Below are positions 1 through 64,000 of a stretch of 64,000 nt of DNA, one piece after another (within the stretch, counting starts at the first letter, position 1; each line of letters begins with the position of its first letter). The DNA comes from Alphaproteobacteria bacterium. Lineage in GTDB: Bacteria > Pseudomonadota > Alphaproteobacteria > Bin95. A model generated the notes under the pieces. It searched no databases, was not told where the DNA came from, and saw only the letters and a program-made list of their open reading frames with translations. Location: positions 5,312,001-5,376,000 of the forward strand of contig CBDBGH010000003.1 in NCBI GenBank assembly GCA_965205265.1, in the 5' to 3' direction. The translations under genes were made by a program, and so were the position numbers.

Positions 1-426
1 GCCGAGGCCGCACGATGGGACGGGCTCACCGGCGTCATCACCAATCTGCGCGACGCGCGCGTCACCGAAGTGATGGCTCACTACCAGGGGCTCTGGCAGG
101 TCGAGGAGAGCTTCCGGATCACCAAACACGACCTGAAGATACGTCCCATCTGGCACTGGAACCCGGACCGGATCCGCGCTCACATCGCCATCGCCTTCCT
201 GGCCTTCGCCTGCGTTCGACACCTTGCGTACCGCGTCGCCATCCAGAAGCGGCGGATGTCCCCGGAGGTCATCCGCTCCGCCCTCGTCCACCGCCAGTGC
301 TCCCTGCTGCGCTGTCGGCAATCGGGCAACCGCTACGTCATCCCCTCGAAGCCGACACCGGCGGCGGAGCAGATTTACGCAACCATGGGGCTGCCCCTGA
401 CGATCACCCCGTATCAACTCGCCTGA
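1..426 (+). CDS. IS1634-family DDE transposase, C-terminal part (5' end outside window)
   Basis: WQVEESFRITKHDLKIRPIWH motif; matches the C-terminus of the 551-aa ORFs. Confidence 0.92.
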   Translation, partial: AEAARWDGLTGVITNLRDARVTEVMAHYQGLWQVEESFRITKHDLKIRPIWHWNPDRIRAHIAIAFLAFACVRHLAYRVAIQKRRMSPEVIRSALVHRQCSLLRCRQSGNRYVIPSKPTPAAEQIYATMGLPLTITPYQLA

Positions 427-529
427 CCGTCGACGAAGCACGGCTCGAAGAAATGCCGGATGTAGTGCCTAGCCGAAATGAGAACCAGGCAATATCAACT
501 ACTTATGCGAATCAACCGTCGAAGTCAGG
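1..529 (+). mobile_element. IS1634-family element, right part (copy 1; left part outside window)
   Basis: Same sequence as the 3' part of the copies at 1287-3202 and 21733-23648; ends in the terminal repeat ...CAACCGTCGAAGTCAGG at 529. Confidence 0.93.
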
Positions 530-738
530 ACATGTGCCTGCAGGGAGCCGGCGGTCCCCCCTCTTGCGGCCGGGTCATCGACTGCAGGGCCGCCGCCGAT
601 GAGTTCCCCGAATTCCTTCTCGGCCATGTCCCTCACGGCCGGATCGCACCGAGCCAGGTCGGCAAGAAGGTCGAACTTGTCCCTGGCCGAATTCACGAAA
701 GCCCTCACAGCCGCGCACTCCTTCACGCCCAAGCCCAT
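530..738 (-). pseudogene. small hypothetical gene whose 3' end runs into IS1634 copy 1
   Basis: ORF 499..738 has ordinary protein-like composition and its last codons lie inside the IS end. Confidence 0.35.
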
Positions 739-844
739 CCGGTCCGGCCCACTATCTCACGGATCCCTGAAAACCCGCACGGCTTGCGGGCGCCGGGCCC
801 GGGGATGGTGCCGCGCCAATCGCTGAAGGCGCCAACCGGGTCGA

Positions 845-1286
845 TCAGGGGGCCGGTCCTTCACCGTCCCTGGAAGCCGCATGCCGGCCCAGAAGGGTCG
901 CGAGTTCCGGGCTGCCGGAAAAGGACGCGAGGTCCGCCGGCGTGTTGCCGTCCCTGTCCCTGGCGGAAGGATCGGCCCCGGCGTCCAGCAGCCTCTGGAC
1001 GTGGGCTTCACCGGAAAGCGCCGCCGCGAGATGCAGGGGGCTCCAGCCGTCCTTGTCCCTCGCATTCGGGTCGGCCCCGGCATCGAGCAGGGCCTGCAGC
1101 GCCGCGACCGACCCCCGGGAGGCCGCGACATGCAGCGGCGTGCGCCTGTCCGGACCGCGGACATCCGGATCCGGGCCGGTGCGAAGCAGGACGCCGATGA
1201 CCCGGGCGGCATAACCGCCCGGAGCCCGGGCCGCGGCATGAAGGGGGGTATCCCCGTATCTTGTCGCGGTGGTGGAGGCCACTCCT
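845..1286 (-). pseudogene. C-terminal fragment of the ankyrin-repeat gene split by IS1634 copy 2
   Basis: GWSPLHLAA / GNTPADLA ankyrin motifs. Removing the IS and one 165-bp duplicate joins 4311..3203 to 1121..845 as an in-frame 1386-nt gene. Confidence 0.88.
1122..1286. repeat. 165-bp target-site duplication, left copy (partner 3203-3367)
   Basis: GCCGCGACATGCAG...GGCCACTCCT directly abuts both IS ends in direct orientation. Confidence 0.93.
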
Positions 1287-3202
1287 CCTGACTTCGACGG
1301 TTGATTCGCATAAGTAGTTGATATTGCCTGGTTCTCATTTCGGCTAGGCACTACATCCGGCATTTCTTCGAGCCGTGCTTCGTCGACGGTCAGGCGAGTT
1401 GATACGGGGTGATCGTCAGGGGCAGCCCCATGGTTGCGTAAATCTGCTCCGCCGCCGGTGTCGGCTTCGAGGGGATGACGTAGCGGTTGCCCGATTGCCG
1501 ACAGCGCAGCAGGGAGCACTGGCGGTGGACGAGGGCGGAGCGGATGACCTCCGGGGACATCCGCCGCTTCTGGATGGCGACGCGGTACGCAAGGTGTCGA
1601 ACGCAGGCGAAGGCCAGGAAGGCGATGGCGATGTGAGCGCGGATCCGGTCCGGGTTCCAGTGCCAGATGGGACGTATCTTCAGGTCGTGTTTGGTGATCC
1701 GGAAGCTCTCCTCGACCTGCCAGAGCCCCTGGTAGTGAGCCATCACTTCGGTGACGCGCGCGTCGCGCAGATTGGTGATGACGCCGGTGAGCCCGTCCCA
1801 TCGTGCGGCCTCGGCGATCTTCTCCGGGTTCACCGTGAGCCGTGCGTCGCCCTCGACGGCGATGAAGCGCTTCGCCCCGTGATTGGAGAGCAGTTCCCTG
1901 GGATTGTCGCTGCGGGCCAGCCTGTCGAGCAGGCGTTCCACCTGATGGCGGCGCTCGTGCGCGTCCTTGCGTGCGCGCTGGGGGCAGAAGACGACGATCA
2001 GGCGACGGCCCTTGTACTCCCACTCGCCGACCCGGCGGTCCTGTGAGCCCTCCAGCGGGGCATAGGTCCCGGGGTCGAGAACCTGCCCCAGCAGCGCGAG
2101 CGGCAGCTTGCGCAGCCGCGCGCCGACGACATACTCGCCGCCGATGGCGTCCATGGCGTCGAGGTTGTCGGCGCTCAGCATGCCCCGGTCGGCCACGCAT
2201 ACCGTGCGCTCCACCTGGTGGCGGCGCTGCATGTCCTGCAGGACCGGGACCATGCTGTGTCCCTCGTAGGTGGCGCCGGGGAAGACCTCGTAGCTGATCG
2301 GCAGCCCTTCGCGCGTCACCATCAGCGCCAGCAGAACCTGCGAGTCCTTGTGTTTGCCGTCCTTGCTGAAGCCGTGCTGGCGAAGCTCGTCCTCGGCGGC
2401 CGTCTCGAAGTAGAGCGTGGTGCAATCGAAGAAGAGGATCGCGACCGGCTCCGGCAGCAGCGACCGGCTCGCCTCGCCGACGCGCGTGCGCAGTCGCTCG
2501 ATCACCGTCGCGTCGAGCTGATCCATCATCCGGTAGACCTTCTCGAGCGGAAGACTCACGCCGAAGTCCTCCTCGAGCCGGCGCACGCTGCCCCGCTTGC
2601 TGTCGGGGTTGGCTACCCGCGCCATCACCACATGGAACAGCGCGTCATGGGAGGCCCGGTAGCGCGAGCGCGGCAGCAGCGCGTCGAGGCCCAGCAGCCG
2701 GTAGATCTCGCCATAGACCTCGTGGATGCCTGTGATCAGGCGCTGCTCCTCTTCAAGCTGCTTGAGGTCGACCGGGAGTTCCTCCTTGCCGTCCCCCCGG
2801 CGGCCGACACGGATCGCCTGCTCAGCGATCTTCTCGGGCGCAAACAATGCCGGCTGACGCTCGTCCTCCAGCTTCGCCTTGACGTACTCGCCGAGCTGCC
2901 TCAGGCGCTCGAGCTCGTCCTCGTCCATGGCCACGCCGACATGGCGGACGATGCGCTGTCGGACCTTGCCGCCGTCGCGCACGGCCTCGACGATCTGGAC
3001 CGAGCGTCGCGGGCTGTTGGGGGAGGTCTTGATGCGCACGAACATGGGGGGAGTGTAGCGCGTGGCGGAGGCATTGACAGTCTCAAAGATTTACTAGGCA
3101 CTACAACGCAGCTTGACCGCACCGCAACTGCCAACTCATTGGCTTTACTGAAAACTCCAGACGCGAGATCGGTCAGAAGTCAGCCCAACCGTCGAAGTCA
3201 GG
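1287..3202 (-). mobile_element. IS1634-family insertion sequence, 1916 bp (copy 2)
   Basis: 17-bp terminal inverted repeats CCTGACTTCGACGGTTG; single transposase; long flanking direct repeat. Confidence 0.95.
1390..3045 (-). CDS. IS1634-family DDE transposase (551 aa)
   Basis: LFFDCTTLYFE, GFSKDGK, CVADRGM, WQVEESFR motifs. Confidence 0.95.
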   Translation of the reverse strand: MFVRIKTSPNSPRRSVQIVEAVRDGGKVRQRIVRHVGVAMDEDELERLRQLGEYVKAKLEDERQPALFAPEKIAEQAIRVGRRGDGKEELPVDLKQLEEEQRLITGIHEVYGEIYRLLGLDALLPRSRYRASHDALFHVVMARVANPDSKRGSVRRLEEDFGVSLPLEKVYRMMDQLDATVIERLRTRVGEASRSLLPEPVAILFFDCTTLYFETAAEDELRQHGFSKDGKHKDSQVLLALMVTREGLPISYEVFPGATYEGHSMVPVLQDMQRRHQVERTVCVADRGMLSADNLDAMDAIGGEYVVGARLRKLPLALLGQVLDPGTYAPLEGSQDRRVGEWEYKGRRLIVVFCPQRARKDAHERRHQVERLLDRLARSDNPRELLSNHGAKRFIAVEGDARLTVNPEKIAEAARWDGLTGVITNLRDARVTEVMAHYQGLWQVEESFRITKHDLKIRPIWHWNPDRIRAHIAIAFLAFACVRHLAYRVAIQKRRMSPEVIRSALVHRQCSLLRCRQSGNRYVIPSKPTPAAEQIYATMGLPLTITPYQLA

Positions 3203-3367
3203 GCCGCGACATGCAGCGGCGTGCGCCTGTCCGGACCGCGGACATCCGGATCCGGGCCGGTGCGAAGCAGGACGCCGATGACCCGGGCGGCATAACCGCC
3301 CGGAGCCCGGGCCGCGGCATGAAGGGGGGTATCCCCGTATCTTGTCGCGGTGGTGGAGGCCACTCCT
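3203..3367. repeat. 165-bp target-site duplication, right copy
   Basis: Matches 1122-1286. Confidence 0.93.
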
Positions 3368-4311
3368 GTCTCGAGCAGCATTCCGACGGCCGCCTCGCTG
3401 CCTCTGACCGCCGCCATGAAAAGCGCCGTACGCCCATCGCGGTCACGGGCTGCGGGATCCGCCCCGGCGTCGAGCAGAAGCCGCATTGTGCGGATATTGG
3501 ACCCCGCCGCATCGGTGCCGTCGGCGGCCCGATGCAGCGGCGTGCGTCCGTGATCGTCGGTGTCGCCTGTCGCGCCGCCGGCGTCGATCCACTGACGGAC
3601 GTCGTGCGGCGCCGCAATCTCGAACAGCGGCGCCATGCGGGCCAGCAGCAGCCGGACCGTCTCCGGCCCGCCATGTTTCCGGGCGAAGTCCAACGGAGTC
3701 CAGCCACACTCGTTTTCCATGAAGGGGTCGGCGCCCGCTTCCAGCAACAGGCTGACCATCCTCGTCTCGTTTTCACGGCCCATGGCGTCGTGAAGCGGGG
3801 TCGCCCCGCCATTCGTTCTGGCGTCCGGCCCGGCTCCGGTTTCGAGCAGGGCGCGCACCATGCCGGGAGATCCCGTCAGGACGGCGAAATGGAGCGCGGT
3901 CTCGCCGAACGCGTTGACCGCATCGGCATGCGCCCCGCCGGCAACCAGGGCGCGCACGGTTTCCGCCGCCTGGGAAGACTCGGGAGATCCCTGGGTGACG
4001 GCTTCATGCAGGGCCGTGTGGCCGCTCGCGAGCCGAAGGTCCGGGTCGGCGCCGGCCTTGAGCAGCATCGCAATGATGTCGGCCCGGCCATAAGCCGCCG
4101 CCCTGTGCAACGGAGCATAGGAAAGCCAGTTGGCGATGCCGGGATCGGCCCCGGCATCGAGCAGCGCCTGGATGACCTCCCTGCCGCTGCCATACTCGAC
4201 CGCCCGAAGGAGCGGCGTGGACCGCTCGCCATCGGTTTCGTTCACATCGGTTGTGCCGGCAATCCATGCACGGATCTCGTCGACCGCCGCTTTCGCGAAA
4301 TCGGGTTGCAT
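3203..4311 (-). pseudogene. ankyrin-repeat protein, N-terminal part, truncated by IS1634 (ORF reads into the IS and stops at 3145)
   Basis: Many G-x-T-[PA]-L-H-x-A...LL-x-AGAD-P repeats. Confidence 0.9.
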
Positions 4312-4325
4312 GGTTCCGGAGACCC

Positions 4326-5579
4326 CTATGCCGCCGGTTCCGGCAGCCCGCGACCGACCGCTTCGGCAAGCAGTCCGGCGGCCTCCTCGCGTCCCTCATG
4401 CCGGGCCATGTCGGCAGGCGTGTCCCCGAACTCGTTCCGGGCTCCGGGATCGGCCCCGGCCTCGAGCAGCACACGGACATGCTCCGTCGTGCCTGCGGAC
4501 GCCGCGAGGTGAAGCGGGGTTACCTGCTGTGCGCCGGCGGCGTTCGGGTCCGCGCCGGCGGCCACAAGCGCTCTCGCGACCTCCGGATTGGCGTTGTTGG
4601 CAGCGTGATGCAGCGGAGTCGTGCCGTATCGGTCGGCGGCGTTGCATGACGCGCCGGCTTCCAGGAGAAATTCCACAATATCGACACGGTCGTACGTGGC
4701 CGCGAGATGCAGGGGCGTCTCGCCGCCACCCTTCTCCCGGGCCGCCGCATCGGCGCCGGCCTCGGCAAGGATCCTGGCGCACTCGAGATCCGCCCTCCAG
4801 GCGGCCGCCAGATGCAGGGCGCCGCAGCCTGTTTCGGTGACGGCGGCGGCGTCCGCCCCTGCATCGAGCAGCAGGCGGAGGGCGGCGGGGCTGCGCGCCT
4901 GGCTGGCGAAAAGCAGCGGCGTCATGCCACCGCGGTTCCTCGCGTGTATATCGGCCCCGGCTTCCAGGAGGAGTTCCATTGCAGGCACGTTCCCGCCATC
5001 CGCCGCCAGATGCAGGGGCGTGGCTCCCATGATGTCCCGGGACAGGGGAGAGCCGCCCCGGGACAGCCAGTCCCGCAGCGCGTCCCGGGAGACCGAGCCG
5101 AATGCCAGCCAGCCGGGTTCGCCGCTGCCCCGACCGGCCCTCCGGGAATGACGGGAAGTGAGCGTCGCGACGCGGTCCGCCAGACCGGAAACCTCCTCGA
5201 AGCGGCGCCCGGGAGCATCGTCCCAGTCGATGATGGCGTTGAGCCAGCCTTCGGGTCCGCCGGCATGGGGAAGCCGGAGCTCCCCGCAATAGATCTCGCA
5301 GACCCTGTCGGCGAAGGCTCCGCTATCCCAGAGCGCGATACCGAGCTTCTCCGCGCACTGCATCCTGATGCCGCCGCCCAGGGACCAGCATGCGGGGTCG
5401 CCCGTCCCGGGACCGGGCGGGTCGTCGATCGAGAAGATGTCGAGCGCCTCTCCCCTGTCGTTCCGCGCCCAGGCGCGCTGGGTCCAGTCGGATGGCTCCC
5501 GGAACATCGCCGCGACCGCTGCGGCGATCTCAGCCTGGACATCCGGTCGTTGGATCAGTTCCGCGGGGGTCGGGGGCAT
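4326..5579 (-). CDS. ankyrin-repeat protein with an N-terminal DUF6197-like domain (~417 aa)
   Basis: ATG at 5579 preceded by GAGGA; about six ankyrin repeats; N-terminal WTQ..ARN..CWSL.GGI..DWDDAPGR motif. Confidence 0.88.
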   Translation of the reverse strand: MPPTPAELIQRPDVQAEIAAAVAAMFREPSDWTQRAWARNDRGEALDIFSIDDPPGPGTGDPACWSLGGGIRMQCAEKLGIALWDSGAFADRVCEIYCGELRLPHAGGPEGWLNAIIDWDDAPGRRFEEVSGLADRVATLTSRHSRRAGRGSGEPGWLAFGSVSRDALRDWLSRGGSPLSRDIMGATPLHLAADGGNVPAMELLLEAGADIHARNRGGMTPLLFASQARSPAALRLLLDAGADAAAVTETGCGALHLAAAWRADLECARILAEAGADAAAREKGGGETPLHLAATYDRVDIVEFLLEAGASCNAADRYGTTPLHHAANNANPEVARALVAAGADPNAAGAQQVTPLHLAASAGTTEHVRVLLEAGADPGARNEFGDTPADMARHEGREEAAGLLAEAVGRGLPEPAA

Positions 5580-6488
5580 GATGTGTCCTCTTGCAGAAGC
5601 GGCGGGGTCCGGGACCGGCAGCATAGCCGGAGCCGCTGAAAACTCGATGCGTCGGGACTTGCCCGCCGACGGTTTCCCCGGCAGGATCGGACCGTGCCGG
5701 CAACAACCGGCGTCGCTGTTTGCCACGGTCGCGAGCAAGACAAGGCTCTCCGGATCGCAGGAACCCGGAGCAAGAGAGATACTCGTCCCGAGCGACGAGC
5801 CCTGGGCCCGGCCAGGGAACTTACCGGGCAACAACACCGCACCGCACCAAATCGCCCATCATTGAAGGTCGTTGGCTGCAGAGAAGAGCCACAGGACGTT
5901 GTCGGTCAGAGCGGGCCAATGCCCGCTCCGCATATTGAAGGGCAATCAATGAAGGTCCGCACCGGTGCCCGGCAAACATCCAGGCCCGCCCCGCCTTGGA
6001 GAGGCCTCCGGCTCCACTTGGATTTCCGCGCTCGGGACTGCCCTCGCAGCGCGGGGGCGCCACGGCCGACTGCGGCGGTCCGAGCTGAAGTCGTTAAGGG
6101 CGCAGCGTGAAAATCCCCTTCAATGTGCAGGCGGCTGAACCGCCGCCCGGACCGGGCGGGATGGCATAGGTGCCCGATTGCTCGCAGTGCGCCGTGAGCC
6201 GGACGCCATCGATCAATGAGCTGGAACGGCGCGGCGCCGCTCCGTGAATTCGCCGGCGCTGCCCGGACACCGGCACTGTCTCTCGCCAACCTGTCACACA
6301 GCACGGGAGCCCAGGCTCCGTGCAACGCATGTTGCCCGGTATAGGTGTCGGCTTCAACCGCTTGGCAAAGGTTCCTCCAACAACTCCGGAAAGCCGGCCC
6401 GGAGACCGGTGTCCCGTGCCGTGTCCGGTTGCATCGGGGGGTGTCACGTCCGAGTGGCTGCCCGCTAAGCGGGTCGGGCCTTCCAGGT

Positions 6489-7055
6489 TCACGCCAGACC
6501 GAGGGCCGACCCGAGGATCACGGTTATGAAGAAACCGGTTGCCGCGACGGCAATGGCGGCGCAGATCTGCCAGCGGGGCACGGGCCTGTCCGGCCGGGCC
6601 CGGAGGGCGCTGACGCAGGCGGCGGCCGGCGCGATCAGCGCCGGAAACGCGATCCCGAAGCTCAGCCAGGCGACGGCGGTCCCGATCACGGTCCCGGCCG
6701 AAGCCGCGCACCAGGCATTGTCGAGACCGCAAGCCGAGCCCGGCTGCGGAACCGCGAGGCTGCCGCCACCGGCAAGGGCGGACGCAAGGAACCCGACCAC
6801 GGTCGCCGGTCCGACCACGGCCACGCCGTGAGCCCAGAACTCGGGAGAGCGTCCGTCGCCGCGCCACCAGACAGCGGCCCCCAGTACGACGGCGGCAATC
6901 CACGGCGTGGCGACCGCAATGCCGAGCGCGACCATGACATTCCCGCCGATCCCGAAAGCGCCGAAGGTGCCTCCCGCGACCAGGGTCGCGGTGGCCATCG
7001 CCGAAAGTCCGGCAGTTGTTCCGAGCACAATCTGGATTACGGTCCGCAGGGCCAT
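6489..7055 (-). CDS. hypothetical membrane protein (about five hydrophobic segments)
   Basis: 188-aa ORF with several 20-aa hydrophobic stretches. Confidence 0.6.
   Translation of the reverse strand: MALRTVIQIVLGTTAGLSAMATATLVAGGTFGAFGIGGNVMVALGIAVATPWIAAVVLGAAVWWRGDGRSPEFWAHGVAVVGPATVVGFLASALAGGGSLAVPQPGSACGLDNAWCAASAGTVIGTAVAWLSFGIAFPALIAPAAACVSALRARPDRPVPRWQICAAIAVAATGFFITVILGSALGLA
6568..6620. repeat. 53-bp perfect inverted repeat, arm 1 (arm 2 at 7234-7286)
   Basis: TGCCAGCGGGGCACGGG...GCTGACGCAGGC is the exact reverse complement of 7234-7286. Confidence 0.88.
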
Positions 7056-7233
7056 GATCTACATGCCGCTTACAAGGACCACAGCAATAAGCCGTTGTCC
7101 AGAACGAGAAAGCCGAAGCCCTTCGCGTGCTCGTATCATTTGACCGCTGCCGCAATGCGCTTGCCCACACCGCGTCCCGATGTCGGATATGCCTTGCTGA
7201 ACCATTATTTCATTCTGACGGCAACCGTCCACT

Positions 7234-7286
7234 GCCTGCGTCAGCGCCCTCCGGGCCCGGCCGGACAGGCCCGTGCCCCGCTGGCA
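7234..7286. repeat. 53-bp perfect inverted repeat, arm 2
   Basis: GC-rich block embedded in lower-GC intergenic DNA. Confidence 0.88.
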
Positions 7287-7457
7287 ATTTGGCCCCAATC
7301 CGCTTGCTTATGCAAGCGGATTGTGCTAGTCTCCAGACTGGAGCCTCGGTTCTGGAATCGCCGCAACACGACAGTTGATCGCCGATGCGCAGCTGCGCGG
7401 CGGGGATGTCCCGGTTAAGCATTTCCACGAACCAATCCTCAGGACAGGACATGTTAC

Positions 7458-7860
7458 ATGGTTGAGAGCCGCTTCATTCACCCGATGCGCTATATGCGGA
7501 CACGACCCTTCGCTCGTCGCGCTGTTCAGACTTACGGTCGTATGTCCGGGAGAAAAATGCCCTCCCCCGAGACATTGGAGGCTATCACAACCTTGATTAC
7601 GGATGCGTACAATAGCGCGTTGCACTCTGTCGCCCGAGGTCAACGACCGCTTCGTCCTACCGGCATGATTTCCGAGGAAATCAGTCTCGCGTGTCATGTC
7701 GGCGCCTTCACTGCACATGGAAGAAACATCTTCCTGCTCTCCACCGACCTTGTGGACATGCTGGATCGAACAGATCTCGCAGGCGTTCGTGCTGCCGATT
7801 TAAAACTGCCTTATCCAGTAGTGCATATCTCGTTTGGAAATGCCTTCGCCGTGTCCCTGC
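7458..7860 (+). pseudogene. 5' fragment of a lower-GC hypothetical gene, broken off at the ankyrin fragment
   Basis: First ~130 aa look like real protein (GRNIFLLSTDLVDMLDRTDL..LKLPYPVVHISFG); the rest of ORF 7458..8405 is an off-frame read of ankyrin DNA. Confidence 0.55.
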
Positions 7861-8523
7861 CGGCTCCTGGATGCCGGCGCCAATCCCGCGTCCACGAACG
7901 GCTGGGGCCGGACGACACCTGTGTATGCCGCGGCCTTCTTTTCCGGAAATCCGGACATATTGCGGGTCCTTCTGGCGGCCGGGGGCCCGCACGACGCGAC
8001 CGACCGAAACGGGGAGACGCCGCTGCACGGGGCCGCCGCGGTCGGCAATATCGCCGCGATCCGGACTTTGCTCGATGCAGGGGCGGACGTCCATGCACGG
8101 GACCTCAGAGGACAGACGCCCCTTCACCATGCGGCCTATATTTCCTGGGAGGCCATGCAATTCCTGCTCTCGGCCGGGGCCGACCCGGAGGCGCGGGACG
8201 CGTTCGGGCGGACCGCCCTGTTTCCCGCAATGATGAACGCCTCGCCCGACCGGGTGCGGACGCTGCTCGAGGCCGGCGGCGACCCCGGTGTCCGCGACCA
8301 TGGCGGAAACACGCCGCTTCACTGGGCCGCCAGGTCCCGCGGTCCCTTCGCCCCGGCACGTCTTCTTCTCGCGGTCGGGGCGGACCCGCACGCCAGGAAC
8401 GATGAGGGGGCCACGGCTCTCGATGTAGCCCTGTCCCACGGAACGCAGGGACCTGTGGCGGACCTCCTGCTGTCACTCGGCCCCGCTCCGGACAGCCGGA
8501 CCCACGATGGCCCCAAGCCCTGA
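7834..8523 (+). pseudogene. ankyrin-repeat protein, probably 5'-truncated
   Basis: About six ankyrin repeats; ankyrin sequence starts mid-repeat (RLLDAGANP) at ~7860 with no convincing start. Confidence 0.8.
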
Positions 8524-8553
8524 GGACCGGCGGGAGCAATATGCTCCCGGCGC

Positions 8554-8870
8554 ATGCAGATTCCGGACACGGCATTATCCCTGCCGCGCCCTGCCGCGCT
8601 AGATATCGCGTTCCGCAACGAAGGCGCCGTCATGCTCGGGAAGGGCCGGATGGCTTGGGGGGAGAGCGCGTCAACCGAAACCGGAGGCACAGAGGCACAT
8701 CGCGGCCCATTGCTCCCGATAACTATTGAAATCGGGAGCAACCCCCGGACCGCCCCGCCTCGGGAAGAGCCGGAGGCCCGGTCAATGCTTCTTCAGGTCC
8801 CGACCGCCCTGGTGGAAGAATCGGCAGAAGGATATGTCGCCGGGGATTTCCCGGACTGCCTCCAGCGAAT
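8554..8870 (+). pseudogene. hypothetical gene interrupted by the end of the integrase element
   Basis: ORF 8554..8907 crosses the 19-bp end motif and stops just inside the element. Confidence 0.4.
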
Positions 8871-8889
8871 TGCGTCGGGTGTGAGAACC
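8871..8889 (+). repeat. 19-bp att/end motif TGCGTCGGGTGTGAGAACC (copy 1)
   Basis: Exact copies at 39415-39433 (-) and 46366-46384 (+); marks the start of identity between the two type-A integrase modules. Confidence 0.85.
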
Positions 8890-9108
8890 ACGCGCCGAAG
8901 GGCGTAGAAATCATCACTCCGCCCCCGCATCCGCGAAGCGCCGCAAGGCCAGTTCTGACAATGGCTTGCAGCCCGCGCGGCGTTTGAGTGCGGCACTTCC
9001 GGCCCTTCCGATCTTCGAACCCGACGCCGTTCCCCGGCGTGTCCTGGTCTCCTGGGTGTTCCCCAACGGGGGCTCCTGCGACCGGCAGACAAGGGAAGGG
9101 GTCGGAAG

Positions 9109-10260
9109 ATGCCGAACGGAACGAAGAGGACGAAGATCACCGAGGCGCGGGCGCGCGCCTTCGCTGCTGCGGACGGGCGCGAGGCCGTGCTGTGGGACAG
9201 CGCCGCGCCGGGCCTCGGCCTGCGGGTGCGGGCGAAAGGGCGCAAGACATGGATCGTGCACCGGCGCGCGGGCGGCTCCGTCGTCAGGCGGACGCTCGGC
9301 GCGCTCGACGAACTGACGGTCGAGGATGCGCGGCACGCGGCGCGAGCGCTGCTCGCCGATGCGGAGACGGGCGGCGCACCGGCGACGGTGCCGACGGTGC
9401 GGACGTTCGCGCCGGCGTTCCTCGCCGACTGCGCCGAACGCTGGAAGCCGGCGACGCGGCGCGCGCACGCGGACGGCATGAACCGCTTCATCCTGCCCGT
9501 GTTTGGCGGTCGGCGCGTCGATTCGATCGGCGCGAAAGATGTGCACAACTGGTTCGACGATCTGTCGGCCAGGCGGGCGGGATCGGCGAACCGGGCGCTG
9601 GCGGTGCTGTCGTCGATGATGAAGCACGCGGAGGCGCTCGGCCTGCGGCGCGAGGACTCCAACCCGTGCAAGGGGCTGCGGCGGCGCAGGACCGGCTTCG
9701 AGGCGCACTACCTGACGGACGACGAGTTCGCCGCGCTTGGGCGGGCGCTCGACGGCGCGGAAGCGGAATGGCCGGTCGCCGTCGCCGCGCTGCGCTTCCT
9801 GCTCCATACCGGCGCGCGCAAGTCCGAGGCTCTGCGGCTCAGGTGGGAGCATGTCCACGGCGACCGTGTTGTGTTGCCCGACAGCAAGACCGGTCCGCGC
9901 ACGATCCGGCTCGCATCGCCCGCCCGCGCCGTGCTCGCGGCGCAACCCCGGCGCGACGACTGCCCGTGGGTGTTCGCGTCTCCCTGCGGCGGCCCTGCGA
10001 CGGTGGACAGGGCATGGAACGCGGTCCGCGCGGCGGCGGGTCTGCCGACGCTGCGCATTCACGATCTCCGCCACAGCTATGCGGCGGTCGCGGTCGGCGG
10101 CGGCGAGGGCCTGCGCATCGTCGCCGGGCTGCTCGGCCATGCCGACATCCAGACCACCTTCGGCTATGCGCACCTTGCCGAGGGCTCCGTGTTCGAGGCC
10201 GCGAACCGGGTCTCGCGCGGCCTTGCCGCCATGCTCGACGGCGGGGAGGCGGACCGATGA
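9109..10260 (+). CDS. tyrosine integrase A1 with N-terminal arm-binding domain
   Basis: TGARKSE, DSKTG, HDLRHS, LGH, TTFGYAH: full R-K-H-R-H-Y set. Confidence 0.95.
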   Translation: MPNGTKRTKITEARARAFAAADGREAVLWDSAAPGLGLRVRAKGRKTWIVHRRAGGSVVRRTLGALDELTVEDARHAARALLADAETGGAPATVPTVRTFAPAFLADCAERWKPATRRAHADGMNRFILPVFGGRRVDSIGAKDVHNWFDDLSARRAGSANRALAVLSSMMKHAEALGLRREDSNPCKGLRRRRTGFEAHYLTDDEFAALGRALDGAEAEWPVAVAALRFLLHTGARKSEALRLRWEHVHGDRVVLPDSKTGPRTIRLASPARAVLAAQPRRDDCPWVFASPCGGPATVDRAWNAVRAAAGLPTLRIHDLRHSYAAVAVGGGEGLRIVAGLLGHADIQTTFGYAHLAEGSVFEAANRVSRGLAAMLDGGEADR

Positions 10261-11099
10261 CCGAACGCGCCCGGCTGACCGATGCGCTCGCGCTCGCGGC
10301 CCGTCCGCGCGAACGCGAATACGCCGTCCACGATACCGCCCTTCAGGGCTTCATGCTGCGCGTCCAGCCCAACGGCGCGCGATCCTGGGTGTTCCGCTTC
10401 CGGCGCGACGGCAAGCCGTGCCGGGTCACGCTCGGCAGGCCGGAGGCGGTAAAGGCCGACCGGGCGCGCGCTGCGGCGCTCGCCTTCCTCGCCCGCGAGA
10501 AGGGCGTCGGCGATTCTCTGCCCCTTCCCGCTTCCGGCCCGACGCTGGCGAAGTTCGCCGTGGAATATGTCGAGCGGCGCGCCCCGTCCTGGAAGCCGTC
10601 CACGGTGCAGGCGACCCTGAGCTACCTCGACAGCGCCATCCTGCCCGCGCTCGGCCATCTGCGCGTCGGCGCGGTCGTGCGGGCCGACATTGCCCGCTTC
10701 TTCCACGACTACGGGCGGCGGAGGCCGGGCGGGGCGAACCGCGCCCATGACATCCTTCGCAACATGTTCGACTGCGCCGTCGCGTGGGGTCATCGGCCCG
10801 AGGCCGCCGGGAACCCGTGCACGGGCATCGTCCGCTACCGGCGTCCGCCGCGCGGGCGGCTGCTGGGTGCGGACGATCTGGCGAAGCTGGGCGCGGTGCT
10901 GCGCGAGCGCGAGGCCGAACACCCGGTCTGCGCCGCGGCGGTGCGCCTGCTCCTGCTGACCGGGTGCCGGCCGGGGGAGATTCGCCGCCTGCGCTGGTGC
11001 GAGGTCAAGCCGGACCGGCTCGCGCTGCCCGACACCAAGACAGGGTTATTATTTTGCAGCCACCCGGAGCATGCGCCTGGCTGCGCTGTGGCTCTGTAG
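10257..11099 (+). pseudogene. tyrosine integrase A2, truncated after DTKTG (no HxxR or catalytic Tyr)
   Basis: ATGA overlap with A1; identity to the intact copy ends at 11041. Confidence 0.9.
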
Positions 11100-11227
11100 A
11101 GCGTTATATTTCCTACAGTTTTCCTGATTCCTCGCCGCTTCGACCCTCTTGCATCCCCGCGGGGGATGCGCTTGAATGCGCCCCGGTTCGATGCCGCGCA
11201 TGTGCGGTTTGATCACGGGATGAAGCC

Positions 11228-12412
11228 ATGCCCCGGCGAAGCACTCTGAAGATCACCAAGCGCACCGTCGATGCGCTCCGCGTCGAGGAAGGCGACGCCA
11301 CCTTCTGGGACCGCGACCTGGCCGGCTTCGGCGTGCGCGTGCACGCCACCGGACGCAAGGTCTATGTGGTCCAGTCCCGGGGACCGGGCGGGCTGAAGCG
11401 CGCCCCGATCGGCCGGCACGGCGAGATCACCGTCGACGAGGCGAGGGAGAAGGCGGCGGCGGCGATCGACCGGATCAAGCGGGGCGGGGAGCCCTTTCCG
11501 GCGCCGGCGCCGCCGGCGCTCACCGTGGCCGGGCTGGCGGAGCGCTATCTGGAGAAGCATGTGGCGGTGCGCTGCAAGCCGGCGACGGCGGCGCTCTACC
11601 GGTCGGTGCTGGAGCTTCACATCCTTCCGGCGCTGGGCGGCAGGGCGCTGTCCGAGGTCGGGCGGGAGGACGCGGCGGAATTCCATCACCGGCTGCGCGG
11701 CACGCCTTACATGGCCAACACCGCGGCGGCGGTGCTGTCGAAGATGTACCGGCTGGCGGAGAGCTGGGAGCTGGCGCCGCGCGGGTCGGACCCGTGCCGG
11801 TCGCTGCGCCGCTACCCGGAGCACAGGCGCGAACGGTTCCTGACGCCGGAGGAATACCGGCGGCTGGGCGAAGCGCTGCGCGAGGCGGAGGCGAAGGCGG
11901 CGCCGTGGCCGCAGGCGGTGGCGGCGATCCGGCTGCTGCTGCTCACCGGGTGCCGCAAGAGCGAGATCCTGACGCTCAGGTGGGACGATGTCGACCGGGT
12001 GGCGAACGAGCTGCGGTTTCGCGATGCGAAATCGGGGCCGCGCATGGCGCCGCTGACGCCGCCGCTGGTGACGGTGCTCGACGGCATCGACCGGCGTGAC
12101 GGCAGTTCGTGGGTCATTCCGGGCCGCAGGCCGGAGACGCATCTGGCCGGTCTCGACCATTACTGGAGGCGCATCACGGCGGCGGCCGATCTGAAGGACG
12201 TGCGCCTTCACGACGCCCGCCACAGCTATGCGAGCCGGGCGCTGGCGCTGGGCGAGAGCCTGAGCATGATCGGGCGGCTGCTGGGCCATTCCCGGGTGGC
12301 GACGACGGCGCGCTATGCGCATCTGGTGCGGGATGCGGAGAAGGCGGCGGCGCACCGGGTGGGCGAGAGCATCGGCGCTCATGTTGTGGCGCCGGAGCGG
12401 TCCGCGGCATGA
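11228..12412 (+). CDS. tyrosine integrase C1 (arm-binding domain)
   Basis: TGCRKSE, DAKSG, HDARHS, LGH, TTARYAH. Confidence 0.95.
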   Translation: MPRRSTLKITKRTVDALRVEEGDATFWDRDLAGFGVRVHATGRKVYVVQSRGPGGLKRAPIGRHGEITVDEAREKAAAAIDRIKRGGEPFPAPAPPALTVAGLAERYLEKHVAVRCKPATAALYRSVLELHILPALGGRALSEVGREDAAEFHHRLRGTPYMANTAAAVLSKMYRLAESWELAPRGSDPCRSLRRYPEHRRERFLTPEEYRRLGEALREAEAKAAPWPQAVAAIRLLLLTGCRKSEILTLRWDDVDRVANELRFRDAKSGPRMAPLTPPLVTVLDGIDRRDGSSWVIPGRRPETHLAGLDHYWRRITAAADLKDVRLHDARHSYASRALALGESLSMIGRLLGHSRVATTARYAHLVRDAEKAAAHRVGESIGAHVVAPERSAA

Positions 12413-13581
12413 GGGGGGACCGGCGGCGGACGATCTCGAACCGCATGGTGGCGGCGCTGGAGGTCGAGCGGGACACGGTGTTCTGGGATCGGGAGCTGAA
12501 GGGCTTCGGGGTGCGGGCCTATCCCGGCGGAGGCAAGGTCTACGTCGCCCAGGCGCGGGGACCGAAGGGGCCGCGGCGCGTCACGGTGGGACGCCACGGG
12601 GTGGTCAACGCCGAGGAGGCGAAGCGCCGGGCGGCGCTGATCATCGCGCGGGTCAAGGCGGGCGAAGACCCGGCGCCGGAGCCGCTGGCGGCGAAGCGGG
12701 CGCGGGGGCCGACGGTGGCCGATCTGGCGGCGCGCTATCTCGAGGACCATGTGGCGGTGCGCTGCAAGCCGAAGACCGCGAGGACGGCGCGCAGCGTGGT
12801 GGAGCGGCACATCGTGCCCGGGCTCGGCGCCCTGGCGCTGGCGGCGGTGGAGCCCCGCCATGTGCTCGACCTGCATCACGGGCTGAGCGACCGGCCCGCG
12901 ATGGCGAACATGGCGGTGGCCACGCTGTCGCACATGTACCGGCTGGCGGAGGGCTGGGGCATGGTGGCGGAGGGTGCCGACCCGTGCGGGTCGGTGGCGC
13001 GGTATCCGTCAAGGCGCCGCGAGCGGTTCCTCACCGACGCGGAGTTCGGGAAGCTGGGCCGGGTGCTGGACGAGGCGGCGGTCGAGGGCGGCGCGTCGGC
13101 GGGCGCGGTGGTCGCGATCCGGCTGCTGATGCTGACCGGGTGCCGCAAGAACGAGATCCTGACGCTGCGCTGGGAGGACGTGGACCTCGACGCCGGAGAG
13201 CTGGCGCTTGCCGATGCGAAAACGGGCCCGCGGGCGGTGCCCCTGCCGCCCTCGGCGGTTCGGCTGCTGGCGGCGCTGCCGCGCAGGCCCGGCAATCCCT
13301 GGGTCATTCCGGGGCACAGGCCGGGCACGCACATGACCGACATCGACGGCGCCTGGCAGACGCTCCGGGAGCGCGCCGGGCTGAAGGGCGTGCGCCTTCA
13401 CGATCTGCGTCACAGCTACGCCTCGCGCGCGCTGGCGCTGGGCGAGAGCCTGCCGATGATCGGCAAGCTGCTCGGCCACCGCCAGATCGAGACCACGGCG
13501 CGCTATGCCCACCTCGTGCGCGAATCCGTGCACGAGGCGGCGGCCCGGATCGCCGGCAGCATCGCTGCGGACCTGCTGTAG
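12409..13581 (+). CDS. tyrosine integrase C2 (arm-binding domain)
   Basis: ATGA overlap with C1; TGCRKNE, DAKTG, HDLRHS, LGH, TTARYAH. Confidence 0.95.
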   Translation: MRGDRRRTISNRMVAALEVERDTVFWDRELKGFGVRAYPGGGKVYVAQARGPKGPRRVTVGRHGVVNAEEAKRRAALIIARVKAGEDPAPEPLAAKRARGPTVADLAARYLEDHVAVRCKPKTARTARSVVERHIVPGLGALALAAVEPRHVLDLHHGLSDRPAMANMAVATLSHMYRLAEGWGMVAEGADPCGSVARYPSRRRERFLTDAEFGKLGRVLDEAAVEGGASAGAVVAIRLLMLTGCRKNEILTLRWEDVDLDAGELALADAKTGPRAVPLPPSAVRLLAALPRRPGNPWVIPGHRPGTHMTDIDGAWQTLRERAGLKGVRLHDLRHSYASRALALGESLPMIGKLLGHRQIETTARYAHLVRESVHEAAARIAGSIAADLL

Positions 13582-13733
13582 GGCCGCCTGCGGGACTCCT
13601 TGCGCCTTGCCGGAACGGCCCGTCGCGACCGCATCGTCGAAGAGGGGATGAACCGTCGATGAAACCGAACCGCCCTGCCGGCGTCGGCATCGAAGTCGAC
13701 GACCTTCGATTCCTTGACGGATAACGTCCCCGC

Positions 13734-15299
13734 TCATGCGGGTTCGGCGCGGATGTCGAGCAGGTTGCGCGCCTCGCGCCCGCAGGCCACGCCGACCAGG
13801 TGGACCGACCCGTCGTGATCGGCGTATTTTTCTGCGTAGCCCCGCCCGCGCATCTGCGCCATCGCCGCATCGAGCGCGGCCGCGCCGCCGTCATCGGTCT
13901 CCGCCACCTTGAACTCGATCACGAAGACCTGCCCGCCGAGACGCAGCACCATGTCCGCCCGGCCGCGGGACGAGGACTCCTCCACCCGCAGGTCAGCGCC
14001 GACCGCGCGCAGGCACATGTAGAGCAGGCTCGCATACCACGCCTCGTAGCGCGCGAGGTCCCCCGTCGCATGCCACTGGTAGGGGATGCCCGAGAGCCAG
14101 GCGTGCAGCGTCTCGCCGAAGCCCGCGAAGTCGTGCGCCTCAAGCAGGACGCAGAACTCCCGCCCCCGCTCCAGGGGCTCGACGCCCTTCTTGCCCAGCC
14201 AGGCCAGCAACCCGTCGTTCAGGCTGAGCCGGACCTCGAGGTTGGGATAGTCCAGACGGTAGAGGGTCCGGTACCCCTGCCGCTCCTCGCCCGCGATGGT
14301 GAGGTAGCCGGTCTGGAAGAGCAGCGCCTCGATGCCGATGTCGCCCACGTCGAACTTCGAGACCAGATCCATCCCGGCCAGCCGGCCCTCCAGTTCCATC
14401 GGGCTCACCGACTGCTCCGTCAGCATCCGGAACAGGAAGTCCGGAGACCCGGTCTCGAACCACCAGGGACGGAACTCGCGGCTGTCCAGCAGCAGCAGAA
14501 CGTCGTAGGGGTTGTAGACCGGCTCCCCGCCGCGCCAGCGGTAGCCATCGTACCAGGCGCGGATCTCCTCCCGATCCAGCCCGTCGAGTTCTGGAGCGAA
14601 CACCCGGTCGAGGTCCTCGTCCCGGTAGCCGCAGATCGCGGCGTAGCGCGGATCGAGGCTGATGTCCTTGAGGTTGTTGAGGCCCGAGAACAGGCTGACC
14701 TTCGAGAACATGCTCACCCCGGTGACGAAGACGAAGCGGACATGTTCGGCGCTGCCCTTGACGATGCCGTAGAAGCCGCGCAGCCAGTCCCGGTTGGCCC
14801 GCGCAAGCTCCGGGTCGTGAAGCACGTCCAGGATCGGCTTGTCGTATTCGTCCACCAGCACCACGGCCTGCCGGCCGGTGGCGTGGCGCAGGCGATAAAG
14901 GACATTCTGCAGGCGCTCCGGCCCCGTGTCGGCGACCGGCCCCGTGTCGAGATCGGCAGCATGTTCGATGATGGCCAGCTGGTTGAGGACGTTGCGCTCG
15001 ATCTCGCCCGGTTCGTTGTACTTGCCGTCGAAGCTGAGCCGCACCACCGGGTGCGGCGCGGACCAGTCCCAGTGCGGGTGGATGTCGAGCCCCCGGAACA
15101 GCGGCTCGTCGCAGGCGAACAGCGATCCCAGGGTATCCAGCAGCAGGCTCTTGCCGAAGCGGCGCGGGCGCGACAGGAAGTAGTGGTCGCCCTGCTCCAC
15201 GAGTTGCCGGATGAGCGGGGTCTTGTCGACATAGTAGCTGCCGCTCTCCCGGAGGCGCCGGAAGTTCTGGATCCCGATCGGAAGACGCTGCCGGGTCAT
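13734..15299 (-). CDS. AAA-ATPase-like / PD-(D/E)XK nuclease domain protein
   Basis: LPIGIQNF, YYVDKT, SRPRRFGKS (Walker A), LVDEYDKP, GRADM..VIEFK; GGAGG RBS before ATG at 15299. Confidence 0.93.
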   Translation of the reverse strand: MTRQRLPIGIQNFRRLRESGSYYVDKTPLIRQLVEQGDHYFLSRPRRFGKSLLLDTLGSLFACDEPLFRGLDIHPHWDWSAPHPVVRLSFDGKYNEPGEIERNVLNQLAIIEHAADLDTGPVADTGPERLQNVLYRLRHATGRQAVVLVDEYDKPILDVLHDPELARANRDWLRGFYGIVKGSAEHVRFVFVTGVSMFSKVSLFSGLNNLKDISLDPRYAAICGYRDEDLDRVFAPELDGLDREEIRAWYDGYRWRGGEPVYNPYDVLLLLDSREFRPWWFETGSPDFLFRMLTEQSVSPMELEGRLAGMDLVSKFDVGDIGIEALLFQTGYLTIAGEERQGYRTLYRLDYPNLEVRLSLNDGLLAWLGKKGVEPLERGREFCVLLEAHDFAGFGETLHAWLSGIPYQWHATGDLARYEAWYASLLYMCLRAVGADLRVEESSSRGRADMVLRLGGQVFVIEFKVAETDDGGAAALDAAMAQMRGRGYAEKYADHDGSVHLVGVACGREARNLLDIRAEPA

Positions 15300-15644
15300 C
15301 GGTTCCTCCCTGTGCGACGCCGGGCCATGCCGCCACCGGCCGCACCCGCCGAACGGGCGCACGGGATTCTGCGCCCCCGCCGTCCCGGCGACGCTACTCC
15401 TTCGCAGGACCCCGGGCAAGCAATGCAGCGGTCGCGCAGGGCTTGCAGCGGGCCGCTGTTTTTCCTAAAGAAGAACGAGGCTGAAAGGCTTGCGACCGCT
15501 ACTGTGCGACCGCAATCCAGTCCGGTACGGGGGAGGTCGAGGTCATGACGAACATTGCAAGCGTCGTTGCGATGCGCGGCCTCCTGCGGCGGCTGTCCGG
15601 GCGGGGTGAGGACGTGACCGCCTCACGCGCGCGCGACCTTCGTA

Positions 15645-15654
15645 CCCCCCCCCC
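15645..15654 (+). repeat. C10 homopolymer, candidate phase-variation tract
   Basis: Lies between the start codon and the signal-peptide H-region; current length is out of frame. Confidence 0.7.
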
Positions 15655-17826
15655 GAGGATTCAGCATCCGGGCGCGGGGCTGATCCGGTGGGCGCCCCCG
15701 GGAGACCTGCCCGCCGCCTGAGCGCGGCTCTTCTCGCCGTTCTGTTCTCACTGCTGACGCTGGCCGCCGCCCTCGCGCCATCAGACGCACAGGCGCAGAC
15801 GCCTGTGGCACCGGTTTTGAGCGCCACGGCAGGCGACGGGCAGGTCACGCTCTCCTAGACGCCCGACAGTAATAATAATTTTCCGCCTGGCATAGGCACC
15901 ACTTTTGCGAGATGGATTTATCAAAAAAAGGAAGGCAGCAGCGACTTCGACAACACTTGGACTCCCATGGGCACCGTCAGGGCAACCACGACTTACACGG
16001 TGACAGGGCTGATAAACGGCACCGCCTACACATTCAGGATGCGAGCATCCTACTCAGGGCCGAGCGGCGGTGCTTCCTCATCTAACTCCAACGAAGTCAC
16101 CGCCACCCCGATGGCGCCGGTCGTTCCGGTTCTCATCTCCGACCCTGACAAGAGCGTGACGCTGCCGTCCGGCCAGAACACGGTGGTGGTGTGCTACAAC
16201 CTCCAGGCGGTCTCGTATGACGGCACGACCTATCTGGAAACGCGCGGCGGCGGCCGGACCGCCGTGCCTGCGCACAGTTCGCTCAGCGATGCCACCAACG
16301 GCGTCGAGATCACGGCCGCGCCGACGGGCATCACCACCGGGCGCAACGTCAACCTCAGTCCCTGCGCCAGCCTCGGGGTCGGCACGCACACGGTCACCTG
16401 GGAATGGAACGGTCCCGACGGCACCGCCCCGAAGGGGACGACCTCGACCACGTTCACGGTCGTCGAAGCCCCGAGCACGAAAACTCTCACGCTGTCGGCG
16501 ACTTCGACCCGGATCACCGAGGGGAATTCCGGCCACACGGACGTCACCGTCACCATCACGCTCGGCGAGCCGGCGCCCGAGGACTTCACGGCCCTGATCT
16601 CCGCTGCCGGCGATCCGGGCACGGCGACGGAACCCACGAAATCGCAGGACGCCTGCGAGCCGCCGCTGCAACCGGCGGATACGGATTGGTGCTTTCTGTT
16701 GGACAGCGCCGCCGTCGCCATTGCCGAGGGCGAGACCGAGGGAACCGTCAAGATCCGGATTCTCGGCGATACCCGGGACGAAAGCAACGAGACCGTCATC
16801 CTGCATGTTTCCTCCGAGGAGCCGGGCTGGACCCGGGATGCCACCCTCACGCTGACCATCGTCGACGACGACGGGGTCACCAGCCCCGCTGCCCCGCCCG
16901 GCCTCAGGGCTTCGGCGGGCGACCGGCAGGTGACGTTGAACTGGAACGACCCGAACGACGCGACCATCACCGGCTACAAGCTGATCTACGCCAAGACAGG
17001 TGACAGGGGCAGCGCGAGCTGGGCCCCGGTCCCCGGTTCCGGCATCCGCACCCTGACCTACACGGTGAGGAACCTCGACAACGACGCCGAGTACAGCTTC
17101 AGGGTGCGGGCGGTGAACAGCGCCGGCGACGGGACGGCCACGACCTGGGTGACGGCGACGCCGACCGGCGGGGTCACCTGCCCGACGGCACAGCCGCCGA
17201 CGGCTCTGTCGGTCACGCCGGGTTCTGACCGACTGTCCCTGACCTGGACCGCCCCGACCCAGGCCAAGCGGAACGGCTGGCAGCTGCAATACCGCAAGAC
17301 GGGGGGAAGCTGGACCGCGGTCACGATCCCGAGCGCCGGCGCGACCAGCTACACGATCGGCGGACTGGAGGCCGGCACGGCCTATCAGGTGCGGCTTCAG
17401 GCCACGGTCGGCGTCCAGGGCGCCAACTGTCCCGCCAGCGCCTTCGCAACCGCCGCCGGCACAACGACGGGGAGCGTCTCCACCACGCCCACCACCTCCA
17501 CCCCCATCTACACCCCGCCCCCCGGCACGCCGCGGGCGGATGCCGGGTCGGAGATCGAGGCCGCGCCGGGGGCGCGGGTAAGGCTGGACGGTTCGGGGAG
17601 TACGGACCCGGACGGGGGCGAACTGAGGTATTCCTGGAGGCAGGTGCTGGGGTGGAGCGGTATCTACAGGACGGCGGTGGAACTCGAGGGCGCGGACACG
17701 GCGCGCCCGTCGTTCACGGCGCCGGCCGGGCCGTACACCCTGGACATCCTGGTGTTCCGCCTCACGGTGACGGACCCGGAGGGGAAGACCGACACGGCCT
17801 CGGTGTGGGTGAAGGTGGGCGATGCG

Positions 17827-19000
17827 GCGCCGGTGTTCGGCGATGCGTCGGTGACGGCGCTGGAGCTGGCCGAAGGCGCGGCGATGGCGGCGGTGACGCT
17901 GCCCGAGGCGACCGGCGGCAACGGGACGCTCAGCTACACCCTGACCTCGGCGCCGAGGGGCCTGGCGGGCCTCGCCTTCGACCCGTCGACGCGGCAGCTT
18001 TCGGGCACGCCGTTGGAGGGCGGCAGCTGGACGTTCACGTACCGGGCAGACGATGCCGACAGCAACCGGACGGAGGCGGATGCGGCGGTCCTGACCTTCA
18101 CGGTGACGGTGCGCGACGAGGCGCCGACGTTCGGCGATGCGTCGGTGGCGGCGCTGGCGCTGGCCGGGGACGAGGCGATGACGGCGGTGACGCTGCCCGA
18201 GGCGACCGGGGGCAACGGGGTGCTCACCTACACCCTGACCTCGGCGCCGACGGGCCTGGCGGGCCTCGCGTTCGACCCGGCGGCGCGGCGTCTCTCGGGC
18301 ACGCCGTCGGAGGGCGGCCGCTGGACGTTCACCTGGCGGGCGGACGACGCGGATTCGAACCGGACCGAGGCGGACGCGGCGATCCTGACCTTCACGGTGA
18401 CGGTGCGCGACGAGACGCCGACTTTCGGCGACGCGTCGGTGGCGGCGCTGGATCTGGCCCCGGGCGCGGCGATGACGGCGGTGACCCTGCCCGAGGCGAC
18501 CGGCGGCAACGGGGCGCTCAGCTACACCCTGACCTCGACGCCGAGGGGCCTGGCGGGTCTCGCGTTCGACCCGGAGACGCGGCGTCTCTCGGGCACGCCC
18601 CCGGAGAGCGGCAGTTGGACCTTCACCTGGCGGGCGGACGATGCCGACAGCAACCGGTCGGAGACGGATGCGGCGATCCTGACCTTCACGGTGACGGTGC
18701 GCGACGAGGCGCCGACTTTCGGCGATGCGTCGGTGGCGGCGCTGGCGCTGGCCGGGGACGAGGCGATGACGGCGGTGGTCCTGCCCGAGGCGACCGGCGG
18801 CAACGGAGCGCTCACCTACACCCTGACCTCCGAGCCGGCGGGGCTGGCGGGCCTCGCGTTCGACCCGGCGGCGCGGCGTCTCTCGGGCACGCCGTCGGCG
18901 GGGGGAAGCTGGACGTTCACGTACCGGGCGGACGACGCGGATTCGAACCGGACCGAGGCGGACGCGGCGATCCTGACCTTCGAGGTGAGGGTGGAGGACG
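17827..19000 (+). repeat. four tandem 294-bp (98-aa) Ig-like coding repeats
   Basis: Units start at 17827, 18121, 18415 and 18709 (APxFGDASV..LPEATGGNG..LSGTP..ADDADSN). Confidence 0.92.
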
Positions 19001-20476
19001 CGCGCACCGCCCTGGTGAAGCAGACGGTGCGGCGCACGCTGGCGGCGGTGGCGCGCCGGGCGCTGACCGGGGCGCTGGACAATATCGGGGCGCGTCTGGC
19101 GGCGGCGCCGATGAGCGGGCTGACGCTGGCGGGCGAGACGGTGCCGTTGAGCGTGTCCGGCGCCGGGACGGGCCTCCCGCTGGCGGGCCACGCCTGCGCG
19201 GCCGCGGACTCCTGGCGGCACGGCCTCGACTGGCCCGGCCCGGAGATCGGCATCGGAACGCCGGGCTGCGGCGGTCCGGCAAGCCGAAGCGTGGGGACGG
19301 ACGAACTGCTGAACGCGAGCGCGTTTTCGCTGGCCCTGGGGGCGGCCGAGGGCGAGGCGGGCCATGACCCGCATGCGCCGCGCTGGGCGGTGTGGGGCCG
19401 GGGCGACTACGGGACCTTCGCGGGGCGCCCCGACGGGATGCGCTACGACGGCGAGATGCGCACGGGCTGGATGGGGATCGACGCGCGGGCCGGCGCCTGG
19501 GTGGCCGGGCTTGCGGTGAGCCACGGTACGGGCGAGGCGGACTACGGCATCGACGGCGGCGCGGAGGGCCGCCTGGAGACCGGACTGACGGCGGTGTACC
19601 CCTACGGGCGGTGGACGGTGTCGGAGGGGCTGGAACTGCGCGGCGTGCTCGGCGCCGGCTGGGGCGAGGCGCGCCACCGGGTGGAGGACGGGGCGGAGGA
19701 GACGAGCGATCTCGCGATGCGGATGGCGTCGCTGGGCCTGCGCCACGAGTTGCCCCCGGTGGCCGGGATCGATCTTGCGGCGCGGACGGATGCCAGCATG
19801 GCGCGGATGGAGACGGACGAGGGCCCGGACCATGTCCACGGGCTGACGGCGGACAGCTGGCGGCTGCGGGCCGGGGTGGAGGCGTCGCGGCGCTTCGCGC
19901 TGGACGACGCCACTTCGCTGACCCCGTTCGTGGAGGCGGCGGCGCGCCGGGACGGCGGCGACGGGCTGACCGGGACCGGTCTGGAGGTCGCCGGCGGTGT
20001 GCGCTGGGAGGCGCCGCGGGTGCAGGTCGAGGCGCGGGGCCGGTGGCTGGCGGCGCACACCGAGGACGGCGCCGAGGAGAAAGGCGTGAGCGTGACCGCC
20101 CGGGTCGGGCCGGGAGCGCAGGGGCGCGGGCTGTCGCTGATGCTGAGCCCGCGCTGGGGCGCCGACGCGGGCGGCGCCGAGGCGCTGTGGCGCGACGCGC
20201 TGCCGGCGGCATCGGCTACGGGCACTGCCGCGGCGCTCGATGCCCGCATCGGCTACGGCCTCGGCCTGATGTCGTACGGCCTGCTGACGCCGTTCGCGGA
20301 GACCGGGCTGGCGGGGAACAGCGGCCAACGGCTGCGGCTCGGGACGCGGTTCGATACCCATCGCGCCGACATGGCGGTGGAGCTTGCGGGCGAGCACCGC
20401 GAGGGCGGCGCTTCCGGGCCGGAGCAGACGATCCGGCTCGACCTGACGCTGCGGTACTGAGCGGGGGGTGCGGACG

Positions 20477-21466
20477 ATGACGAGGAACGGAAGCGTGTGC
20501 GCAATTAACGGCGCACCCCTGCCGGCCGCGGCGTTCATGGTGGCCGCGCTGATGCTGGCCGCCTGCGGCGGCGGGGGCTCCGCGACCACCGGCGGCCCCG
20601 TGACGCCGCCGGTCACGCCGACACCGCCGGTGACACCACCGGTGACCCAGACGCCGTCGGTCCCGGAGGAGACGCCCCTGGACCGGCTGGGGGCGCTGCG
20701 CGAGCGCGCCGACGTGCTGACGATGACCGGGCTGCACGCGCGCTGGTCGCTCTCCGCCGAGGGGGAGGATGACATCGACGACGCGTTCGTCGAGCCTGTG
20801 ACCTGTTCGGGCGCGCGCTGCGAGGCGGCGGACGGCACGGCGCTGGCGGCGCGGGACCTGCTCGACCTCTCCGGCGGCATCGATCCGGGCACGGCGGAGA
20901 CCGGCGCGCGGGGCGGGTTCGACACGGTGAAGACCGCCGGCGGCTTCGCGGTCGCGGAGACGCTGCCCGACCTGACGGTGACCGTCTCGCCGCAGGCGAC
21001 AACCTGGGGGTTCTGGGGCGAACACGGCTTCGCGGCGCTGACCCTCGGCACGGGCCCGCTGTCGGCGGAGGTCGGGGAGACGGCGTTCGGCGGCACGTTC
21101 TCGCTGGCGCGGGCCTGGGCGGCGGGCACGGCCGCCGGCGGCAATCCGGCGGGAACCGGGAGTGCGACCTGGACCGGCATCGCCGAGGCGAGCCCGACGG
21201 GGGCGTTCGAGCGGGTCGCGGGCACGGCGACGCTGACGATCGAAGACCTGTCGCGGCCCCGGGTCGATGTCGGCATCGCCCTCGACGGCGTCGAGGCGCC
21301 GCTGACCTGGACAGACATGCCGCTCGCCGGGGGGCGCTTCGCTGCCGGGACGGCCGGGACCGACCGGCTCGAAGGCCGCTTCCACGGCCCGGCCCACCAG
21401 GAGGCGTACGGCGTGTTCGATACCCGGGACTACCTCGGCGCCTTCGGCGCCAGGCGCGCGCCGTGA
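20477..21466 (+). CDS. lipoprotein with TbpB-like C-terminal beta-barrel
   Basis: Lipobox LAAC-GGGGS, Pro/Thr linker, GSATWTG...GRFHGP..EAYGVF..GAFGA. Confidence 0.82.
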   Translation: MTRNGSVCAINGAPLPAAAFMVAALMLAACGGGGSATTGGPVTPPVTPTPPVTPPVTQTPSVPEETPLDRLGALRERADVLTMTGLHARWSLSAEGEDDIDDAFVEPVTCSGARCEAADGTALAARDLLDLSGGIDPGTAETGARGGFDTVKTAGGFAVAETLPDLTVTVSPQATTWGFWGEHGFAALTLGTGPLSAEVGETAFGGTFSLARAWAAGTAAGGNPAGTGSATWTGIAEASPTGAFERVAGTATLTIEDLSRPRVDVGIALDGVEAPLTWTDMPLAGGRFAAGTAGTDRLEGRFHGPAHQEAYGVFDTRDYLGAFGARRAP

Positions 21467-21532
21467 GCGGCGGGAAGGCGGGGACGCCGACGGTGGCGCC
21501 GCGGGGTCGCCACCAGGGTGGCTGCCTTGCCG

Positions 21533-21732
21533 AGAATCGCCGGCTCCCGCATTGTCAAGCATCGGCAGGCAGGTCGGCTCCTGGATGACATTCACCGGCT
21601 GAGCCGGTGATATTCGGCAGTCCCGGCTGCGCCGAGTCCTCTCTTCCATGATGTCGAACATCGCCACATCCGGCCGGCGCCGGGTTCAGGCCTTTCTGAC
21701 GGTCCAGAGCACCTTGCCGACGATGTGGGCTT
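21533..21732. repeat. 200-bp target-site duplication, left copy (partner 23649-23848)
   Basis: AGAATCGCCGGC...GATGTGGGCTT abuts both IS ends. Confidence 0.93.
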
Positions 21733-23648
21733 CCTGACTTCGACGGTTGGGCTGACTTCTGACCGATCTCGCGTCTGGAGTTTTCAGTAAAGCCAATGAG
21801 TTGGCAGTTGCGGTGCGGTCAAGCTGCGTTGTAGTGCCTAGTAAATCTTTGAGACTGTCAATGCCTCCGCCACGCGCTACACTCCCCCCATGTTCGTGCG
21901 CATCAAGACCTCCCCCAACAGCCCGCGACGCTCGGTCCAGATCGTCGAGGCCGTGCGCGACGGCGGCAAGGTCCGACAGCGCATCGTCCGCCATGTCGGC
22001 GTGGCCATGGACGAGGACGAGCTCGAGCGCCTGAGGCAGCTCGGCGAGTACGTCAAGGCGAAGCTGGAGGACGAGCGTCAGCCGGCATTGTTTGCGCCCG
22101 AGAAGATCGCTGAGCAGGCGATCCGTGTCGGCCGCCGGGGGGACGGCAAGGAGGAACTCCCGGTCGACCTCAAGCAGCTTGAAGAGGAGCAGCGCCTGAT
22201 CACAGGCATCCACGAGGTCTATGGCGAGATCTACCGGCTGCTGGGCCTCGACGCGCTGCTGCCGCGCTCGCGCTACCGGGCCTCCCATGACGCGCTGTTC
22301 CATGTGGTGATGGCGCGGGTAGCCAACCCCGACAGCAAGCGGGGCAGCGTGCGCCGGCTCGAGGAGGACTTCGGCGTGAGTCTTCCGCTCGAGAAGGTCT
22401 ACCGGATGATGGATCAGCTCGACGCGACGGTGATCGAGCGACTGCGCACGCGCGTCGGCGAGGCGAGCCGGTCGCTGCTGCCGGAGCCGGTCGCGATCCT
22501 CTTCTTCGATTGCACCACGCTCTACTTCGAGACGGCCGCCGAGGACGAGCTTCGCCAGCACGGCTTCAGCAAGGACGGCAAACACAAGGACTCGCAGGTT
22601 CTGCTGGCGCTGATGGTGACGCGCGAAGGGCTGCCGATCAGCTACGAGGTCTTCCCCGGCGCCACCTACGAGGGACACAGCATGGTCCCGGTCCTGCAGG
22701 ACATGCAGCGCCGCCACCAGGTGGAGCGCACGGTATGCGTGGCCGACCGGGGCATGCTGAGCGCCGACAACCTCGACGCCATGGACGCCATCGGCGGCGA
22801 GTATGTCGTCGGCGCGCGGCTGCGCAAGCTGCCGCTCGCGCTGCTGGGGCAGGTTCTCGACCCCGGGACCTATGCCCCGCTGGAGGGCTCACAGGACCGC
22901 CGGGTCGGCGAGTGGGAGTACAAGGGCCGTCGCCTGATCGTCGTCTTCTGCCCCCAGCGCGCACGCAAGGACGCGCACGAGCGCCGCCATCAGGTGGAAC
23001 GCCTGCTCGACAGGCTGGCCCGCAGCGACAATCCCAGGGAACTGCTCTCCAATCACGGGGCGAAGCGCTTCATCGCCGTCGAGGGCGACGCACGGCTCAC
23101 GGTGAACCCGGAGAAGATCGCCGAGGCCGCACGATGGGACGGGCTCACCGGCGTCATCACCAATCTGCGCGACGCGCGCGTCACCGAAGTGATGGCTCAC
23201 TACCAGGGGCTCTGGCAGGTCGAGGAGAGCTTCCGGATCACCAAACACGACCTGAAGATACGTCCCATCTGGCACTGGAACCCGGACCGGATCCGCGCTC
23301 ACATCGCCATCGCCTTCCTGGCCTTCGCCTGCGTTCGACACCTTGCGTACCGCGTCGCCATCCAGAAGCGGCGGATGTCCCCGGAGGTCATCCGCTCCGC
23401 CCTCGTCCACCGCCAGTGCTCCCTGCTGCGCTGTCGGCAATCGGGCAACCGCTACGTCATCCCCTCGAAGCCGACACCGGCGGCGGAGCAGATTTACGCA
23501 ACCATGGGGCTGCCCCTGACGATCACCCCGTATCAACTCGCCTGACCGTCGACGAAGCACGGCTCGAAGAAATGCCGGATGTAGTGCCTAGCCGAAATGA
23601 GAACCAGGCAATATCAACTACTTATGCGAATCAACCGTCGAAGTCAGG
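21733..23648 (+). mobile_element. IS1634-family insertion sequence, 1916 bp (copy 3)
   Basis: Same terminal inverted repeats and transposase as copy 2. Confidence 0.95.
21890..23545 (+). CDS. IS1634-family DDE transposase (551 aa)
   Basis: Same translation as 1390..3045. Confidence 0.95.
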   Translation: MFVRIKTSPNSPRRSVQIVEAVRDGGKVRQRIVRHVGVAMDEDELERLRQLGEYVKAKLEDERQPALFAPEKIAEQAIRVGRRGDGKEELPVDLKQLEEEQRLITGIHEVYGEIYRLLGLDALLPRSRYRASHDALFHVVMARVANPDSKRGSVRRLEEDFGVSLPLEKVYRMMDQLDATVIERLRTRVGEASRSLLPEPVAILFFDCTTLYFETAAEDELRQHGFSKDGKHKDSQVLLALMVTREGLPISYEVFPGATYEGHSMVPVLQDMQRRHQVERTVCVADRGMLSADNLDAMDAIGGEYVVGARLRKLPLALLGQVLDPGTYAPLEGSQDRRVGEWEYKGRRLIVVFCPQRARKDAHERRHQVERLLDRLARSDNPRELLSNHGAKRFIAVEGDARLTVNPEKIAEAARWDGLTGVITNLRDARVTEVMAHYQGLWQVEESFRITKHDLKIRPIWHWNPDRIRAHIAIAFLAFACVRHLAYRVAIQKRRMSPEVIRSALVHRQCSLLRCRQSGNRYVIPSKPTPAAEQIYATMGLPLTITPYQLA

Positions 23649-23848
23649 AGAATCGCCGGCTCCCGCATTGTCAAGCATCGGCAGGCAGGTCGGCTCCTGG
23701 ATGACATTCACCGGCTGAGCCGGTGATATTCGGCAGTCCCGGCTGCGCCGAGTCCTCTCTTCCATGATGTCGAACATCGCCACATCCGGCCGGCGCCGGG
23801 TTCAGGCCTTTCTGACGGTCCAGAGCACCTTGCCGACGATGTGGGCTT
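23649..23848. repeat. 200-bp target-site duplication, right copy
   Basis: Matches 21533-21732; contains the 3' end of the repressor gene. Confidence 0.93.
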
Positions 23849-24491
23849 CTTCCGCGAGGCAGGTGTAGGGGGCGTAGTCGGGGTTGGCGGAGATGAGGCG
23901 CAGGCGCGGCGGTCCGGCATCGCGCGCCTTCCCGACGCGCTTGACGACGAGGCCGTCGCCGTCCCAGAGCACGAACAGTTCGCCTTCGGCGGGGACGCGC
24001 CGGGCGGTGTCGACGACGATGCGGTCGCCCTCGCCCATCTCGGGCTCCATGGAGTTGCCGCGCACCCTGAGGATGCGGAGCGCCGCCGGGTCGGCGCCGC
24101 CCTCGTGGCGGACCATGGCCTCGGGGAGTTGCCAGCGGGCGCGCTCGCGGACGAACTCCCCGGCGAGCGCACCCGGCCCGGCGGAGGCCTCGACATCGAC
24201 CTCGGGGACGCCGGTCGAGGCCGGGACCGGGGGGTCCGGCGCGGGCTGCGGCTTCCTGCTCCAGCGCTTGCGGGGCGGCACCTTCGCGTGGCGCAGCTCC
24301 CCGGGTTCGCATCCGAGAAGCTCCGCGAGCGCCTCGGCGTCGCGGGCGGCGAGCGCGCGGGGCTTTCCGAGTTCGACGAAGCGGTAGACATAGGCGTGGT
24401 TGCGGCCGATGGCGACCGAAGCCTCGCGCATCGACAGGCCGCGCCTCCAGAGCAGGTCCCTGATCTTTTCTCGTACCGTGTCGTGTTGCAT
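23802..24491 (-). CDS. CI/LexA-like repressor (HTH + S24 peptidase)
   Basis: N-terminal HTH, ASAGPG cleavage site, GNSMEP (Ser) and VVKRV (Lys). Confidence 0.92.
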   Translation of the reverse strand: MQHDTVREKIRDLLWRRGLSMREASVAIGRNHAYVYRFVELGKPRALAARDAEALAELLGCEPGELRHAKVPPRKRWSRKPQPAPDPPVPASTGVPEVDVEASAGPGALAGEFVRERARWQLPEAMVRHEGGADPAALRILRVRGNSMEPEMGEGDRIVVDTARRVPAEGELFVLWDGDGLVVKRVGKARDAGPPRLRLISANPDYAPYTCLAEEAHIVGKVLWTVRKA

Positions 24492-24525
24492 CGCGTGACC
24501 TCGCGCGTTTGTCGGCGTGGGGCGT

Positions 24526-24577
24526 ATCTTACAGGCTATAAACAGCGATTGTCAACAACAATGGGCGCGATTATCGT
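24526..24577. promoter_or_regulatory. overlapping divergent sigma70-type promoters
   Basis: Minus strand TTGACA(24555-24550)-N18-TAAGAT; plus strand TTGTCA(24549-24554)-N17-TATCGT. Confidence 0.55.
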
Positions 24578-24584
24578 CCGCGCC

Positions 24585-25295
24585 ATGGATACCCGGACAC
24601 ATGTCCCGGCGCACGCCGGCAGCGCCCGGCAGGCGCTCCTTGAGGTCATCGAGGCGTACATCGCGCGCACCGGCATGACACGGACGGGCTTCGGGCGGGC
24701 GGCGCTCGGCGACGCCTGCTTCCTCGGCCGCATGGCGCGCGGCTCGGACGTGCTGCTGCGCACCGCCGACAGGGCGCTGGCCTTCATGGGCGAGCCGCCG
24801 TTCGGGCCGCGCTTCCTGGGCGAGGTCGAGGCCTTCATGGCGGTGACCCGGACCAAGGCGCACCTGTTCGGCGATCTGGCGCTGGGCGATCCGAGCTTCG
24901 TGCTGCGTTTGCGGCGCGGGCGCTCGGCAACGCTCGCCACCTGCGACAGGGTTCGCGCCTGGATGGCCGGGAACACGAGCGCGGCCGAGCGCGAGGCGGT
25001 CCGGGCGGCGGTCGAGGACGGTGCGCCGGCGGTTCCGGCCGACGCGGCCGAAGAGGAGGACACGGCATTGAAGGACGGTTACATGAGCACGCGGGAGGCC
25101 GCGGCCTTCCTGGGATTGAGCCACCGCACGCTGGAGCGCTACCGGTGCGACGGCAAGGGGCCGCCGTTCCACCGCTTCGGCACGGCGGTGCGCTACCGGC
25201 GCGCGCGGGTCGCGGCCTGGGCGGCGGAGCGCGAGCTGCGCTCGACCTCCGACGACGGCGGTCCGGACGGCAGCGCCGGGCGGAGGGCGTCGTGA
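24585..25295 (+). CDS. DNA-binding protein: two Cro-like HTH domains fused to an excisionase-like (HTH_17/AlpA) domain
   Basis: Internal repeat (IEAYIARTG..FGRAALGD.. / VEAFMAVTR..FGDLALGDPSFV..) followed by YMSTREAAAFLGLSHRTLERYR..GPPF. Confidence 0.8.
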   Translation: MDTRTHVPAHAGSARQALLEVIEAYIARTGMTRTGFGRAALGDACFLGRMARGSDVLLRTADRALAFMGEPPFGPRFLGEVEAFMAVTRTKAHLFGDLALGDPSFVLRLRRGRSATLATCDRVRAWMAGNTSAAEREAVRAAVEDGAPAVPADAAEEEDTALKDGYMSTREAAAFLGLSHRTLERYRCDGKGPPFHRFGTAVRYRRARVAAWAAERELRSTSDDGGPDGSAGRRAS

Positions 25296-25452
25296 TGGGG
25301 GCCCGCATTCCGCACCGTGCCCTGCCGGACGACGCCGGCGCACCGGCCATGGCCGCGGTTCTTGCGGTGCTGGCGGCAGGGGCGGTGGCTCTGGGCGCCG
25401 ATCCGGCGCTGGCGGCCTCGGACAGCACCTTCGCGAGTCCGCTGGCCACGGT
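25295..25452 (+). pseudogene. probable conjugative pilin (TraA/VirB2-like) 5' fragment cut by IS21
   Basis: TGATG coupling to the upstream gene; signal peptide ending PALA-ASDSTFASPLATV at the IS end. Confidence 0.5.
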
Positions 25453-25525
25453 TATAGCGCGACAATCTGGGTGAGAGCCGCGCGTCAATCAGGATGAGAT
25501 TCCCCGGCGGCATCGGCGAGTTGAT

Positions 25526-25619
25526 GATTGTCGCGCGGGGCGCGGATTGCAAGCGGTTTCGGATTTTGATTGTCGCGGCGCGACAAACAAGGTTTTCGGA
25601 GAGCGTTTTGATTGTCGCG
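25526..25619. repeat. three GATTGTCGCG motifs at 42-bp spacing (putative transposase-binding sites)
   Basis: Start at 25526, 25568 and 25610; same motif as the terminal repeat core. Confidence 0.75.
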
Positions 25620-25713
25620 GGGGGGCCGTCGGGTCGGAGAAGAGACGGCCCGCGGAGGCGATTCCCGCGGGCCGTGAGTGTTGTGGCCGCTGGGCCGATC
25701 TGGCGGCAGCGGT

Positions 25714-28061
<2,348 letters not shown>

Positions 28062-28130
28062 CTACTCGGAAAAACGTCACCGTTCGCCCAGCCGACCGAC
28101 CCCGCCAGAAGGTCCAGGAAAAATTTTTTG

Positions 28131-28189
28131 AGGCGGCGGCCCGGAACTCCGGTCGGGCTACGCCCTCCCTCCGTTCCGGGCCGCCGCCT
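28131..28189. other. long hairpin upstream of istA with conserved 25-nt apical motif
   Basis: 17-bp perfect stem around TCCGGTCGGGCTACGCCCTCCCTCC; same motif at 33777-33801. Confidence 0.75.
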
Positions 28190-28443
28190 TCCCCCGTCTC
28201 ATCCTGATTGTCGCCAGCGTCTCAAGCTGATTGTCGCGCCGCATCGCTTTCCGGTTGGCGTTGCGGGAGGTTGCCGGGGAACCCTTGTTTTGCAACGGTT
28301 TCCGGTCTTCCCGCCTGCCGCTTCCTTGTCCTCCTGCCCGCGAGCCCGGGGCCCTGTCCAGGACACGTTGTGGCATGTCCTGCGGGTCGGGTCCACCCGT
28401 CCCGGACGCTCGGCCCCTTCCGGCGCGCCGCGGCCGGGTTCGT

Positions 28444-29718
28444 TCAGAACTGGCGCACGAAGCTGAGTTCGGCGCGGTTGCGCCGGTAGTCGAGGGCCTG
28501 GGCGTTGGTCTTGCGCTGCTCGCGGATGAGGGAGAGGCGGGGGCTGAAGCCGAGCACGGTCACGGCGCGGTTGTGGACCGAGACCGAGAGGGTCCGCGTG
28601 TCGTCCCGGCGCGGCTTGCGGTCGATGGTGCGGTGGGCGGCGCCGCCACCCTGGTATTCGGTGCGCTGCAGGGCGGCGCGCAGGCCCAGGGTGAAGCCGG
28701 CCGGCAGCGCCAGCGTGGCGCCGAGGCTCGCCCGCGGACCGCTGTTGCGCCAGTGTTCGGCCTTGGCGCGGGCCCAGCTCCAGCCGGCATTGCCGCCGAG
28801 GCGCAGGATGGTCAGCGCGGCCCAGCTGGCGCCGAGCGAGACGTCGCCCACCGGGCCGTCGAGCCAGTCGCAGCCGCGGCAGTTGCGCCGGGCGGCGCCG
28901 GCGCGGGCGAAGAGCGCGAGGCGCGGCGTCAGGAGATGCTGGCCTTCGAGGCGCAGGCCGACGCTGTCGGTCTCGGGCCGGCCGGCGGTCCATTGCCGGT
29001 CCGCGGTCGCGAGCAGGCTCGCTTCGGTGCGGGCGTCGATCAGCCAGCGCGGGCCGATATGCGCGGCAAGGAAATGCCGGTCGAACTCCCCGCCCCTGTA
29101 TTCCCGGACGCTGGCATCCGCCCCGGCGCGCAGGCGCAGGCGGTCGTTCAGCGGATGCTGGTATTCGCCGCCGCCCCAGAAGGAGACGCCGAGGCCGGAT
29201 TCGGGCTTCGCGGGATCGTCCAGGGTGAAGGGCAGCCGTCCGTAGGGGGTGTCGAGGAAGACCGTGCGCTCGCCCGAGGCGGCGTTGAGGTTGCTGTCCG
29301 GGACGATGGCCGCCCCGAACCACGCCTCCCAGCGCCGCCGCGCGCGGATGATGTCGAGGAAGCGCCGGATGTTGGCGGCGACCGCCGGGGGCACGTCGCC
29401 CGCCAGCACCTGCTCGAAATGCCGCCGCGCCAGCGTGTCCTCCTCCTTCAGGAAGAAGGCGCGGGCGAGTTCGAGACGCACCCGCACCAGCTCCGGGCGG
29501 TCCACCAGGATGGCCCGGAAGGCGGCGACCGCCTCGTCGAGCCTGCCCTCGCGGGCTTCCCGGTCCGGCGCGGCATCGGCGGCGGCAAGCGCCTCCATCC
29601 CGGCCCGGAAGCGCATGTCGGCCGCATCCTGGCCCAGGGCGGGGCGCGCGACGGGCGCCGCAACAAGCAGGACCGACAGCCCCGCCAGCACGGGAACAAG
29701 GAACCGGAAAGGTCTCAT
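28444..29718 (-). CDS. Slam-family outer-membrane translocon (DUF560 / type XI secretion), copy 1
   Basis: Signal peptide, TPR-like RVRLELARAFF, PDSNLNAA, beta-strand-rich C-terminus ending in F; follows a lipoprotein gene. Confidence 0.88.
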   Translation of the reverse strand: MRPFRFLVPVLAGLSVLLVAAPVARPALGQDAADMRFRAGMEALAAADAAPDREAREGRLDEAVAAFRAILVDRPELVRVRLELARAFFLKEEDTLARRHFEQVLAGDVPPAVAANIRRFLDIIRARRRWEAWFGAAIVPDSNLNAASGERTVFLDTPYGRLPFTLDDPAKPESGLGVSFWGGGEYQHPLNDRLRLRAGADASVREYRGGEFDRHFLAAHIGPRWLIDARTEASLLATADRQWTAGRPETDSVGLRLEGQHLLTPRLALFARAGAARRNCRGCDWLDGPVGDVSLGASWAALTILRLGGNAGWSWARAKAEHWRNSGPRASLGATLALPAGFTLGLRAALQRTEYQGGGAAHRTIDRKPRRDDTRTLSVSVHNRAVTVLGFSPRLSLIREQRKTNAQALDYRRNRAELSFVRQF

Positions 29719-29921
29719 TCCGTGCCGCAGCGAACGCCGCTCCCTATGCCGACGGCATCGTCCTGTGCTCGCCGAGCGGATTGACGTACCGGTCATAGGC
29801 CAGCTGCAGTCGATGCACCGCAACCGATGTTAGCGACGGTTAGGAAGGGCGTTTATTTGCTGGCGCGGAACGGCCGGTTTGTGCGGCTTGCGAGCAGCGT
29901 CGCATGGGTTAGGTGTTGCGT

Positions 29922-30815
29922 TCATCTGATTGGGCGGTCATCGGTTTCGAGCGGCTCGCCGTCGCGGTCACGGATGAGCATGTCGTTCCAGTCCTGGTTT
30001 TCGAGGGCCGGTCGCATTCGGACGATTCTTGTGTCGTTGTCTTGCATGCGGCGGGCGGCGTGATCGCCGTATCGTGTAGCGTCCCAGGCACAGAAGATAC
30101 GGCGCGGGTTCCAGGCCTCGACCCATTTGGGGATTCTGGCCGTGATGGCGCCGGTGGAGACGACGGCGCATTTGCTGCGTTTTTCCGGGACGAGGTGGAG
30201 GGAGAGGATCGACAGGGCGTCGAGGGCGCTGCCGGTGAGGATGACGGTGCCGGGCCAGTCGGGCTCCCATGACATCCAGAAGCCGCCGTCTGCGGCCGGC
30301 TCCTGCGCTGCGGGGAGGGTCTCTATGCCGACCACCTTGCTGGCGGCGTTTCGGCGGAGGAACACGGGATTGCCGCGCCGGTCGGCACGGATCAGGCCGA
30401 GGCCTCGGCATAGCTCGACGAGCGCGTCGGCGAGGCCGCGCTGCTCGATGAGGTATTGCCGCAGCGCCGGCCAGCGAGGGTCCTGGCACGAGGGCTCCGC
30501 CTCACAGCGACTGTTCGGGAGCCGTGAGTGGCGCGGCAGTTGGGCGAGGAAGTCGAGGGCTTCGGTCGTTGGGCATCCGAGCGCATGAACCGCCAGCTGG
30601 ATGGCCCCGGCGCCTCCCTCTCCGCGCAGATGGTCGTAGAACATGAAGCGGTTGATGGAGAGGACCGAACCGGCTCGTCTCCAGCGCGCGGCATCGGCGG
30701 GATCGCGGCGATAGCCGAGGGCGTGGACCACGTCTTCGAGGGGGCAGCTTCGCAGCCCCTCGGCCCGCAGGCGGCGATCCCATGGATGCAGATGCTGCAC
30801 GGCTGGCTCAGGCAT
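29922..30815 (-). CDS. DUF3991/toprim-like protein with degenerate acidic motifs
   Basis: [39 protein letters not shown]; start overlaps the istB stop. Confidence 0.72.
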
Positions 30816-31593
30816 CCCCCGTGTCTTGCGCCGTGCTCTTGCCCGCTCCTTTTGCCGATCGCCGCCGGCGGCGATCGGCGCTGCGCTGCTTCTGGCGTTC
30901 CTCGGCCTCCTTGCGGCGGTATGAGTCGCCGTCGATGGCGAGGATCTCGGCATTGTGGACGAGCCGGTCGACAAGGGCCACGAGGCAGGCGGCGTTGGGG
31001 AAGGCCTCGCTCCACTCGGCGAAGGGGCGGTTTGTGGTGATGATGGTGGAGCGCTGCTGGCTGCGGCTTGAGACGATATTGAACAGCAGGTCGGCATGAC
31101 GGTTGGAGTAGGAGAGATATCCGACTTCGTCGATGACCAGGAGGTGCTGGCGGGCGTAGAAGCGCAGCCTGCGCTGGAGCATTGTGTCGGAGTCGATGGC
31201 GGCGAGCTCGCCGAGCAGGCTGGCGGCGGTTGCGAAGCGCACGGTGTGGCCTTCGAGGACGGCGCGGTGTGCGATATTGGCGGCGATTGTGGACTTGCCG
31301 ACGCCGTTGGGGCCGATGAGGACGACATTGGCGCCCTCGCGGAGGAAGTTGAGGGTCATGAGGTCCTCGACGGCCATGCGGTCGCATCGCCTTGGCCAGT
31401 CCCAGTCGAAGTCGGCGAGCGGCTTGAACTGTCCGAGGCGGGCGGCGGTGAGGCGTCGCCTGAGGCTTCGGCTTCGCCTCTCTTCCTCTTCCCATGCGAT
31501 CAGGGGCGGGAGCCAGTCGCGCTCCGCAACCTCGCTCCAGTGGGCGAGGAGGCCGTGCAGTCCGAGCGCCGTGGCGCGGTCCTTGAGGGTCAT
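30808..31593 (-). CDS. istB: IS21 helper ATPase IstB
   Basis: [23 protein letters not shown]. Confidence 0.95.
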
Positions 31594-33095
31594 TCTTCGC
31601 TGTCCTCCTCGTGGTGGCTTGCGAGCCCGTCGTATCCGCCGAGGTCGTGATCGCGGACCGCGATATCGCGCAGTCTTGGATCGCCGGGCAGGTCGATGGG
31701 GATGGGTGGTGGCTCGTTGCGCTGTTCGCGCCGCCGGTTCAGGCTGAAGCGCACCGCATTGGGATGGGGGACGCCGCGCTCAAGGGCTTCATCGATGGCG
31801 GCTTCGAGTTCGACGGCTCCGTAGTCGTCGAGCAGGCGCAGCAGGGAGGCGACGGTTGTGCCGATATTGCCGCCGCGCCTGGCGGTCTCGGCAAGCAGGC
31901 GCTCGCTGTCGGGGGCGGCCTGGAGAAGGCGGCTCTGCCCGCGCAGGCGGTGGGCGTGACGTTTGAGCCTGACCAGCTCCTCGATGTGCTCGGGGGTCTC
32001 GATGCGGGCCGCCTTGTCGAAGCTGCGCGGATGACGGGCGACGGTGTCGGCGCCGTCGAGGATGCGTACCTCCTCCAGTGTCGCGACCACGGTGAGGGTG
32101 CGCCGCGTATGGGTATGCGGGACGCTATAGTCATTGAGGTCGAACCTGGCGTAGGGGGTCTTGCCGATCCTGACCTCGACCCTCTCGTCGACGGGGGGCC
32201 GGTCGTCGGGCAGCGCCATCAGGGAGCCGCGCTCGCGCTCGAAGGCCTCGCGCACGGTGAGGGAGCGGTCGTCCGGCCAGCGACGGTCGGCGGCGACGCC
32301 GTCGCACCAGGCGCGGGCCCGGGCGTTCAGGTCGTCGAGGTCGCGCCAGGCGCGGGCGGCGAAGAAGTTGTCGCGCACATAGCGTATGGCGCGCTCCACG
32401 CGCCCCTTCTCGTTGCCGCGCGCGACCGCGACCGGCTTGGGCAGGAAGCGGTAGCGGGCGGCGAAGTCGAGGAGCCGGGGGTTGAACCGGATGGCGTCGC
32501 CCTGGCGCTCCAGCACGACGCTCTTCAGGTTGTCGTACCATAGCTCGCGGGGCACGCCCTGCCAGGCCTCGAAGGCCTCGACATGGCCGCGCAGGAAGTT
32601 GTCCATCGCGGCATTGAGGTAGAAGTGCAGGAAGATGCGGCGCGAGTAGCTCAGCACCATCACGAAGCCCATCAGCGGGCGCTCCGCGCGCCCGATCCTC
32701 ACCTTGCCGAAGTGGGCCCAGTCCACCTGGGCCAGCTCGCCGGGCAGGGTCTTGAGGCGCAGATAGGCCTCGGCCACAGGCCGCGGGCGCTCCGGCGCGA
32801 TCATGCGCCGGAAGTGGCTCTGGCTGCCCCGGTAGCCGCGCTCGACCGCCATCTGGTAGAGCCGGCTGGCTGGCAGCCTGGGCCAGACCGCCAGGGTCTG
32901 GCGGATGAAGGGCCGGAACGGATCGATCATCGAAGCCCTGCGCCGCCTCTCACGCGCGGGCGCCCCGGCGGCCGCTACCGCGCGCTCGACCGTGCCGTGG
33001 TGGACGCCGAGCTGGCGCGCGATCGTGCCGATCCTCCACTTCTCGGCAAAATACAGCCGCTGGATCTCGGCACGGGTCTGCTTGTCGATCGCCAT
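31590..33095 (-). CDS. istA: IS21 transposase IstA
   Basis: AQVDWAHFG, WYDNLKS, EKGRVER; GGGAG RBS before ATG at 33095. Confidence 0.95.
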   Translation of the reverse strand: MAIDKQTRAEIQRLYFAEKWRIGTIARQLGVHHGTVERAVAAAGAPARERRRRASMIDPFRPFIRQTLAVWPRLPASRLYQMAVERGYRGSQSHFRRMIAPERPRPVAEAYLRLKTLPGELAQVDWAHFGKVRIGRAERPLMGFVMVLSYSRRIFLHFYLNAAMDNFLRGHVEAFEAWQGVPRELWYDNLKSVVLERQGDAIRFNPRLLDFAARYRFLPKPVAVARGNEKGRVERAIRYVRDNFFAARAWRDLDDLNARARAWCDGVAADRRWPDDRSLTVREAFERERGSLMALPDDRPPVDERVEVRIGKTPYARFDLNDYSVPHTHTRRTLTVVATLEEVRILDGADTVARHPRSFDKAARIETPEHIEELVRLKRHAHRLRGQSRLLQAAPDSERLLAETARRGGNIGTTVASLLRLLDDYGAVELEAAIDEALERGVPHPNAVRFSLNRRREQRNEPPPIPIDLPGDPRLRDIAVRDHDLGGYDGLASHHEEDSEE

Positions 33096-33096
33096 C

Positions 33097-33531
33097 TCAC
33101 TCCCTTCGCGCCTGGCGCAGGCCCGGATAGACCGCCAGGCCGCAGAACCGACCGCAGCGCTCGCAGCGGAACACCCGGGCGGGACGGTCGGGCCCGAAGG
33201 GCCGGGTTCCGGACCGCCCCGCCGGTATGCGCGCCACATCAGGACGCCGGCGCGCGACGGTCAAAGGGTGATGCGTCACTTTCTGCGCGATGGCCCGAAC
33301 TGCCGGCTGCCGCACACGGCGCCGTTCGCGGTAGCGCCGCTGGCGCTCGGCATGCTTGTGACGGCCCCGGCGGCTGTTCTGGTAGCGCTGCCCCGCAAGG
33401 CGCACCGACCGACGCCGCGCCCGCCCGCTGCAACGCGGCGAACAGTAGATATGGCCAGAGTCGCAGCGCCGGCAGAGAACCACCTGGCGGCGGCACAGGG
33501 CGCAGGTGAACAGGCGGGCGGCGTTCCTCAT
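33097..33531 (-). CDS. Cys-rich, basic accessory protein upstream of istA (putative Zn finger)
   Basis: CALC..CRRC..YCSPRC..CERCGRFC, Arg-rich helix; stop is 1 bp before the istA start. Confidence 0.7.
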   Translation of the reverse strand: MRNAARLFTCALCRRQVVLCRRCDSGHIYCSPRCSGRARRRSVRLAGQRYQNSRRGRHKHAERQRRYRERRRVRQPAVRAIAQKVTHHPLTVARRRPDVARIPAGRSGTRPFGPDRPARVFRCERCGRFCGLAVYPGLRQARRE

Positions 33532-33760
33532 CGCGACCGATGAGAACGGGGTGGACCCACGCCCGGACGCGCACGATACTGCGCTTCCGGGCCGCGCCTT
33601 GCATGGCTCGGGGGGTGCGGCGCCGGTCGTTGCCACCAAGCCAACGGGGCCGGCGCCGCATCGTTCTCAGAAGCCCCAGTCTACCCCCTGCCGCAGCCCG
33701 GGAACGGCCAACCCGGTCGCCAGGACGTCGCCGCCCTCCGGGAGGCGAAAATCTCAACGC

Positions 33761-33817
33761 GACGGGGGCCGAGGACTCCGGTCGGGCTACGCCCTCCTTC
33801 CGTCCTCGGCCCCCGTC
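33761..33817. other. long hairpin with the same conserved apical motif as 28131-28189
   Basis: 16-bp perfect stem of different sequence around TCCGGTCGGGCTACGCCCTCCTTCC. Confidence 0.75.
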
Positions 33818-34084
33818 ATAAACCCGGCCGCGCCTGTCTCACGCTGTTTGTCGTGCGCACCACAAAAGCGCGCTACGCCAGCAAATATGCGCCCTTTATG
33901 ATAATCACCGACACCCGGAGGGAAGCCGCCGGAAGAACGGCGCGCGGTCCGCGTCTGTCGCATCCTTGCGGCGCCTGTGTCCTGCCATCGAAAAAAGGAA
34001 GGGCGGCGCAGGAAACGCGCCACCCTTGTCACGACCGGGAACCGGGCCGGCCTCCCGCATGAACGGGAGCCCGGCCCCGTGCGG

Positions 34085-36733
34085 CTACTCCGTCGTCGGC
34101 GTCTGAAGCTCCGTGCCGAAGGCGCCGACCATCCGGTGGGTGCCGCCGTGTTCGGCCTGGAACTTGCCCATGATCGCGGTCGGATGGTTGCTGCCGTCGC
34201 CGCCATTCTCAACCGTGCCGGGCTTGTCGTCATACAGGTTGGCCACCCAGCTCCCGGCCGGCGCCGCCTTGTTGCCGTTGATCGACCACACCGTCTTTTC
34301 CGTGTTGACGATGTGGCCCTTCTGGGCATCGGTGGCCAAGCTGGGGTCGGTGGTCCAGGCCGCCTTGTTCAACGTCACGCTCCAGTCGTTCTTCATCCCG
34401 TTTTTCAGCCTGAAGTCGTGGATCGTGCCGGTCAGGCCCGTGTCGGCGTTCAGGTTGGCGGTCCCGAACTGGGCCTTCAGCGTGGCCGTCGCCGTGAACT
34501 CGCCACCGCCGCCCTTCTCGTTGAGCGGGTCGTTGATGGCGTACCAGCCGATCGCGGGGCCCTCATAGGTCGCCGCCCTGCCTCGGTTGACGTTCAGGCT
34601 CTTGCCGTCCGTGGCGAGATCGACGCCCCCGCCGACGGACTGGTAGAAGGCGCTGACCGCCGCCGGCATGCCGTCGGCGTCGTTCCGCACCCACCAGCCG
34701 AAGTACATGTAGCTGAGGTCCCTTTCCAGCACCTTCGCGCCCGCGTCGTGGACGAAGTACCAGTCGGCGGACATGAAGTAGCCGCCGAACCCGCCTCCTC
34801 CGACCCCGGTCCCGACCGTGCAGGTGCCGCTTGCGGGGCAGAAGTAGTTGCCCGGCGCGCCGTAGTAGGTGCCGGGGACCTTGATCTCCGCGCCCCCGTC
34901 GGCCGGCTTCGGAGCGGTCACGGACCCTATCCCGACGGTCCACTTGTCGAACGTGGCGGATGCGATCGCCCGGTCGACCCCGGTGCCCAGGGTCAGTCTG
35001 CGCGCGTGTTTTGGGCCGCTGTTGCCGGATACGAACGGCTCGTAGGTCCCCTTGTTGATCCAGTCGGTGTCGTCCTTGAAGAACTTCGCGGCATCCATCG
35101 GGACGACACCCCATCTCTCCAGCGGGCCGCCCTGCCGGTCGTTGTACACCCGGACCTTGTCGGTGACCTTCATGCTGCCGGAGCCGGTGGTCCTTTCGTA
35201 GTGCGTGACGTTCCACCGGCCCACCTTGTCCATGGTCGTGTCGTGCCCGGGGCGCCCCTCCGCGCCGTGCCTGAAGTACACGGCGGTGTGGGTGTTCGCA
35301 GTCGCGATGCTCCCCGCGCCGGCCGCGGGGTCGATGCGGAAGTCCCCCCGCTCGCCCCTCTGACCGGTCGCCTCCGCCGGGGCGTCGTGCTGGCTATCGG
35401 TGATACTGGTGATGTAGTACGGGACGGTCGCGAGGTTGTTCAGCGCGTTCACCGGGGCCGTTGTGTCATCGGACGGACCCATCGCCGCGTACAGCGCCCG
35501 GCCCATCCTGTGCCCGTCCATGCGCGCCGTCTTGGCGTCGCCGAAGGCGTCCTCCTGCAGGGCGAGCCTCGTGCGCAGCAACTCCTTGTTGGCCTCGGGG
35601 ATGTTCGCGTCCGCGATCGCCGTCTTGGCCGCCGCGATGGCGGCTTCGACGTCGGTCACGGTGCTTTCCTCGGACAGGGACGTGATCCTGGCGATCGCGT
35701 CCATGACCGCCTTAATCTCGCCGTCCGTGATCGTCGTGACGACGCCGGCGATGCGGGTCTCCTCGGCCTTGGCCGCCATGCGGGAGTCCTTGGCCCGGTC
35801 GAGCGCGCCCTGATGCATGGCAATCTTCGAGCGAAGCTTCGCCTTTTCAGACTCGGGGATGTTTGCGCCCTCGATCTCCGCCTTGGCCGCGTCGATGGCG
35901 GCCTGGGCGTCCGTCACGGTGTCGTCGCCGGACGTGTTCGTGACCATCTTGACCGCCTCCATGGCCGCCGCGACCTGGGTGCCCTCGATGTTCTTGACAA
36001 CATGATCGTGGTAATGGCCCTGCGCCGTCTTGATCTGCCCGTCGTCAGCGTCCGCACGGTCCGCCTGAGCCTGATACCGGTCCTTTTCGTCGTCGGTCAG
36101 ATCCTCGGCGCCCGCGATCGCCGCTTTCAGCTCTCTGAGAGCGGCCATGGCGGCGTCGAGCTGCGCCTTCGTGGGCGTCACGCCCGCAAACGCCGCAAGA
36201 GCCATGTCGAGCTTTCCGGAAGCCCCCGAAAGCGCGTTCATCTGCTCTTTCCGGTCCACGGCTGTCTGGGCACTGGCCAGTTGCGTCCGATACGTCGCCT
36301 TGTTGGCATCGCTCACGTCGCCCGCATCGTCCAGCGCCTCCTTGAGAGCCGCGATGGCCGCCTTGGCCGCGGCGAGCTTGTCCGCGTCCGACAGGTCGGA
36401 CGTGTCGACCTCGGCGAGCGCGTCCATCAGCGCCTTCTTCTGATCCATCTCGCGAGCCATCGTCGCCAGCACCGTCTTGCGCGCCGCAGCCGCCGCCTGA
36501 AGCTTCGCGAGCTCCTCGCCGGAAACGCCGGCCGTTGCATCGGCAACGGCCTTGTCGACCGCAGCGTCCGTCGTGGCCGCCTTGATGGCCGCGTCCGCCT
36601 TCTGGTAGGGCGTCTGCGTCTGCGCCGGCATCTGCGTCGTCGTCGACGGCGAGCTTCCGCCCCCGCCGCAGCCGGCAAGCCCCAGAGCCGTGGCGGCCAT
36701 GACCGCGATCGCCCAATGCTTCACAATTCTCAT
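34085..36733 (-). CDS. 882-aa surface lipoprotein (Ala-rich helical stalk + TbpB-like barrel), copy 1
   Basis: Lipobox LAGC-GGGGS; YFGWW, ATYEGPAIG, FTATATLKAQF, MVGAFG. Confidence 0.9.
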   Translation of the reverse strand: MRIVKHWAIAVMAATALGLAGCGGGGSSPSTTTQMPAQTQTPYQKADAAIKAATTDAAVDKAVADATAGVSGEELAKLQAAAAARKTVLATMAREMDQKKALMDALAEVDTSDLSDADKLAAAKAAIAALKEALDDAGDVSDANKATYRTQLASAQTAVDRKEQMNALSGASGKLDMALAAFAGVTPTKAQLDAAMAALRELKAAIAGAEDLTDDEKDRYQAQADRADADDGQIKTAQGHYHDHVVKNIEGTQVAAAMEAVKMVTNTSGDDTVTDAQAAIDAAKAEIEGANIPESEKAKLRSKIAMHQGALDRAKDSRMAAKAEETRIAGVVTTITDGEIKAVMDAIARITSLSEESTVTDVEAAIAAAKTAIADANIPEANKELLRTRLALQEDAFGDAKTARMDGHRMGRALYAAMGPSDDTTAPVNALNNLATVPYYITSITDSQHDAPAEATGQRGERGDFRIDPAAGAGSIATANTHTAVYFRHGAEGRPGHDTTMDKVGRWNVTHYERTTGSGSMKVTDKVRVYNDRQGGPLERWGVVPMDAAKFFKDDTDWINKGTYEPFVSGNSGPKHARRLTLGTGVDRAIASATFDKWTVGIGSVTAPKPADGGAEIKVPGTYYGAPGNYFCPASGTCTVGTGVGGGGFGGYFMSADWYFVHDAGAKVLERDLSYMYFGWWVRNDADGMPAAVSAFYQSVGGGVDLATDGKSLNVNRGRAATYEGPAIGWYAINDPLNEKGGGGEFTATATLKAQFGTANLNADTGLTGTIHDFRLKNGMKNDWSVTLNKAAWTTDPSLATDAQKGHIVNTEKTVWSINGNKAAPAGSWVANLYDDKPGTVENGGDGSNHPTAIMGKFQAEHGGTHRMVGAFGTELQTPTTE

Positions 36734-36791
36734 GAACCCTTCTCCTTTCAGCAGGAACGCCTCGCCGGTCCCCGATGCAAACTCCGGGCAA

Positions 36792-36819
36792 AGTGTAGGT
36801 GGAACGCAGGGCGTGTCAA
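36792..36819 (-). promoter_or_regulatory. sigma70-type promoter of lipoprotein copy 1
   Basis: TTGACA-N16-TACACT (mirror of 42011-42038). Confidence 0.65.
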
Positions 36820-36897
36820 CAAACTAAAACACTTCATGCGCCGTTCCCTCATGCGAGCCCCAGCGCAGGCGGAGCATAGGCGGACAGGACGGGAGAA

Positions 36898-38055
36898 TCA
36901 ACAACTCCGGAGCTTCCGCTCGACCGCCACCGCCACCCGCTCGGCGGCTTGGCCGAGGGTCGCGTCGTCGAGATGGACATAGCGGTTCGTCGTGCTGGCC
37001 CGGCGGTGTCCGAGCAGGCGTCCTGCGACATGCAGGCTTTCGCCATTCATGACGGCGTGCGAGGCATGCGCATGTCGCAGGTCATGAAGCCGCGCATCCG
37101 CCACGATCCCGGCCGCATCGCGCGTCGTGGTCCAGAAATAGTGGAGTTCGTTGCTGCCCAACGGCCCGTCTCCGCTCCTGCCCGGAAACACACATTCCCC
37201 GGACGCCGATTCGGCGAGGCCGGCCAGCAACGCCCGCGCCGCTTCGCCCAGCAGAACGTGCCTCGGGCCCGTCTTGGTGTCGGGCAGCGCGAGCCGGTCC
37301 GGCTTGACCTCGCACCAGCGCAGGCGGCGAATCTCCCCCGGCCGGCACCCGGTCAGCAGGAGCAGGCGCACCGCCGCGGCGCAGACCGGGTGTTCGGCCT
37401 CGCGCTCGCGCAGCACCGCGCCCAGCTTCGCCAGATCGTCCGCACCCAGCAGCCGCCCGCGCGGCGGACGCCGGTAGCGGACGATGCCCGTGCACGGGTT
37501 CCCGGCGGCCTCGGGCCGATGACCCCACGCGACGGCGCAGTCGAACATGTTGCGAAGGATGTCATGGGCGCGGTTCGCCCCGCCCGGCCTCCGCCGCCCG
37601 TAGTCGTGGAAGAAGCGGGCAATGTCGGCCCGCACGACCGCGCCGACGCGCAGATGGCCGAGCGCGGGCAGGATGGCGCTGTCGAGGTAGCTCAGGGTCG
37701 CCTGCACCGTGGACGGCTTCCAGGACGGGGCGCGCCGCTCGACATATTCCACGGCGAACTTCGCCAGCGTCGGGCCGGAAGCGGGAAGGGGCAGAGAATC
37801 GCCGACGCCCTTCTCGCGGGCGAGGAAGGCGAGCGCCGCAGCGCGCGCCCGGTCGGCCTTTACCGCCTCCGGCCTGCCGAGCGTGACCCGGCACGGCTTG
37901 CCGTCGCGCCGGAAGCGGAACACCCAGGATCGCGCGCCGTTGGGCTGGACGCGCAGCATGAAGCCCTGAAGGGCGGTATCGTGGACGGCGTATTCGCGTT
38001 CGCGCGGACGGGCCGCGAGCGCGAGCGCATCGGTCAGCCGGGCGCGTTCGGTCAT
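36898..38055 (-). CDS. tyrosine integrase A2, full length
   Basis: TGCRPGE, DTKTG, HDLRHA, LGH, TTNRYVH. Confidence 0.94.
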   Translation of the reverse strand: MTERARLTDALALAARPREREYAVHDTALQGFMLRVQPNGARSWVFRFRRDGKPCRVTLGRPEAVKADRARAAALAFLAREKGVGDSLPLPASGPTLAKFAVEYVERRAPSWKPSTVQATLSYLDSAILPALGHLRVGAVVRADIARFFHDYGRRRPGGANRAHDILRNMFDCAVAWGHRPEAAGNPCTGIVRYRRPPRGRLLGADDLAKLGAVLREREAEHPVCAAAVRLLLLTGCRPGEIRRLRWCEVKPDRLALPDTKTGPRHVLLGEAARALLAGLAESASGECVFPGRSGDGPLGSNELHYFWTTTRDAAGIVADARLHDLRHAHASHAVMNGESLHVAGRLLGHRRASTTNRYVHLDDATLGQAAERVAVAVERKLRSC

Positions 38056-39203
38056 CGGTCCGCCTCCCCGCCGTCGAGCATGGCGGCAAGGCCGCGCGAG
38101 ACCCGGTTCGCGGCCTCGAACACGGAGCCCTCGGCAAGGTGCGCATAGCCGAAGGTGGTCTGGATGTCGGCATGGCCGAGCAGCCCGGCGACGATGCGCA
38201 GGCCCTCGCCGCCGCCGACCGCGACCGCCGCATAGCTGTGGCGGAGATCGTGAATGCGCAGCGTCGGCAGACCCGCCGCCGCGCGGACCGCGTTCCATGC
38301 CCTGTCCACCGTCGCAGGGCCGCCGCAGGGAGACGCGAACACCCACGGGCAGTCGTCGCGCCGGGGTTGCGCCGCGAGCACGGCGCGGGCGGGCGATGCG
38401 AGCCGGATCGTGCGCGGACCGGTCTTGCTGTCGGGCAACACAACACGGTCGCCGTGGACATGCTCCCACCTGAGCCGCAGAGCCTCGGACTTGCGCGCGC
38501 CGGTATGGAGCAGGAAGCGCAGCGCGGCGACGGCGACCGGCCATTCCGCTTCCGCGCCGTCGAGCGCCCGCCCAAGCGCGGCGAACTCGTCGTCCGTCAG
38601 GTAGTGCGCCTCGAAGCCGGTCCTGCGCCGCCGCAGCCCCTTGCACGGGTTGGAGTCCTCGCGCCGCAGGCCGAGCGCCTCCGCGTGCTTCATCATCGAC
38701 GACAGCACCGCCAGCGCCCGGTTCGCCGATCCCGCCCGCCTGGCCGACAGATCGTCGAACCAGTTGTGCACATCTTTCGCGCCGATCGAATCGACGCGCC
38801 GACCGCCAAACACGGGCAGGATGAAGCGGTTCATGCCGTCCGCGTGCGCGCGCCGCGTCGCCGGCTTCCAGCGTTCGGCGCAGTCGGCGAGGAACGCCGG
38901 CGCGAACGTCCGCACCGTCGGCACCGTCGCCGGTGCGCCGCCCGTCTCCGCATCGGCGAGCAGCGCTCGCGCCGCGTGCCGCGCATCCTCGACCGTCAGT
39001 TCGTCGAGCGCGCCGAGCGTCCGCCTGACGACGGAGCCGCCCGCGCGCCGGTGCACGATCCATGTCTTGCGCCCTTTCGCCCGCACCCGCAGGCCGAGGC
39101 CCGGCGCGGCGCTGTCCCACAGCACGGCCTCGCGCCCGTCCGCAGCAGCGAAGGCGCGCGCCCGCGCCTCGGTGATCTTCGTCCTCTTCGTTCCGTTCGG
39201 CAT
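38052..39203 (-). CDS. tyrosine integrase A1 (second copy)
   Basis: Same translation as 9109..10260. Confidence 0.95.
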   Translation of the reverse strand: MPNGTKRTKITEARARAFAAADGREAVLWDSAAPGLGLRVRAKGRKTWIVHRRAGGSVVRRTLGALDELTVEDARHAARALLADAETGGAPATVPTVRTFAPAFLADCAERWKPATRRAHADGMNRFILPVFGGRRVDSIGAKDVHNWFDDLSARRAGSANRALAVLSSMMKHAEALGLRREDSNPCKGLRRRRTGFEAHYLTDDEFAALGRALDGAEAEWPVAVAALRFLLHTGARKSEALRLRWEHVHGDRVVLPDSKTGPRTIRLASPARAVLAAQPRRDDCPWVFASPCGGPATVDRAWNAVRAAAGLPTLRIHDLRHSYAAVAVGGGEGLRIVAGLLGHADIQTTFGYAHLAEGSVFEAANRVSRGLAAMLDGGEADR

Positions 39204-39414
39204 CTTCCGACCCCTTCCCTTGTCTGCCGGTCGCAGGAGCCCCCGTTGGGGAACACCCAGGACACGCCGGGGAACGGCGTCGGGTTCGAAGATCGGAAGG
39301 GCCGGAAGTGCCGCACTCAAACGCCGCGCGGGCTGCAAGCCATTGTCAGAACTGGCCTTGCGGCGCTTCGCGGATGCGGGGGCGGAGTGATGATTTCTAC
39401 GCCCTTCGGCGCGT

Positions 39415-39433
39415 GGTTCTCACACCCGACGCA
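39415..39433 (-). repeat. 19-bp att/end motif (copy 2)
   Basis: GGTTCTCACACCCGACGCA is the reverse complement of 8871-8889; homology to copy 1 stops at 39433. Confidence 0.85.
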
Positions 39434-39620
39434 CCCGTGGTGCAGAGAGCGAGACCCGGCCGACCTTCAACGGTCGAGAGTTTTCCGTTGCACGACAAGG
39501 GGTTGGGGCCGGGTCCGGCCTCCGGCCGCGAGCCTGTGCGCAGGCCGCGTTGTCCGTTCGGAAACGCCGTTTCGTTCCCCCGGAACGGGCGGCATCCCAG
39601 GGAACGGATCCGGAGGCCCC

Positions 39621-40751
39621 ATGCGCATCCATGCCACCATCGACGAACGGACGGCCAACAGGCCGTTCGAGCAGCGCCGGAAATCCCGCAACGGCATCAC
39701 CGTCATCGACCGGGATCTGCCCGCCTTCGGCCTCAAGGTCGCGAAAGGCGGGGCAAGGTTCTTCCATGTCCTCGTCGGGGGAAGGACCGTCCGTCTCGGC
39801 TCCCCCGGCGACATGACCGCCGCCGAGGCGAGGGAGAAGGCGCTTGCCGCCATCGCGAAGGCCAGGGACGACAAGGAGGCCGGTCCCCTGTTCACCGACT
39901 TCGCAGCCGAGTTCATGCGCCGCCAGGGGCGGCGCTGGAAGCCGTCCACGAGGACAGGCAACGCCCACCTGATCGACCGCTACCTCGTCCCCTTCTTCGG
40001 TGCGATGCGCGTCCCGCAGATTGGCCGCGCCGACGTGCGGCGCTGGTTCGACGCCATGAGCGGCACGCCCGGCAACGCCAACCGGACCCTGCCGGTGCTC
40101 TCGGTGATGATGCGGCAGGCCGAGTTGTGGGACCTGCGCCCGCAGGGATCCAACCCCTGCCGCAACATGCGCCGCTACCGGACGAAGCCGAGAGAGCGGT
40201 TCCTGTCCGTGGACGAACTCAAGCGCCTCGGCTTCGTGCTCGACCATGCCGGGGACAGGCAGGCCGCCGCCGCAATCCAGCTCCTGCTGTTCACCGGCGC
40301 GCGCTCGTCCGAGATCGCCGGCCTGCAATGGGACTGGATCCGCGATACCCGCGCGGTCCTGCCCGACAGCAAGACCGGGCCGAAGGCAGTCCAGCTTCCG
40401 CCGCCTGCAAGGGCGGTCCTCAACGCCCTGCCGCGCAGGGGGCGCTACGTCTTCCCCAACGGGAGGGGCGACGGGCCGATGACCGACCTCGGCCCGCGCT
40501 GGCGGAAGCTGCGCGGCCTCGCCGGGCTCGACGATGTGCGCCTCCACGACTGCCGCCATACCTTCGCCTCCCACGCCGTGATGAGCGGCCTCGACCTCTA
40601 CACCGTCGGCCGTCTGCTCGGCCATGCCGACACCGCGTCCACCGAACGCTACGCCCATCTCGCCGACGGACATGTCCGCGCCGCCGCCGGGCGCATCTCC
40701 GGCATCGTCCACGATGCCATGACCGGCAGCGGGAAGGAGGACGGACGATGA
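39621..40751 (+). CDS. tyrosine integrase B1
   Basis: GGAGG RBS; TGARSSE, DSKTG, HDCRHT, LGH, STERYAH. Confidence 0.94.
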   Translation: MRIHATIDERTANRPFEQRRKSRNGITVIDRDLPAFGLKVAKGGARFFHVLVGGRTVRLGSPGDMTAAEAREKALAAIAKARDDKEAGPLFTDFAAEFMRRQGRRWKPSTRTGNAHLIDRYLVPFFGAMRVPQIGRADVRRWFDAMSGTPGNANRTLPVLSVMMRQAELWDLRPQGSNPCRNMRRYRTKPRERFLSVDELKRLGFVLDHAGDRQAAAAIQLLLFTGARSSEIAGLQWDWIRDTRAVLPDSKTGPKAVQLPPPARAVLNALPRRGRYVFPNGRGDGPMTDLGPRWRKLRGLAGLDDVRLHDCRHTFASHAVMSGLDLYTVGRLLGHADTASTERYAHLADGHVRAAAGRISGIVHDAMTGSGKEDGR

Positions 40752-41932
40752 GCGGGGGCAGGCGCCGCATCCGGCTGACCGTGAAGGCCATCGCCGCCGC
40801 CAGGCCGACGGAACGGGAATACACCCTCTGGGACAAGCTGCTGGCGCATTTCGGGGTCCGGGTGCAGCCTTCGGGAGTGCGCTCCTACATCGTCCAGACC
40901 CGCGTCAACGGGCGCATGCGCAAGATCACCCTCGGCCGCTTCCCCGAACTCTCCCTCGACGCCGCCCGGCGGGACGGCGCGGCCGCGCTCGCCCGCCTGT
41001 GGGGCGGCGAGGACATGGCGCCGCCGCGCAGGACCAGGGCGCCGCTGTTCCGCGACTTCGCCGCCCGCTACCGCGAACGGCGGAAACACCGCTGGAAGCC
41101 ATCCTCTCTGGAGACCTTCGACATCTACATGCGGAACCGCCTGATGCCGCATTTCGACAGGCTCCGGCTCGACGCCATCGACCATGCCTGTGTCTCGGCA
41201 TGGTTCGACGCCGCCAGCGTCGACCGGCCCGGCGCGGCCAACCGCGCCTTCGAGATCCTCCGCGCCATGCTCGCGACGGCCCGCCAGTGGGGCGACCTCG
41301 GCGAGCATGTCCCCGACGCCTGCGCCAACATCGCCAGGAACCCGCGGCGGCCGGTCGCCCGCCATCTCGACCGTGCGGAGCTCAAACGCCTCGGCGCGGT
41401 GCTGGACCGGCGCCGGGAGGACCACCCCTGGCCGGTTGCGGCCATCCGCCTGCTGACGCTCACCGGAGCGCGACTCTCCGAAATCCTCGACCTCACATGG
41501 GACGAGATCGGGGAACTGGACGAGGACGGCGCCAGCGCCCGGCTGGCCGACACCAAGACGGGCCCGAGGCACGTTCTGCTGGGCGAAGCGGCGCGGGCGT
41601 TGCTGGCCGGCCTCGCCGAATCGGCGTCCGGGGAATGTGTGTTTCCGGGCAGGAGCGGAGACGGGCCGTTGGGCAGCAACGAACTCCACTATTTCTGGAC
41701 CACGACGCGCGATGCGGCCGGGATCGTGGCGGATGCGCGGCTTCATGACCTGCGACATGCGCATGCCTCGCACGCCGTCATGAATGGCGAAAGCCTGCAT
41801 GTCGCAGGACGCCTGCTCGGACACCGCCGGGCCAGCACGACGAACCGCTATGTCCATCTCGACGACGCGACCCTCGGCCAAGCCGCCGAGCGGGTGGCGG
41901 TGGCGGTCGAGCGGAAGCTCCGGAGTTGTTGA
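40748..41932 (+). CDS. tyrosine integrase B2 (shares its C-terminus from DTKTG onward with A2)
   Basis: ATGA overlap with B1; TGARLSE, DTKTG, HDLRHA, TTNRYVH. Confidence 0.94.
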   Translation: MSGGRRRIRLTVKAIAAARPTEREYTLWDKLLAHFGVRVQPSGVRSYIVQTRVNGRMRKITLGRFPELSLDAARRDGAAALARLWGGEDMAPPRRTRAPLFRDFAARYRERRKHRWKPSSLETFDIYMRNRLMPHFDRLRLDAIDHACVSAWFDAASVDRPGAANRAFEILRAMLATARQWGDLGEHVPDACANIARNPRRPVARHLDRAELKRLGAVLDRRREDHPWPVAAIRLLTLTGARLSEILDLTWDEIGELDEDGASARLADTKTGPRHVLLGEAARALLAGLAESASGECVFPGRSGDGPLGSNELHYFWTTTRDAAGIVADARLHDLRHAHASHAVMNGESLHVAGRLLGHRRASTTNRYVHLDDATLGQAAERVAVAVERKLRSC

Positions 41933-42010
41933 TTCTCCCGTCCTGTCCGCCTATGCTCCGCCTGCGCTGGGGCTCGCATGAGGGAACGGCGCATGAAGTG
42001 TTTTAGTTTG

Positions 42011-42038
42011 TTGACACGCCCTGCGTTCCACCTACACT
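42011..42038 (+). promoter_or_regulatory. sigma70-type promoter of lipoprotein copy 2
   Basis: TTGACA-N16-TACACT, AT-rich upstream; AGGAG RBS before ATG at 42097. Confidence 0.65.
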
Positions 42039-42096
42039 TTGCCCGGAGTTTGCATCGGGGACCGGCGAGGCGTTCCTGCTGAAAGGAGAAGGGTTC

Positions 42097-44745
42097 ATGA
42101 GAATTGTGAAGCATTGGGCGATCGCGGTCATGGCCGCCACGGCTCTGGGGCTTGCCGGCTGCGGCGGGGGCGGAAGCTCGCCGTCGACGACGACGCAGAT
42201 GCCGGCGCAGACGCAGACGCCCTACCAGAAGGCGGACGCGGCCATCAAGGCGGCCACGACGGACGCTGCGGTCGACAAGGCCGTTGCCGATGCAACGGCC
42301 GGCGTTTCCGGCGAGGAGCTCGCGAAGCTTCAGGCGGCGGCTGCGGCGCGCAAGACGGTGCTGGCGACGATGGCTCGCGAGATGGATCAGAAGAAGGCGC
42401 TGATGGACGCGCTCGCCGAGGTCGACACGTCCGACCTGTCGGACGCGGACAAGCTCGCCGCGGCCAAGGCGGCCATCGCGGCTCTCAAGGAGGCGCTGGA
42501 CGATGCGGGCGACGTGAGCGATGCCAACAAGGCGACGTATCGGACGCAACTGGCCAGTGCCCAGACAGCCGTGGACCGGAAAGAGCAGATGAACGCGCTT
42601 TCGGGGGCTTCCGGAAAGCTCGACATGGCTCTTGCGGCGTTTGCGGGCGTGACGCCCACGAAGGCGCAGCTCGACGCCGCCATGGCCGCTCTCAGAGAGC
42701 TGAAAGCGGCGATCGCGGGCGCCGAGGATCTGACCGACGACGAAAAGGACCGGTATCAGGCTCAGGCGGACCGTGCGGACGCTGACGACGGGCAGATCAA
42801 GACGGCGCAGGGCCATTACCACGATCATGTTGTCAAGAACATCGAGGGCACCCAGGTCGCGGCGGCCATGGAGGCGGTCAAGATGGTCACGAACACGTCC
42901 GGCGACGACACCGTGACGGACGCCCAGGCCGCCATCGACGCGGCCAAGGCGGAGATCGAGGGCGCAAACATCCCCGAGTCTGAAAAGGCGAAGCTTCGCT
43001 CGAAGATTGCCATGCATCAGGGCGCGCTCGACCGGGCCAAGGACTCCCGCATGGCGGCCAAGGCCGAGGAGACCCGCATCGCCGGCGTCGTCACGACGAT
43101 CACGGACGGCGAGATTAAGGCGGTCATGGACGCGATCGCCAGGATCACGTCCCTGTCCGAGGAAAGCACCGTGACCGACGTCGAAGCCGCCATCGCGGCG
43201 GCCAAGACGGCGATCGCGGACGCGAACATCCCCGAGGCCAACAAGGAGTTGCTGCGCACGAGGCTCGCCCTGCAGGAGGACGCCTTCGGCGACGCCAAGA
43301 CGGCGCGCATGGACGGGCACAGGATGGGCCGGGCGCTGTACGCGGCGATGGGTCCGTCCGATGACACAACGGCCCCGGTGAACGCGCTGAACAACCTCGC
43401 GACCGTCCCGTACTACATCACCAGTATCACCGATAGCCAGCACGACGCCCCGGCGGAGGCGACCGGTCAGAGGGGCGAGCGGGGGGACTTCCGCATCGAC
43501 CCCGCGGCCGGCGCGGGGAGCATCGCGACTGCGAACACCCACACCGCCGTGTACTTCAGGCACGGCGCGGAGGGGCGCCCCGGGCACGACACGACCATGG
43601 ACAAGGTGGGCCGGTGGAACGTCACGCACTACGAAAGGACCACCGGCTCCGGCAGCATGAAGGTCACCGACAAGGTCCGGGTGTACAACGACCGGCAGGG
43701 CGGCCCGCTGGAGAGATGGGGTGTCGTCCCGATGGATGCCGCGAAGTTCTTCAAGGACGACACCGACTGGATCAACAAGGGGACCTACGAGCCGTTCGTA
43801 TCCGGCAACAGCGGCCCAAAACACGCGCGCAGACTGACCCTGGGCACCGGGGTCGACCGGGCGATCGCATCCGCCACGTTCGACAAGTGGACCGTCGGGA
43901 TAGGGTCCGTGACCGCTCCGAAGCCGGCCGACGGGGGCGCGGAGATCAAGGTCCCCGGCACCTACTACGGCGCGCCGGGCAACTACTTCTGCCCCGCAAG
44001 CGGCACCTGCACGGTCGGGACCGGGGTCGGAGGAGGCGGGTTCGGCGGCTACTTCATGTCCGCCGACTGGTACTTCGTCCACGACGCGGGCGCGAAGGTG
44101 CTGGAAAGGGACCTCAGCTACATGTACTTCGGCTGGTGGGTGCGGAACGACGCCGACGGCATGCCGGCGGCGGTCAGCGCCTTCTACCAGTCCGTCGGCG
44201 GGGGCGTCGATCTCGCCACGGACGGCAAGAGCCTGAACGTCAACCGAGGCAGGGCGGCGACCTATGAGGGCCCCGCGATCGGCTGGTACGCCATCAACGA
44301 CCCGCTCAACGAGAAGGGCGGCGGTGGCGAGTTCACGGCGACGGCCACGCTGAAGGCCCAGTTCGGGACCGCCAACCTGAACGCCGACACGGGCCTGACC
44401 GGCACGATCCACGACTTCAGGCTGAAAAACGGGATGAAGAACGACTGGAGCGTGACGTTGAACAAGGCGGCCTGGACCACCGACCCCAGCTTGGCCACCG
44501 ATGCCCAGAAGGGCCACATCGTCAACACGGAAAAGACGGTGTGGTCGATCAACGGCAACAAGGCGGCGCCGGCCGGGAGCTGGGTGGCCAACCTGTATGA
44601 CGACAAGCCCGGCACGGTTGAGAATGGCGGCGACGGCAGCAACCATCCGACCGCGATCATGGGCAAGTTCCAGGCCGAACACGGCGGCACCCACCGGATG
44701 GTCGGCGCCTTCGGCACGGAGCTTCAGACGCCGACGACGGAGTAG
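42097..44745 (+). CDS. 882-aa surface lipoprotein, copy 2
   Basis: Translation appears identical to 34085..36733. Confidence 0.9.
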   Translation: MRIVKHWAIAVMAATALGLAGCGGGGSSPSTTTQMPAQTQTPYQKADAAIKAATTDAAVDKAVADATAGVSGEELAKLQAAAAARKTVLATMAREMDQKKALMDALAEVDTSDLSDADKLAAAKAAIAALKEALDDAGDVSDANKATYRTQLASAQTAVDRKEQMNALSGASGKLDMALAAFAGVTPTKAQLDAAMAALRELKAAIAGAEDLTDDEKDRYQAQADRADADDGQIKTAQGHYHDHVVKNIEGTQVAAAMEAVKMVTNTSGDDTVTDAQAAIDAAKAEIEGANIPESEKAKLRSKIAMHQGALDRAKDSRMAAKAEETRIAGVVTTITDGEIKAVMDAIARITSLSEESTVTDVEAAIAAAKTAIADANIPEANKELLRTRLALQEDAFGDAKTARMDGHRMGRALYAAMGPSDDTTAPVNALNNLATVPYYITSITDSQHDAPAEATGQRGERGDFRIDPAAGAGSIATANTHTAVYFRHGAEGRPGHDTTMDKVGRWNVTHYERTTGSGSMKVTDKVRVYNDRQGGPLERWGVVPMDAAKFFKDDTDWINKGTYEPFVSGNSGPKHARRLTLGTGVDRAIASATFDKWTVGIGSVTAPKPADGGAEIKVPGTYYGAPGNYFCPASGTCTVGTGVGGGGFGGYFMSADWYFVHDAGAKVLERDLSYMYFGWWVRNDADGMPAAVSAFYQSVGGGVDLATDGKSLNVNRGRAATYEGPAIGWYAINDPLNEKGGGGEFTATATLKAQFGTANLNADTGLTGTIHDFRLKNGMKNDWSVTLNKAAWTTDPSLATDAQKGHIVNTEKTVWSINGNKAAPAGSWVANLYDDKPGTVENGGDGSNHPTAIMGKFQAEHGGTHRMVGAFGTELQTPTTE

Positions 44746-44876
44746 CCGCACGGGGCCGGGCTCCCGTTCATGCGGGAGGCCGGCCCGGTTCCCGGTCGTG
44801 ACAAGGGTGGCGCGTTTCCTGCGCCGCCCTTCTTTTTCGATCGGGAGCCCGGACGGCAAGCGATGCGACAGACGCG

Positions 44877-46151
44877 ATGAGACCTTTCCGGTTCCTTGTT
44901 CCCGTGCTGGCGGGGCTGTCGGTCCTGCTTGTTGCGGCGCCCGTCGCGCGCCCCGCCCTGGGCCAGGATGCGACCGACATGCGCTTCCGGGCCGGGATGG
45001 AGGCGCTTGCCGCCGCCGATGCCGCACCGGACCGGGAAGCCCGCGAGGGCAGGCTCGACGAGGCGGTCGCCGCCTTCCGGGCCATCCTGGTGGACCGCCC
45101 GGAGCTGGTGCGGGTGCGTCTCGAACTCGCCCGCGCCTTCTTCCTGAAGGAGGAGGACACGCTGGCGCGGCGGCATTTCGAGCAGGTGCTGGCGGGCGAC
45201 GTGCCCCCGGCGGTCGCCGCCAACATCCGGCGCTTCCTCGACATCATCCGCGCGCGGCGGCGCTGGGAGGCGTGGTTCGGGGCGGCCATCGTCCCGGACA
45301 GCAACCTCAACGCCGCCTCGGGCGAGCGCACGGTCTTCCTCGACACCCCGTTCGGCCGGCTGCCTTTCACCCTGGACGATCCCGCGAAGCCCGAATCCGG
45401 CCTCGGCGTCTCCTTCTGGGGCGGCGGCGAATACCAGCATCCGCTGAACGACCGCCTGCGCCTGCGCGCCGGGGCGGACGCCAGCGTCCGGGAATACAGG
45501 GGCGGGGAGTTCGACCGGCATTTCCTTGCCGCCCATGTCGGCCCGCGCTGGCTGATCGACGCCCGCACCGAAGCGAGCCTGCTGGCGACCGCGGACCGGC
45601 AATGGACCGCCGGCCGGCCCGAGACCGACAGCGTCGGCCTGCGCCTCGAAGGCGAGCATCTGCTGACGCCGCGCCTCGCGCTCTTCGCCCGCGCCGGCGC
45701 CGCCCGGCGCAACTGCCGCGGCTGCGACTGGCTCGACGGCCCGGTGGGCGACGTCTCGCTCGGCGCCAACTGGGCCGCGCTGACCATCCTGCGCCTCGGC
45801 GGCAATGCCGGCTGGAGCTGGGCCCGCGCCAGGGCCGAACACTGGCGCAACAGCGGCCCGCGGGCGAGCCTCGGCGCCACGCTGGCGCTGCCGGCCGGCT
45901 TCACGCTCGGCCTGCGCGCCGCCCTGCAGCGCACCGACTATGAGGGCGGCGGCGCCGCCCACCGCACCATCGACCGCAAGCCGCGCCGGGACGACACGCG
46001 GACCCTCTCGGTCTCGGTCCACAACCGCGCCGTGACCGTGCTCGGCTTCAGCCCCCGCCTCTCCCTCATCCGCGAGGAGCGCAAGACCAACGCCCAGGCC
46101 CTCGACTACCGGCGCAACCGCGCCGAACTCAGCTTCGTGCGCCAGTTCTGA
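44877..46151 (+). CDS. Slam-family outer-membrane translocon, copy 2
   Basis: 424 aa; nine substitutions counted relative to copy 1. Confidence 0.88.
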   Translation: MRPFRFLVPVLAGLSVLLVAAPVARPALGQDATDMRFRAGMEALAAADAAPDREAREGRLDEAVAAFRAILVDRPELVRVRLELARAFFLKEEDTLARRHFEQVLAGDVPPAVAANIRRFLDIIRARRRWEAWFGAAIVPDSNLNAASGERTVFLDTPFGRLPFTLDDPAKPESGLGVSFWGGGEYQHPLNDRLRLRAGADASVREYRGGEFDRHFLAAHVGPRWLIDARTEASLLATADRQWTAGRPETDSVGLRLEGEHLLTPRLALFARAGAARRNCRGCDWLDGPVGDVSLGANWAALTILRLGGNAGWSWARARAEHWRNSGPRASLGATLALPAGFTLGLRAALQRTDYEGGGAAHRTIDRKPRRDDTRTLSVSVHNRAVTVLGFSPRLSLIREERKTNAQALDYRRNRAELSFVRQF

Positions 46152-46365
46152 ACGAACCCGGCCGCGGCGCGCCGAAAGGGGCCGGCCGTCCGGAAAGGGT
46201 GGACCCGACCCGCAGGACATGCCACAACGTGTCCTGGACAGGGCCCCGGGCTCGCGGGCAGGAGGACAAGGAAGCGGCAGGCGGGAAGACCGGAAACCGT
46301 TGCAAAACAAGGGTTCCCCGGCAACCTCCCGCAACGCCAACCGGAAAGCGAAAAGGCATCACAGA

Positions 46366-46384
46366 TGCGTCGGGTGTGAGAACC
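46366..46384 (+). repeat. 19-bp att/end motif (copy 3)
   Basis: Exact match; separates the Slam module from the conjugative backbone. Confidence 0.85.
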
Positions 46385-46741
46385 GAGGCCGCCCCGGGCG
46401 GTCGGGACGGCTGAGTCTGCGGCATTGACGATGGGGGAATCGACGCCGGCGAGAGCGGCGGAGGGGAGCAGCCGCGGGGTGTGAGCGGCGTCGTCGGGCG
46501 CGGCGTCCGAGGCATTCATGCGGAGCATGATGCGAGGGCGCGCGGGCGGCAGTGCGCCGGGTTCGGCGCAGTGGCCGGTGCACTCATGCGCGGCATGGTG
46601 CAGCGTCGGGTGACGCGGATGCGGAGCCCGAGCGCGGCGCGGAGCGCGCGCGAGGATGGCGTTGCAGCGACCGGTGTGCGCACGCGGAAACGGGCCGCAC
46701 TGCCGCCGGAGCGACGGTGCGGCCCGCGAGAGTGTTGCGGA

Positions 46742-47659
46742 TTAGGCGGCGCAGCGCATGACCGGGATGCCGAGCTGGCGCGCCTTGTCGACGAGGTTCT
46801 CGGTGATGCCGGAGCCGGGGAAGGCGATGACGCCCTTGGGCAGGAGGTTGAGGAGTTCGTCGTTGCGGCGGAAGGGTGCGGCGCGCCCGTGGCGGTCCCA
46901 GTCGGGCTTGCAGACGACCTGGTGGACGCCGTTCCGCTCGGCCCAGCCTGCGGCGATCTTCTCGACGCCGGGGCCGCCGCCGTGGACGAGGACGATGTCG
47001 GCGTACTTGGCGCGGGCCTGGTCGAGGCGTGCGATGACGGCGGCGGGGTCGGCGATGTCCCTGCCGCCGGCGATGGCGACGAGGGTGCCCTGCGGCAGGT
47101 GGGCGGCGGTCTTGCGGTCCTTGCGGGCGCGGATGAAGTCGCGGGCGTCGATGCTGGCGGAGGTCAGCTTGCCGGTTTCGGAGACGTGGCTGCCGCGCCG
47201 GGGGCGCCAGACCTCGCCGGTGGCGTCGCGGTAGGCGTCGGCGGCGATGTCGCGCAGGGTCTCGAAGGCGTCGCGGCGGTCTCCGAGGTTCTGTGCGCGG
47301 TCGGTGACGAGTTCGAGTTCGCGGGACTTGATCTCGGAGCCGTCCTGTTCGCGCTGGAGGTCGCGGAGTTCGGGGGTGAGCCTGTCGGCGGAGCGCTCGA
47401 TGCGCTGTGTCTGGGCGTGGAGCATGTTGACGAAGCCCCAGAGCAGGCTCTCGCGTTCGTCGGCGAGCTGTGTGCCGTCGGGGCAGACGTCGTTGGCGAT
47501 GACGCGGAAGGCGTCGGCGACGGCGTCGATGGCGCCGTCCTGGTCCCAGATGGCGCGGGTGTCGAACTCGTCGCGCTCGGGGGTGGCGCCGAACAGCGCC
47601 GCGTTCTCGCAGACGGTTGCGGTGACGGAGTGCCCGGTGCTCTCGATGATGGTGTTCAT
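46742..47659 (-). CDS. DUF2493 / YspA SLOG-like protein
   Basis: LLWGFVN, VAIAGG, LVHGG, HGRAAPFRRND, AFPGSGITENL; AGGAG RBS. Confidence 0.88.
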   Translation of the reverse strand: MNTIIESTGHSVTATVCENAALFGATPERDEFDTRAIWDQDGAIDAVADAFRVIANDVCPDGTQLADERESLLWGFVNMLHAQTQRIERSADRLTPELRDLQREQDGSEIKSRELELVTDRAQNLGDRRDAFETLRDIAADAYRDATGEVWRPRRGSHVSETGKLTSASIDARDFIRARKDRKTAAHLPQGTLVAIAGGRDIADPAAVIARLDQARAKYADIVLVHGGGPGVEKIAAGWAERNGVHQVVCKPDWDRHGRAAPFRRNDELLNLLPKGVIAFPGSGITENLVDKARQLGIPVMRCAA

Positions 47660-48130
47660 GTCGATCTCCTTGATCGTTTTCACGTCCGGGGCCGATCCCC
47701 GGTGTGGTGTCCTGTTGGGTCACGCGCGCGCAGCGGAACCACCGGGTCCGGAATGAATGGCCCGATGGGGTGCGCGAGTGGTGCGGGCGCACAAGCGACC
47801 GCAGGGAGCGCGGAGCCACGGTCGCGCGCCGCATCGGGCCTAGGCGCGCGAGCGCCGTTTCATTGCGAGTCCCGGCCGGAGCGGAGCGGAGGACCCGCGC
47901 AGCGGGTTGGTGGAGTGAGCACGTGTGTCACAATGGGACATCACAGCGGGGTGGCGTATCTGTTTCCACACGCACGGACCCCTTGGGCGGTTCCGCCCGG
48001 CACGGCCTCCGGGAGTGCTCCCGGACCTGGCCGCCGGGCGTGCAAGCGGAGCGCGCAGGGAGCGCCAGCGACCGGAGGCATCGCCCGGACGATCCCCGCG
48101 CCGTTCGATGGGGCGCCGATGGACAGCCGG

Positions 48131-48358
48131 TCACCCCCACAGAGGATGCGAGAGGATCCGCTGCCCGGCCACCTCGCGGATGCGGTCGCGGTCATGGACG
48201 CGGCAGGGACCGCGCGGATCCTCGTCGAGATGGATGACGTAATACCGCGCGCCCTCGCGCAGCGGATCGTCGCGGGCGCAGACGTCGCCGACATGGTCGC
48301 CGTCGCAGTAGATGCGCGACCGGTCCGGGGCGATGCGGCGGAAGGCGATGGCGCTCAT
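48131..48358 (-). CDS. hypothetical protein (75 aa)
   Basis: ATGA coupling to the upstream gene; VIHLDEDPRGP. Confidence 0.65.
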   Translation of the reverse strand: MSAIAFRRIAPDRSRIYCDGDHVGDVCARDDPLREGARYYVIHLDEDPRGPCRVHDRDRIREVAGQRILSHPLWG

Positions 48359-48690
48359 GACGCGCGCCCCTGCGCCAGCTGCCGCGCCGCCCAGGCCGCG
48401 GCACGGGCCAGCACATGGCCGTGACAGGGCAGCGGCGCGCACCAGCAGGCGAGGCGGCGGCCATGCAGCGCGGCCAGCGCCTCCAGATCGATCTCGCCGG
48501 CGCGGATGCGCCGCCAGAGATCGGCGCGGTAGCGCGCGATCGCCTGGGCGCGGTCCTGGCCGGGGCCGATCCGGAACGGATTGCCCCAGGGCGTGCGGCG
48601 GTCGATCAGGACGGCGGCGTCCTGCACCGGCTGGCGGGCGAGCAGCGCGCGCAGCGCGGGTGCGTGCTTCAGGTTGATGACGGCATCCAT
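48355..48690 (-). CDS. DUF4326 family protein
   Basis: IDRRTPWGNPF, LHGRRLACWCAPLPCHGHVL. Confidence 0.88.
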   Translation of the reverse strand: MDAVINLKHAPALRALLARQPVQDAAVLIDRRTPWGNPFRIGPGQDRAQAIARYRADLWRRIRAGEIDLEALAALHGRRLACWCAPLPCHGHVLARAAAWAARQLAQGRAS

Positions 48691-48756
48691 CGACTTTCTC
48701 CTCTCTTCGGGGCGGCTTGCCCGGCCTCCGCATTCCTCTCCCTCCCCCGGACCGGG

Positions 48757-49731
48757 TCAGGCGCCGGGGCGGAACAGGGGTGCGAGGCGGGCGCGCAGCG
48801 CCGCCGCGCCGAGCCCGACCAGGTCGTCGTTGAAGTCGTTGCCCTGAGGGACGATCACCGTGGCGGCGACGCCGGCCCGCGCGGAGCGCCGGGCGAGGCG
48901 TTCGGCGGCGCGCGCGCCCTCCTCGTCGTTGTCGCGCGCGATCACCAGGCGGGCGAGGCCGGGCGGAGGCGCGAACGCGCCGAGGCTGCCGGCCGAGAGC
49001 GCCGCCGCGGCACGGATTTCCGGCACGGCGGCGACCAGCGAGAGCACGGTCTCGATGCCCTCGCCGACGACGAGCGCAGCGTCGTCGGCAGGAACGCCGA
49101 AGCGCACCGCGAGGCCGTGGATGCGGCCGAGCGCCTTGCGCGGATGCGCGACCCCCGCCTTGGCGGGCCGGCGCGGATCGAGCCAGGTGCGCTGGACGCC
49201 GAAGAGCCGGCCGTCGCCGCCGGTGACGGCGGCGACCAGCGCCGGGAGATGGCGCACCGAGGCGCCTTCGCGGTAGCGAAGGGCCGGGTGGAAGCGCAGC
49301 GCCGCGAAGCGGCAGCGGCTGAGCCCGCGGGCGTGGAGATAGCGCTCGGCATGGCTGCCGTCGAGAGCGCGGCAGCCGCGCCACAGGCGGCGCGCCGCCT
49401 CGGTGGCGTCCCAGGGGTCGTCCGATGCCGTTGCCGGCGCAGCCGGCACGGCGAGGAAGCGCCGCGCCTCGTCGAGGGCCGCGCGCAGCGTCGGCGCGCG
49501 GGAGCGGTGGCGAATGATGTCGAGCAGGTCGCCGTGCTCGCCGGAGGCGGCATCGGTGAACTTGCCGGGCGTTCCGGGGCCGGAGAGGCGGACGAAGAGC
49601 GAGCGCCCGCGAGCGCCGTCGAGATCGCCGCAGATCCAGTAGCGGCCCTGGCGACGGCCGTGGGGCAGGTAGTGGCGGCAGACCGCCTCGGCGCGCGCCG
49701 CGAGCGCGGCGGCGAGGGCGCCGGCGTTCAT
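48757..49731 (-). CDS. primase-like toprim-domain protein
   Basis: VCRHYLP.GRR.GRYW, GEHGDLLD, GEGIETVLS, ARDND, DFNDDL. Confidence 0.9.
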   Translation of the reverse strand: MNAGALAAALAARAEAVCRHYLPHGRRQGRYWICGDLDGARGRSLFVRLSGPGTPGKFTDAASGEHGDLLDIIRHRSRAPTLRAALDEARRFLAVPAAPATASDDPWDATEAARRLWRGCRALDGSHAERYLHARGLSRCRFAALRFHPALRYREGASVRHLPALVAAVTGGDGRLFGVQRTWLDPRRPAKAGVAHPRKALGRIHGLAVRFGVPADDAALVVGEGIETVLSLVAAVPEIRAAAALSAGSLGAFAPPPGLARLVIARDNDEEGARAAERLARRSARAGVAATVIVPQGNDFNDDLVGLGAAALRARLAPLFRPGA

Positions 49732-49961
49732 GGCCGGCCCCCGGCGGGACGGCGGCGGAACCTGTCATCGGGCATGGCGGGACTCCTGCATGGGAACGGA
49801 ACGCCCGATACCGGCCGGCCTCCGCCTCCGGCCGGCGCCGGAGAAGGCGCGCGCCGCGCGAAGCGCGGACGCGCCATGGAACCGGGGACGCCTCCGGACC
49901 GGCAGCAAAAAAAGACCGGCGCCGAAGCGCCGGCCAGGCCGGGGAGGAAGCATGACGCCGA

Positions 49962-50408
49962 TCAGAACGGAATCCGGTCGCCGTCCATGTCGGCGGGCGC
50001 CGCAACCGGAGCGGCGTCGCCCGCCATGTCCGGGTCGGGCTGCGGCCGGGAGCCGTTGGCCTTGTCGAGGAACTGGACGCGCCCGCCCGGGACCAGCAGG
50101 ATCTCGGTCGAGAAGCGGTCGGAGTCCTCGCCCTCCTTCTTCCAGCGCCGGGTCTGGAGCTTGCCCGCGACGTAGACCAGCCGGCCCTTCACCGCGTGCT
50201 TCACCAGCATGTCGATCAGCCCGTCCTGGAAGGTGACGATGCGGTGCCACTCGGTGCGGTCGACCCGTTCGCCGGTCTTGGCGTCGATGTAGGACTCGTC
50301 GGTGGCGATCGACATGTTGGCGACGCGGCCGCCGCTCTGGAGGTGATTGACGGTGACGTCGGCGCCGAGGCGACCGATCAGTTCCGCGCGATTGAGACCG
50401 AAGGCCAT
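49962..50408 (-). CDS. ssb: single-stranded DNA-binding protein
   Basis: LNRAELIGRLG, RTEWHRIV, GKLQTRRW, acidic tail ending IPF. Confidence 0.96.
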   Translation of the reverse strand: MAFGLNRAELIGRLGADVTVNHLQSGGRVANMSIATDESYIDAKTGERVDRTEWHRIVTFQDGLIDMLVKHAVKGRLVYVAGKLQTRRWKKEGEDSDRFSTEILLVPGGRVQFLDKANGSRPQPDPDMAGDAAPVAAPADMDGDRIPF

Positions 50409-50499
50409 GGGATATCTCCTTGCAAGGCTGGTTGCTGACGATGGGTGCGAACGGCCGGGGCCGGGGTCACTCTCCCGAACCCCCGACCGTTCAATCTCC

Positions 50500-50709
50500 T
50501 CAAGCCCTCCTCCACCTCCGGCAGGCCGGGGCGGACGCGGGAGCCGGGAAGAGGTCCGCGATGCGCCGTTCGGGAAACACCGCCTCGCGGTCGGCGCAGC
50601 GCAGCGCCCGGTCCTCGGCGATCACTTCGCGCACGCAGGCGGACGGGATGCCAAGCTCGGCGAGCAGTTCGCCGGTCTGATCGTCGAGGGAATGGTCGGG
50701 ATGGAACAT
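50500..50709 (-). CDS. hypothetical protein
   Basis: Co-oriented short ORF with GGAG upstream. Confidence 0.4.
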   Translation of the reverse strand: MFHPDHSLDDQTGELLAELGIPSACVREVIAEDRALRCADREAVFPERRIADLFPAPASAPACRRWRRA

Positions 50710-50799
50710 GGGCGGGGTCTCCTCTGCCGTGGCCCGGCATCGGCGCGGGGGACCCACTCCCTCCGCCCTGCCGGGCATTCGCCCGACAGGCGCTCCTCT

Positions 50800-51160
50800 C
50801 CGCCTCTACGCCCCGAACCGGATCGGTTTCTCCCACTGCCCGCCAAGTAGGATCGCGCCGTTGCGCGCGTGCAGCTTGCGGACGGCCGGCGAACACCGCG
50901 TCCAGGCCGGATGCAGCGGCGCGGCGTTATCCATGCGGGCCGGCAGTTCGGCCCGTCATGCCCGTTGTCGCCCCGCCACGGCAGCCACAGCGTCCGCCGG
51001 CCGGCGCTCCGGCTGCGAACGCGCTGTGCGCTCCATCCGCGCCGCCGCTCGCCAGATGCCAGCCGGTGCGCGCCAGCCATCCCGCCATCACCGTCATGTC
51101 CGCCAGCACGGCCATCGGCACCGCCCGCGCCCCGATGCCGGCGTAGGCCGGTGTCGTCAT
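50800..51160 (-). pseudogene. DprA/SLOG-like gene remnant (frameshifted; 3' boundary approximate)
   Basis: YAGIGAR..LASGGADGA, then LWLPW and KLHARN continue in other frames. Confidence 0.6.
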
Positions 51161-51379
51161 GTTCCGCCTCCACCGGTTGCAATCCCGCCGTTCTCTTGCC
51201 GGCCGGGTCGGCGGTGCAAGCGATGCGCTGGTTCGGAGCGCCGGGCGAGGCGATGGCAGTGTCGGGTTTGCTTGCCGTCACCCGCCCCTGCGGCCTGCCG
51301 ATCCGGATCGCATGTCTGTGGCGCACGGGAAGCGGCCAGCGCCGACGGCGACGGGCCGGCTGCGCAGCGGGACGGCGCT

Positions 51380-51649
51380 TCAATGCCACGGATCGCTCTC
51401 GGGATCGTCGTCCTCGGCGTGCATGGAGGCGGCGGCCATGGCGGTCCAGGCCGCGCGGTCGTATCCGAGGCGGCGGTTGAGCTTGTCGCAGATGTTCAGG
51501 GCATCGTCGAGGTTCAACGCGATCAGAGCGGTCGGCACATGGCCGGCCAGCCCTTCGATGACGATGCGGATCTGCTGAACGTCGGTCTCGACATCGTAAG
51601 CCGGGACGAAGCAGAAGTCGGGCTCGTCGGGCAGGGTCTGCGCAGTCAT
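51380..51649 (-). CDS. hypothetical protein (89 aa)
   Basis: GGAG RBS, ordinary composition, co-oriented with the backbone. Confidence 0.65.
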   Translation of the reverse strand: MTAQTLPDEPDFCFVPAYDVETDVQQIRIVIEGLAGHVPTALIALNLDDALNICDKLNRRLGYDRAAWTAMAAASMHAEDDDPESDPWH

Positions 51650-51854
51650 GAAGGTGCTCCTTGTCCGTGGAATCGGGGCCGGCGGTACGGACCCCGACGC
51701 GCCACCGGCGTCATGACGGCGGGCGCCGGGCCGGCAATATGTATCCGGGGAGGCGGCGGTGCGAGCCTGCCGTGGGGTGGAATCGCCGCCGACGCGATCC
51801 CGAGCACGGTTGCGCGGAGGACGGCGGGCCGGCCATGGGTATCACACGGGCCGC

Positions 51855-54800
51855 TCATGCGGCGAGCGGCCAGCGCTGGAGGATGCGGTCGAGGGTGTCC
51901 GCCTTCGGCGCGAAGATGCGCGCGCGGAAGGAGACGATCTCGACGGTGCAGCCGAAGCGCTTGAGCGCGTCCATGTCGGTGTCGGCCGGCCCCTCGACCT
52001 CGATGCGGTCGGCGCCCATGATCCTCCGGCGGGCGAGCCGCCAACCATTGGCGAGGGCGAGGGCGTTGCCGCGTCCCATGACCGCCTCGAAGGCTTCGGC
52101 GCCGGTCATGGCGGGACCGCCGCCGAGGCCGAAGCTCAGCCGCACGGCGCGGACCTGTTCGGCGTCGAGCACGCGGCCGATGATGGCCGCGCCGCAGTCG
52201 GCGGTGAGCCGGCGCACGCGCATGTTGTCGGCCGGCAGGCGGTCCCAGACCGGCAGCAGCAGGCCGGTGGCGAGCCAGAAGCGCGAGTCCCGGTGCGACG
52301 GCAGGCCGGCGATCTCGGCGTCCCACACAGCGCGCCACCTGGCCTCGTCGGCGCGGCGCCAACGGGAGGCGTCGAGTTCGGCCCGGGCCATGGTCTCAGC
52401 TGCGGCGGGCCGGATCAGGCGGACCCGTTCCTGGACGCCGCCGTCGTCGAACAGGCGCGAGGGCGCCGGCAGGAGGACGGCGGCGCGCCCGGAGCGGGCA
52501 TTGACGGCGAGGCGCGGCTTCCCGTCGGGGCCGGGATCGCGTTCGCCGATCTCCAGCGCGGCCTCGGCGGCGAGCGGCGCCAGCCGGTCGCAACGGACGA
52601 TCTCGACGAGTTCGGTCGCCGCGCCGGCGCCGGGATGCGCGTGGAGGGTCTCGCGCCCGGCGACGATGAGCGAATCGGCGGTGACGGTCTCGACGCCGAC
52701 CTCATGGGTGCCGGCCTCGATGGCCTGCTCGATGTTGGCGGCGATGCGGTCCTCCAGTTCGGCGAAGAGCCGGTTCTGCTCGGCGATGGGAAGCGCCAGG
52801 AGGCGGTTGAGGAACTTGGGCATGGGCGGCAGGTCGTCCCTGAGACCGCCCTCCCAGGTGAGCTTGAGGCCTGTGGCGGTCTCGAAGCGCTCCAGGGTCC
52901 AGTCCTCGATGGAGCCGCGCCAGAGCGCGCCGTAGAACTGGCGCAGCGCGGCCCTTGCGTAAACGCTCTCCAGGTTGTCGCTCTCGCGGAAGAGCGCCGC
53001 GTCCTTGCCGCCCATGGCGGTCTGGGAATCCCGCTGTCCGCGCGTGATGGCGCCGAGGCTGTCGAGACGCCGCGCGATGGTGGCGATGAAGCGGCGCTCG
53101 CCCTTGACGTCGGTGGCGACGGGGCGGAACAGCGGGGCCGAGGCCTGATGCGTCCTGTGGGTGCGGCCCAACCCCTGGATCGCCTGGTCGGCGCGCCAGC
53201 CGGGCTCCAGCAGGTAGTGGATGCGCCGCTCGGTATTCCCGCGGGAAAGATCGGCGTGGTAGCTGCGGCCGGTGCCGCCGGCCATGGAGAAGACCAGGAT
53301 GCGCTTGGTCCCGTCCATGAAGGCGGCGGTCTCGGCGAGGTTGGCGGAGGCCGGCCGCGAGCGCAGCGCCAGCCGCTCGCCCCGGGCGTCCGTGATTCTG
53401 AGCACGCGGCGCGACCGGCCGGTGACCTCGGCGACCTGCTCGTGCCCGAAGTGCTGCACGATCCGGTCGAGGGCCGTGGGCACCGGCGGCAGGGCGGCCA
53501 GCTTCCCGATCAGCGCGTCGCGCCGTTCTTCCGCCTCCTTGCAGATCACCGGGTTGCCGTCCTCGTCCATGGCAGGCCGGCTGAGGAGATTGCCGCCGTC
53601 GTCGGTGAACGGCTCCTGCAACTGCACCGGGAAGGCGTGCATCAGGTAGGCGAGGATCGCGTCCCGGGGCGTGAGATCGATGTTGAGGTCGTCCCACTCG
53701 GATGCGGGGACCTCGGCGATGCGCCGTTCCATCAGGGCCTCGCCGGTCGAGACCAGCTGCACGACCGCCGACCTGCCGGCGTCGAGGTCGGCCTCGACGG
53801 CGCGGATCAGGGAGGGGCACTTCATGCCGGTCAGCAGATGGCCGAAGAAGCGCTGCCTGGTGGCCTCGAAGGCGCCGAGCGCCGCCGACCTGGCGTTGCG
53901 GTTGAGCGTGTCGGCGCCCTGGACGATGCCGGTGGCCTTCAGCGCCTCCTCGATGTTGGCGTGGATCACCTTGAACGCCCCGGCATAGGCGTCCCAGATG
54001 CGCCGCTGCTCGGGCGTGAGGAGATGCTCCAGGATGTCGACCTCGATGCCGTCCCAGGCGAGCGCGCGGGCCTGGTAGAGACCGAGCGCCTTCAGGTCCC
54101 TCGCGACGACCTCCATCGCGGCGACGCCGCCGGCCTCCATGGCGGCGACGAAGGCGGCGCGGCTCTCGAAGGGCGTCTCGCCGGCGGCCCAGAGGCCCAG
54201 GCGTCCGGCATAGGCGAGGCCCGGCACGGTGGTGGCGCCGGTGGCCGAGACATAGGCGATGCGGGCATCCGGCAGCGCGTTCTGCAACCGCAGCCCGGCG
54301 CGGCCCTGCTGGGACGGCTTGGTCTCGCCGCGCTCGGACTTCGAGCCGGCGGCGTTGGCCATGGCGTGGGCCTCGTCGAACACCACGACCCCGTCGAATC
54401 CGTGGCGGTCCGCCTCGTCCAGCGAGCCGGCGAGCCATGCGACGATCTGGTCGAGCCGCGAGGGCTTCCCCTGGCGGGACGGCGAGCGCAGCGTGGCGTA
54501 GGTCGCGAACAGGATGCCGGCATCGAGGGGGATCTCCATGCCCTGCCGGAACCTGCCGAGCGGGATGACGTCGCTCTCCAGCCCGCCCAATGCGGTCCAG
54601 TCGCGGCGCGCGTCCTCCAGCAGCTTGTCGGACTGCGACAGCCAGAGGGCGCGCTTTCTGCCGCGCAGGCGGTTGTCGAGGATGACGGCGGCGACCTGGC
54701 GGCCCTTGCCGCAGCCGGTGCCGTCGCCCAGCATCCAGCCCCGGCGGAAGCGCACCGGCGCCGACAGGGGCTCGCCCCCGGAACCAGTCCGGGGCAGGCT

Positions 54801-56366
54801 CTCGGACGTAACGAAGGACGCGCAGGCCTCTTCCGCGTCCTTGCCGCCGTCCTCGCGGCAGCGGTGGACGGTCTCCCAGCCCGAGCCGATGCGGTAGTCC
54901 GCCGCCAGATGCCGGGCATGGGCCTCGCCGGCCAGCACGACGCTCTCCAGCTGGGCGTCGGACAGCAGGCCCTCCACCACGACGCGTTCGGGCAGCATGG
55001 GCCTGTAGGCCGGCGCGGGATGCGGCACGGCGGCCATGGCGGCGGACTGGACCAGCGGCGTCGGATGCGCGACCGCGCCGGGCACGCGCACGACACCCGG
55101 CCGCCACGGGGCCCAGGGGCCGGCGTCGTTTGCAGGGGCGTCGGCGGCAGGTTCCACCGGATCGGTCTCGACGGCGAGTTCGGAGACCGGCCCCCAGTCG
55201 TGGGACTGCCGCGTCTCGGGTGTCGATGCGGGCTTCGGACCCCGGCGCGTGGCGGGCTTCGCCACTGCCGGCTTGCCGAACAGGTCGCGGGCGGGACAGG
55301 CGGGAACCGGCGGCGGCGCCATGTACAGACGCGACGGCACGCCCGCGATGACGGCGTCGAGCAGTTCGGCGGCGTTGGCGGCGCGGGCGGTTCCGTCGAG
55401 GTGGATGGCCGGTCCGGCGCCGCGCTCCAGCACGCTGAGGCGGGTGTCGAACCCGGTGCCCCGCCGGGCATAGGCGCGGCCGTCGATGGCCATGGTGAAG
55501 ATGCAGCGCGCCGGGGGATCGAGCCGGCCGACGGCGTCGCCGAGGACGCAACGGGCCGAGGTGATGGCGACCAGCCGCCCGCCCGGCGGCAGCATCGAGG
55601 CGGCGGAGCGGACATGGCGGAGGTCGGCGCCGTGGTTGATCCGCGCCACCCCCGGCGTGGCCGAGAACGGCGGGTTCATCAGCACCACGGTCGGCCGGAC
55701 GCCGCGCAGCCGGTCAGCGATGGCCTCGGCGTTGAAGGCGGTCACCGGGGCGTGCGGAAACAGCCCGGCCAGCAGCCTGGCGCGGGTCGCGGCCACCTCG
55801 TTGAGATGGAGCGCGCCCGCCGCCCGGCCGCGCAGCGCGCATTCCGCCATCACCGCCAGCATGCCGGTGCCGGCGCTGGGTTCCAGCACCACATCGCCCG
55901 GCCCGACGGCGGCGGCCTGGAGCACGGCCCAGGCCAGCGGCAGCGGGGTCGAGAACTGCTGGAGCCGGACCTGTTCCTCGGAACGCCTGGTGTGCGAGGG
56001 CTCCAGTGCCGCGACCGCCTCCAGCATCGCCAGCATGCGGTGGGGTCCGTCCGGTCCCGGGCCGGCATGGCGGCGCATGGCGCGGCCGTGGCGCCGGAGG
56101 AACAGCACGACGGCCGCCTCGGCGGCCTCCCAGGCGTCCTTCCACACCCAGCCGCCGGCGGCGTCGGTCGCGCCGAAGGCGGCCGTCATGGTCTCGCGCA
56201 GGGTCGCGGCGTCGAGGGGCGTGCCGGCCTCCAGCACCGGCAGCAGGGCCTGGGCCGCGGCGAGGGTCGCGTCGCCCCGGACCGGGCGGGCGGCGGGACG
56301 ATCAATGGGGTTGGCGGCAAGGGGCGGACGCGCGAGGGCGTCCGGCGCCGGGCGGGCGTCGAGCAT
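51855..56366 (-). CDS. strawberry-notch family methyltransferase/SF2 helicase fusion (~1503 aa)
   Basis: QQFSTP, VLEPSAGTG, MNPPFS; GDGTGCGKG, FDEAH, VSATG, QGLGRTHR. Confidence 0.93.
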   Translation of the reverse strand: MLDARPAPDALARPPLAANPIDRPAARPVRGDATLAAAQALLPVLEAGTPLDAATLRETMTAAFGATDAAGGWVWKDAWEAAEAAVVLFLRRHGRAMRRHAGPGPDGPHRMLAMLEAVAALEPSHTRRSEEQVRLQQFSTPLPLAWAVLQAAAVGPGDVVLEPSAGTGMLAVMAECALRGRAAGALHLNEVAATRARLLAGLFPHAPVTAFNAEAIADRLRGVRPTVVLMNPPFSATPGVARINHGADLRHVRSAASMLPPGGRLVAITSARCVLGDAVGRLDPPARCIFTMAIDGRAYARRGTGFDTRLSVLERGAGPAIHLDGTARAANAAELLDAVIAGVPSRLYMAPPPVPACPARDLFGKPAVAKPATRRGPKPASTPETRQSHDWGPVSELAVETDPVEPAADAPANDAGPWAPWRPGVVRVPGAVAHPTPLVQSAAMAAVPHPAPAYRPMLPERVVVEGLLSDAQLESVVLAGEAHARHLAADYRIGSGWETVHRCREDGGKDAEEACASFVTSESLPRTGSGGEPLSAPVRFRRGWMLGDGTGCGKGRQVAAVILDNRLRGRKRALWLSQSDKLLEDARRDWTALGGLESDVIPLGRFRQGMEIPLDAGILFATYATLRSPSRQGKPSRLDQIVAWLAGSLDEADRHGFDGVVVFDEAHAMANAAGSKSERGETKPSQQGRAGLRLQNALPDARIAYVSATGATTVPGLAYAGRLGLWAAGETPFESRAAFVAAMEAGGVAAMEVVARDLKALGLYQARALAWDGIEVDILEHLLTPEQRRIWDAYAGAFKVIHANIEEALKATGIVQGADTLNRNARSAALGAFEATRQRFFGHLLTGMKCPSLIRAVEADLDAGRSAVVQLVSTGEALMERRIAEVPASEWDDLNIDLTPRDAILAYLMHAFPVQLQEPFTDDGGNLLSRPAMDEDGNPVICKEAEERRDALIGKLAALPPVPTALDRIVQHFGHEQVAEVTGRSRRVLRITDARGERLALRSRPASANLAETAAFMDGTKRILVFSMAGGTGRSYHADLSRGNTERRIHYLLEPGWRADQAIQGLGRTHRTHQASAPLFRPVATDVKGERRFIATIARRLDSLGAITRGQRDSQTAMGGKDAALFRESDNLESVYARAALRQFYGALWRGSIEDWTLERFETATGLKLTWEGGLRDDLPPMPKFLNRLLALPIAEQNRLFAELEDRIAANIEQAIEAGTHEVGVETVTADSLIVAGRETLHAHPGAGAATELVEIVRCDRLAPLAAEAALEIGERDPGPDGKPRLAVNARSGRAAVLLPAPSRLFDDGGVQERVRLIRPAAAETMARAELDASRWRRADEARWRAVWDAEIAGLPSHRDSRFWLATGLLLPVWDRLPADNMRVRRLTADCGAAIIGRVLDAEQVRAVRLSFGLGGGPAMTGAEAFEAVMGRGNALALANGWRLARRRIMGADRIEVEGPADTDMDALKRFGCTVEIVSFRARIFAPKADTLDRILQRWPLAA

Positions 56367-56866
56367 GGCAGGCTCCGTGCTGGAAGGACATCGACGGGCC
56401 CCGGGTCGCACCGGGGCAGGCGGCCGGCGCGGGACAGGACTCGCGCCCCGCCCCGCCGGACCGCCCCCGGCCGGCTGGCCGGACTCCCGGCGGCGAGACG
56501 CACGAAGATGTGAGGGTGGAAGCAGCGAGTCGCCGAAACGGCGGGCGGTCGGCACGGGCAGCGACAGGGAATCGCCGAGGGCGCTCGGACTGGAGGGGGT
56601 GGAATCCGTCGTCCGTGCCGAAAGCGGCCGCGGCACAACCGGCGGCGGCCGATACCCTGACAATGTTCTTGTGCGTCCGCTCAACCGATGAGCGGGAACA
56701 TCAACCGTTCGCCTCCGCGATGGATGACTTGGAGTTCACGATCGGGATGGCGCTGCGCGAGACGAGCAAGCCATGGCCGAAGAGAGCCTGCGGGATGCGC
56801 CGCTTCCGGACGTCGCTGGGGCGCGGTCCGATGTCGGCGCCCGGCCGAGGAAGCAGAGAGACTTCG

Positions 56867-57895
56867 CTAATCCGTCCCGGTCGGTCCGGTCCCGGCGGTA
56901 TCGGTCGCCGCCAGACGCCGGGTGAGTTTCTTCTTGATGAGCGTGTCGTCGCGCCTGAGGGCGCGCTGCGCCGCGTGCAGCAGTTCCGGTTCGGGAGAGC
57001 CGCTTCTCGGCGCATGCATGCGCGGCAGCAGGGTGGCGAGGGCGTAGCCGACGCCGCCCATATGCCTGTAGGCGGGCCCGGCGACGGAGGCGACTTCGGC
57101 GATGCGTACGGTGATATCGACCGCGCGGGCACGGATGTCGCACAGGCGCTTGATGTCAACGTTCCGTTCGAACCCGGCGGGGAGGTCTTCGTGGCTGTAA
57201 ACGTAGTCAAGGCAGGCGGATCCGTCTTCGGCGACACTGAGCCAGGCGCCGTGGCAGAGTGCATTGCGCCAGGGCCTGATCTCGTCGAGGCGGGCCACGA
57301 GTTCCTTGCGAACGGCGCGGGGGACCAGGCCGGCTTCTTTCAGGACACGGTCGAGTTCACGCGTCAGGCGGTGCAGGGTGTCGGTCCGGGAGGCCAGGAG
57401 CCGCCTGGTCCACCGGCGCATGGCCTCCTGGTCCTTCGATTCCAGAAGCGCGGTGGCCCGCTCGCCGGTTGCGAGGAGTGCGTGGCAGGTGGAGGCCAGC
57501 ATGTGTTCCAGGTATCCGAAAGCCGCGACCGTCTTGCCGAGTTCCTGCCAGAAGACGGCGGATCCCTGGTTCACCGGCCAGTCGGACGGCAAGGCGTCGC
57601 GGTCGATGGGGAGACAGCGGCGCAAGCGTTCGCGGGCCTCGCGGATCGCGTCGGCGTCGCGGGATGCCGCGAGGCGGCGGATGAACCATGCGCCGTTCTT
57701 GCGGTCCGGACGCTGTTGCTGGCCTGCGATGCGTCCGGCGCGCAGCAGATTGCGCAGCGGCAGGCCGTTCTTGCGGTCTGGCAGCAGGCCTGCCTCGTCG
57801 AGCCAACGCGCGGCCTCGACGGCGCGGACTTCCTCGCGCCCGGCCCGTTCGAGCCGCTCCTGAAGATGAAGATTGATGGCGTGGAGATCGAGCAT
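56867..57895 (-). CDS. hypothetical protein with possible HEPN-like C-terminal domain
   Basis: ELGKTVAAFGYLE helix and RNALCHG (RxxxxH) motif. Confidence 0.6.
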   Translation of the reverse strand: MLDLHAINLHLQERLERAGREEVRAVEAARWLDEAGLLPDRKNGLPLRNLLRAGRIAGQQQRPDRKNGAWFIRRLAASRDADAIREARERLRRCLPIDRDALPSDWPVNQGSAVFWQELGKTVAAFGYLEHMLASTCHALLATGERATALLESKDQEAMRRWTRRLLASRTDTLHRLTRELDRVLKEAGLVPRAVRKELVARLDEIRPWRNALCHGAWLSVAEDGSACLDYVYSHEDLPAGFERNVDIKRLCDIRARAVDITVRIAEVASVAGPAYRHMGGVGYALATLLPRMHAPRSGSPEPELLHAAQRALRRDDTLIKKKLTRRLAATDTAGTGPTGTD

Positions 57896-57991
57896 GAAGC
57901 ACTCTGTTTGGATGGCAGCGCGGAGGAAGGATTGCCGGGCGGTGCAGGCCTCGTCAATGGTGGGAAGGACGGGTCGAAATGATCGGCGAGG

Positions 57992-58636
57992 TCAGCCGAA
58001 TCTGCGACCGTCCGCGGTGAAGCTGAACGCATTGGCCGCGAGCGCCTCGTCGACGGCCTCGTCGGAGGTCATGTATTCGAATTCGGCGCGGAGTTGACGG
58101 TAGAGCCAGCGGGCGAGGTCGCGCAGCGCCCCGGTGACGGCGTCCTCGGCGCCATCGGTGGGAGGCTGTCCGGTGGGGCTGTCGCGCTCGACCTCGACCG
58201 CCATGGCGTATTCGTGGCAATGGCGGCCCCGCTGGCGGACGGTGGCATGAAGCTGGAAGAAGTTCCGCCTCTGGATGTCGCGCAGGGCATCGGCGATCCG
58301 GTGCAGTTCCTCGTCCGTCGGAGCGTGGGCGCGAATGGCCTTGCCCGCGCCCCCGGCGTGGCTGTAGGTGCCTTCGTAACTGGCGCCGTCGCCCTGCGCG
58401 AAGGCGAGCTGGAAGAAGATGCGGGGGCTGTCGCGGGTTCCGCCGCCATGGAGGGGCACGGGCGTGGTGGCGAGGGTGACGCCGAGGAGCCCGCAGACCG
58501 TCTCGAAGTCTTCGCAGACGGCGTCGTGCCAGTCGTTGTGCAGGCCTGCCTGGCGATACCAGCTTCGGGCGGCCTCCTTTGCTGCGCCGGACAGTTCGTC
58601 GATGTCGTAGACCGTGGTCTCGATGATCCTGGGCAT
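57992..58636 (-). CDS. conserved plasmid protein (often annotated 'antitoxin of toxin-antitoxin stability system')
   Basis: ETTVYDIDELS..AKEAAR.WYR, QGDGAS, LARWLYRQL..E.EY. Confidence 0.8.
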   Translation of the reverse strand: MPRIIETTVYDIDELSGAAKEAARSWYRQAGLHNDWHDAVCEDFETVCGLLGVTLATTPVPLHGGGTRDSPRIFFQLAFAQGDGASYEGTYSHAGGAGKAIRAHAPTDEELHRIADALRDIQRRNFFQLHATVRQRGRHCHEYAMAVEVERDSPTGQPPTDGAEDAVTGALRDLARWLYRQLRAEFEYMTSDEAVDEALAANAFSFTADGRRFG

Positions 58637-58639
58637 GGG

Positions 58640-59056
58640 TCAGCCCTCCCGCTGCCTGGAGACCGGCGCGAAGCGGACGGCTTCCGCGATGCGCCGGAGT
58701 GCAACGCGGGCGTGGTCCGGGTTGTCCCGGGACCACGGCGCCGGCCGGCGCGAAAAGAACCAGGCGGAATCCGCCACGAGCCCATCGCCATACGCGACGA
58801 CGTGACCGCTCGTCGCGATCGCCCAGGCGCCCGGGGGCGCGGCGTCGAGGAAGGTTCCGAGGGTGACGGCGCGGACCTCGAACGGGACATCCGCGAAGAG
58901 GCGTTTCCGGATCTCATCGCGGGCATGGGGGCGGTCGCGAAGCGTGGGATGACGCAGCGCCTGGACAGGCGCCCGGCCGAGTTCGGCAAGCGCGGCGGCG
59001 AGTTCGTCCATGTGGACGCCGTTGACCGCACGGCGGCCGGTGATGCGGTGCAGCAT
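58640..59056 (-). CDS. hypothetical protein
   Basis: GGAG RBS, co-oriented, tight spacing. Confidence 0.55.
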   Translation of the reverse strand: MLHRITGRRAVNGVHMDELAAALAELGRAPVQALRHPTLRDRPHARDEIRKRLFADVPFEVRAVTLGTFLDAAPPGAWAIATSGHVVAYGDGLVADSAWFFSRRPAPWSRDNPDHARVALRRIAEAVRFAPVSRQREG

Positions 59057-59114
59057 GACGGCTCCTTCGGGCGCTGGAGGATGCGGGGACAGGCGCCGAG
59101 GCGTTGCGGGACGG

Positions 59115-59360
59115 TCAGTCCTTCTTCTGCAGCGCTTCGTAACGGGCGGCCTCGCTTCGGGCGTAGACTTCGGGGGCATGGTGCTTGAGCGCGCGTTCGT
59201 AGCCGGAGAGCCAGGCTTCGACTTCGCGCCATGACGGGAACTGCTTCTGGTATGCGCCGTCCTTCAGGATCTGCGCGACATGGGGGTCGGGCACCCAGCC
59301 GAGGTCGAGCCCCACCTTCCGGAAGCACTGCCTGAGGTATTCCTTTCCGGCCCTGGTCAT
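59115..59360 (-). CDS. hypothetical protein
   Basis: GGAGG RBS before ATG at 59360. Confidence 0.6.
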   Translation of the reverse strand: MTRAGKEYLRQCFRKVGLDLGWVPDPHVAQILKDGAYQKQFPSWREVEAWLSGYERALKHHAPEVYARSEAARYEALQKKD

Positions 59361-59446
59361 GGGTTCCTCCCTGTCAGTTCGCGTCTTCGATCGCACGCCG
59401 GTCGATCGCCGGGTTCACGCCGGCTGCGGATCGCGGCGCGGGCGGT

Positions 59447-59863
59447 TCAGTCGTCCTCGGGAAACATGATGGTGGCGACCGCCTCACCTTCGTCGCCGGG
59501 GCCGAGGACCACGACGGGAAAGTGCCGGCGGGGCGGGCGGCTGCTGTCGCGCAGGTCCTCGGCGATGTCGCGCACGGACACGCACATCCTCACGCGGTCG
59601 CTGCCGGGTGCGCCGAGCGCGTGATGGCGCGCCATCCAGAGCACGTCCCACAGCCGTCCGGCCTCGTCCTGAACGCCGCGGTAGCCCTCGGGCAGGGCGA
59701 CCAGCCGGTCCCACACGCTGCGGCTGAGCGCGACGGGGATGCGGAAGCCGGCCTCGCGGGCGGTGCCGGTGACGTCGACGAGCACGCCGTCCGCGATCGC
59801 CTGGCGGCGGGTATAAGAGAAGACGACCGGGCCGAACGGCGCGGCGGTGGAGATGTCGGGCAT
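59447..59863 (-). CDS. DUF6573-like protein
   Basis: YTRRQAIADGVLVDV, QDEAGRLWDVLWM, GPGD.GE..TIMFPED. Confidence 0.82.
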   Translation of the reverse strand: MPDISTAAPFGPVVFSYTRRQAIADGVLVDVTGTAREAGFRIPVALSRSVWDRLVALPEGYRGVQDEAGRLWDVLWMARHHALGAPGSDRVRMCVSVRDIAEDLRDSSRPPRRHFPVVVLGPGDEGEAVATIMFPEDD

Positions 59864-59881
59864 GGCGGTGTCCTTGTCGTG

Positions 59882-60640
59882 TCAAGAGGCGGTGGTCGCC
59901 CGGGCCGGGGCGGCCGTTCGGAGCAGGCCCTGCTGGCTGAAGCTGAAGGCGGCGGCGGGGGTGACGATCACATGGTCGAGCAGTGTGACCTCGATCGTCT
60001 TCAGCGCGTCCTCGATGCGTCGCGTCATGACGAGGTCGGCACGGGACGGATCGGGAGCGCCGGAAGGGTGCGGGTGGAGGACAACGACCGCGCTGGCCTG
60101 CAGTTCGAGGCAGCGGATGCAGATCTCTCTCGGATAGACCGGCGCGTGGCCGACGGAGCCTCTCTGGACGCATTCGTCGGCGATGAGACGGTTCCGGCAG
60201 TCGAGGTAGAGGACATGGAACTCCTCGACCTCACGGTGGCCGGCGAGGGCGCGGCAATAGTCGACCACCTTGCCGTAGCTGCCGAGGGAGGGGCGGACCC
60301 GGGGCGGAACCTCCGCCCGCGCCATGCGGATGCCGAGGGCCTCGGCGGCCTTGAGGGCGGCGATGGCGTCGTCCGGCAGGCCGGGCACGGTGCGCAGCCG
60401 GTCGGCCCGGGCGGCGAGGACGCGCGGGGCCGTGCCGAAGATGTCGAGCAGGGTTGCGGCAAGGGCGCCGTCCGCCGACGGGCGGCCGGCGAGGAGCAGT
60501 TCCAGCAGGTCGCGGTCGTCGACGGCCTCGCGTCCGGCGCGCAGGAAGCGGCGCCGGAGCCGGCGGTCCGCGGCCGGCCGGACCGATGCGGGCACGCCGC
60601 AGCGCGGCATGTCGTCGAAACCCGTCACGGAATCGGGCAT
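59882..60640 (-). CDS. radC: RadC/JAB-domain protein
   Basis: ELLL, EEFHVLYLD..NRLI, VYPREI, HPHPSG..PSRAD, LLDHVIV. Confidence 0.9.
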   Translation of the reverse strand: MPDSVTGFDDMPRCGVPASVRPAADRRLRRRFLRAGREAVDDRDLLELLLAGRPSADGALAATLLDIFGTAPRVLAARADRLRTVPGLPDDAIAALKAAEALGIRMARAEVPPRVRPSLGSYGKVVDYCRALAGHREVEEFHVLYLDCRNRLIADECVQRGSVGHAPVYPREICIRCLELQASAVVVLHPHPSGAPDPSRADLVMTRRIEDALKTIEVTLLDHVIVTPAAAFSFSQQGLLRTAAPARATTAS

Positions 60641-60708
60641 GGCACTGTTCTCCAGTGAAGCGGAACCGACGCGCCCCGTCCCGGCGAGCGGGACGGAGCC
60701 CGGCCGGA

Positions 60709-62523
60709 TCAACGGGCGGGAACCTCCGGCGCCGGATCGGCCTCGCCGGGACCGGCCGGGCCGAGACTGACGGCAACCCTGCGATCGGCGAGGGTGACGG
60801 TGACGTCGGGCCGGCGGATGCGGATATCGACGGCGCGGTTCGCGGGCACGAGCCACATCAGCTCGCGCTGCGCCGCCTCGGCGAGGGACTGGCGGCAGGC
60901 GTCGTCGTCCGACAGCAGCAGCCGCGTCGCCAGGTGGAGGGCGTCGCCGTCGAAGCGTGCGAGCTGGGTCTCGTAGCTGTCGGCGTCGGCGTCGTCGGAG
61001 GCCGAGAAGAAGGCGGCGCGCAGCAAGGCCGCGAGGTCGTGCGGCTGCAGCGCGCTGCCGGCGGTCACCAGCGGCAGGGCGTCGTCGAGCCAGCAGCGCC
61101 AGGCCTCGCCGGCGAAGGCGAGATCGGCGGCAAGGCCGAGGGTGCGTTCCCGCCCGTCCGCCGCCCGGACGGCGAGGTCGATGCGGACCGCGTCCGGCCT
61201 CGGCGGCAGCGCCGCGGCGGCCGGATCTGTCCGTTCGGGCAGCGGGGCGTCGCCGAGCGCATGAGGCGTGCCGTCCAGCGTGACCTTGATGGCGATGCCG
61301 GCCGCCCGGTCGAGGCGGTCGTACCAGGGGTAGCCCTCGAGCCGGCGGTCGGCCTCGAACAGGCGCGGCGCGAGGCCGTCGCGTTCGGCGGCGCGCCACA
61401 GCGCCTGGGCTTCCGGCGGTTCGGGATCGTCCGCCATGACCAGGGCGTCCGGGCCGGCGGCGGCGAGCGGCGGCGGGTCGCGCCAGTCGTCGATGCTGGC
61501 GATGGCGGGCCGCCAGGGCCGCAGCACGGCCGGCGGCGGGGCGATGGCGATGCCGGCCTCGCGGGCCTGCATCCAGTCTCCGAAGCCGGGGCGCGGATCG
61601 GGGTCGGCCGCCATGGCGCGCCAGATGGCGAGACGGGCGGCGTCCCGCATCTCGCCGAGGAAGGGGTTCTCGACCGCCTCCTTGCGGGCCGGCAGCACCA
61701 GTTCGAGACCGGGGCAGTCCCCGGCATCGGCCAGCACGGACCAGGCGGCGCCGTGGACGGTCTCGACGGTGGGCAGGCCGACGGCAAGCGTCAGGCCGTG
61801 GACATTGAGGTCGGGGTCCCTGTAGCCGTCATGGCGGTTCCTGAAGACGCCGAAGACGAGGCCGCGCCACGGCTCGGCATGGACCGCGCCGTCGAGGAAG
61901 GCGCGGCGCGGCAGCTCCTCCGGGGCGGCATCGCCGCCGGTGCGATCCTCGAAGACCACCGGCAGAGGATAATGCCGGGCGGCGGCCGCGGCAGCGTTGC
62001 GGATGGCGGCGGCGGATTCCGCTGCCCGGAACGAGACCGCCGTGCCGTGCGGGTGCGGCGCGCTTTCGTCTGCATGGACCTCGGCGTCCGCCTCGCCGAG
62101 GAAGTGCTCCGGCGACAGGGAGACCTGCCAGCCGGGCATCGTCTCCCCGCCGGGCGCACGCGGCCTGGAGGAGACGGCGCAGGTGCGCCGCGCCAGGCTG
62201 GCGAAGCCGAAGCCGGCGGCGTCCTCGCGCCGGACCAGGGCGTCGTCCCAGCCGTTCTCGCCGAAGCTCAGCAGCACGGCGGGATCGGCGATGCCGGCGC
62301 CGTCGTCGGAGACGGTGACGGTGAACGGCGTGTCGCCGGTCGCGGGGACGGAGTCGGCCGGACGGGGAGCGGAAGCGGCGACAGAGATGCGCACCCGCGC
62401 GGCGTCGGCGCGGCGGGCGTTCTGCAGCAGTTCGACGAAGATCTCGGCGAGGGTGGCGGCGTAGATGCGGGTGACGCGCCTGACGGCGCTGTCGTGGATG
62501 CGGGCGCGGATCGTGCGGTTCAT
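60709..62523 (-). CDS. GHKL/HATPase domain protein
   Basis: ELLQNARRA, VSDDGAGI, EDAAGFG; GGAGG RBS. Confidence 0.85.
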   Translation of the reverse strand: MNRTIRARIHDSAVRRVTRIYAATLAEIFVELLQNARRADAARVRISVAASAPRPADSVPATGDTPFTVTVSDDGAGIADPAVLLSFGENGWDDALVRREDAAGFGFASLARRTCAVSSRPRAPGGETMPGWQVSLSPEHFLGEADAEVHADESAPHPHGTAVSFRAAESAAAIRNAAAAAARHYPLPVVFEDRTGGDAAPEELPRRAFLDGAVHAEPWRGLVFGVFRNRHDGYRDPDLNVHGLTLAVGLPTVETVHGAAWSVLADAGDCPGLELVLPARKEAVENPFLGEMRDAARLAIWRAMAADPDPRPGFGDWMQAREAGIAIAPPPAVLRPWRPAIASIDDWRDPPPLAAAGPDALVMADDPEPPEAQALWRAAERDGLAPRLFEADRRLEGYPWYDRLDRAAGIAIKVTLDGTPHALGDAPLPERTDPAAAALPPRPDAVRIDLAVRAADGRERTLGLAADLAFAGEAWRCWLDDALPLVTAGSALQPHDLAALLRAAFFSASDDADADSYETQLARFDGDALHLATRLLLSDDDACRQSLAEAAQRELMWLVPANRAVDIRIRRPDVTVTLADRRVAVSLGPAGPGEADPAPEVPAR

Positions 62524-62554
62524 GGGTGGACCTCCGTTGGGACATGCGGAAACG

Positions 62555-62593
62555 GAAGCGCCCCGCCGGGTTTGCCGCCCGGCGGGGCGCTTC
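62555..62593. terminator. GC-rich hairpin between the parB-like and HATPase genes
   Basis: Perfect 16-bp stem GAAGCGCCCCGCCGGG / CCCGGCGGGGCGCTTC; no clear U-tract. Confidence 0.5.
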
Positions 62594-62608
62594 ATCGGGA
62601 CGGGACGG

Positions 62609-64000
62609 CTACCGGACGTGGCGCAGGAACTCAGGGATCGCCGCCGGGCCGGCATCGACGTCATGGCCGTTGACCGGAACCGGAGGCACCGGATCGGCGG
62701 TTGCGGCGGCGTCCGGCCGCCCGGTCTCCGGTTCGGCCGCCTCCATCGTTCCGGCCGCATCGGCCGCCGGGCCGGACGCGGGTTCGGAGCCCGGCGCGTC
62801 TCCGGCAGCGGCTGCCGCGTTCCCGGCGTTGCCGTCCGTCCGCCCGGCATCGAAGGCGGCGAACCCCGGCGGCGTCCAGGCCAGGGCGGCCGCGTGGGCG
62901 GCGGCGGAGAGCCCGAGCGGGCGCTCGCCGGCCGCGAAGGCCTGCTCCATCGCCTCGGCCAGCGCCGGCTTCCTGTACTTCGACCGCGCCGAGGCCCAGG
63001 CGGCGCCGAACACCGTGCGGGCGATGTCGAGGATGCGGCCCTTCGGCATGCGCGACCACAGCAGGCCGGCGGTCGGGCGGACATGGCCCGCGAAGTCGAT
63101 GCCGAGCCGGGCCACGGTGGCTTCGAGTTCGGGCCGCGCCTGCAGCTCGAAGGCGAGCTGGCCCTGCACGGTGCGCGCGACGCAGGCCGCGAACAGCGTC
63201 TCCTTCTCCGCCCGGGACAGGGCCCGGAGCGCGGCGAAGGCCTCGCCGTCGTCGGCGGCCTCCAGCCAGTCCAGGGGCAGGCCGGAACGATCCGCCAGCA
63301 TCGCCTCGCCCGGCGACCAGCCGGCGAAGTCCGCGTCGTTCATCCGGGCGCCGGGCCGGTCGGGGGTCTCCTTGACCGCGATGTCCAGCGCATGGGCCGC
63401 ATGGCCCGGCGCGAACACGGCCCGGCCGATCTGGAACAGCGCGAGATCGAAGGCGGCCTCGAAGTCTTGCGCCAGATGCGCCTTGACCAGGGCGGTGCGG
63501 ATCGACCGCAGGTCGTCGGCGAGACCGATGCCGACGCCGGCCTCCTTCCGCGCCTCGGCCTCGCGGTCCTTCGCCGCCGCCAGGGGCTGGACGACCGGCG
63601 AGGCGGGGGGATGGGTTGCGTGGCTCATGGCGTCCGGGTCGCGGCCGTTGCCGGCCCGGGTTGCCGGATCGCCGGATTCCGCCGGCATGTCCTCGGGCCT
63701 GACCAGCCCCTGGATCGTCCGGAGGCTGCCGTCATGGCCGATGGTGACGATGCAGCCGGCGATGGCGAAGTCCTCGGCCCGGAACACCGCGCGGGCCTCG
63801 ATGGCGCCCTCGATGGCGTCGAGCCGGTCGTCGTTGGCCTCGGACTCGGCGGCCAGCTCTTCCGTCCAGTCGTCCCCGTCGAGAGCGGCCAGTTCGATCT
63901 GGCGGGTCTCCAGCCTCTCGATCTCGGCCTGCTCCTCGTCCGTGGGCCGGCCGGGCTGCGGTTCGATGCGGCCGTGGCGGGCGGTCGCGCCCCAGTCGGC
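62609..64000 (-). CDS. ParB/RepB/Spo0J-family protein, C-terminal part (5' end outside window)
   Basis: AGCIVTIGHDG..GLVRPED, LFAACVA, RPTA..WSR..K..IL motifs typical of long plasmid ParB-like proteins; the ParB domain itself is not visible. Confidence 0.7.
   Translation of the reverse strand, partial: ADWGATARHGRIEPQPGRPTDEEQAEIERLETRQIELAALDGDDWTEELAAESEANDDRLDAIEGAIEARAVFRAEDFAIAGCIVTIGHDGSLRTIQGLVRPEDMPAESGDPATRAGNGRDPDAMSHATHPPASPVVQPLAAAKDREAEARKEAGVGIGLADDLRSIRTALVKAHLAQDFEAAFDLALFQIGRAVFAPGHAAHALDIAVKETPDRPGARMNDADFAGWSPGEAMLADRSGLPLDWLEAADDGEAFAALRALSRAEKETLFAACVARTVQGQLAFELQARPELEATVARLGIDFAGHVRPTAGLLWSRMPKGRILDIARTVFGAAWASARSKYRKPALAEAMEQAFAAGERPLGLSAAAHAAALAWTPPGFAAFDAGRTDGNAGNAAAAAGDAPGSEPASGPAADAAGTMEAAEPETGRPDAAATADPVPPVPVNGHDVDAGPAAIPEFLRHVR

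Follow-up and report, generated by a model that had tools for sequence, protein, structure and literature searches.

Organization of the window

The paired integrase modules in the window, the whole 64,000-nucleotide stretch analysed here, are best explained by a site-specific integrative element of about 7 kb (termed L-type, the element of the left module), whose mirrored arrangement is secondary and arose by recombination with a larger sibling element carrying defence cargo (R-type); we assign this reading a probability of roughly 0.7. The L-type element would comprise, in this order, an att core, a 211-nt arm, the integrase genes IntL2 and IntL1, a promoter, an 882-aa surface lipoprotein, a Slam gene, a 214-nt arm and a second att core. 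The features described in the initial annotation, namely four arm-type integrases, a lipoprotein and a Slam gene in each module, and the junction 19-mer, were all found:

8871–11045, plus: third, partial L-type integrase end, with core 8871–8889(−), IntL2 copy 9109–10260 and IntL1 residues 1–263 (10257–11045)
28244–28443, minus: left tail downstream of Slam, truncated by IS21 at 28243/28244
28444–29718, minus: SlamL, 424 aa, T11SS DUF560/SlipAM, 97.9% amino acid identity to SlamR
29719–33949, minus: IS21-family insertion, 4231 nt, between lipoprotein and Slam ATG; not part of the element, about 17 genome copies
34085–36733, minus: LipoL, 882 aa, with LAGC lipobox, helical-repeat N-terminal half and a C-terminal domain of Slam-substrate-like fold
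36898–38055, minus: IntL1, L-type downstream integrase, 385 aa (ORF, Pfam, alignment, tree)
37271–37284, minus: hot-spot CCCGACACCAAGAC in IntL1, encoding PDTKT and marking the inner limit of the 100% inverted repeat
38052–39203, minus: IntL2, L-type upstream integrase, 383 aa, overlapping IntL1 by ATGA
39204–39414, minus: integrase-side arm of the attachment region, with two 10-mers common with the tail and an inverted partial core copy
39415–39433, plus: att core at the integrase end of the L-type element, followed by CCCGTGGTGCAG, a conserved target-side extension
39434–39620, plus: upstream region of the R-type pair, the target-side flank of the L-type insertion; the arrangement recurs at ~438 kb and in G041 L027
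39621–40751, plus: IntR2, R-type upstream integrase, 376 aa, 99% identical to its G041:C1 counterpart across the portion that G041:C1 contains
40748–41932, plus: IntR1, chimeric downstream integrase, 394 aa, R-type N-terminal ~265 aa with an IntL1-identical C-terminal 129 aa
41546–41559, plus: hot-spot GCCGACACCAAGAC within IntR1, switch point from R-type to L-type
42011–42038, plus: promoter-like site TTGACA-16-TACACT, preceding the lipoprotein ATG by 59 nt (1 found, 0.2 expected)
42097–44745, plus: LipoR, 882 aa, 100% identical to LipoL
44803–44831, plus: terminator-like hairpin with T run between Lipo and Slam, a consensus match only (3 in the region, 4.5 expected)
44877–46151, plus: SlamR, 424 aa, SlipAM 68 bits (cut-off 22)
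46152–46365, plus: complete tail, the Slam-side arm, ending in the palindrome GCATC-TGT-GATGC
46366–46384, minus: att core at the Slam end, with an ICE-like flank beyond that carries a YspA-SLOG gene (46742–47683)

Two inverted repeats relate the modules to each other. The first (33993–37288 / 41542–44837) extends over 3296 nt at 100% identity, its inner edge lying inside the downstream integrase genes; the second (28244–29723 / 44872–46351) spans 1480 nt at 98% identity and includes the tail of about 200 bp that had been described as conserved. The mirrored layout of two head-to-head modules is present as annotated, but the modules are not equivalent, the right one being recombinant. Further claims that were borne out are the ATGA coupling of the integrase genes (a 4-nt overlap in both pairs), the promoter, represented by the promoter-like site at 42011–42038, and the lack of a tRNA target and of conjugation genes inside the element; no tRNA was found, and a search against Rfam gave no hits. 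The head-to-head arrangement of 12.4 kb is found again at a second locus with another flank (99.9% identity), and L-type and R-like pairs in this orientation also occur at G000:C3 ~438 kb (G000 denoting this genome) and in the related MAG G041 (L027).

The left module is split by the 4231-nt IS21-family insertion, which sits directly 5′ of the left Slam ATG and contains IstA (31590–33239), IstB (30808–31593) and a DUF3991-type passenger ORF. A second IS21 cuts the left tail at 28243/28244, resulting in the loss of about 33 nt and the outer 19-mer core. Target-duplication partners of IS21 (TCGCTTT / CACGGT) tie this left end to G000:C3:4707880–4707925, where the lost core and the first part of the tail are located. 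Both IS21 interruptions, the inner edge of the perfect repeat within the downstream integrase genes and the third, partial integrase pair with its 19-mer are additions to the initial annotation.

Boundaries and insertion sites of the L-type element

Judged by its sequence, the L-type module represents a genuine integrative element that inserts site-specifically and measures about 6.97 kb. In the one intact copy out of about eight, copy Y (G000:C3:3507657–3514645), direct repeats of GGTTC(G)TCACACCCGACGCA (20/19 bp) form the boundaries, the left core having 20 nt and the right one 19 nt. Copy Y and the copy in the window agree at 99.76% of positions over 5488 nt. The 19-mer GGTTCTCACACCCGACGCA matches the window three times, at 39415–39433(+), 46366–46384(−) and 8871–8889(−), and is absent from 100 shuffles. 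A fuzzy genome scan yielded 22 matches; the core is exact or carries a 1-nt insertion in ten, and all ten are located at element boundaries. At the integrase end, four different flanks are found among five copies, each breaking at the core. Three different flanks among six copies likewise break at the core at the Slam end, where the sixth copy is cut by IS21 before the core.

Empty sites, which the initial annotation had suggested looking for, occur both in this genome and in G041. Of ten paralogous YspA-side flanks in this genome, three contain the element (W, Y and Z), with common DNA beyond the Slam-side core in W, Z and partly Y. Four are empty (E1, E2, P3189 and P2557) and show a core-like end with (C/T)CGATG(G/A)TGCAG immediately adjacent, and then unrelated DNA. 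A core variant precedes other DNA in two, and in the last the stretch read stopped short of the site; an eleventh flank is cut by IS21. These flanks are 83–99% identical to that of the window, the element copies 99.6–100%. In G041, one site consists of flank, core and flank without the element. On the left, its flank shares 97.5% identity with the DNA adjoining the Slam end of copy X; on the right, identity to the DNA adjoining the integrase end of copy Y is only 82%, so that this side may be a paralogue rather than an orthologue. L-type copies are also present in G041 (amino acid identities of ~97% for Int, 97.6% for Slam and 92% for Lipo), one of which, L027, has direct core repeats and is located in the A flank type that is empty in G000. 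Among the 15 of 26 joints listed from Logan unitigs, no circular junction or excision product was found.

With direct repeats, several flank contexts and empty sites, the compact ~7-kb element proposed initially holds as far as site-specific insertion is concerned, but not for the right module. The Slam-lipoprotein cassette had been taken as the hallmark of the family, a view that does not stand: sibling pairs bear other cargo, and on the metagenome contig L084 genes resembling IntL2 (85–90%) and IntL1 (74%) lie between direct core-like repeats without Lipo and Slam. Given the heavy IS rearrangement of the genome and the single intact copy, duplication and homologous recombination could explain part of the copy number.

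Integration would proceed by conservative tyrosine recombination between the attachment site of the element (..CGCCCTTCGGCGCGT-GGTTC(G)TCACACCCGACGCA-TCTGTGATGCC..) and target sites of the form flank-GGTYC.CACACC..ACGCA-CC(G/C)(A/G)TGGTGC-flank. Larger ICE-like or integrase-pair elements carry such target sites at their ends, which would give rise to side-by-side accretion. Strand exchange most likely takes place towards the right of the 19-mer (about CCGACGCA), because the Slam-side repeat differs in its left part from target to target (19- or 20-nt form), whereas the integrase-side repeat is constant.

The right module and the 14-bp hot-spot

The right module is a chimera, in which an R-type integrase pair is joined to the distal part of an L-type element at the 14-bp hot-spot. 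A sibling element also uses this hot-spot, which there forms a direct repeat of 14 bp, and the third, partial pair of the window is broken there (11028–11041) by another integrase-pair element. A reciprocal chimera exists at 4735695–4737038, where Int1 combines the N-terminus of IntL1 with a different C-terminus. In G041:C1, a single gene runs from an R-type N-terminus (99.3% nucleotide identity) into this same other C-terminus (99.5%). Next to it lies cargo in synteny with the sequence beyond 4737038, and the G041:C1 arrangement terminates in flank-core. The sibling R-type element in G041 thus extends over at least ~22 kb from the integrase pair to the terminal flank-core. Cargo of sibling pairs consists of DRT1a and a type I R-M specificity subunit, or of a large FN3/PKD protein.

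The proposed order of events starts with a larger R-type element that has one L-type copy at its integrase-side att and a second at its far att. The two downstream integrase genes, inverted relative to each other, would then recombine at the hot-spot CCGACACCAAGAC, inverting the intervening DNA and fusing IntR2-IntR1(N) to IntL1(C)-Lipo-Slam-tail-core. However, no part of the integrase genes is more conserved than the one that contains the hot-spot, and ordinary short-homology recombination could also put joints there.

Tandem integrase pairs

All four integrases of the window match Phage_integrase and the SAM-like/central domains in Pfam. Arm-DNA-bind_3 is above cut-off in three, IntR2 scoring below it (20.2 versus 27). 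In agreement with their annotation as catalytically complete, R238, K261, H324, R327, H350 and Y359 (IntL1 numbering), which we take to be the catalytic residues, are invariant in an alignment of six integrases. Tandem pairing is found for 36 of the 42 integrase-like genes of this genome (18 pairs). In a tree of 29 rows, upstream and downstream members are separated by 3 label changes, compared to 7.7 in shuffles (0–1 of 500 shuffles as low), and their sub-trees mirror each other; IntL2 forms a long branch of unsettled position. The tandem pairs are thus ancient and co-diverging. It is this co-divergence of upstream and downstream lineages that suggests cooperation of IntL1 and IntL2, which may form a jointly acting, co-evolved hetero-oligomer that needs no separate excisionase. 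They might also divide the two ends between them in an XerCD-like asymmetry, as proposed initially. The overlap of their genes points to equimolar co-expression, and no Xis-like ORF was found within the L-type element.

Alternative explanations

It is unlikely that the cassette is immobile alone and merely forms the end of larger ICE-like islands, as their cargo and integrase module, with the 19-mer as island att and copies spread by segmental duplication, IS rearrangement and gene conversion. Such an origin would be compatible with the single intact copy, with flanks demonstrably exchanged by IS21 recombination, with the common YspA/DUF4326/Toprim/SSB region into which the right module of the window, Z and partly Y run past the core, and with the separation of pair and flank-core in the long R-type sibling of G041. 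However, the two cores of copy Y enclose only 6.97 kb, four unrelated flanks adjoin the integrase end, the same kind of flank is empty in four paralogues and in G041, and the flanks are less alike than the cassettes. Inverted cores enclose the right module and inverted hot-spots within the 3.3-kb perfect repeats enclose the central segment, and the reciprocal products of one such inversion are present, as would be expected of a switch that governs expression of the integrases or the lipoprotein through integrase-mediated flipping of either the central 4.25-kb segment or the entire right module. A switch is nonetheless quite improbable: each of the identical lipoproteins has its own promoter-like site in the repeat, so that a flip alters no coding or promoter configuration, the other orientation was not found among the unitig joints listed, and copy Y behaves as a simple insertion.

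Somewhat more credible, if still doubtful, is a division of labour in which one integrase per pair performs integration and excision, the other being a diverged paralogue that either controls directionality or regulation or acts at a different site, e.g. the hot-spot in sibling integrase genes. The lack of an Xis-like ORF, the use of the hot-spot as a second recombination site by a sibling element and the long branch of IntL2 fit this reading, but conservation of the catalytic-position columns in all six aligned integrases, co-divergence of the two lineages and the overlap of the genes speak against it. Finally, 3.3 kb at 100% identity, the presence of identical IS copies by the dozen across the genome, and the identity of the two L-type-derived halves of the window could have led to collapsed or misjoined repeats. 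That the head-to-head duplication is an assembly artefact is highly improbable, however, given its recurrence at the second locus with a different flank and the comparable pairs at ~438 kb and in G041. In addition, the joint between R-type and L-type is bridged by unitigs X5 record 13 (41240–41576) and X6 record 20 (41254–41576), which stem from other runs that may equal the source sample.

Comparison with known mobile systems

The L-type element is a variant of integrative elements and is not RIT-like, Tn554-like or SE-like. As in heterobivalent-integrase elements of the lambda/P4 type and small islands, which accrete side by side at a common att site, arm-binding and catalytic domains are combined with short direct core repeats, site-specific insertion and empty sites, and conjugation genes are lacking. 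In contrast to these, it encodes not Int and Xis but two integrases that co-diverge and whose genes overlap, measures 7 kb, carries T11SS cargo, and targets the att end of sibling or ICE-like elements instead of a tRNA. XerC/XerD-dif is the paradigm of paired paralogous tyrosine recombinases, each binding one half of an asymmetric core; the Xer proteins are host-encoded and lack arm-binding domains, whereas the pair described here is element-encoded with Arm-DNA-bind_3-type N-termini in both proteins.

RIT elements, common in alpha- and beta-proteobacteria, possess several adjacent co-inherited tyrosine recombinase genes (PMC3414803), and more precisely three recombinases with terminal inverted repeats (PMC10214605), as opposed to two recombinases and direct repeats here. 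The latter source also describes Tn554, SE (strand-biased circularizing elements) and GInt as target-specific, without mobilisation genes, and requiring or encoding more than one tyrosine recombinase. As characterized there, they have one ordinary and one large recombinase, an accessory TnpC, Srap/Tfp or GinC/D, imperfect terminal inverted repeats and 6-bp footprints, and SEs leave no empty site; the L-type element has two ~385-aa arm-type integrases without a third gene, direct repeats and empty sites. Two recombinases are thought to act together at a core flanked by two recognition sites in the integrative elements of PMC6861422, which are large, conjugative and inserted in tRNA-Leu with 11–13-bp repeats, in contrast to 7 kb, no transfer genes and a non-tRNA site here.

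Lipoprotein and Slam cargo

In the Pfam search of Slam, done on the right copy, TPR_Slam scored 28.2, under its cut-off of 35.2. The lipoprotein matches no Pfam family. It belongs to a small family (32 proteins in a word-filtered search), and its own N-terminal half is formed by a ~430-aa helical repeat. The model of its C-terminal domain (pLDDT 73.6) resembles fHbp, HpuA, hemophilin, TbpB and PmSLP (Foldseek probability 0.9–1.0, E from 1.5e-4), with TM-scores that are low (0.15–0.26 on the query) because the model has several domains. Slam would carry the lipoprotein to the cell surface. Known Slam/T11SS systems with surface lipoproteins such as TbpB, fHbp, HpuA, hemophilin and PmSLP likewise place a DUF560/SlipAM gene beside a lipobox protein with the same C-terminal fold class; the present pair differs in a lipoprotein that has no Pfam family and a helical-repeat N-terminal half, and in being carried by an integrase-pair element.

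Gene content and layout

The cassette lies on a 5.46-Mb chromosome (68% GC; G000:C3 in coordinates outside the window) and is represented by two oppositely oriented gene sets, which were delimited by an ORF listing and start mapping:

28444-29718 (-), SlamL, Slam gene of the left module
34085-36733 (-), LipoL, 882-aa lipoprotein gene
36898-38055 (-), IntL1, downstream integrase of the left pair
38052-39203 (-), IntL2, upstream integrase of the left pair
39621-40751 (+), IntR2, upstream integrase of the right pair
40748-41932 (+), IntR1, downstream integrase of the right pair
42097-44745 (+), LipoR, lipoprotein gene of the right module
44877-46151 (+), SlamR, Slam gene of the right module

In both integrase pairs the genes overlap by 4 nt. 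The modules are related by inverted repeats of 3296 nt (33993-37288/41542-44837, 100% identity) and 1480 nt (28244-29723/44872-46351, 98%). The 19-mer GGTTCTCACACCCGACGCA, here termed the core, is located at 39415-39433 (+), 46366-46384 (-) and 8871-8889 (-), with a match in 0 of 100 shuffles. A promoter-like site is situated 59 nt 5' of the lipoprotein start; a hairpin resembling a terminator separates this gene from Slam. Mapping of ORFs, Pfam domains, repeats and the 19-mer thereby confirmed the module features of the initial annotation. Its picture of two head-to-head modules is correct in that both are present, but the right one is a chimera, composed of the R-type upstream integrase and the N-terminal part of its downstream partner (from a larger sibling element), joined to a distal part of the L-type (the left-module element of about 7 kb). 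Two insertions had not been mentioned: a 4231-nt IS21-family insertion directly 5' of the ATG of the left Slam gene, and a second IS21 that cuts the left-module tail at 28243/28244.

The L-type element contains four genes only, and the window holds neither tRNA genes nor Rfam families (0 each). A tRNA or known-RNA target was therefore discarded, and the earlier statement that there is no tRNA target and that conjugation genes are missing inside is borne out. Beside the core, a GCATC-TGT-GATGC palindrome (46356-46368) followed by a T run is also terminator-like for transcription entering from outside.

Copies of the cassette

Further copies and integrase pairs are present on the same chromosome:

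copy W, the window copy
copy X, G000:C3:5152745-5166343, second head-to-head copy, 99.9% identity over 12.4 kb
copy Y, G000:C3:3507657-3514645, single, intact
copy Z, G000:C3:3486445-3491289, without integrases
T47, G000:C3:4734317-4737038, integrase pair without cargo
partial pair, window 8871-11045, integrase pair without cargo

Broken or diverged lipoprotein and Slam genes are found at other places in the genome as well. The related MAG G041 harbors at least 5 L-type-derived copies, with amino acid identities of about 97% for the integrases, 97.6% for Slam and 92% for the lipoprotein; a scan of this MAG for the core-plus-tail pattern gave 2 matches. One of its copies (locus L027) has direct cores and occupies a flank of a type that lacks the element in G000, the genome of the window. 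In locus L084, a JGI metagenome contig, two direct core-like repeats at a distance of 5.3 kb enclose IntL2-like and IntL1-like genes, with neither a lipoprotein nor a Slam gene. Head-to-head L-type and R-like pairs with a core in between also occur at about 438 kb of G000 and in G041, as would be expected of two element types that share one core and have their genes oriented oppositely.

Element boundaries and target site

To set the boundaries, the sequences lying outward of the Slam genes were aligned, and likewise those outward of the IntL2 genes. On both sides, homology between the copies ends at the 19-mer. At the integrase end, five copies are bordered by four different flanks, and at the Slam end three different flanks were found for six copies, the sixth of which is cut by an IS21 before the core. 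Both cores read as direct repeats on one strand. Copy Y, 6.97 kb long with one core counted, displays the order flank-GGTTCGTCACACCCGACGCA-tail...Slam, Lipo, IntL1, IntL2...arm-GGTTCTCACACCCGACGCA-flank, the cores being 20 nt and 19 nt in length. A directly repeated core at both ends is likewise found in L027, and a core-like one in L084. Conserved boundaries, which the initial annotation had put forward as a check, were thus found in these three copies and in the flank alignments. With high confidence, the L-type cassette represents a site-specific insertion.

Target sites follow the pattern flank-GGTYC.CACACC..ACGCA-CC(G/C)(A/G)TGGTGC-flank. On the element side, the first 10 nt after the core (TCTGTGATGC) are similar to the target extension; in either sequence, a 5-bp palindrome surrounds 3 nt. 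Since the integrase-side core is invariant and the Slam-side core exists in a 19-nt and a 20-nt form, comparison of the copies suggests that strand exchange takes place in the right part of the 19-mer. Two 10-mers common to both arms, together with one inverted partial core, are candidate arm-type sites and a lead only.

Empty sites

Eleven paralogous flanks of the YspA-type (ICE-like DNA beyond the Slam-side core) were found in G000; the site was read in ten, the eleventh being cut by an IS21. The cassette is present at three of these ten. In four others, core-like sequence passes straight into (C/T)CGATG(G/A)TGCAG and unrelated DNA, identifying them as empty sites. Two show a core variant followed by other DNA, and in one the stretch read ended short of the site. 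In G041:C1, reached through locus L027, there is one flank-core-flank place without an element. Its left flank and core share 97.5% identity with the sequence adjoining copy X at the Slam end; for its right flank and the sequence adjoining copy Y at the integrase end, the value is only 82%. Empty-site alleles, also proposed earlier as a check, therefore exist as four paralogous sites in G000 and as this one in G041 with its less similar side.

Circular or excised forms were sought in public runs: among the 15 joints listed of 26, all from Logan unitigs, none links the two element ends. A contig in X3 and X7 exits the element at 39429 into a fifth, otherwise unseen flank and provides a hint at most. 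Two runs with the label sponge metagenome contain 0.09-0.10 of the query words, from which no habitat is inferred.

Origin of the chimeric right module

IntR1 and IntL1 share 60% identity overall and are identical from ...DTKTGPR on, where the perfect repeat starts. Conversely, Int1 (the downstream integrase) of T47 corresponds to IntL1 up to the DTKTGPR switch point and differs thereafter. In G041:C1, the portion of IntR2 that is present has 99% identity, and Int1 begins with the IntR1 N-terminus (99.3% at the nucleotide level) and runs on into a T47-type C-terminus (99.5%). Some 20 kb of cargo come after this pair, in synteny with the region following T47, and the R-type element terminates in the copy-X flank and a core. 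G041:C1 thus carries the native form of the R-type element, and IntR1 of the window and Int1 of T47 are therefore reciprocal recombinants. The R-type cargo includes a 1251-aa Drt1a reverse-transcriptase defence protein (PADLOC, 1248 bits) and a type I R-M specificity subunit; its GC content at locus L072 4304-11522 (G000:C3:4737303-4744521) is about 56%.

The simplest history would start from an R-type element bordered by an L-type copy at either att end. Recombination of IntR1 with the distal IntL1, in inverted orientation, would then have inverted the intervening DNA and given rise to IntR2-IntR1(N)|IntL1(C)-Lipo-Slam-tail-core(inverted)-flank(inverted). The right halves of W and X agree exactly with this predicted product, and confidence in the rearrangement history is moderate.

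A recombination hot-spot within the integrase gene

The switch point coincides with a 14-mer, CCCGACACCAAGAC, which is found at four joints:

joint 1, the switch between L-type and R-type sequence
joint 2, the T47 switch
joint 3, window 11045, end of an IntL1 fragment, followed by the AT-rich end of M3
joint 4, G000:C3:3491273-3491307, beginning of the Int1 fragment of copy Z, with another AT-rich end before it

M3 is a third type of pair, with integrases at 11228-12412 and 12409-13581 and AT-rich ends. Joints 3 and 4 share CCCGACACCAAGAC in direct orientation, the pattern to be expected from insertion of an M3-type element into an IntL1 gene, the two halves of which are now 1.8 Mb apart; judged from these joints, such an insertion appears to have taken place. 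The motif CCCGAC is common to the 14-mer and the L-type core. The joints may stem from site-specific recombination or from exchange over short homology within the best-conserved stretch of the gene. A hot-spot at this position suggests a mechanism by which sibling elements exchange cargo. Downstream of the M3 pair (13734-21466), a predicted AAA-ATPase/PD-(D/E)XK protein (13734-15419, minus strand) and a 1497-aa FN3/PKD/He_PIG repeat protein (15967-20460) are encoded, the latter of which may be another surface-protein cargo.

The integrase pair as a unit

Phage_integrase and SAM-like/central domains were detected by Pfam in all four window integrases, and Arm-DNA-bind_3 above the cut-off in three (IntR2 scores 20.2 versus 27). 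The columns of R238, K261, H324, R327, H350 and Y359, which we take to be the catalytic residues, are invariant in six of six aligned window integrases. On the assumed roles of these residues, the previous assignment of both integrases as catalytically complete is upheld.

Tandem same-strand pairs number 18 in G000 and account for 36 of its 42 integrase-like intervals; every set consists of two genes (18/18). A tree was calculated from 29 rows, leaving out 11 identical copies (4734547, 5156859, 5158013, 5321109, 5322257, 5348901, 5350055, 5351621, 5352748, 5434613 and 5435801) and two short or partial intervals (1641989 and 4324606), 13 of 42 altogether. Separating upstream from downstream members takes 3 label changes, compared with 7.7 for shuffled labels (0-1 of 500 shuffles reached so low a number), and the sub-trees of the two groups mirror one another; the branch of IntL2 is long and its placement weak. 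Among 41 genomes (G000 and 40 relatives, E<=1e-40), integrase matches were obtained in 24, including 15 of the 16 other genomes of the same genus, and none outside G000 exceeded 47% identity; adjacent pairs were readable in 9 genomes among the rows listed. Tree, pair counts and relatives together indicate an old arrangement that has been passed on as a pair, an argument for joint function. The two integrases would hence act jointly; for the way in which they divide the work, confidence is low to moderate. Inspection of the ORFs in the arms and intergenic regions revealed no plausible Xis-like small ORF.

IntL2-like proteins are numerous (1167 at E<=1e-30), and the 120 listed share 68-97% identity under several phylum labels. 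Source names of those at 68-89% include Rhodospirillaceae, Nitrospinae, Holophagales and Thiotrichales MAGs. Such a spread points to a mobile element that either was transferred widely or was mis-binned. The abundance of close relatives of the upstream integrase in metagenomes indicates that elements of this type may be common without having been annotated.

The lipoprotein and Slam cargo

The Slam protein matches SlipAM (DUF560) over residues 130-424 with 68 bits (cut-off 22); for the N-terminal TPR region, TPR_Slam scores 28.2 bits, below the cut-off of 35.2. The lipoprotein has the lipobox LAGC and matched no Pfam family. Its own family, collected by a word-filtered search, comprises 32 proteins of 528-1001 aa, none with a Pfam domain. 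Residues 440-882 were modeled with AF2 from 28 sequences (pLDDT 73.6). Foldseek related this C-domain model to fHbp, HpuA, hemophilin, TbpB and PmSLP with probabilities of 0.9-1.0 and low TM-scores. These proteins are known as Slam substrates (PmSLP is so titled). The lipoprotein, with its TbpB/fHbp-like C-terminal domain, adjoins Slam and forms with it a predicted Slam/type XI secretion pair. The length range of the family in combination with the conserved C-domain suggests a variable, repeat-built outer part. Diverged 46-nt direct repeats lie in the N-terminal half of the gene (42235-43321, mirrored at 35509-35905). Between G000 and G041 the lipoprotein is 92% identical, versus about 97% for its neighbours.

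The C-domain is encoded at 41 loci in MAG records. Full tandem integrase pairs lie in the fetched flanks of six (L026, L027, L029, L033, L042 and L058), fragments or single integrases at four; at the remaining 31, many of them on short contigs, the fetched flanks hold no integrase. In L033, L042 and L058, from other MAGs, the pair is divergent from the lipoprotein gene, and L058 also contains Slam. These three were rejected as L-type, since on their short contigs they have AT-rich ends like M3 and no L-type core. The L-type element indicates that a Slam exporter and its predicted substrate can travel as a self-inserting cassette, providing a route for spreading and diversifying surface lipoproteins.

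Relation to known elements

Five groups of tyrosine-recombinase transposons are distinguished in a 2023 paper (PMC10214605): ICE/IME, SE, GInt, RIT and Tn554. The present element resembles ICE/IME in its direct repeats, empty sites and arm-type integrases, but differs by two co-diverging integrases and no Xis. An assignment to RIT is at odds with two genes per set instead of three and with ends that are direct repeats instead of terminal inverted repeats. Tn554, SE and GInt combine one ordinary and one large recombinase with an accessory protein (TnpC, Srap, GinD) and have imperfect terminal inverted repeats with a 6-bp footprint. Here, in contrast, both integrases are of similar length (376-394 aa) and domain set, a further conserved gene is lacking, and the repeats are direct and 19/20 bp long. 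ICEPmu1 and ICEMh1 are said to use a XerCD-like pair (PMC6861422); they are conjugative and reside in tRNA-Leu. The four-gene element, in a window with 0 tRNAs, has neither a conjugation module nor such a target. The bipartite module (BIM), another name for paired recombinases, was set apart by its description, according to which it is known only from beta-proteobacteria. The main-text literature searched on tandem or paired integrase elements and on Slam in mobile elements yielded no description of the arrangement; one hit, PMC4502571, proved unrelated. The feature is thus an integrative element of new form, not a categorically new mechanism.

In a wider reading, to which we assign a probability of roughly 0.3, tandem, co-evolving arm-type integrase pairs would define an unrecognised class of small integrative elements beside the five groups, working as obligate hetero-oligomers without an excisionase. 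Their exchangeable cargo would comprise T11SS surface-display cassettes, DRT1/R-M defence and giant adhesin-like proteins, and the elements would accrete at one another's att ends. A second site would be the conserved D-T-K-T-G coding stretch inside sibling integrase genes, where one sibling element would have inserted with a 14-bp duplication and two others would have exchanged integrase C-termini together with cargo. If this holds, the integrase genes themselves are recombination sites for competition and module shuffling. The defined att site, the empty sites and the intact 7-kb copy make the need for two integrases directly testable.

Genomic surroundings

G000 is rich in repeats: one IS21 has 22 full copies of >99% identity, and a 1.92-kb DDE IS about 65 copies. 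A 4.09-kb IS21-family element (IstA/IstB) with a DUF3991-matching passenger ORF, located at 29824-33918, occurs in about 17 near-identical copies. The IS21 at 25453-28243 and that at G000:C3:4707926-4710712 have swapped target duplications (TCGCTTT and CACGGT), and a core with the first 21 nt of the tail precedes the latter. By these swapped duplications the missing outer end of the left L-type copy of the window can be traced to the distant IS21; the two IS copies either recombined or were misjoined in assembly. To the right of the cassette, the block 46742-63787 encodes YspA-SLOG, DUF4326, DUF7146-Toprim, SSB, a Strawberry-notch-type helicase (1609 aa) and DUF6573, and is an ICE- or plasmid-like accessory region. 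Its YspA end has about 10 paralogous copies in G000 (83-99% identity), each of which finishes in a hairpin followed by a core-like site. Elsewhere in the window, a 202-nt perfect direct repeat (21532-21733 and 23648-23849), far longer than a usual target duplication, encloses a 1.92-kb DDE_Tnp_1 IS at 21731-23649.
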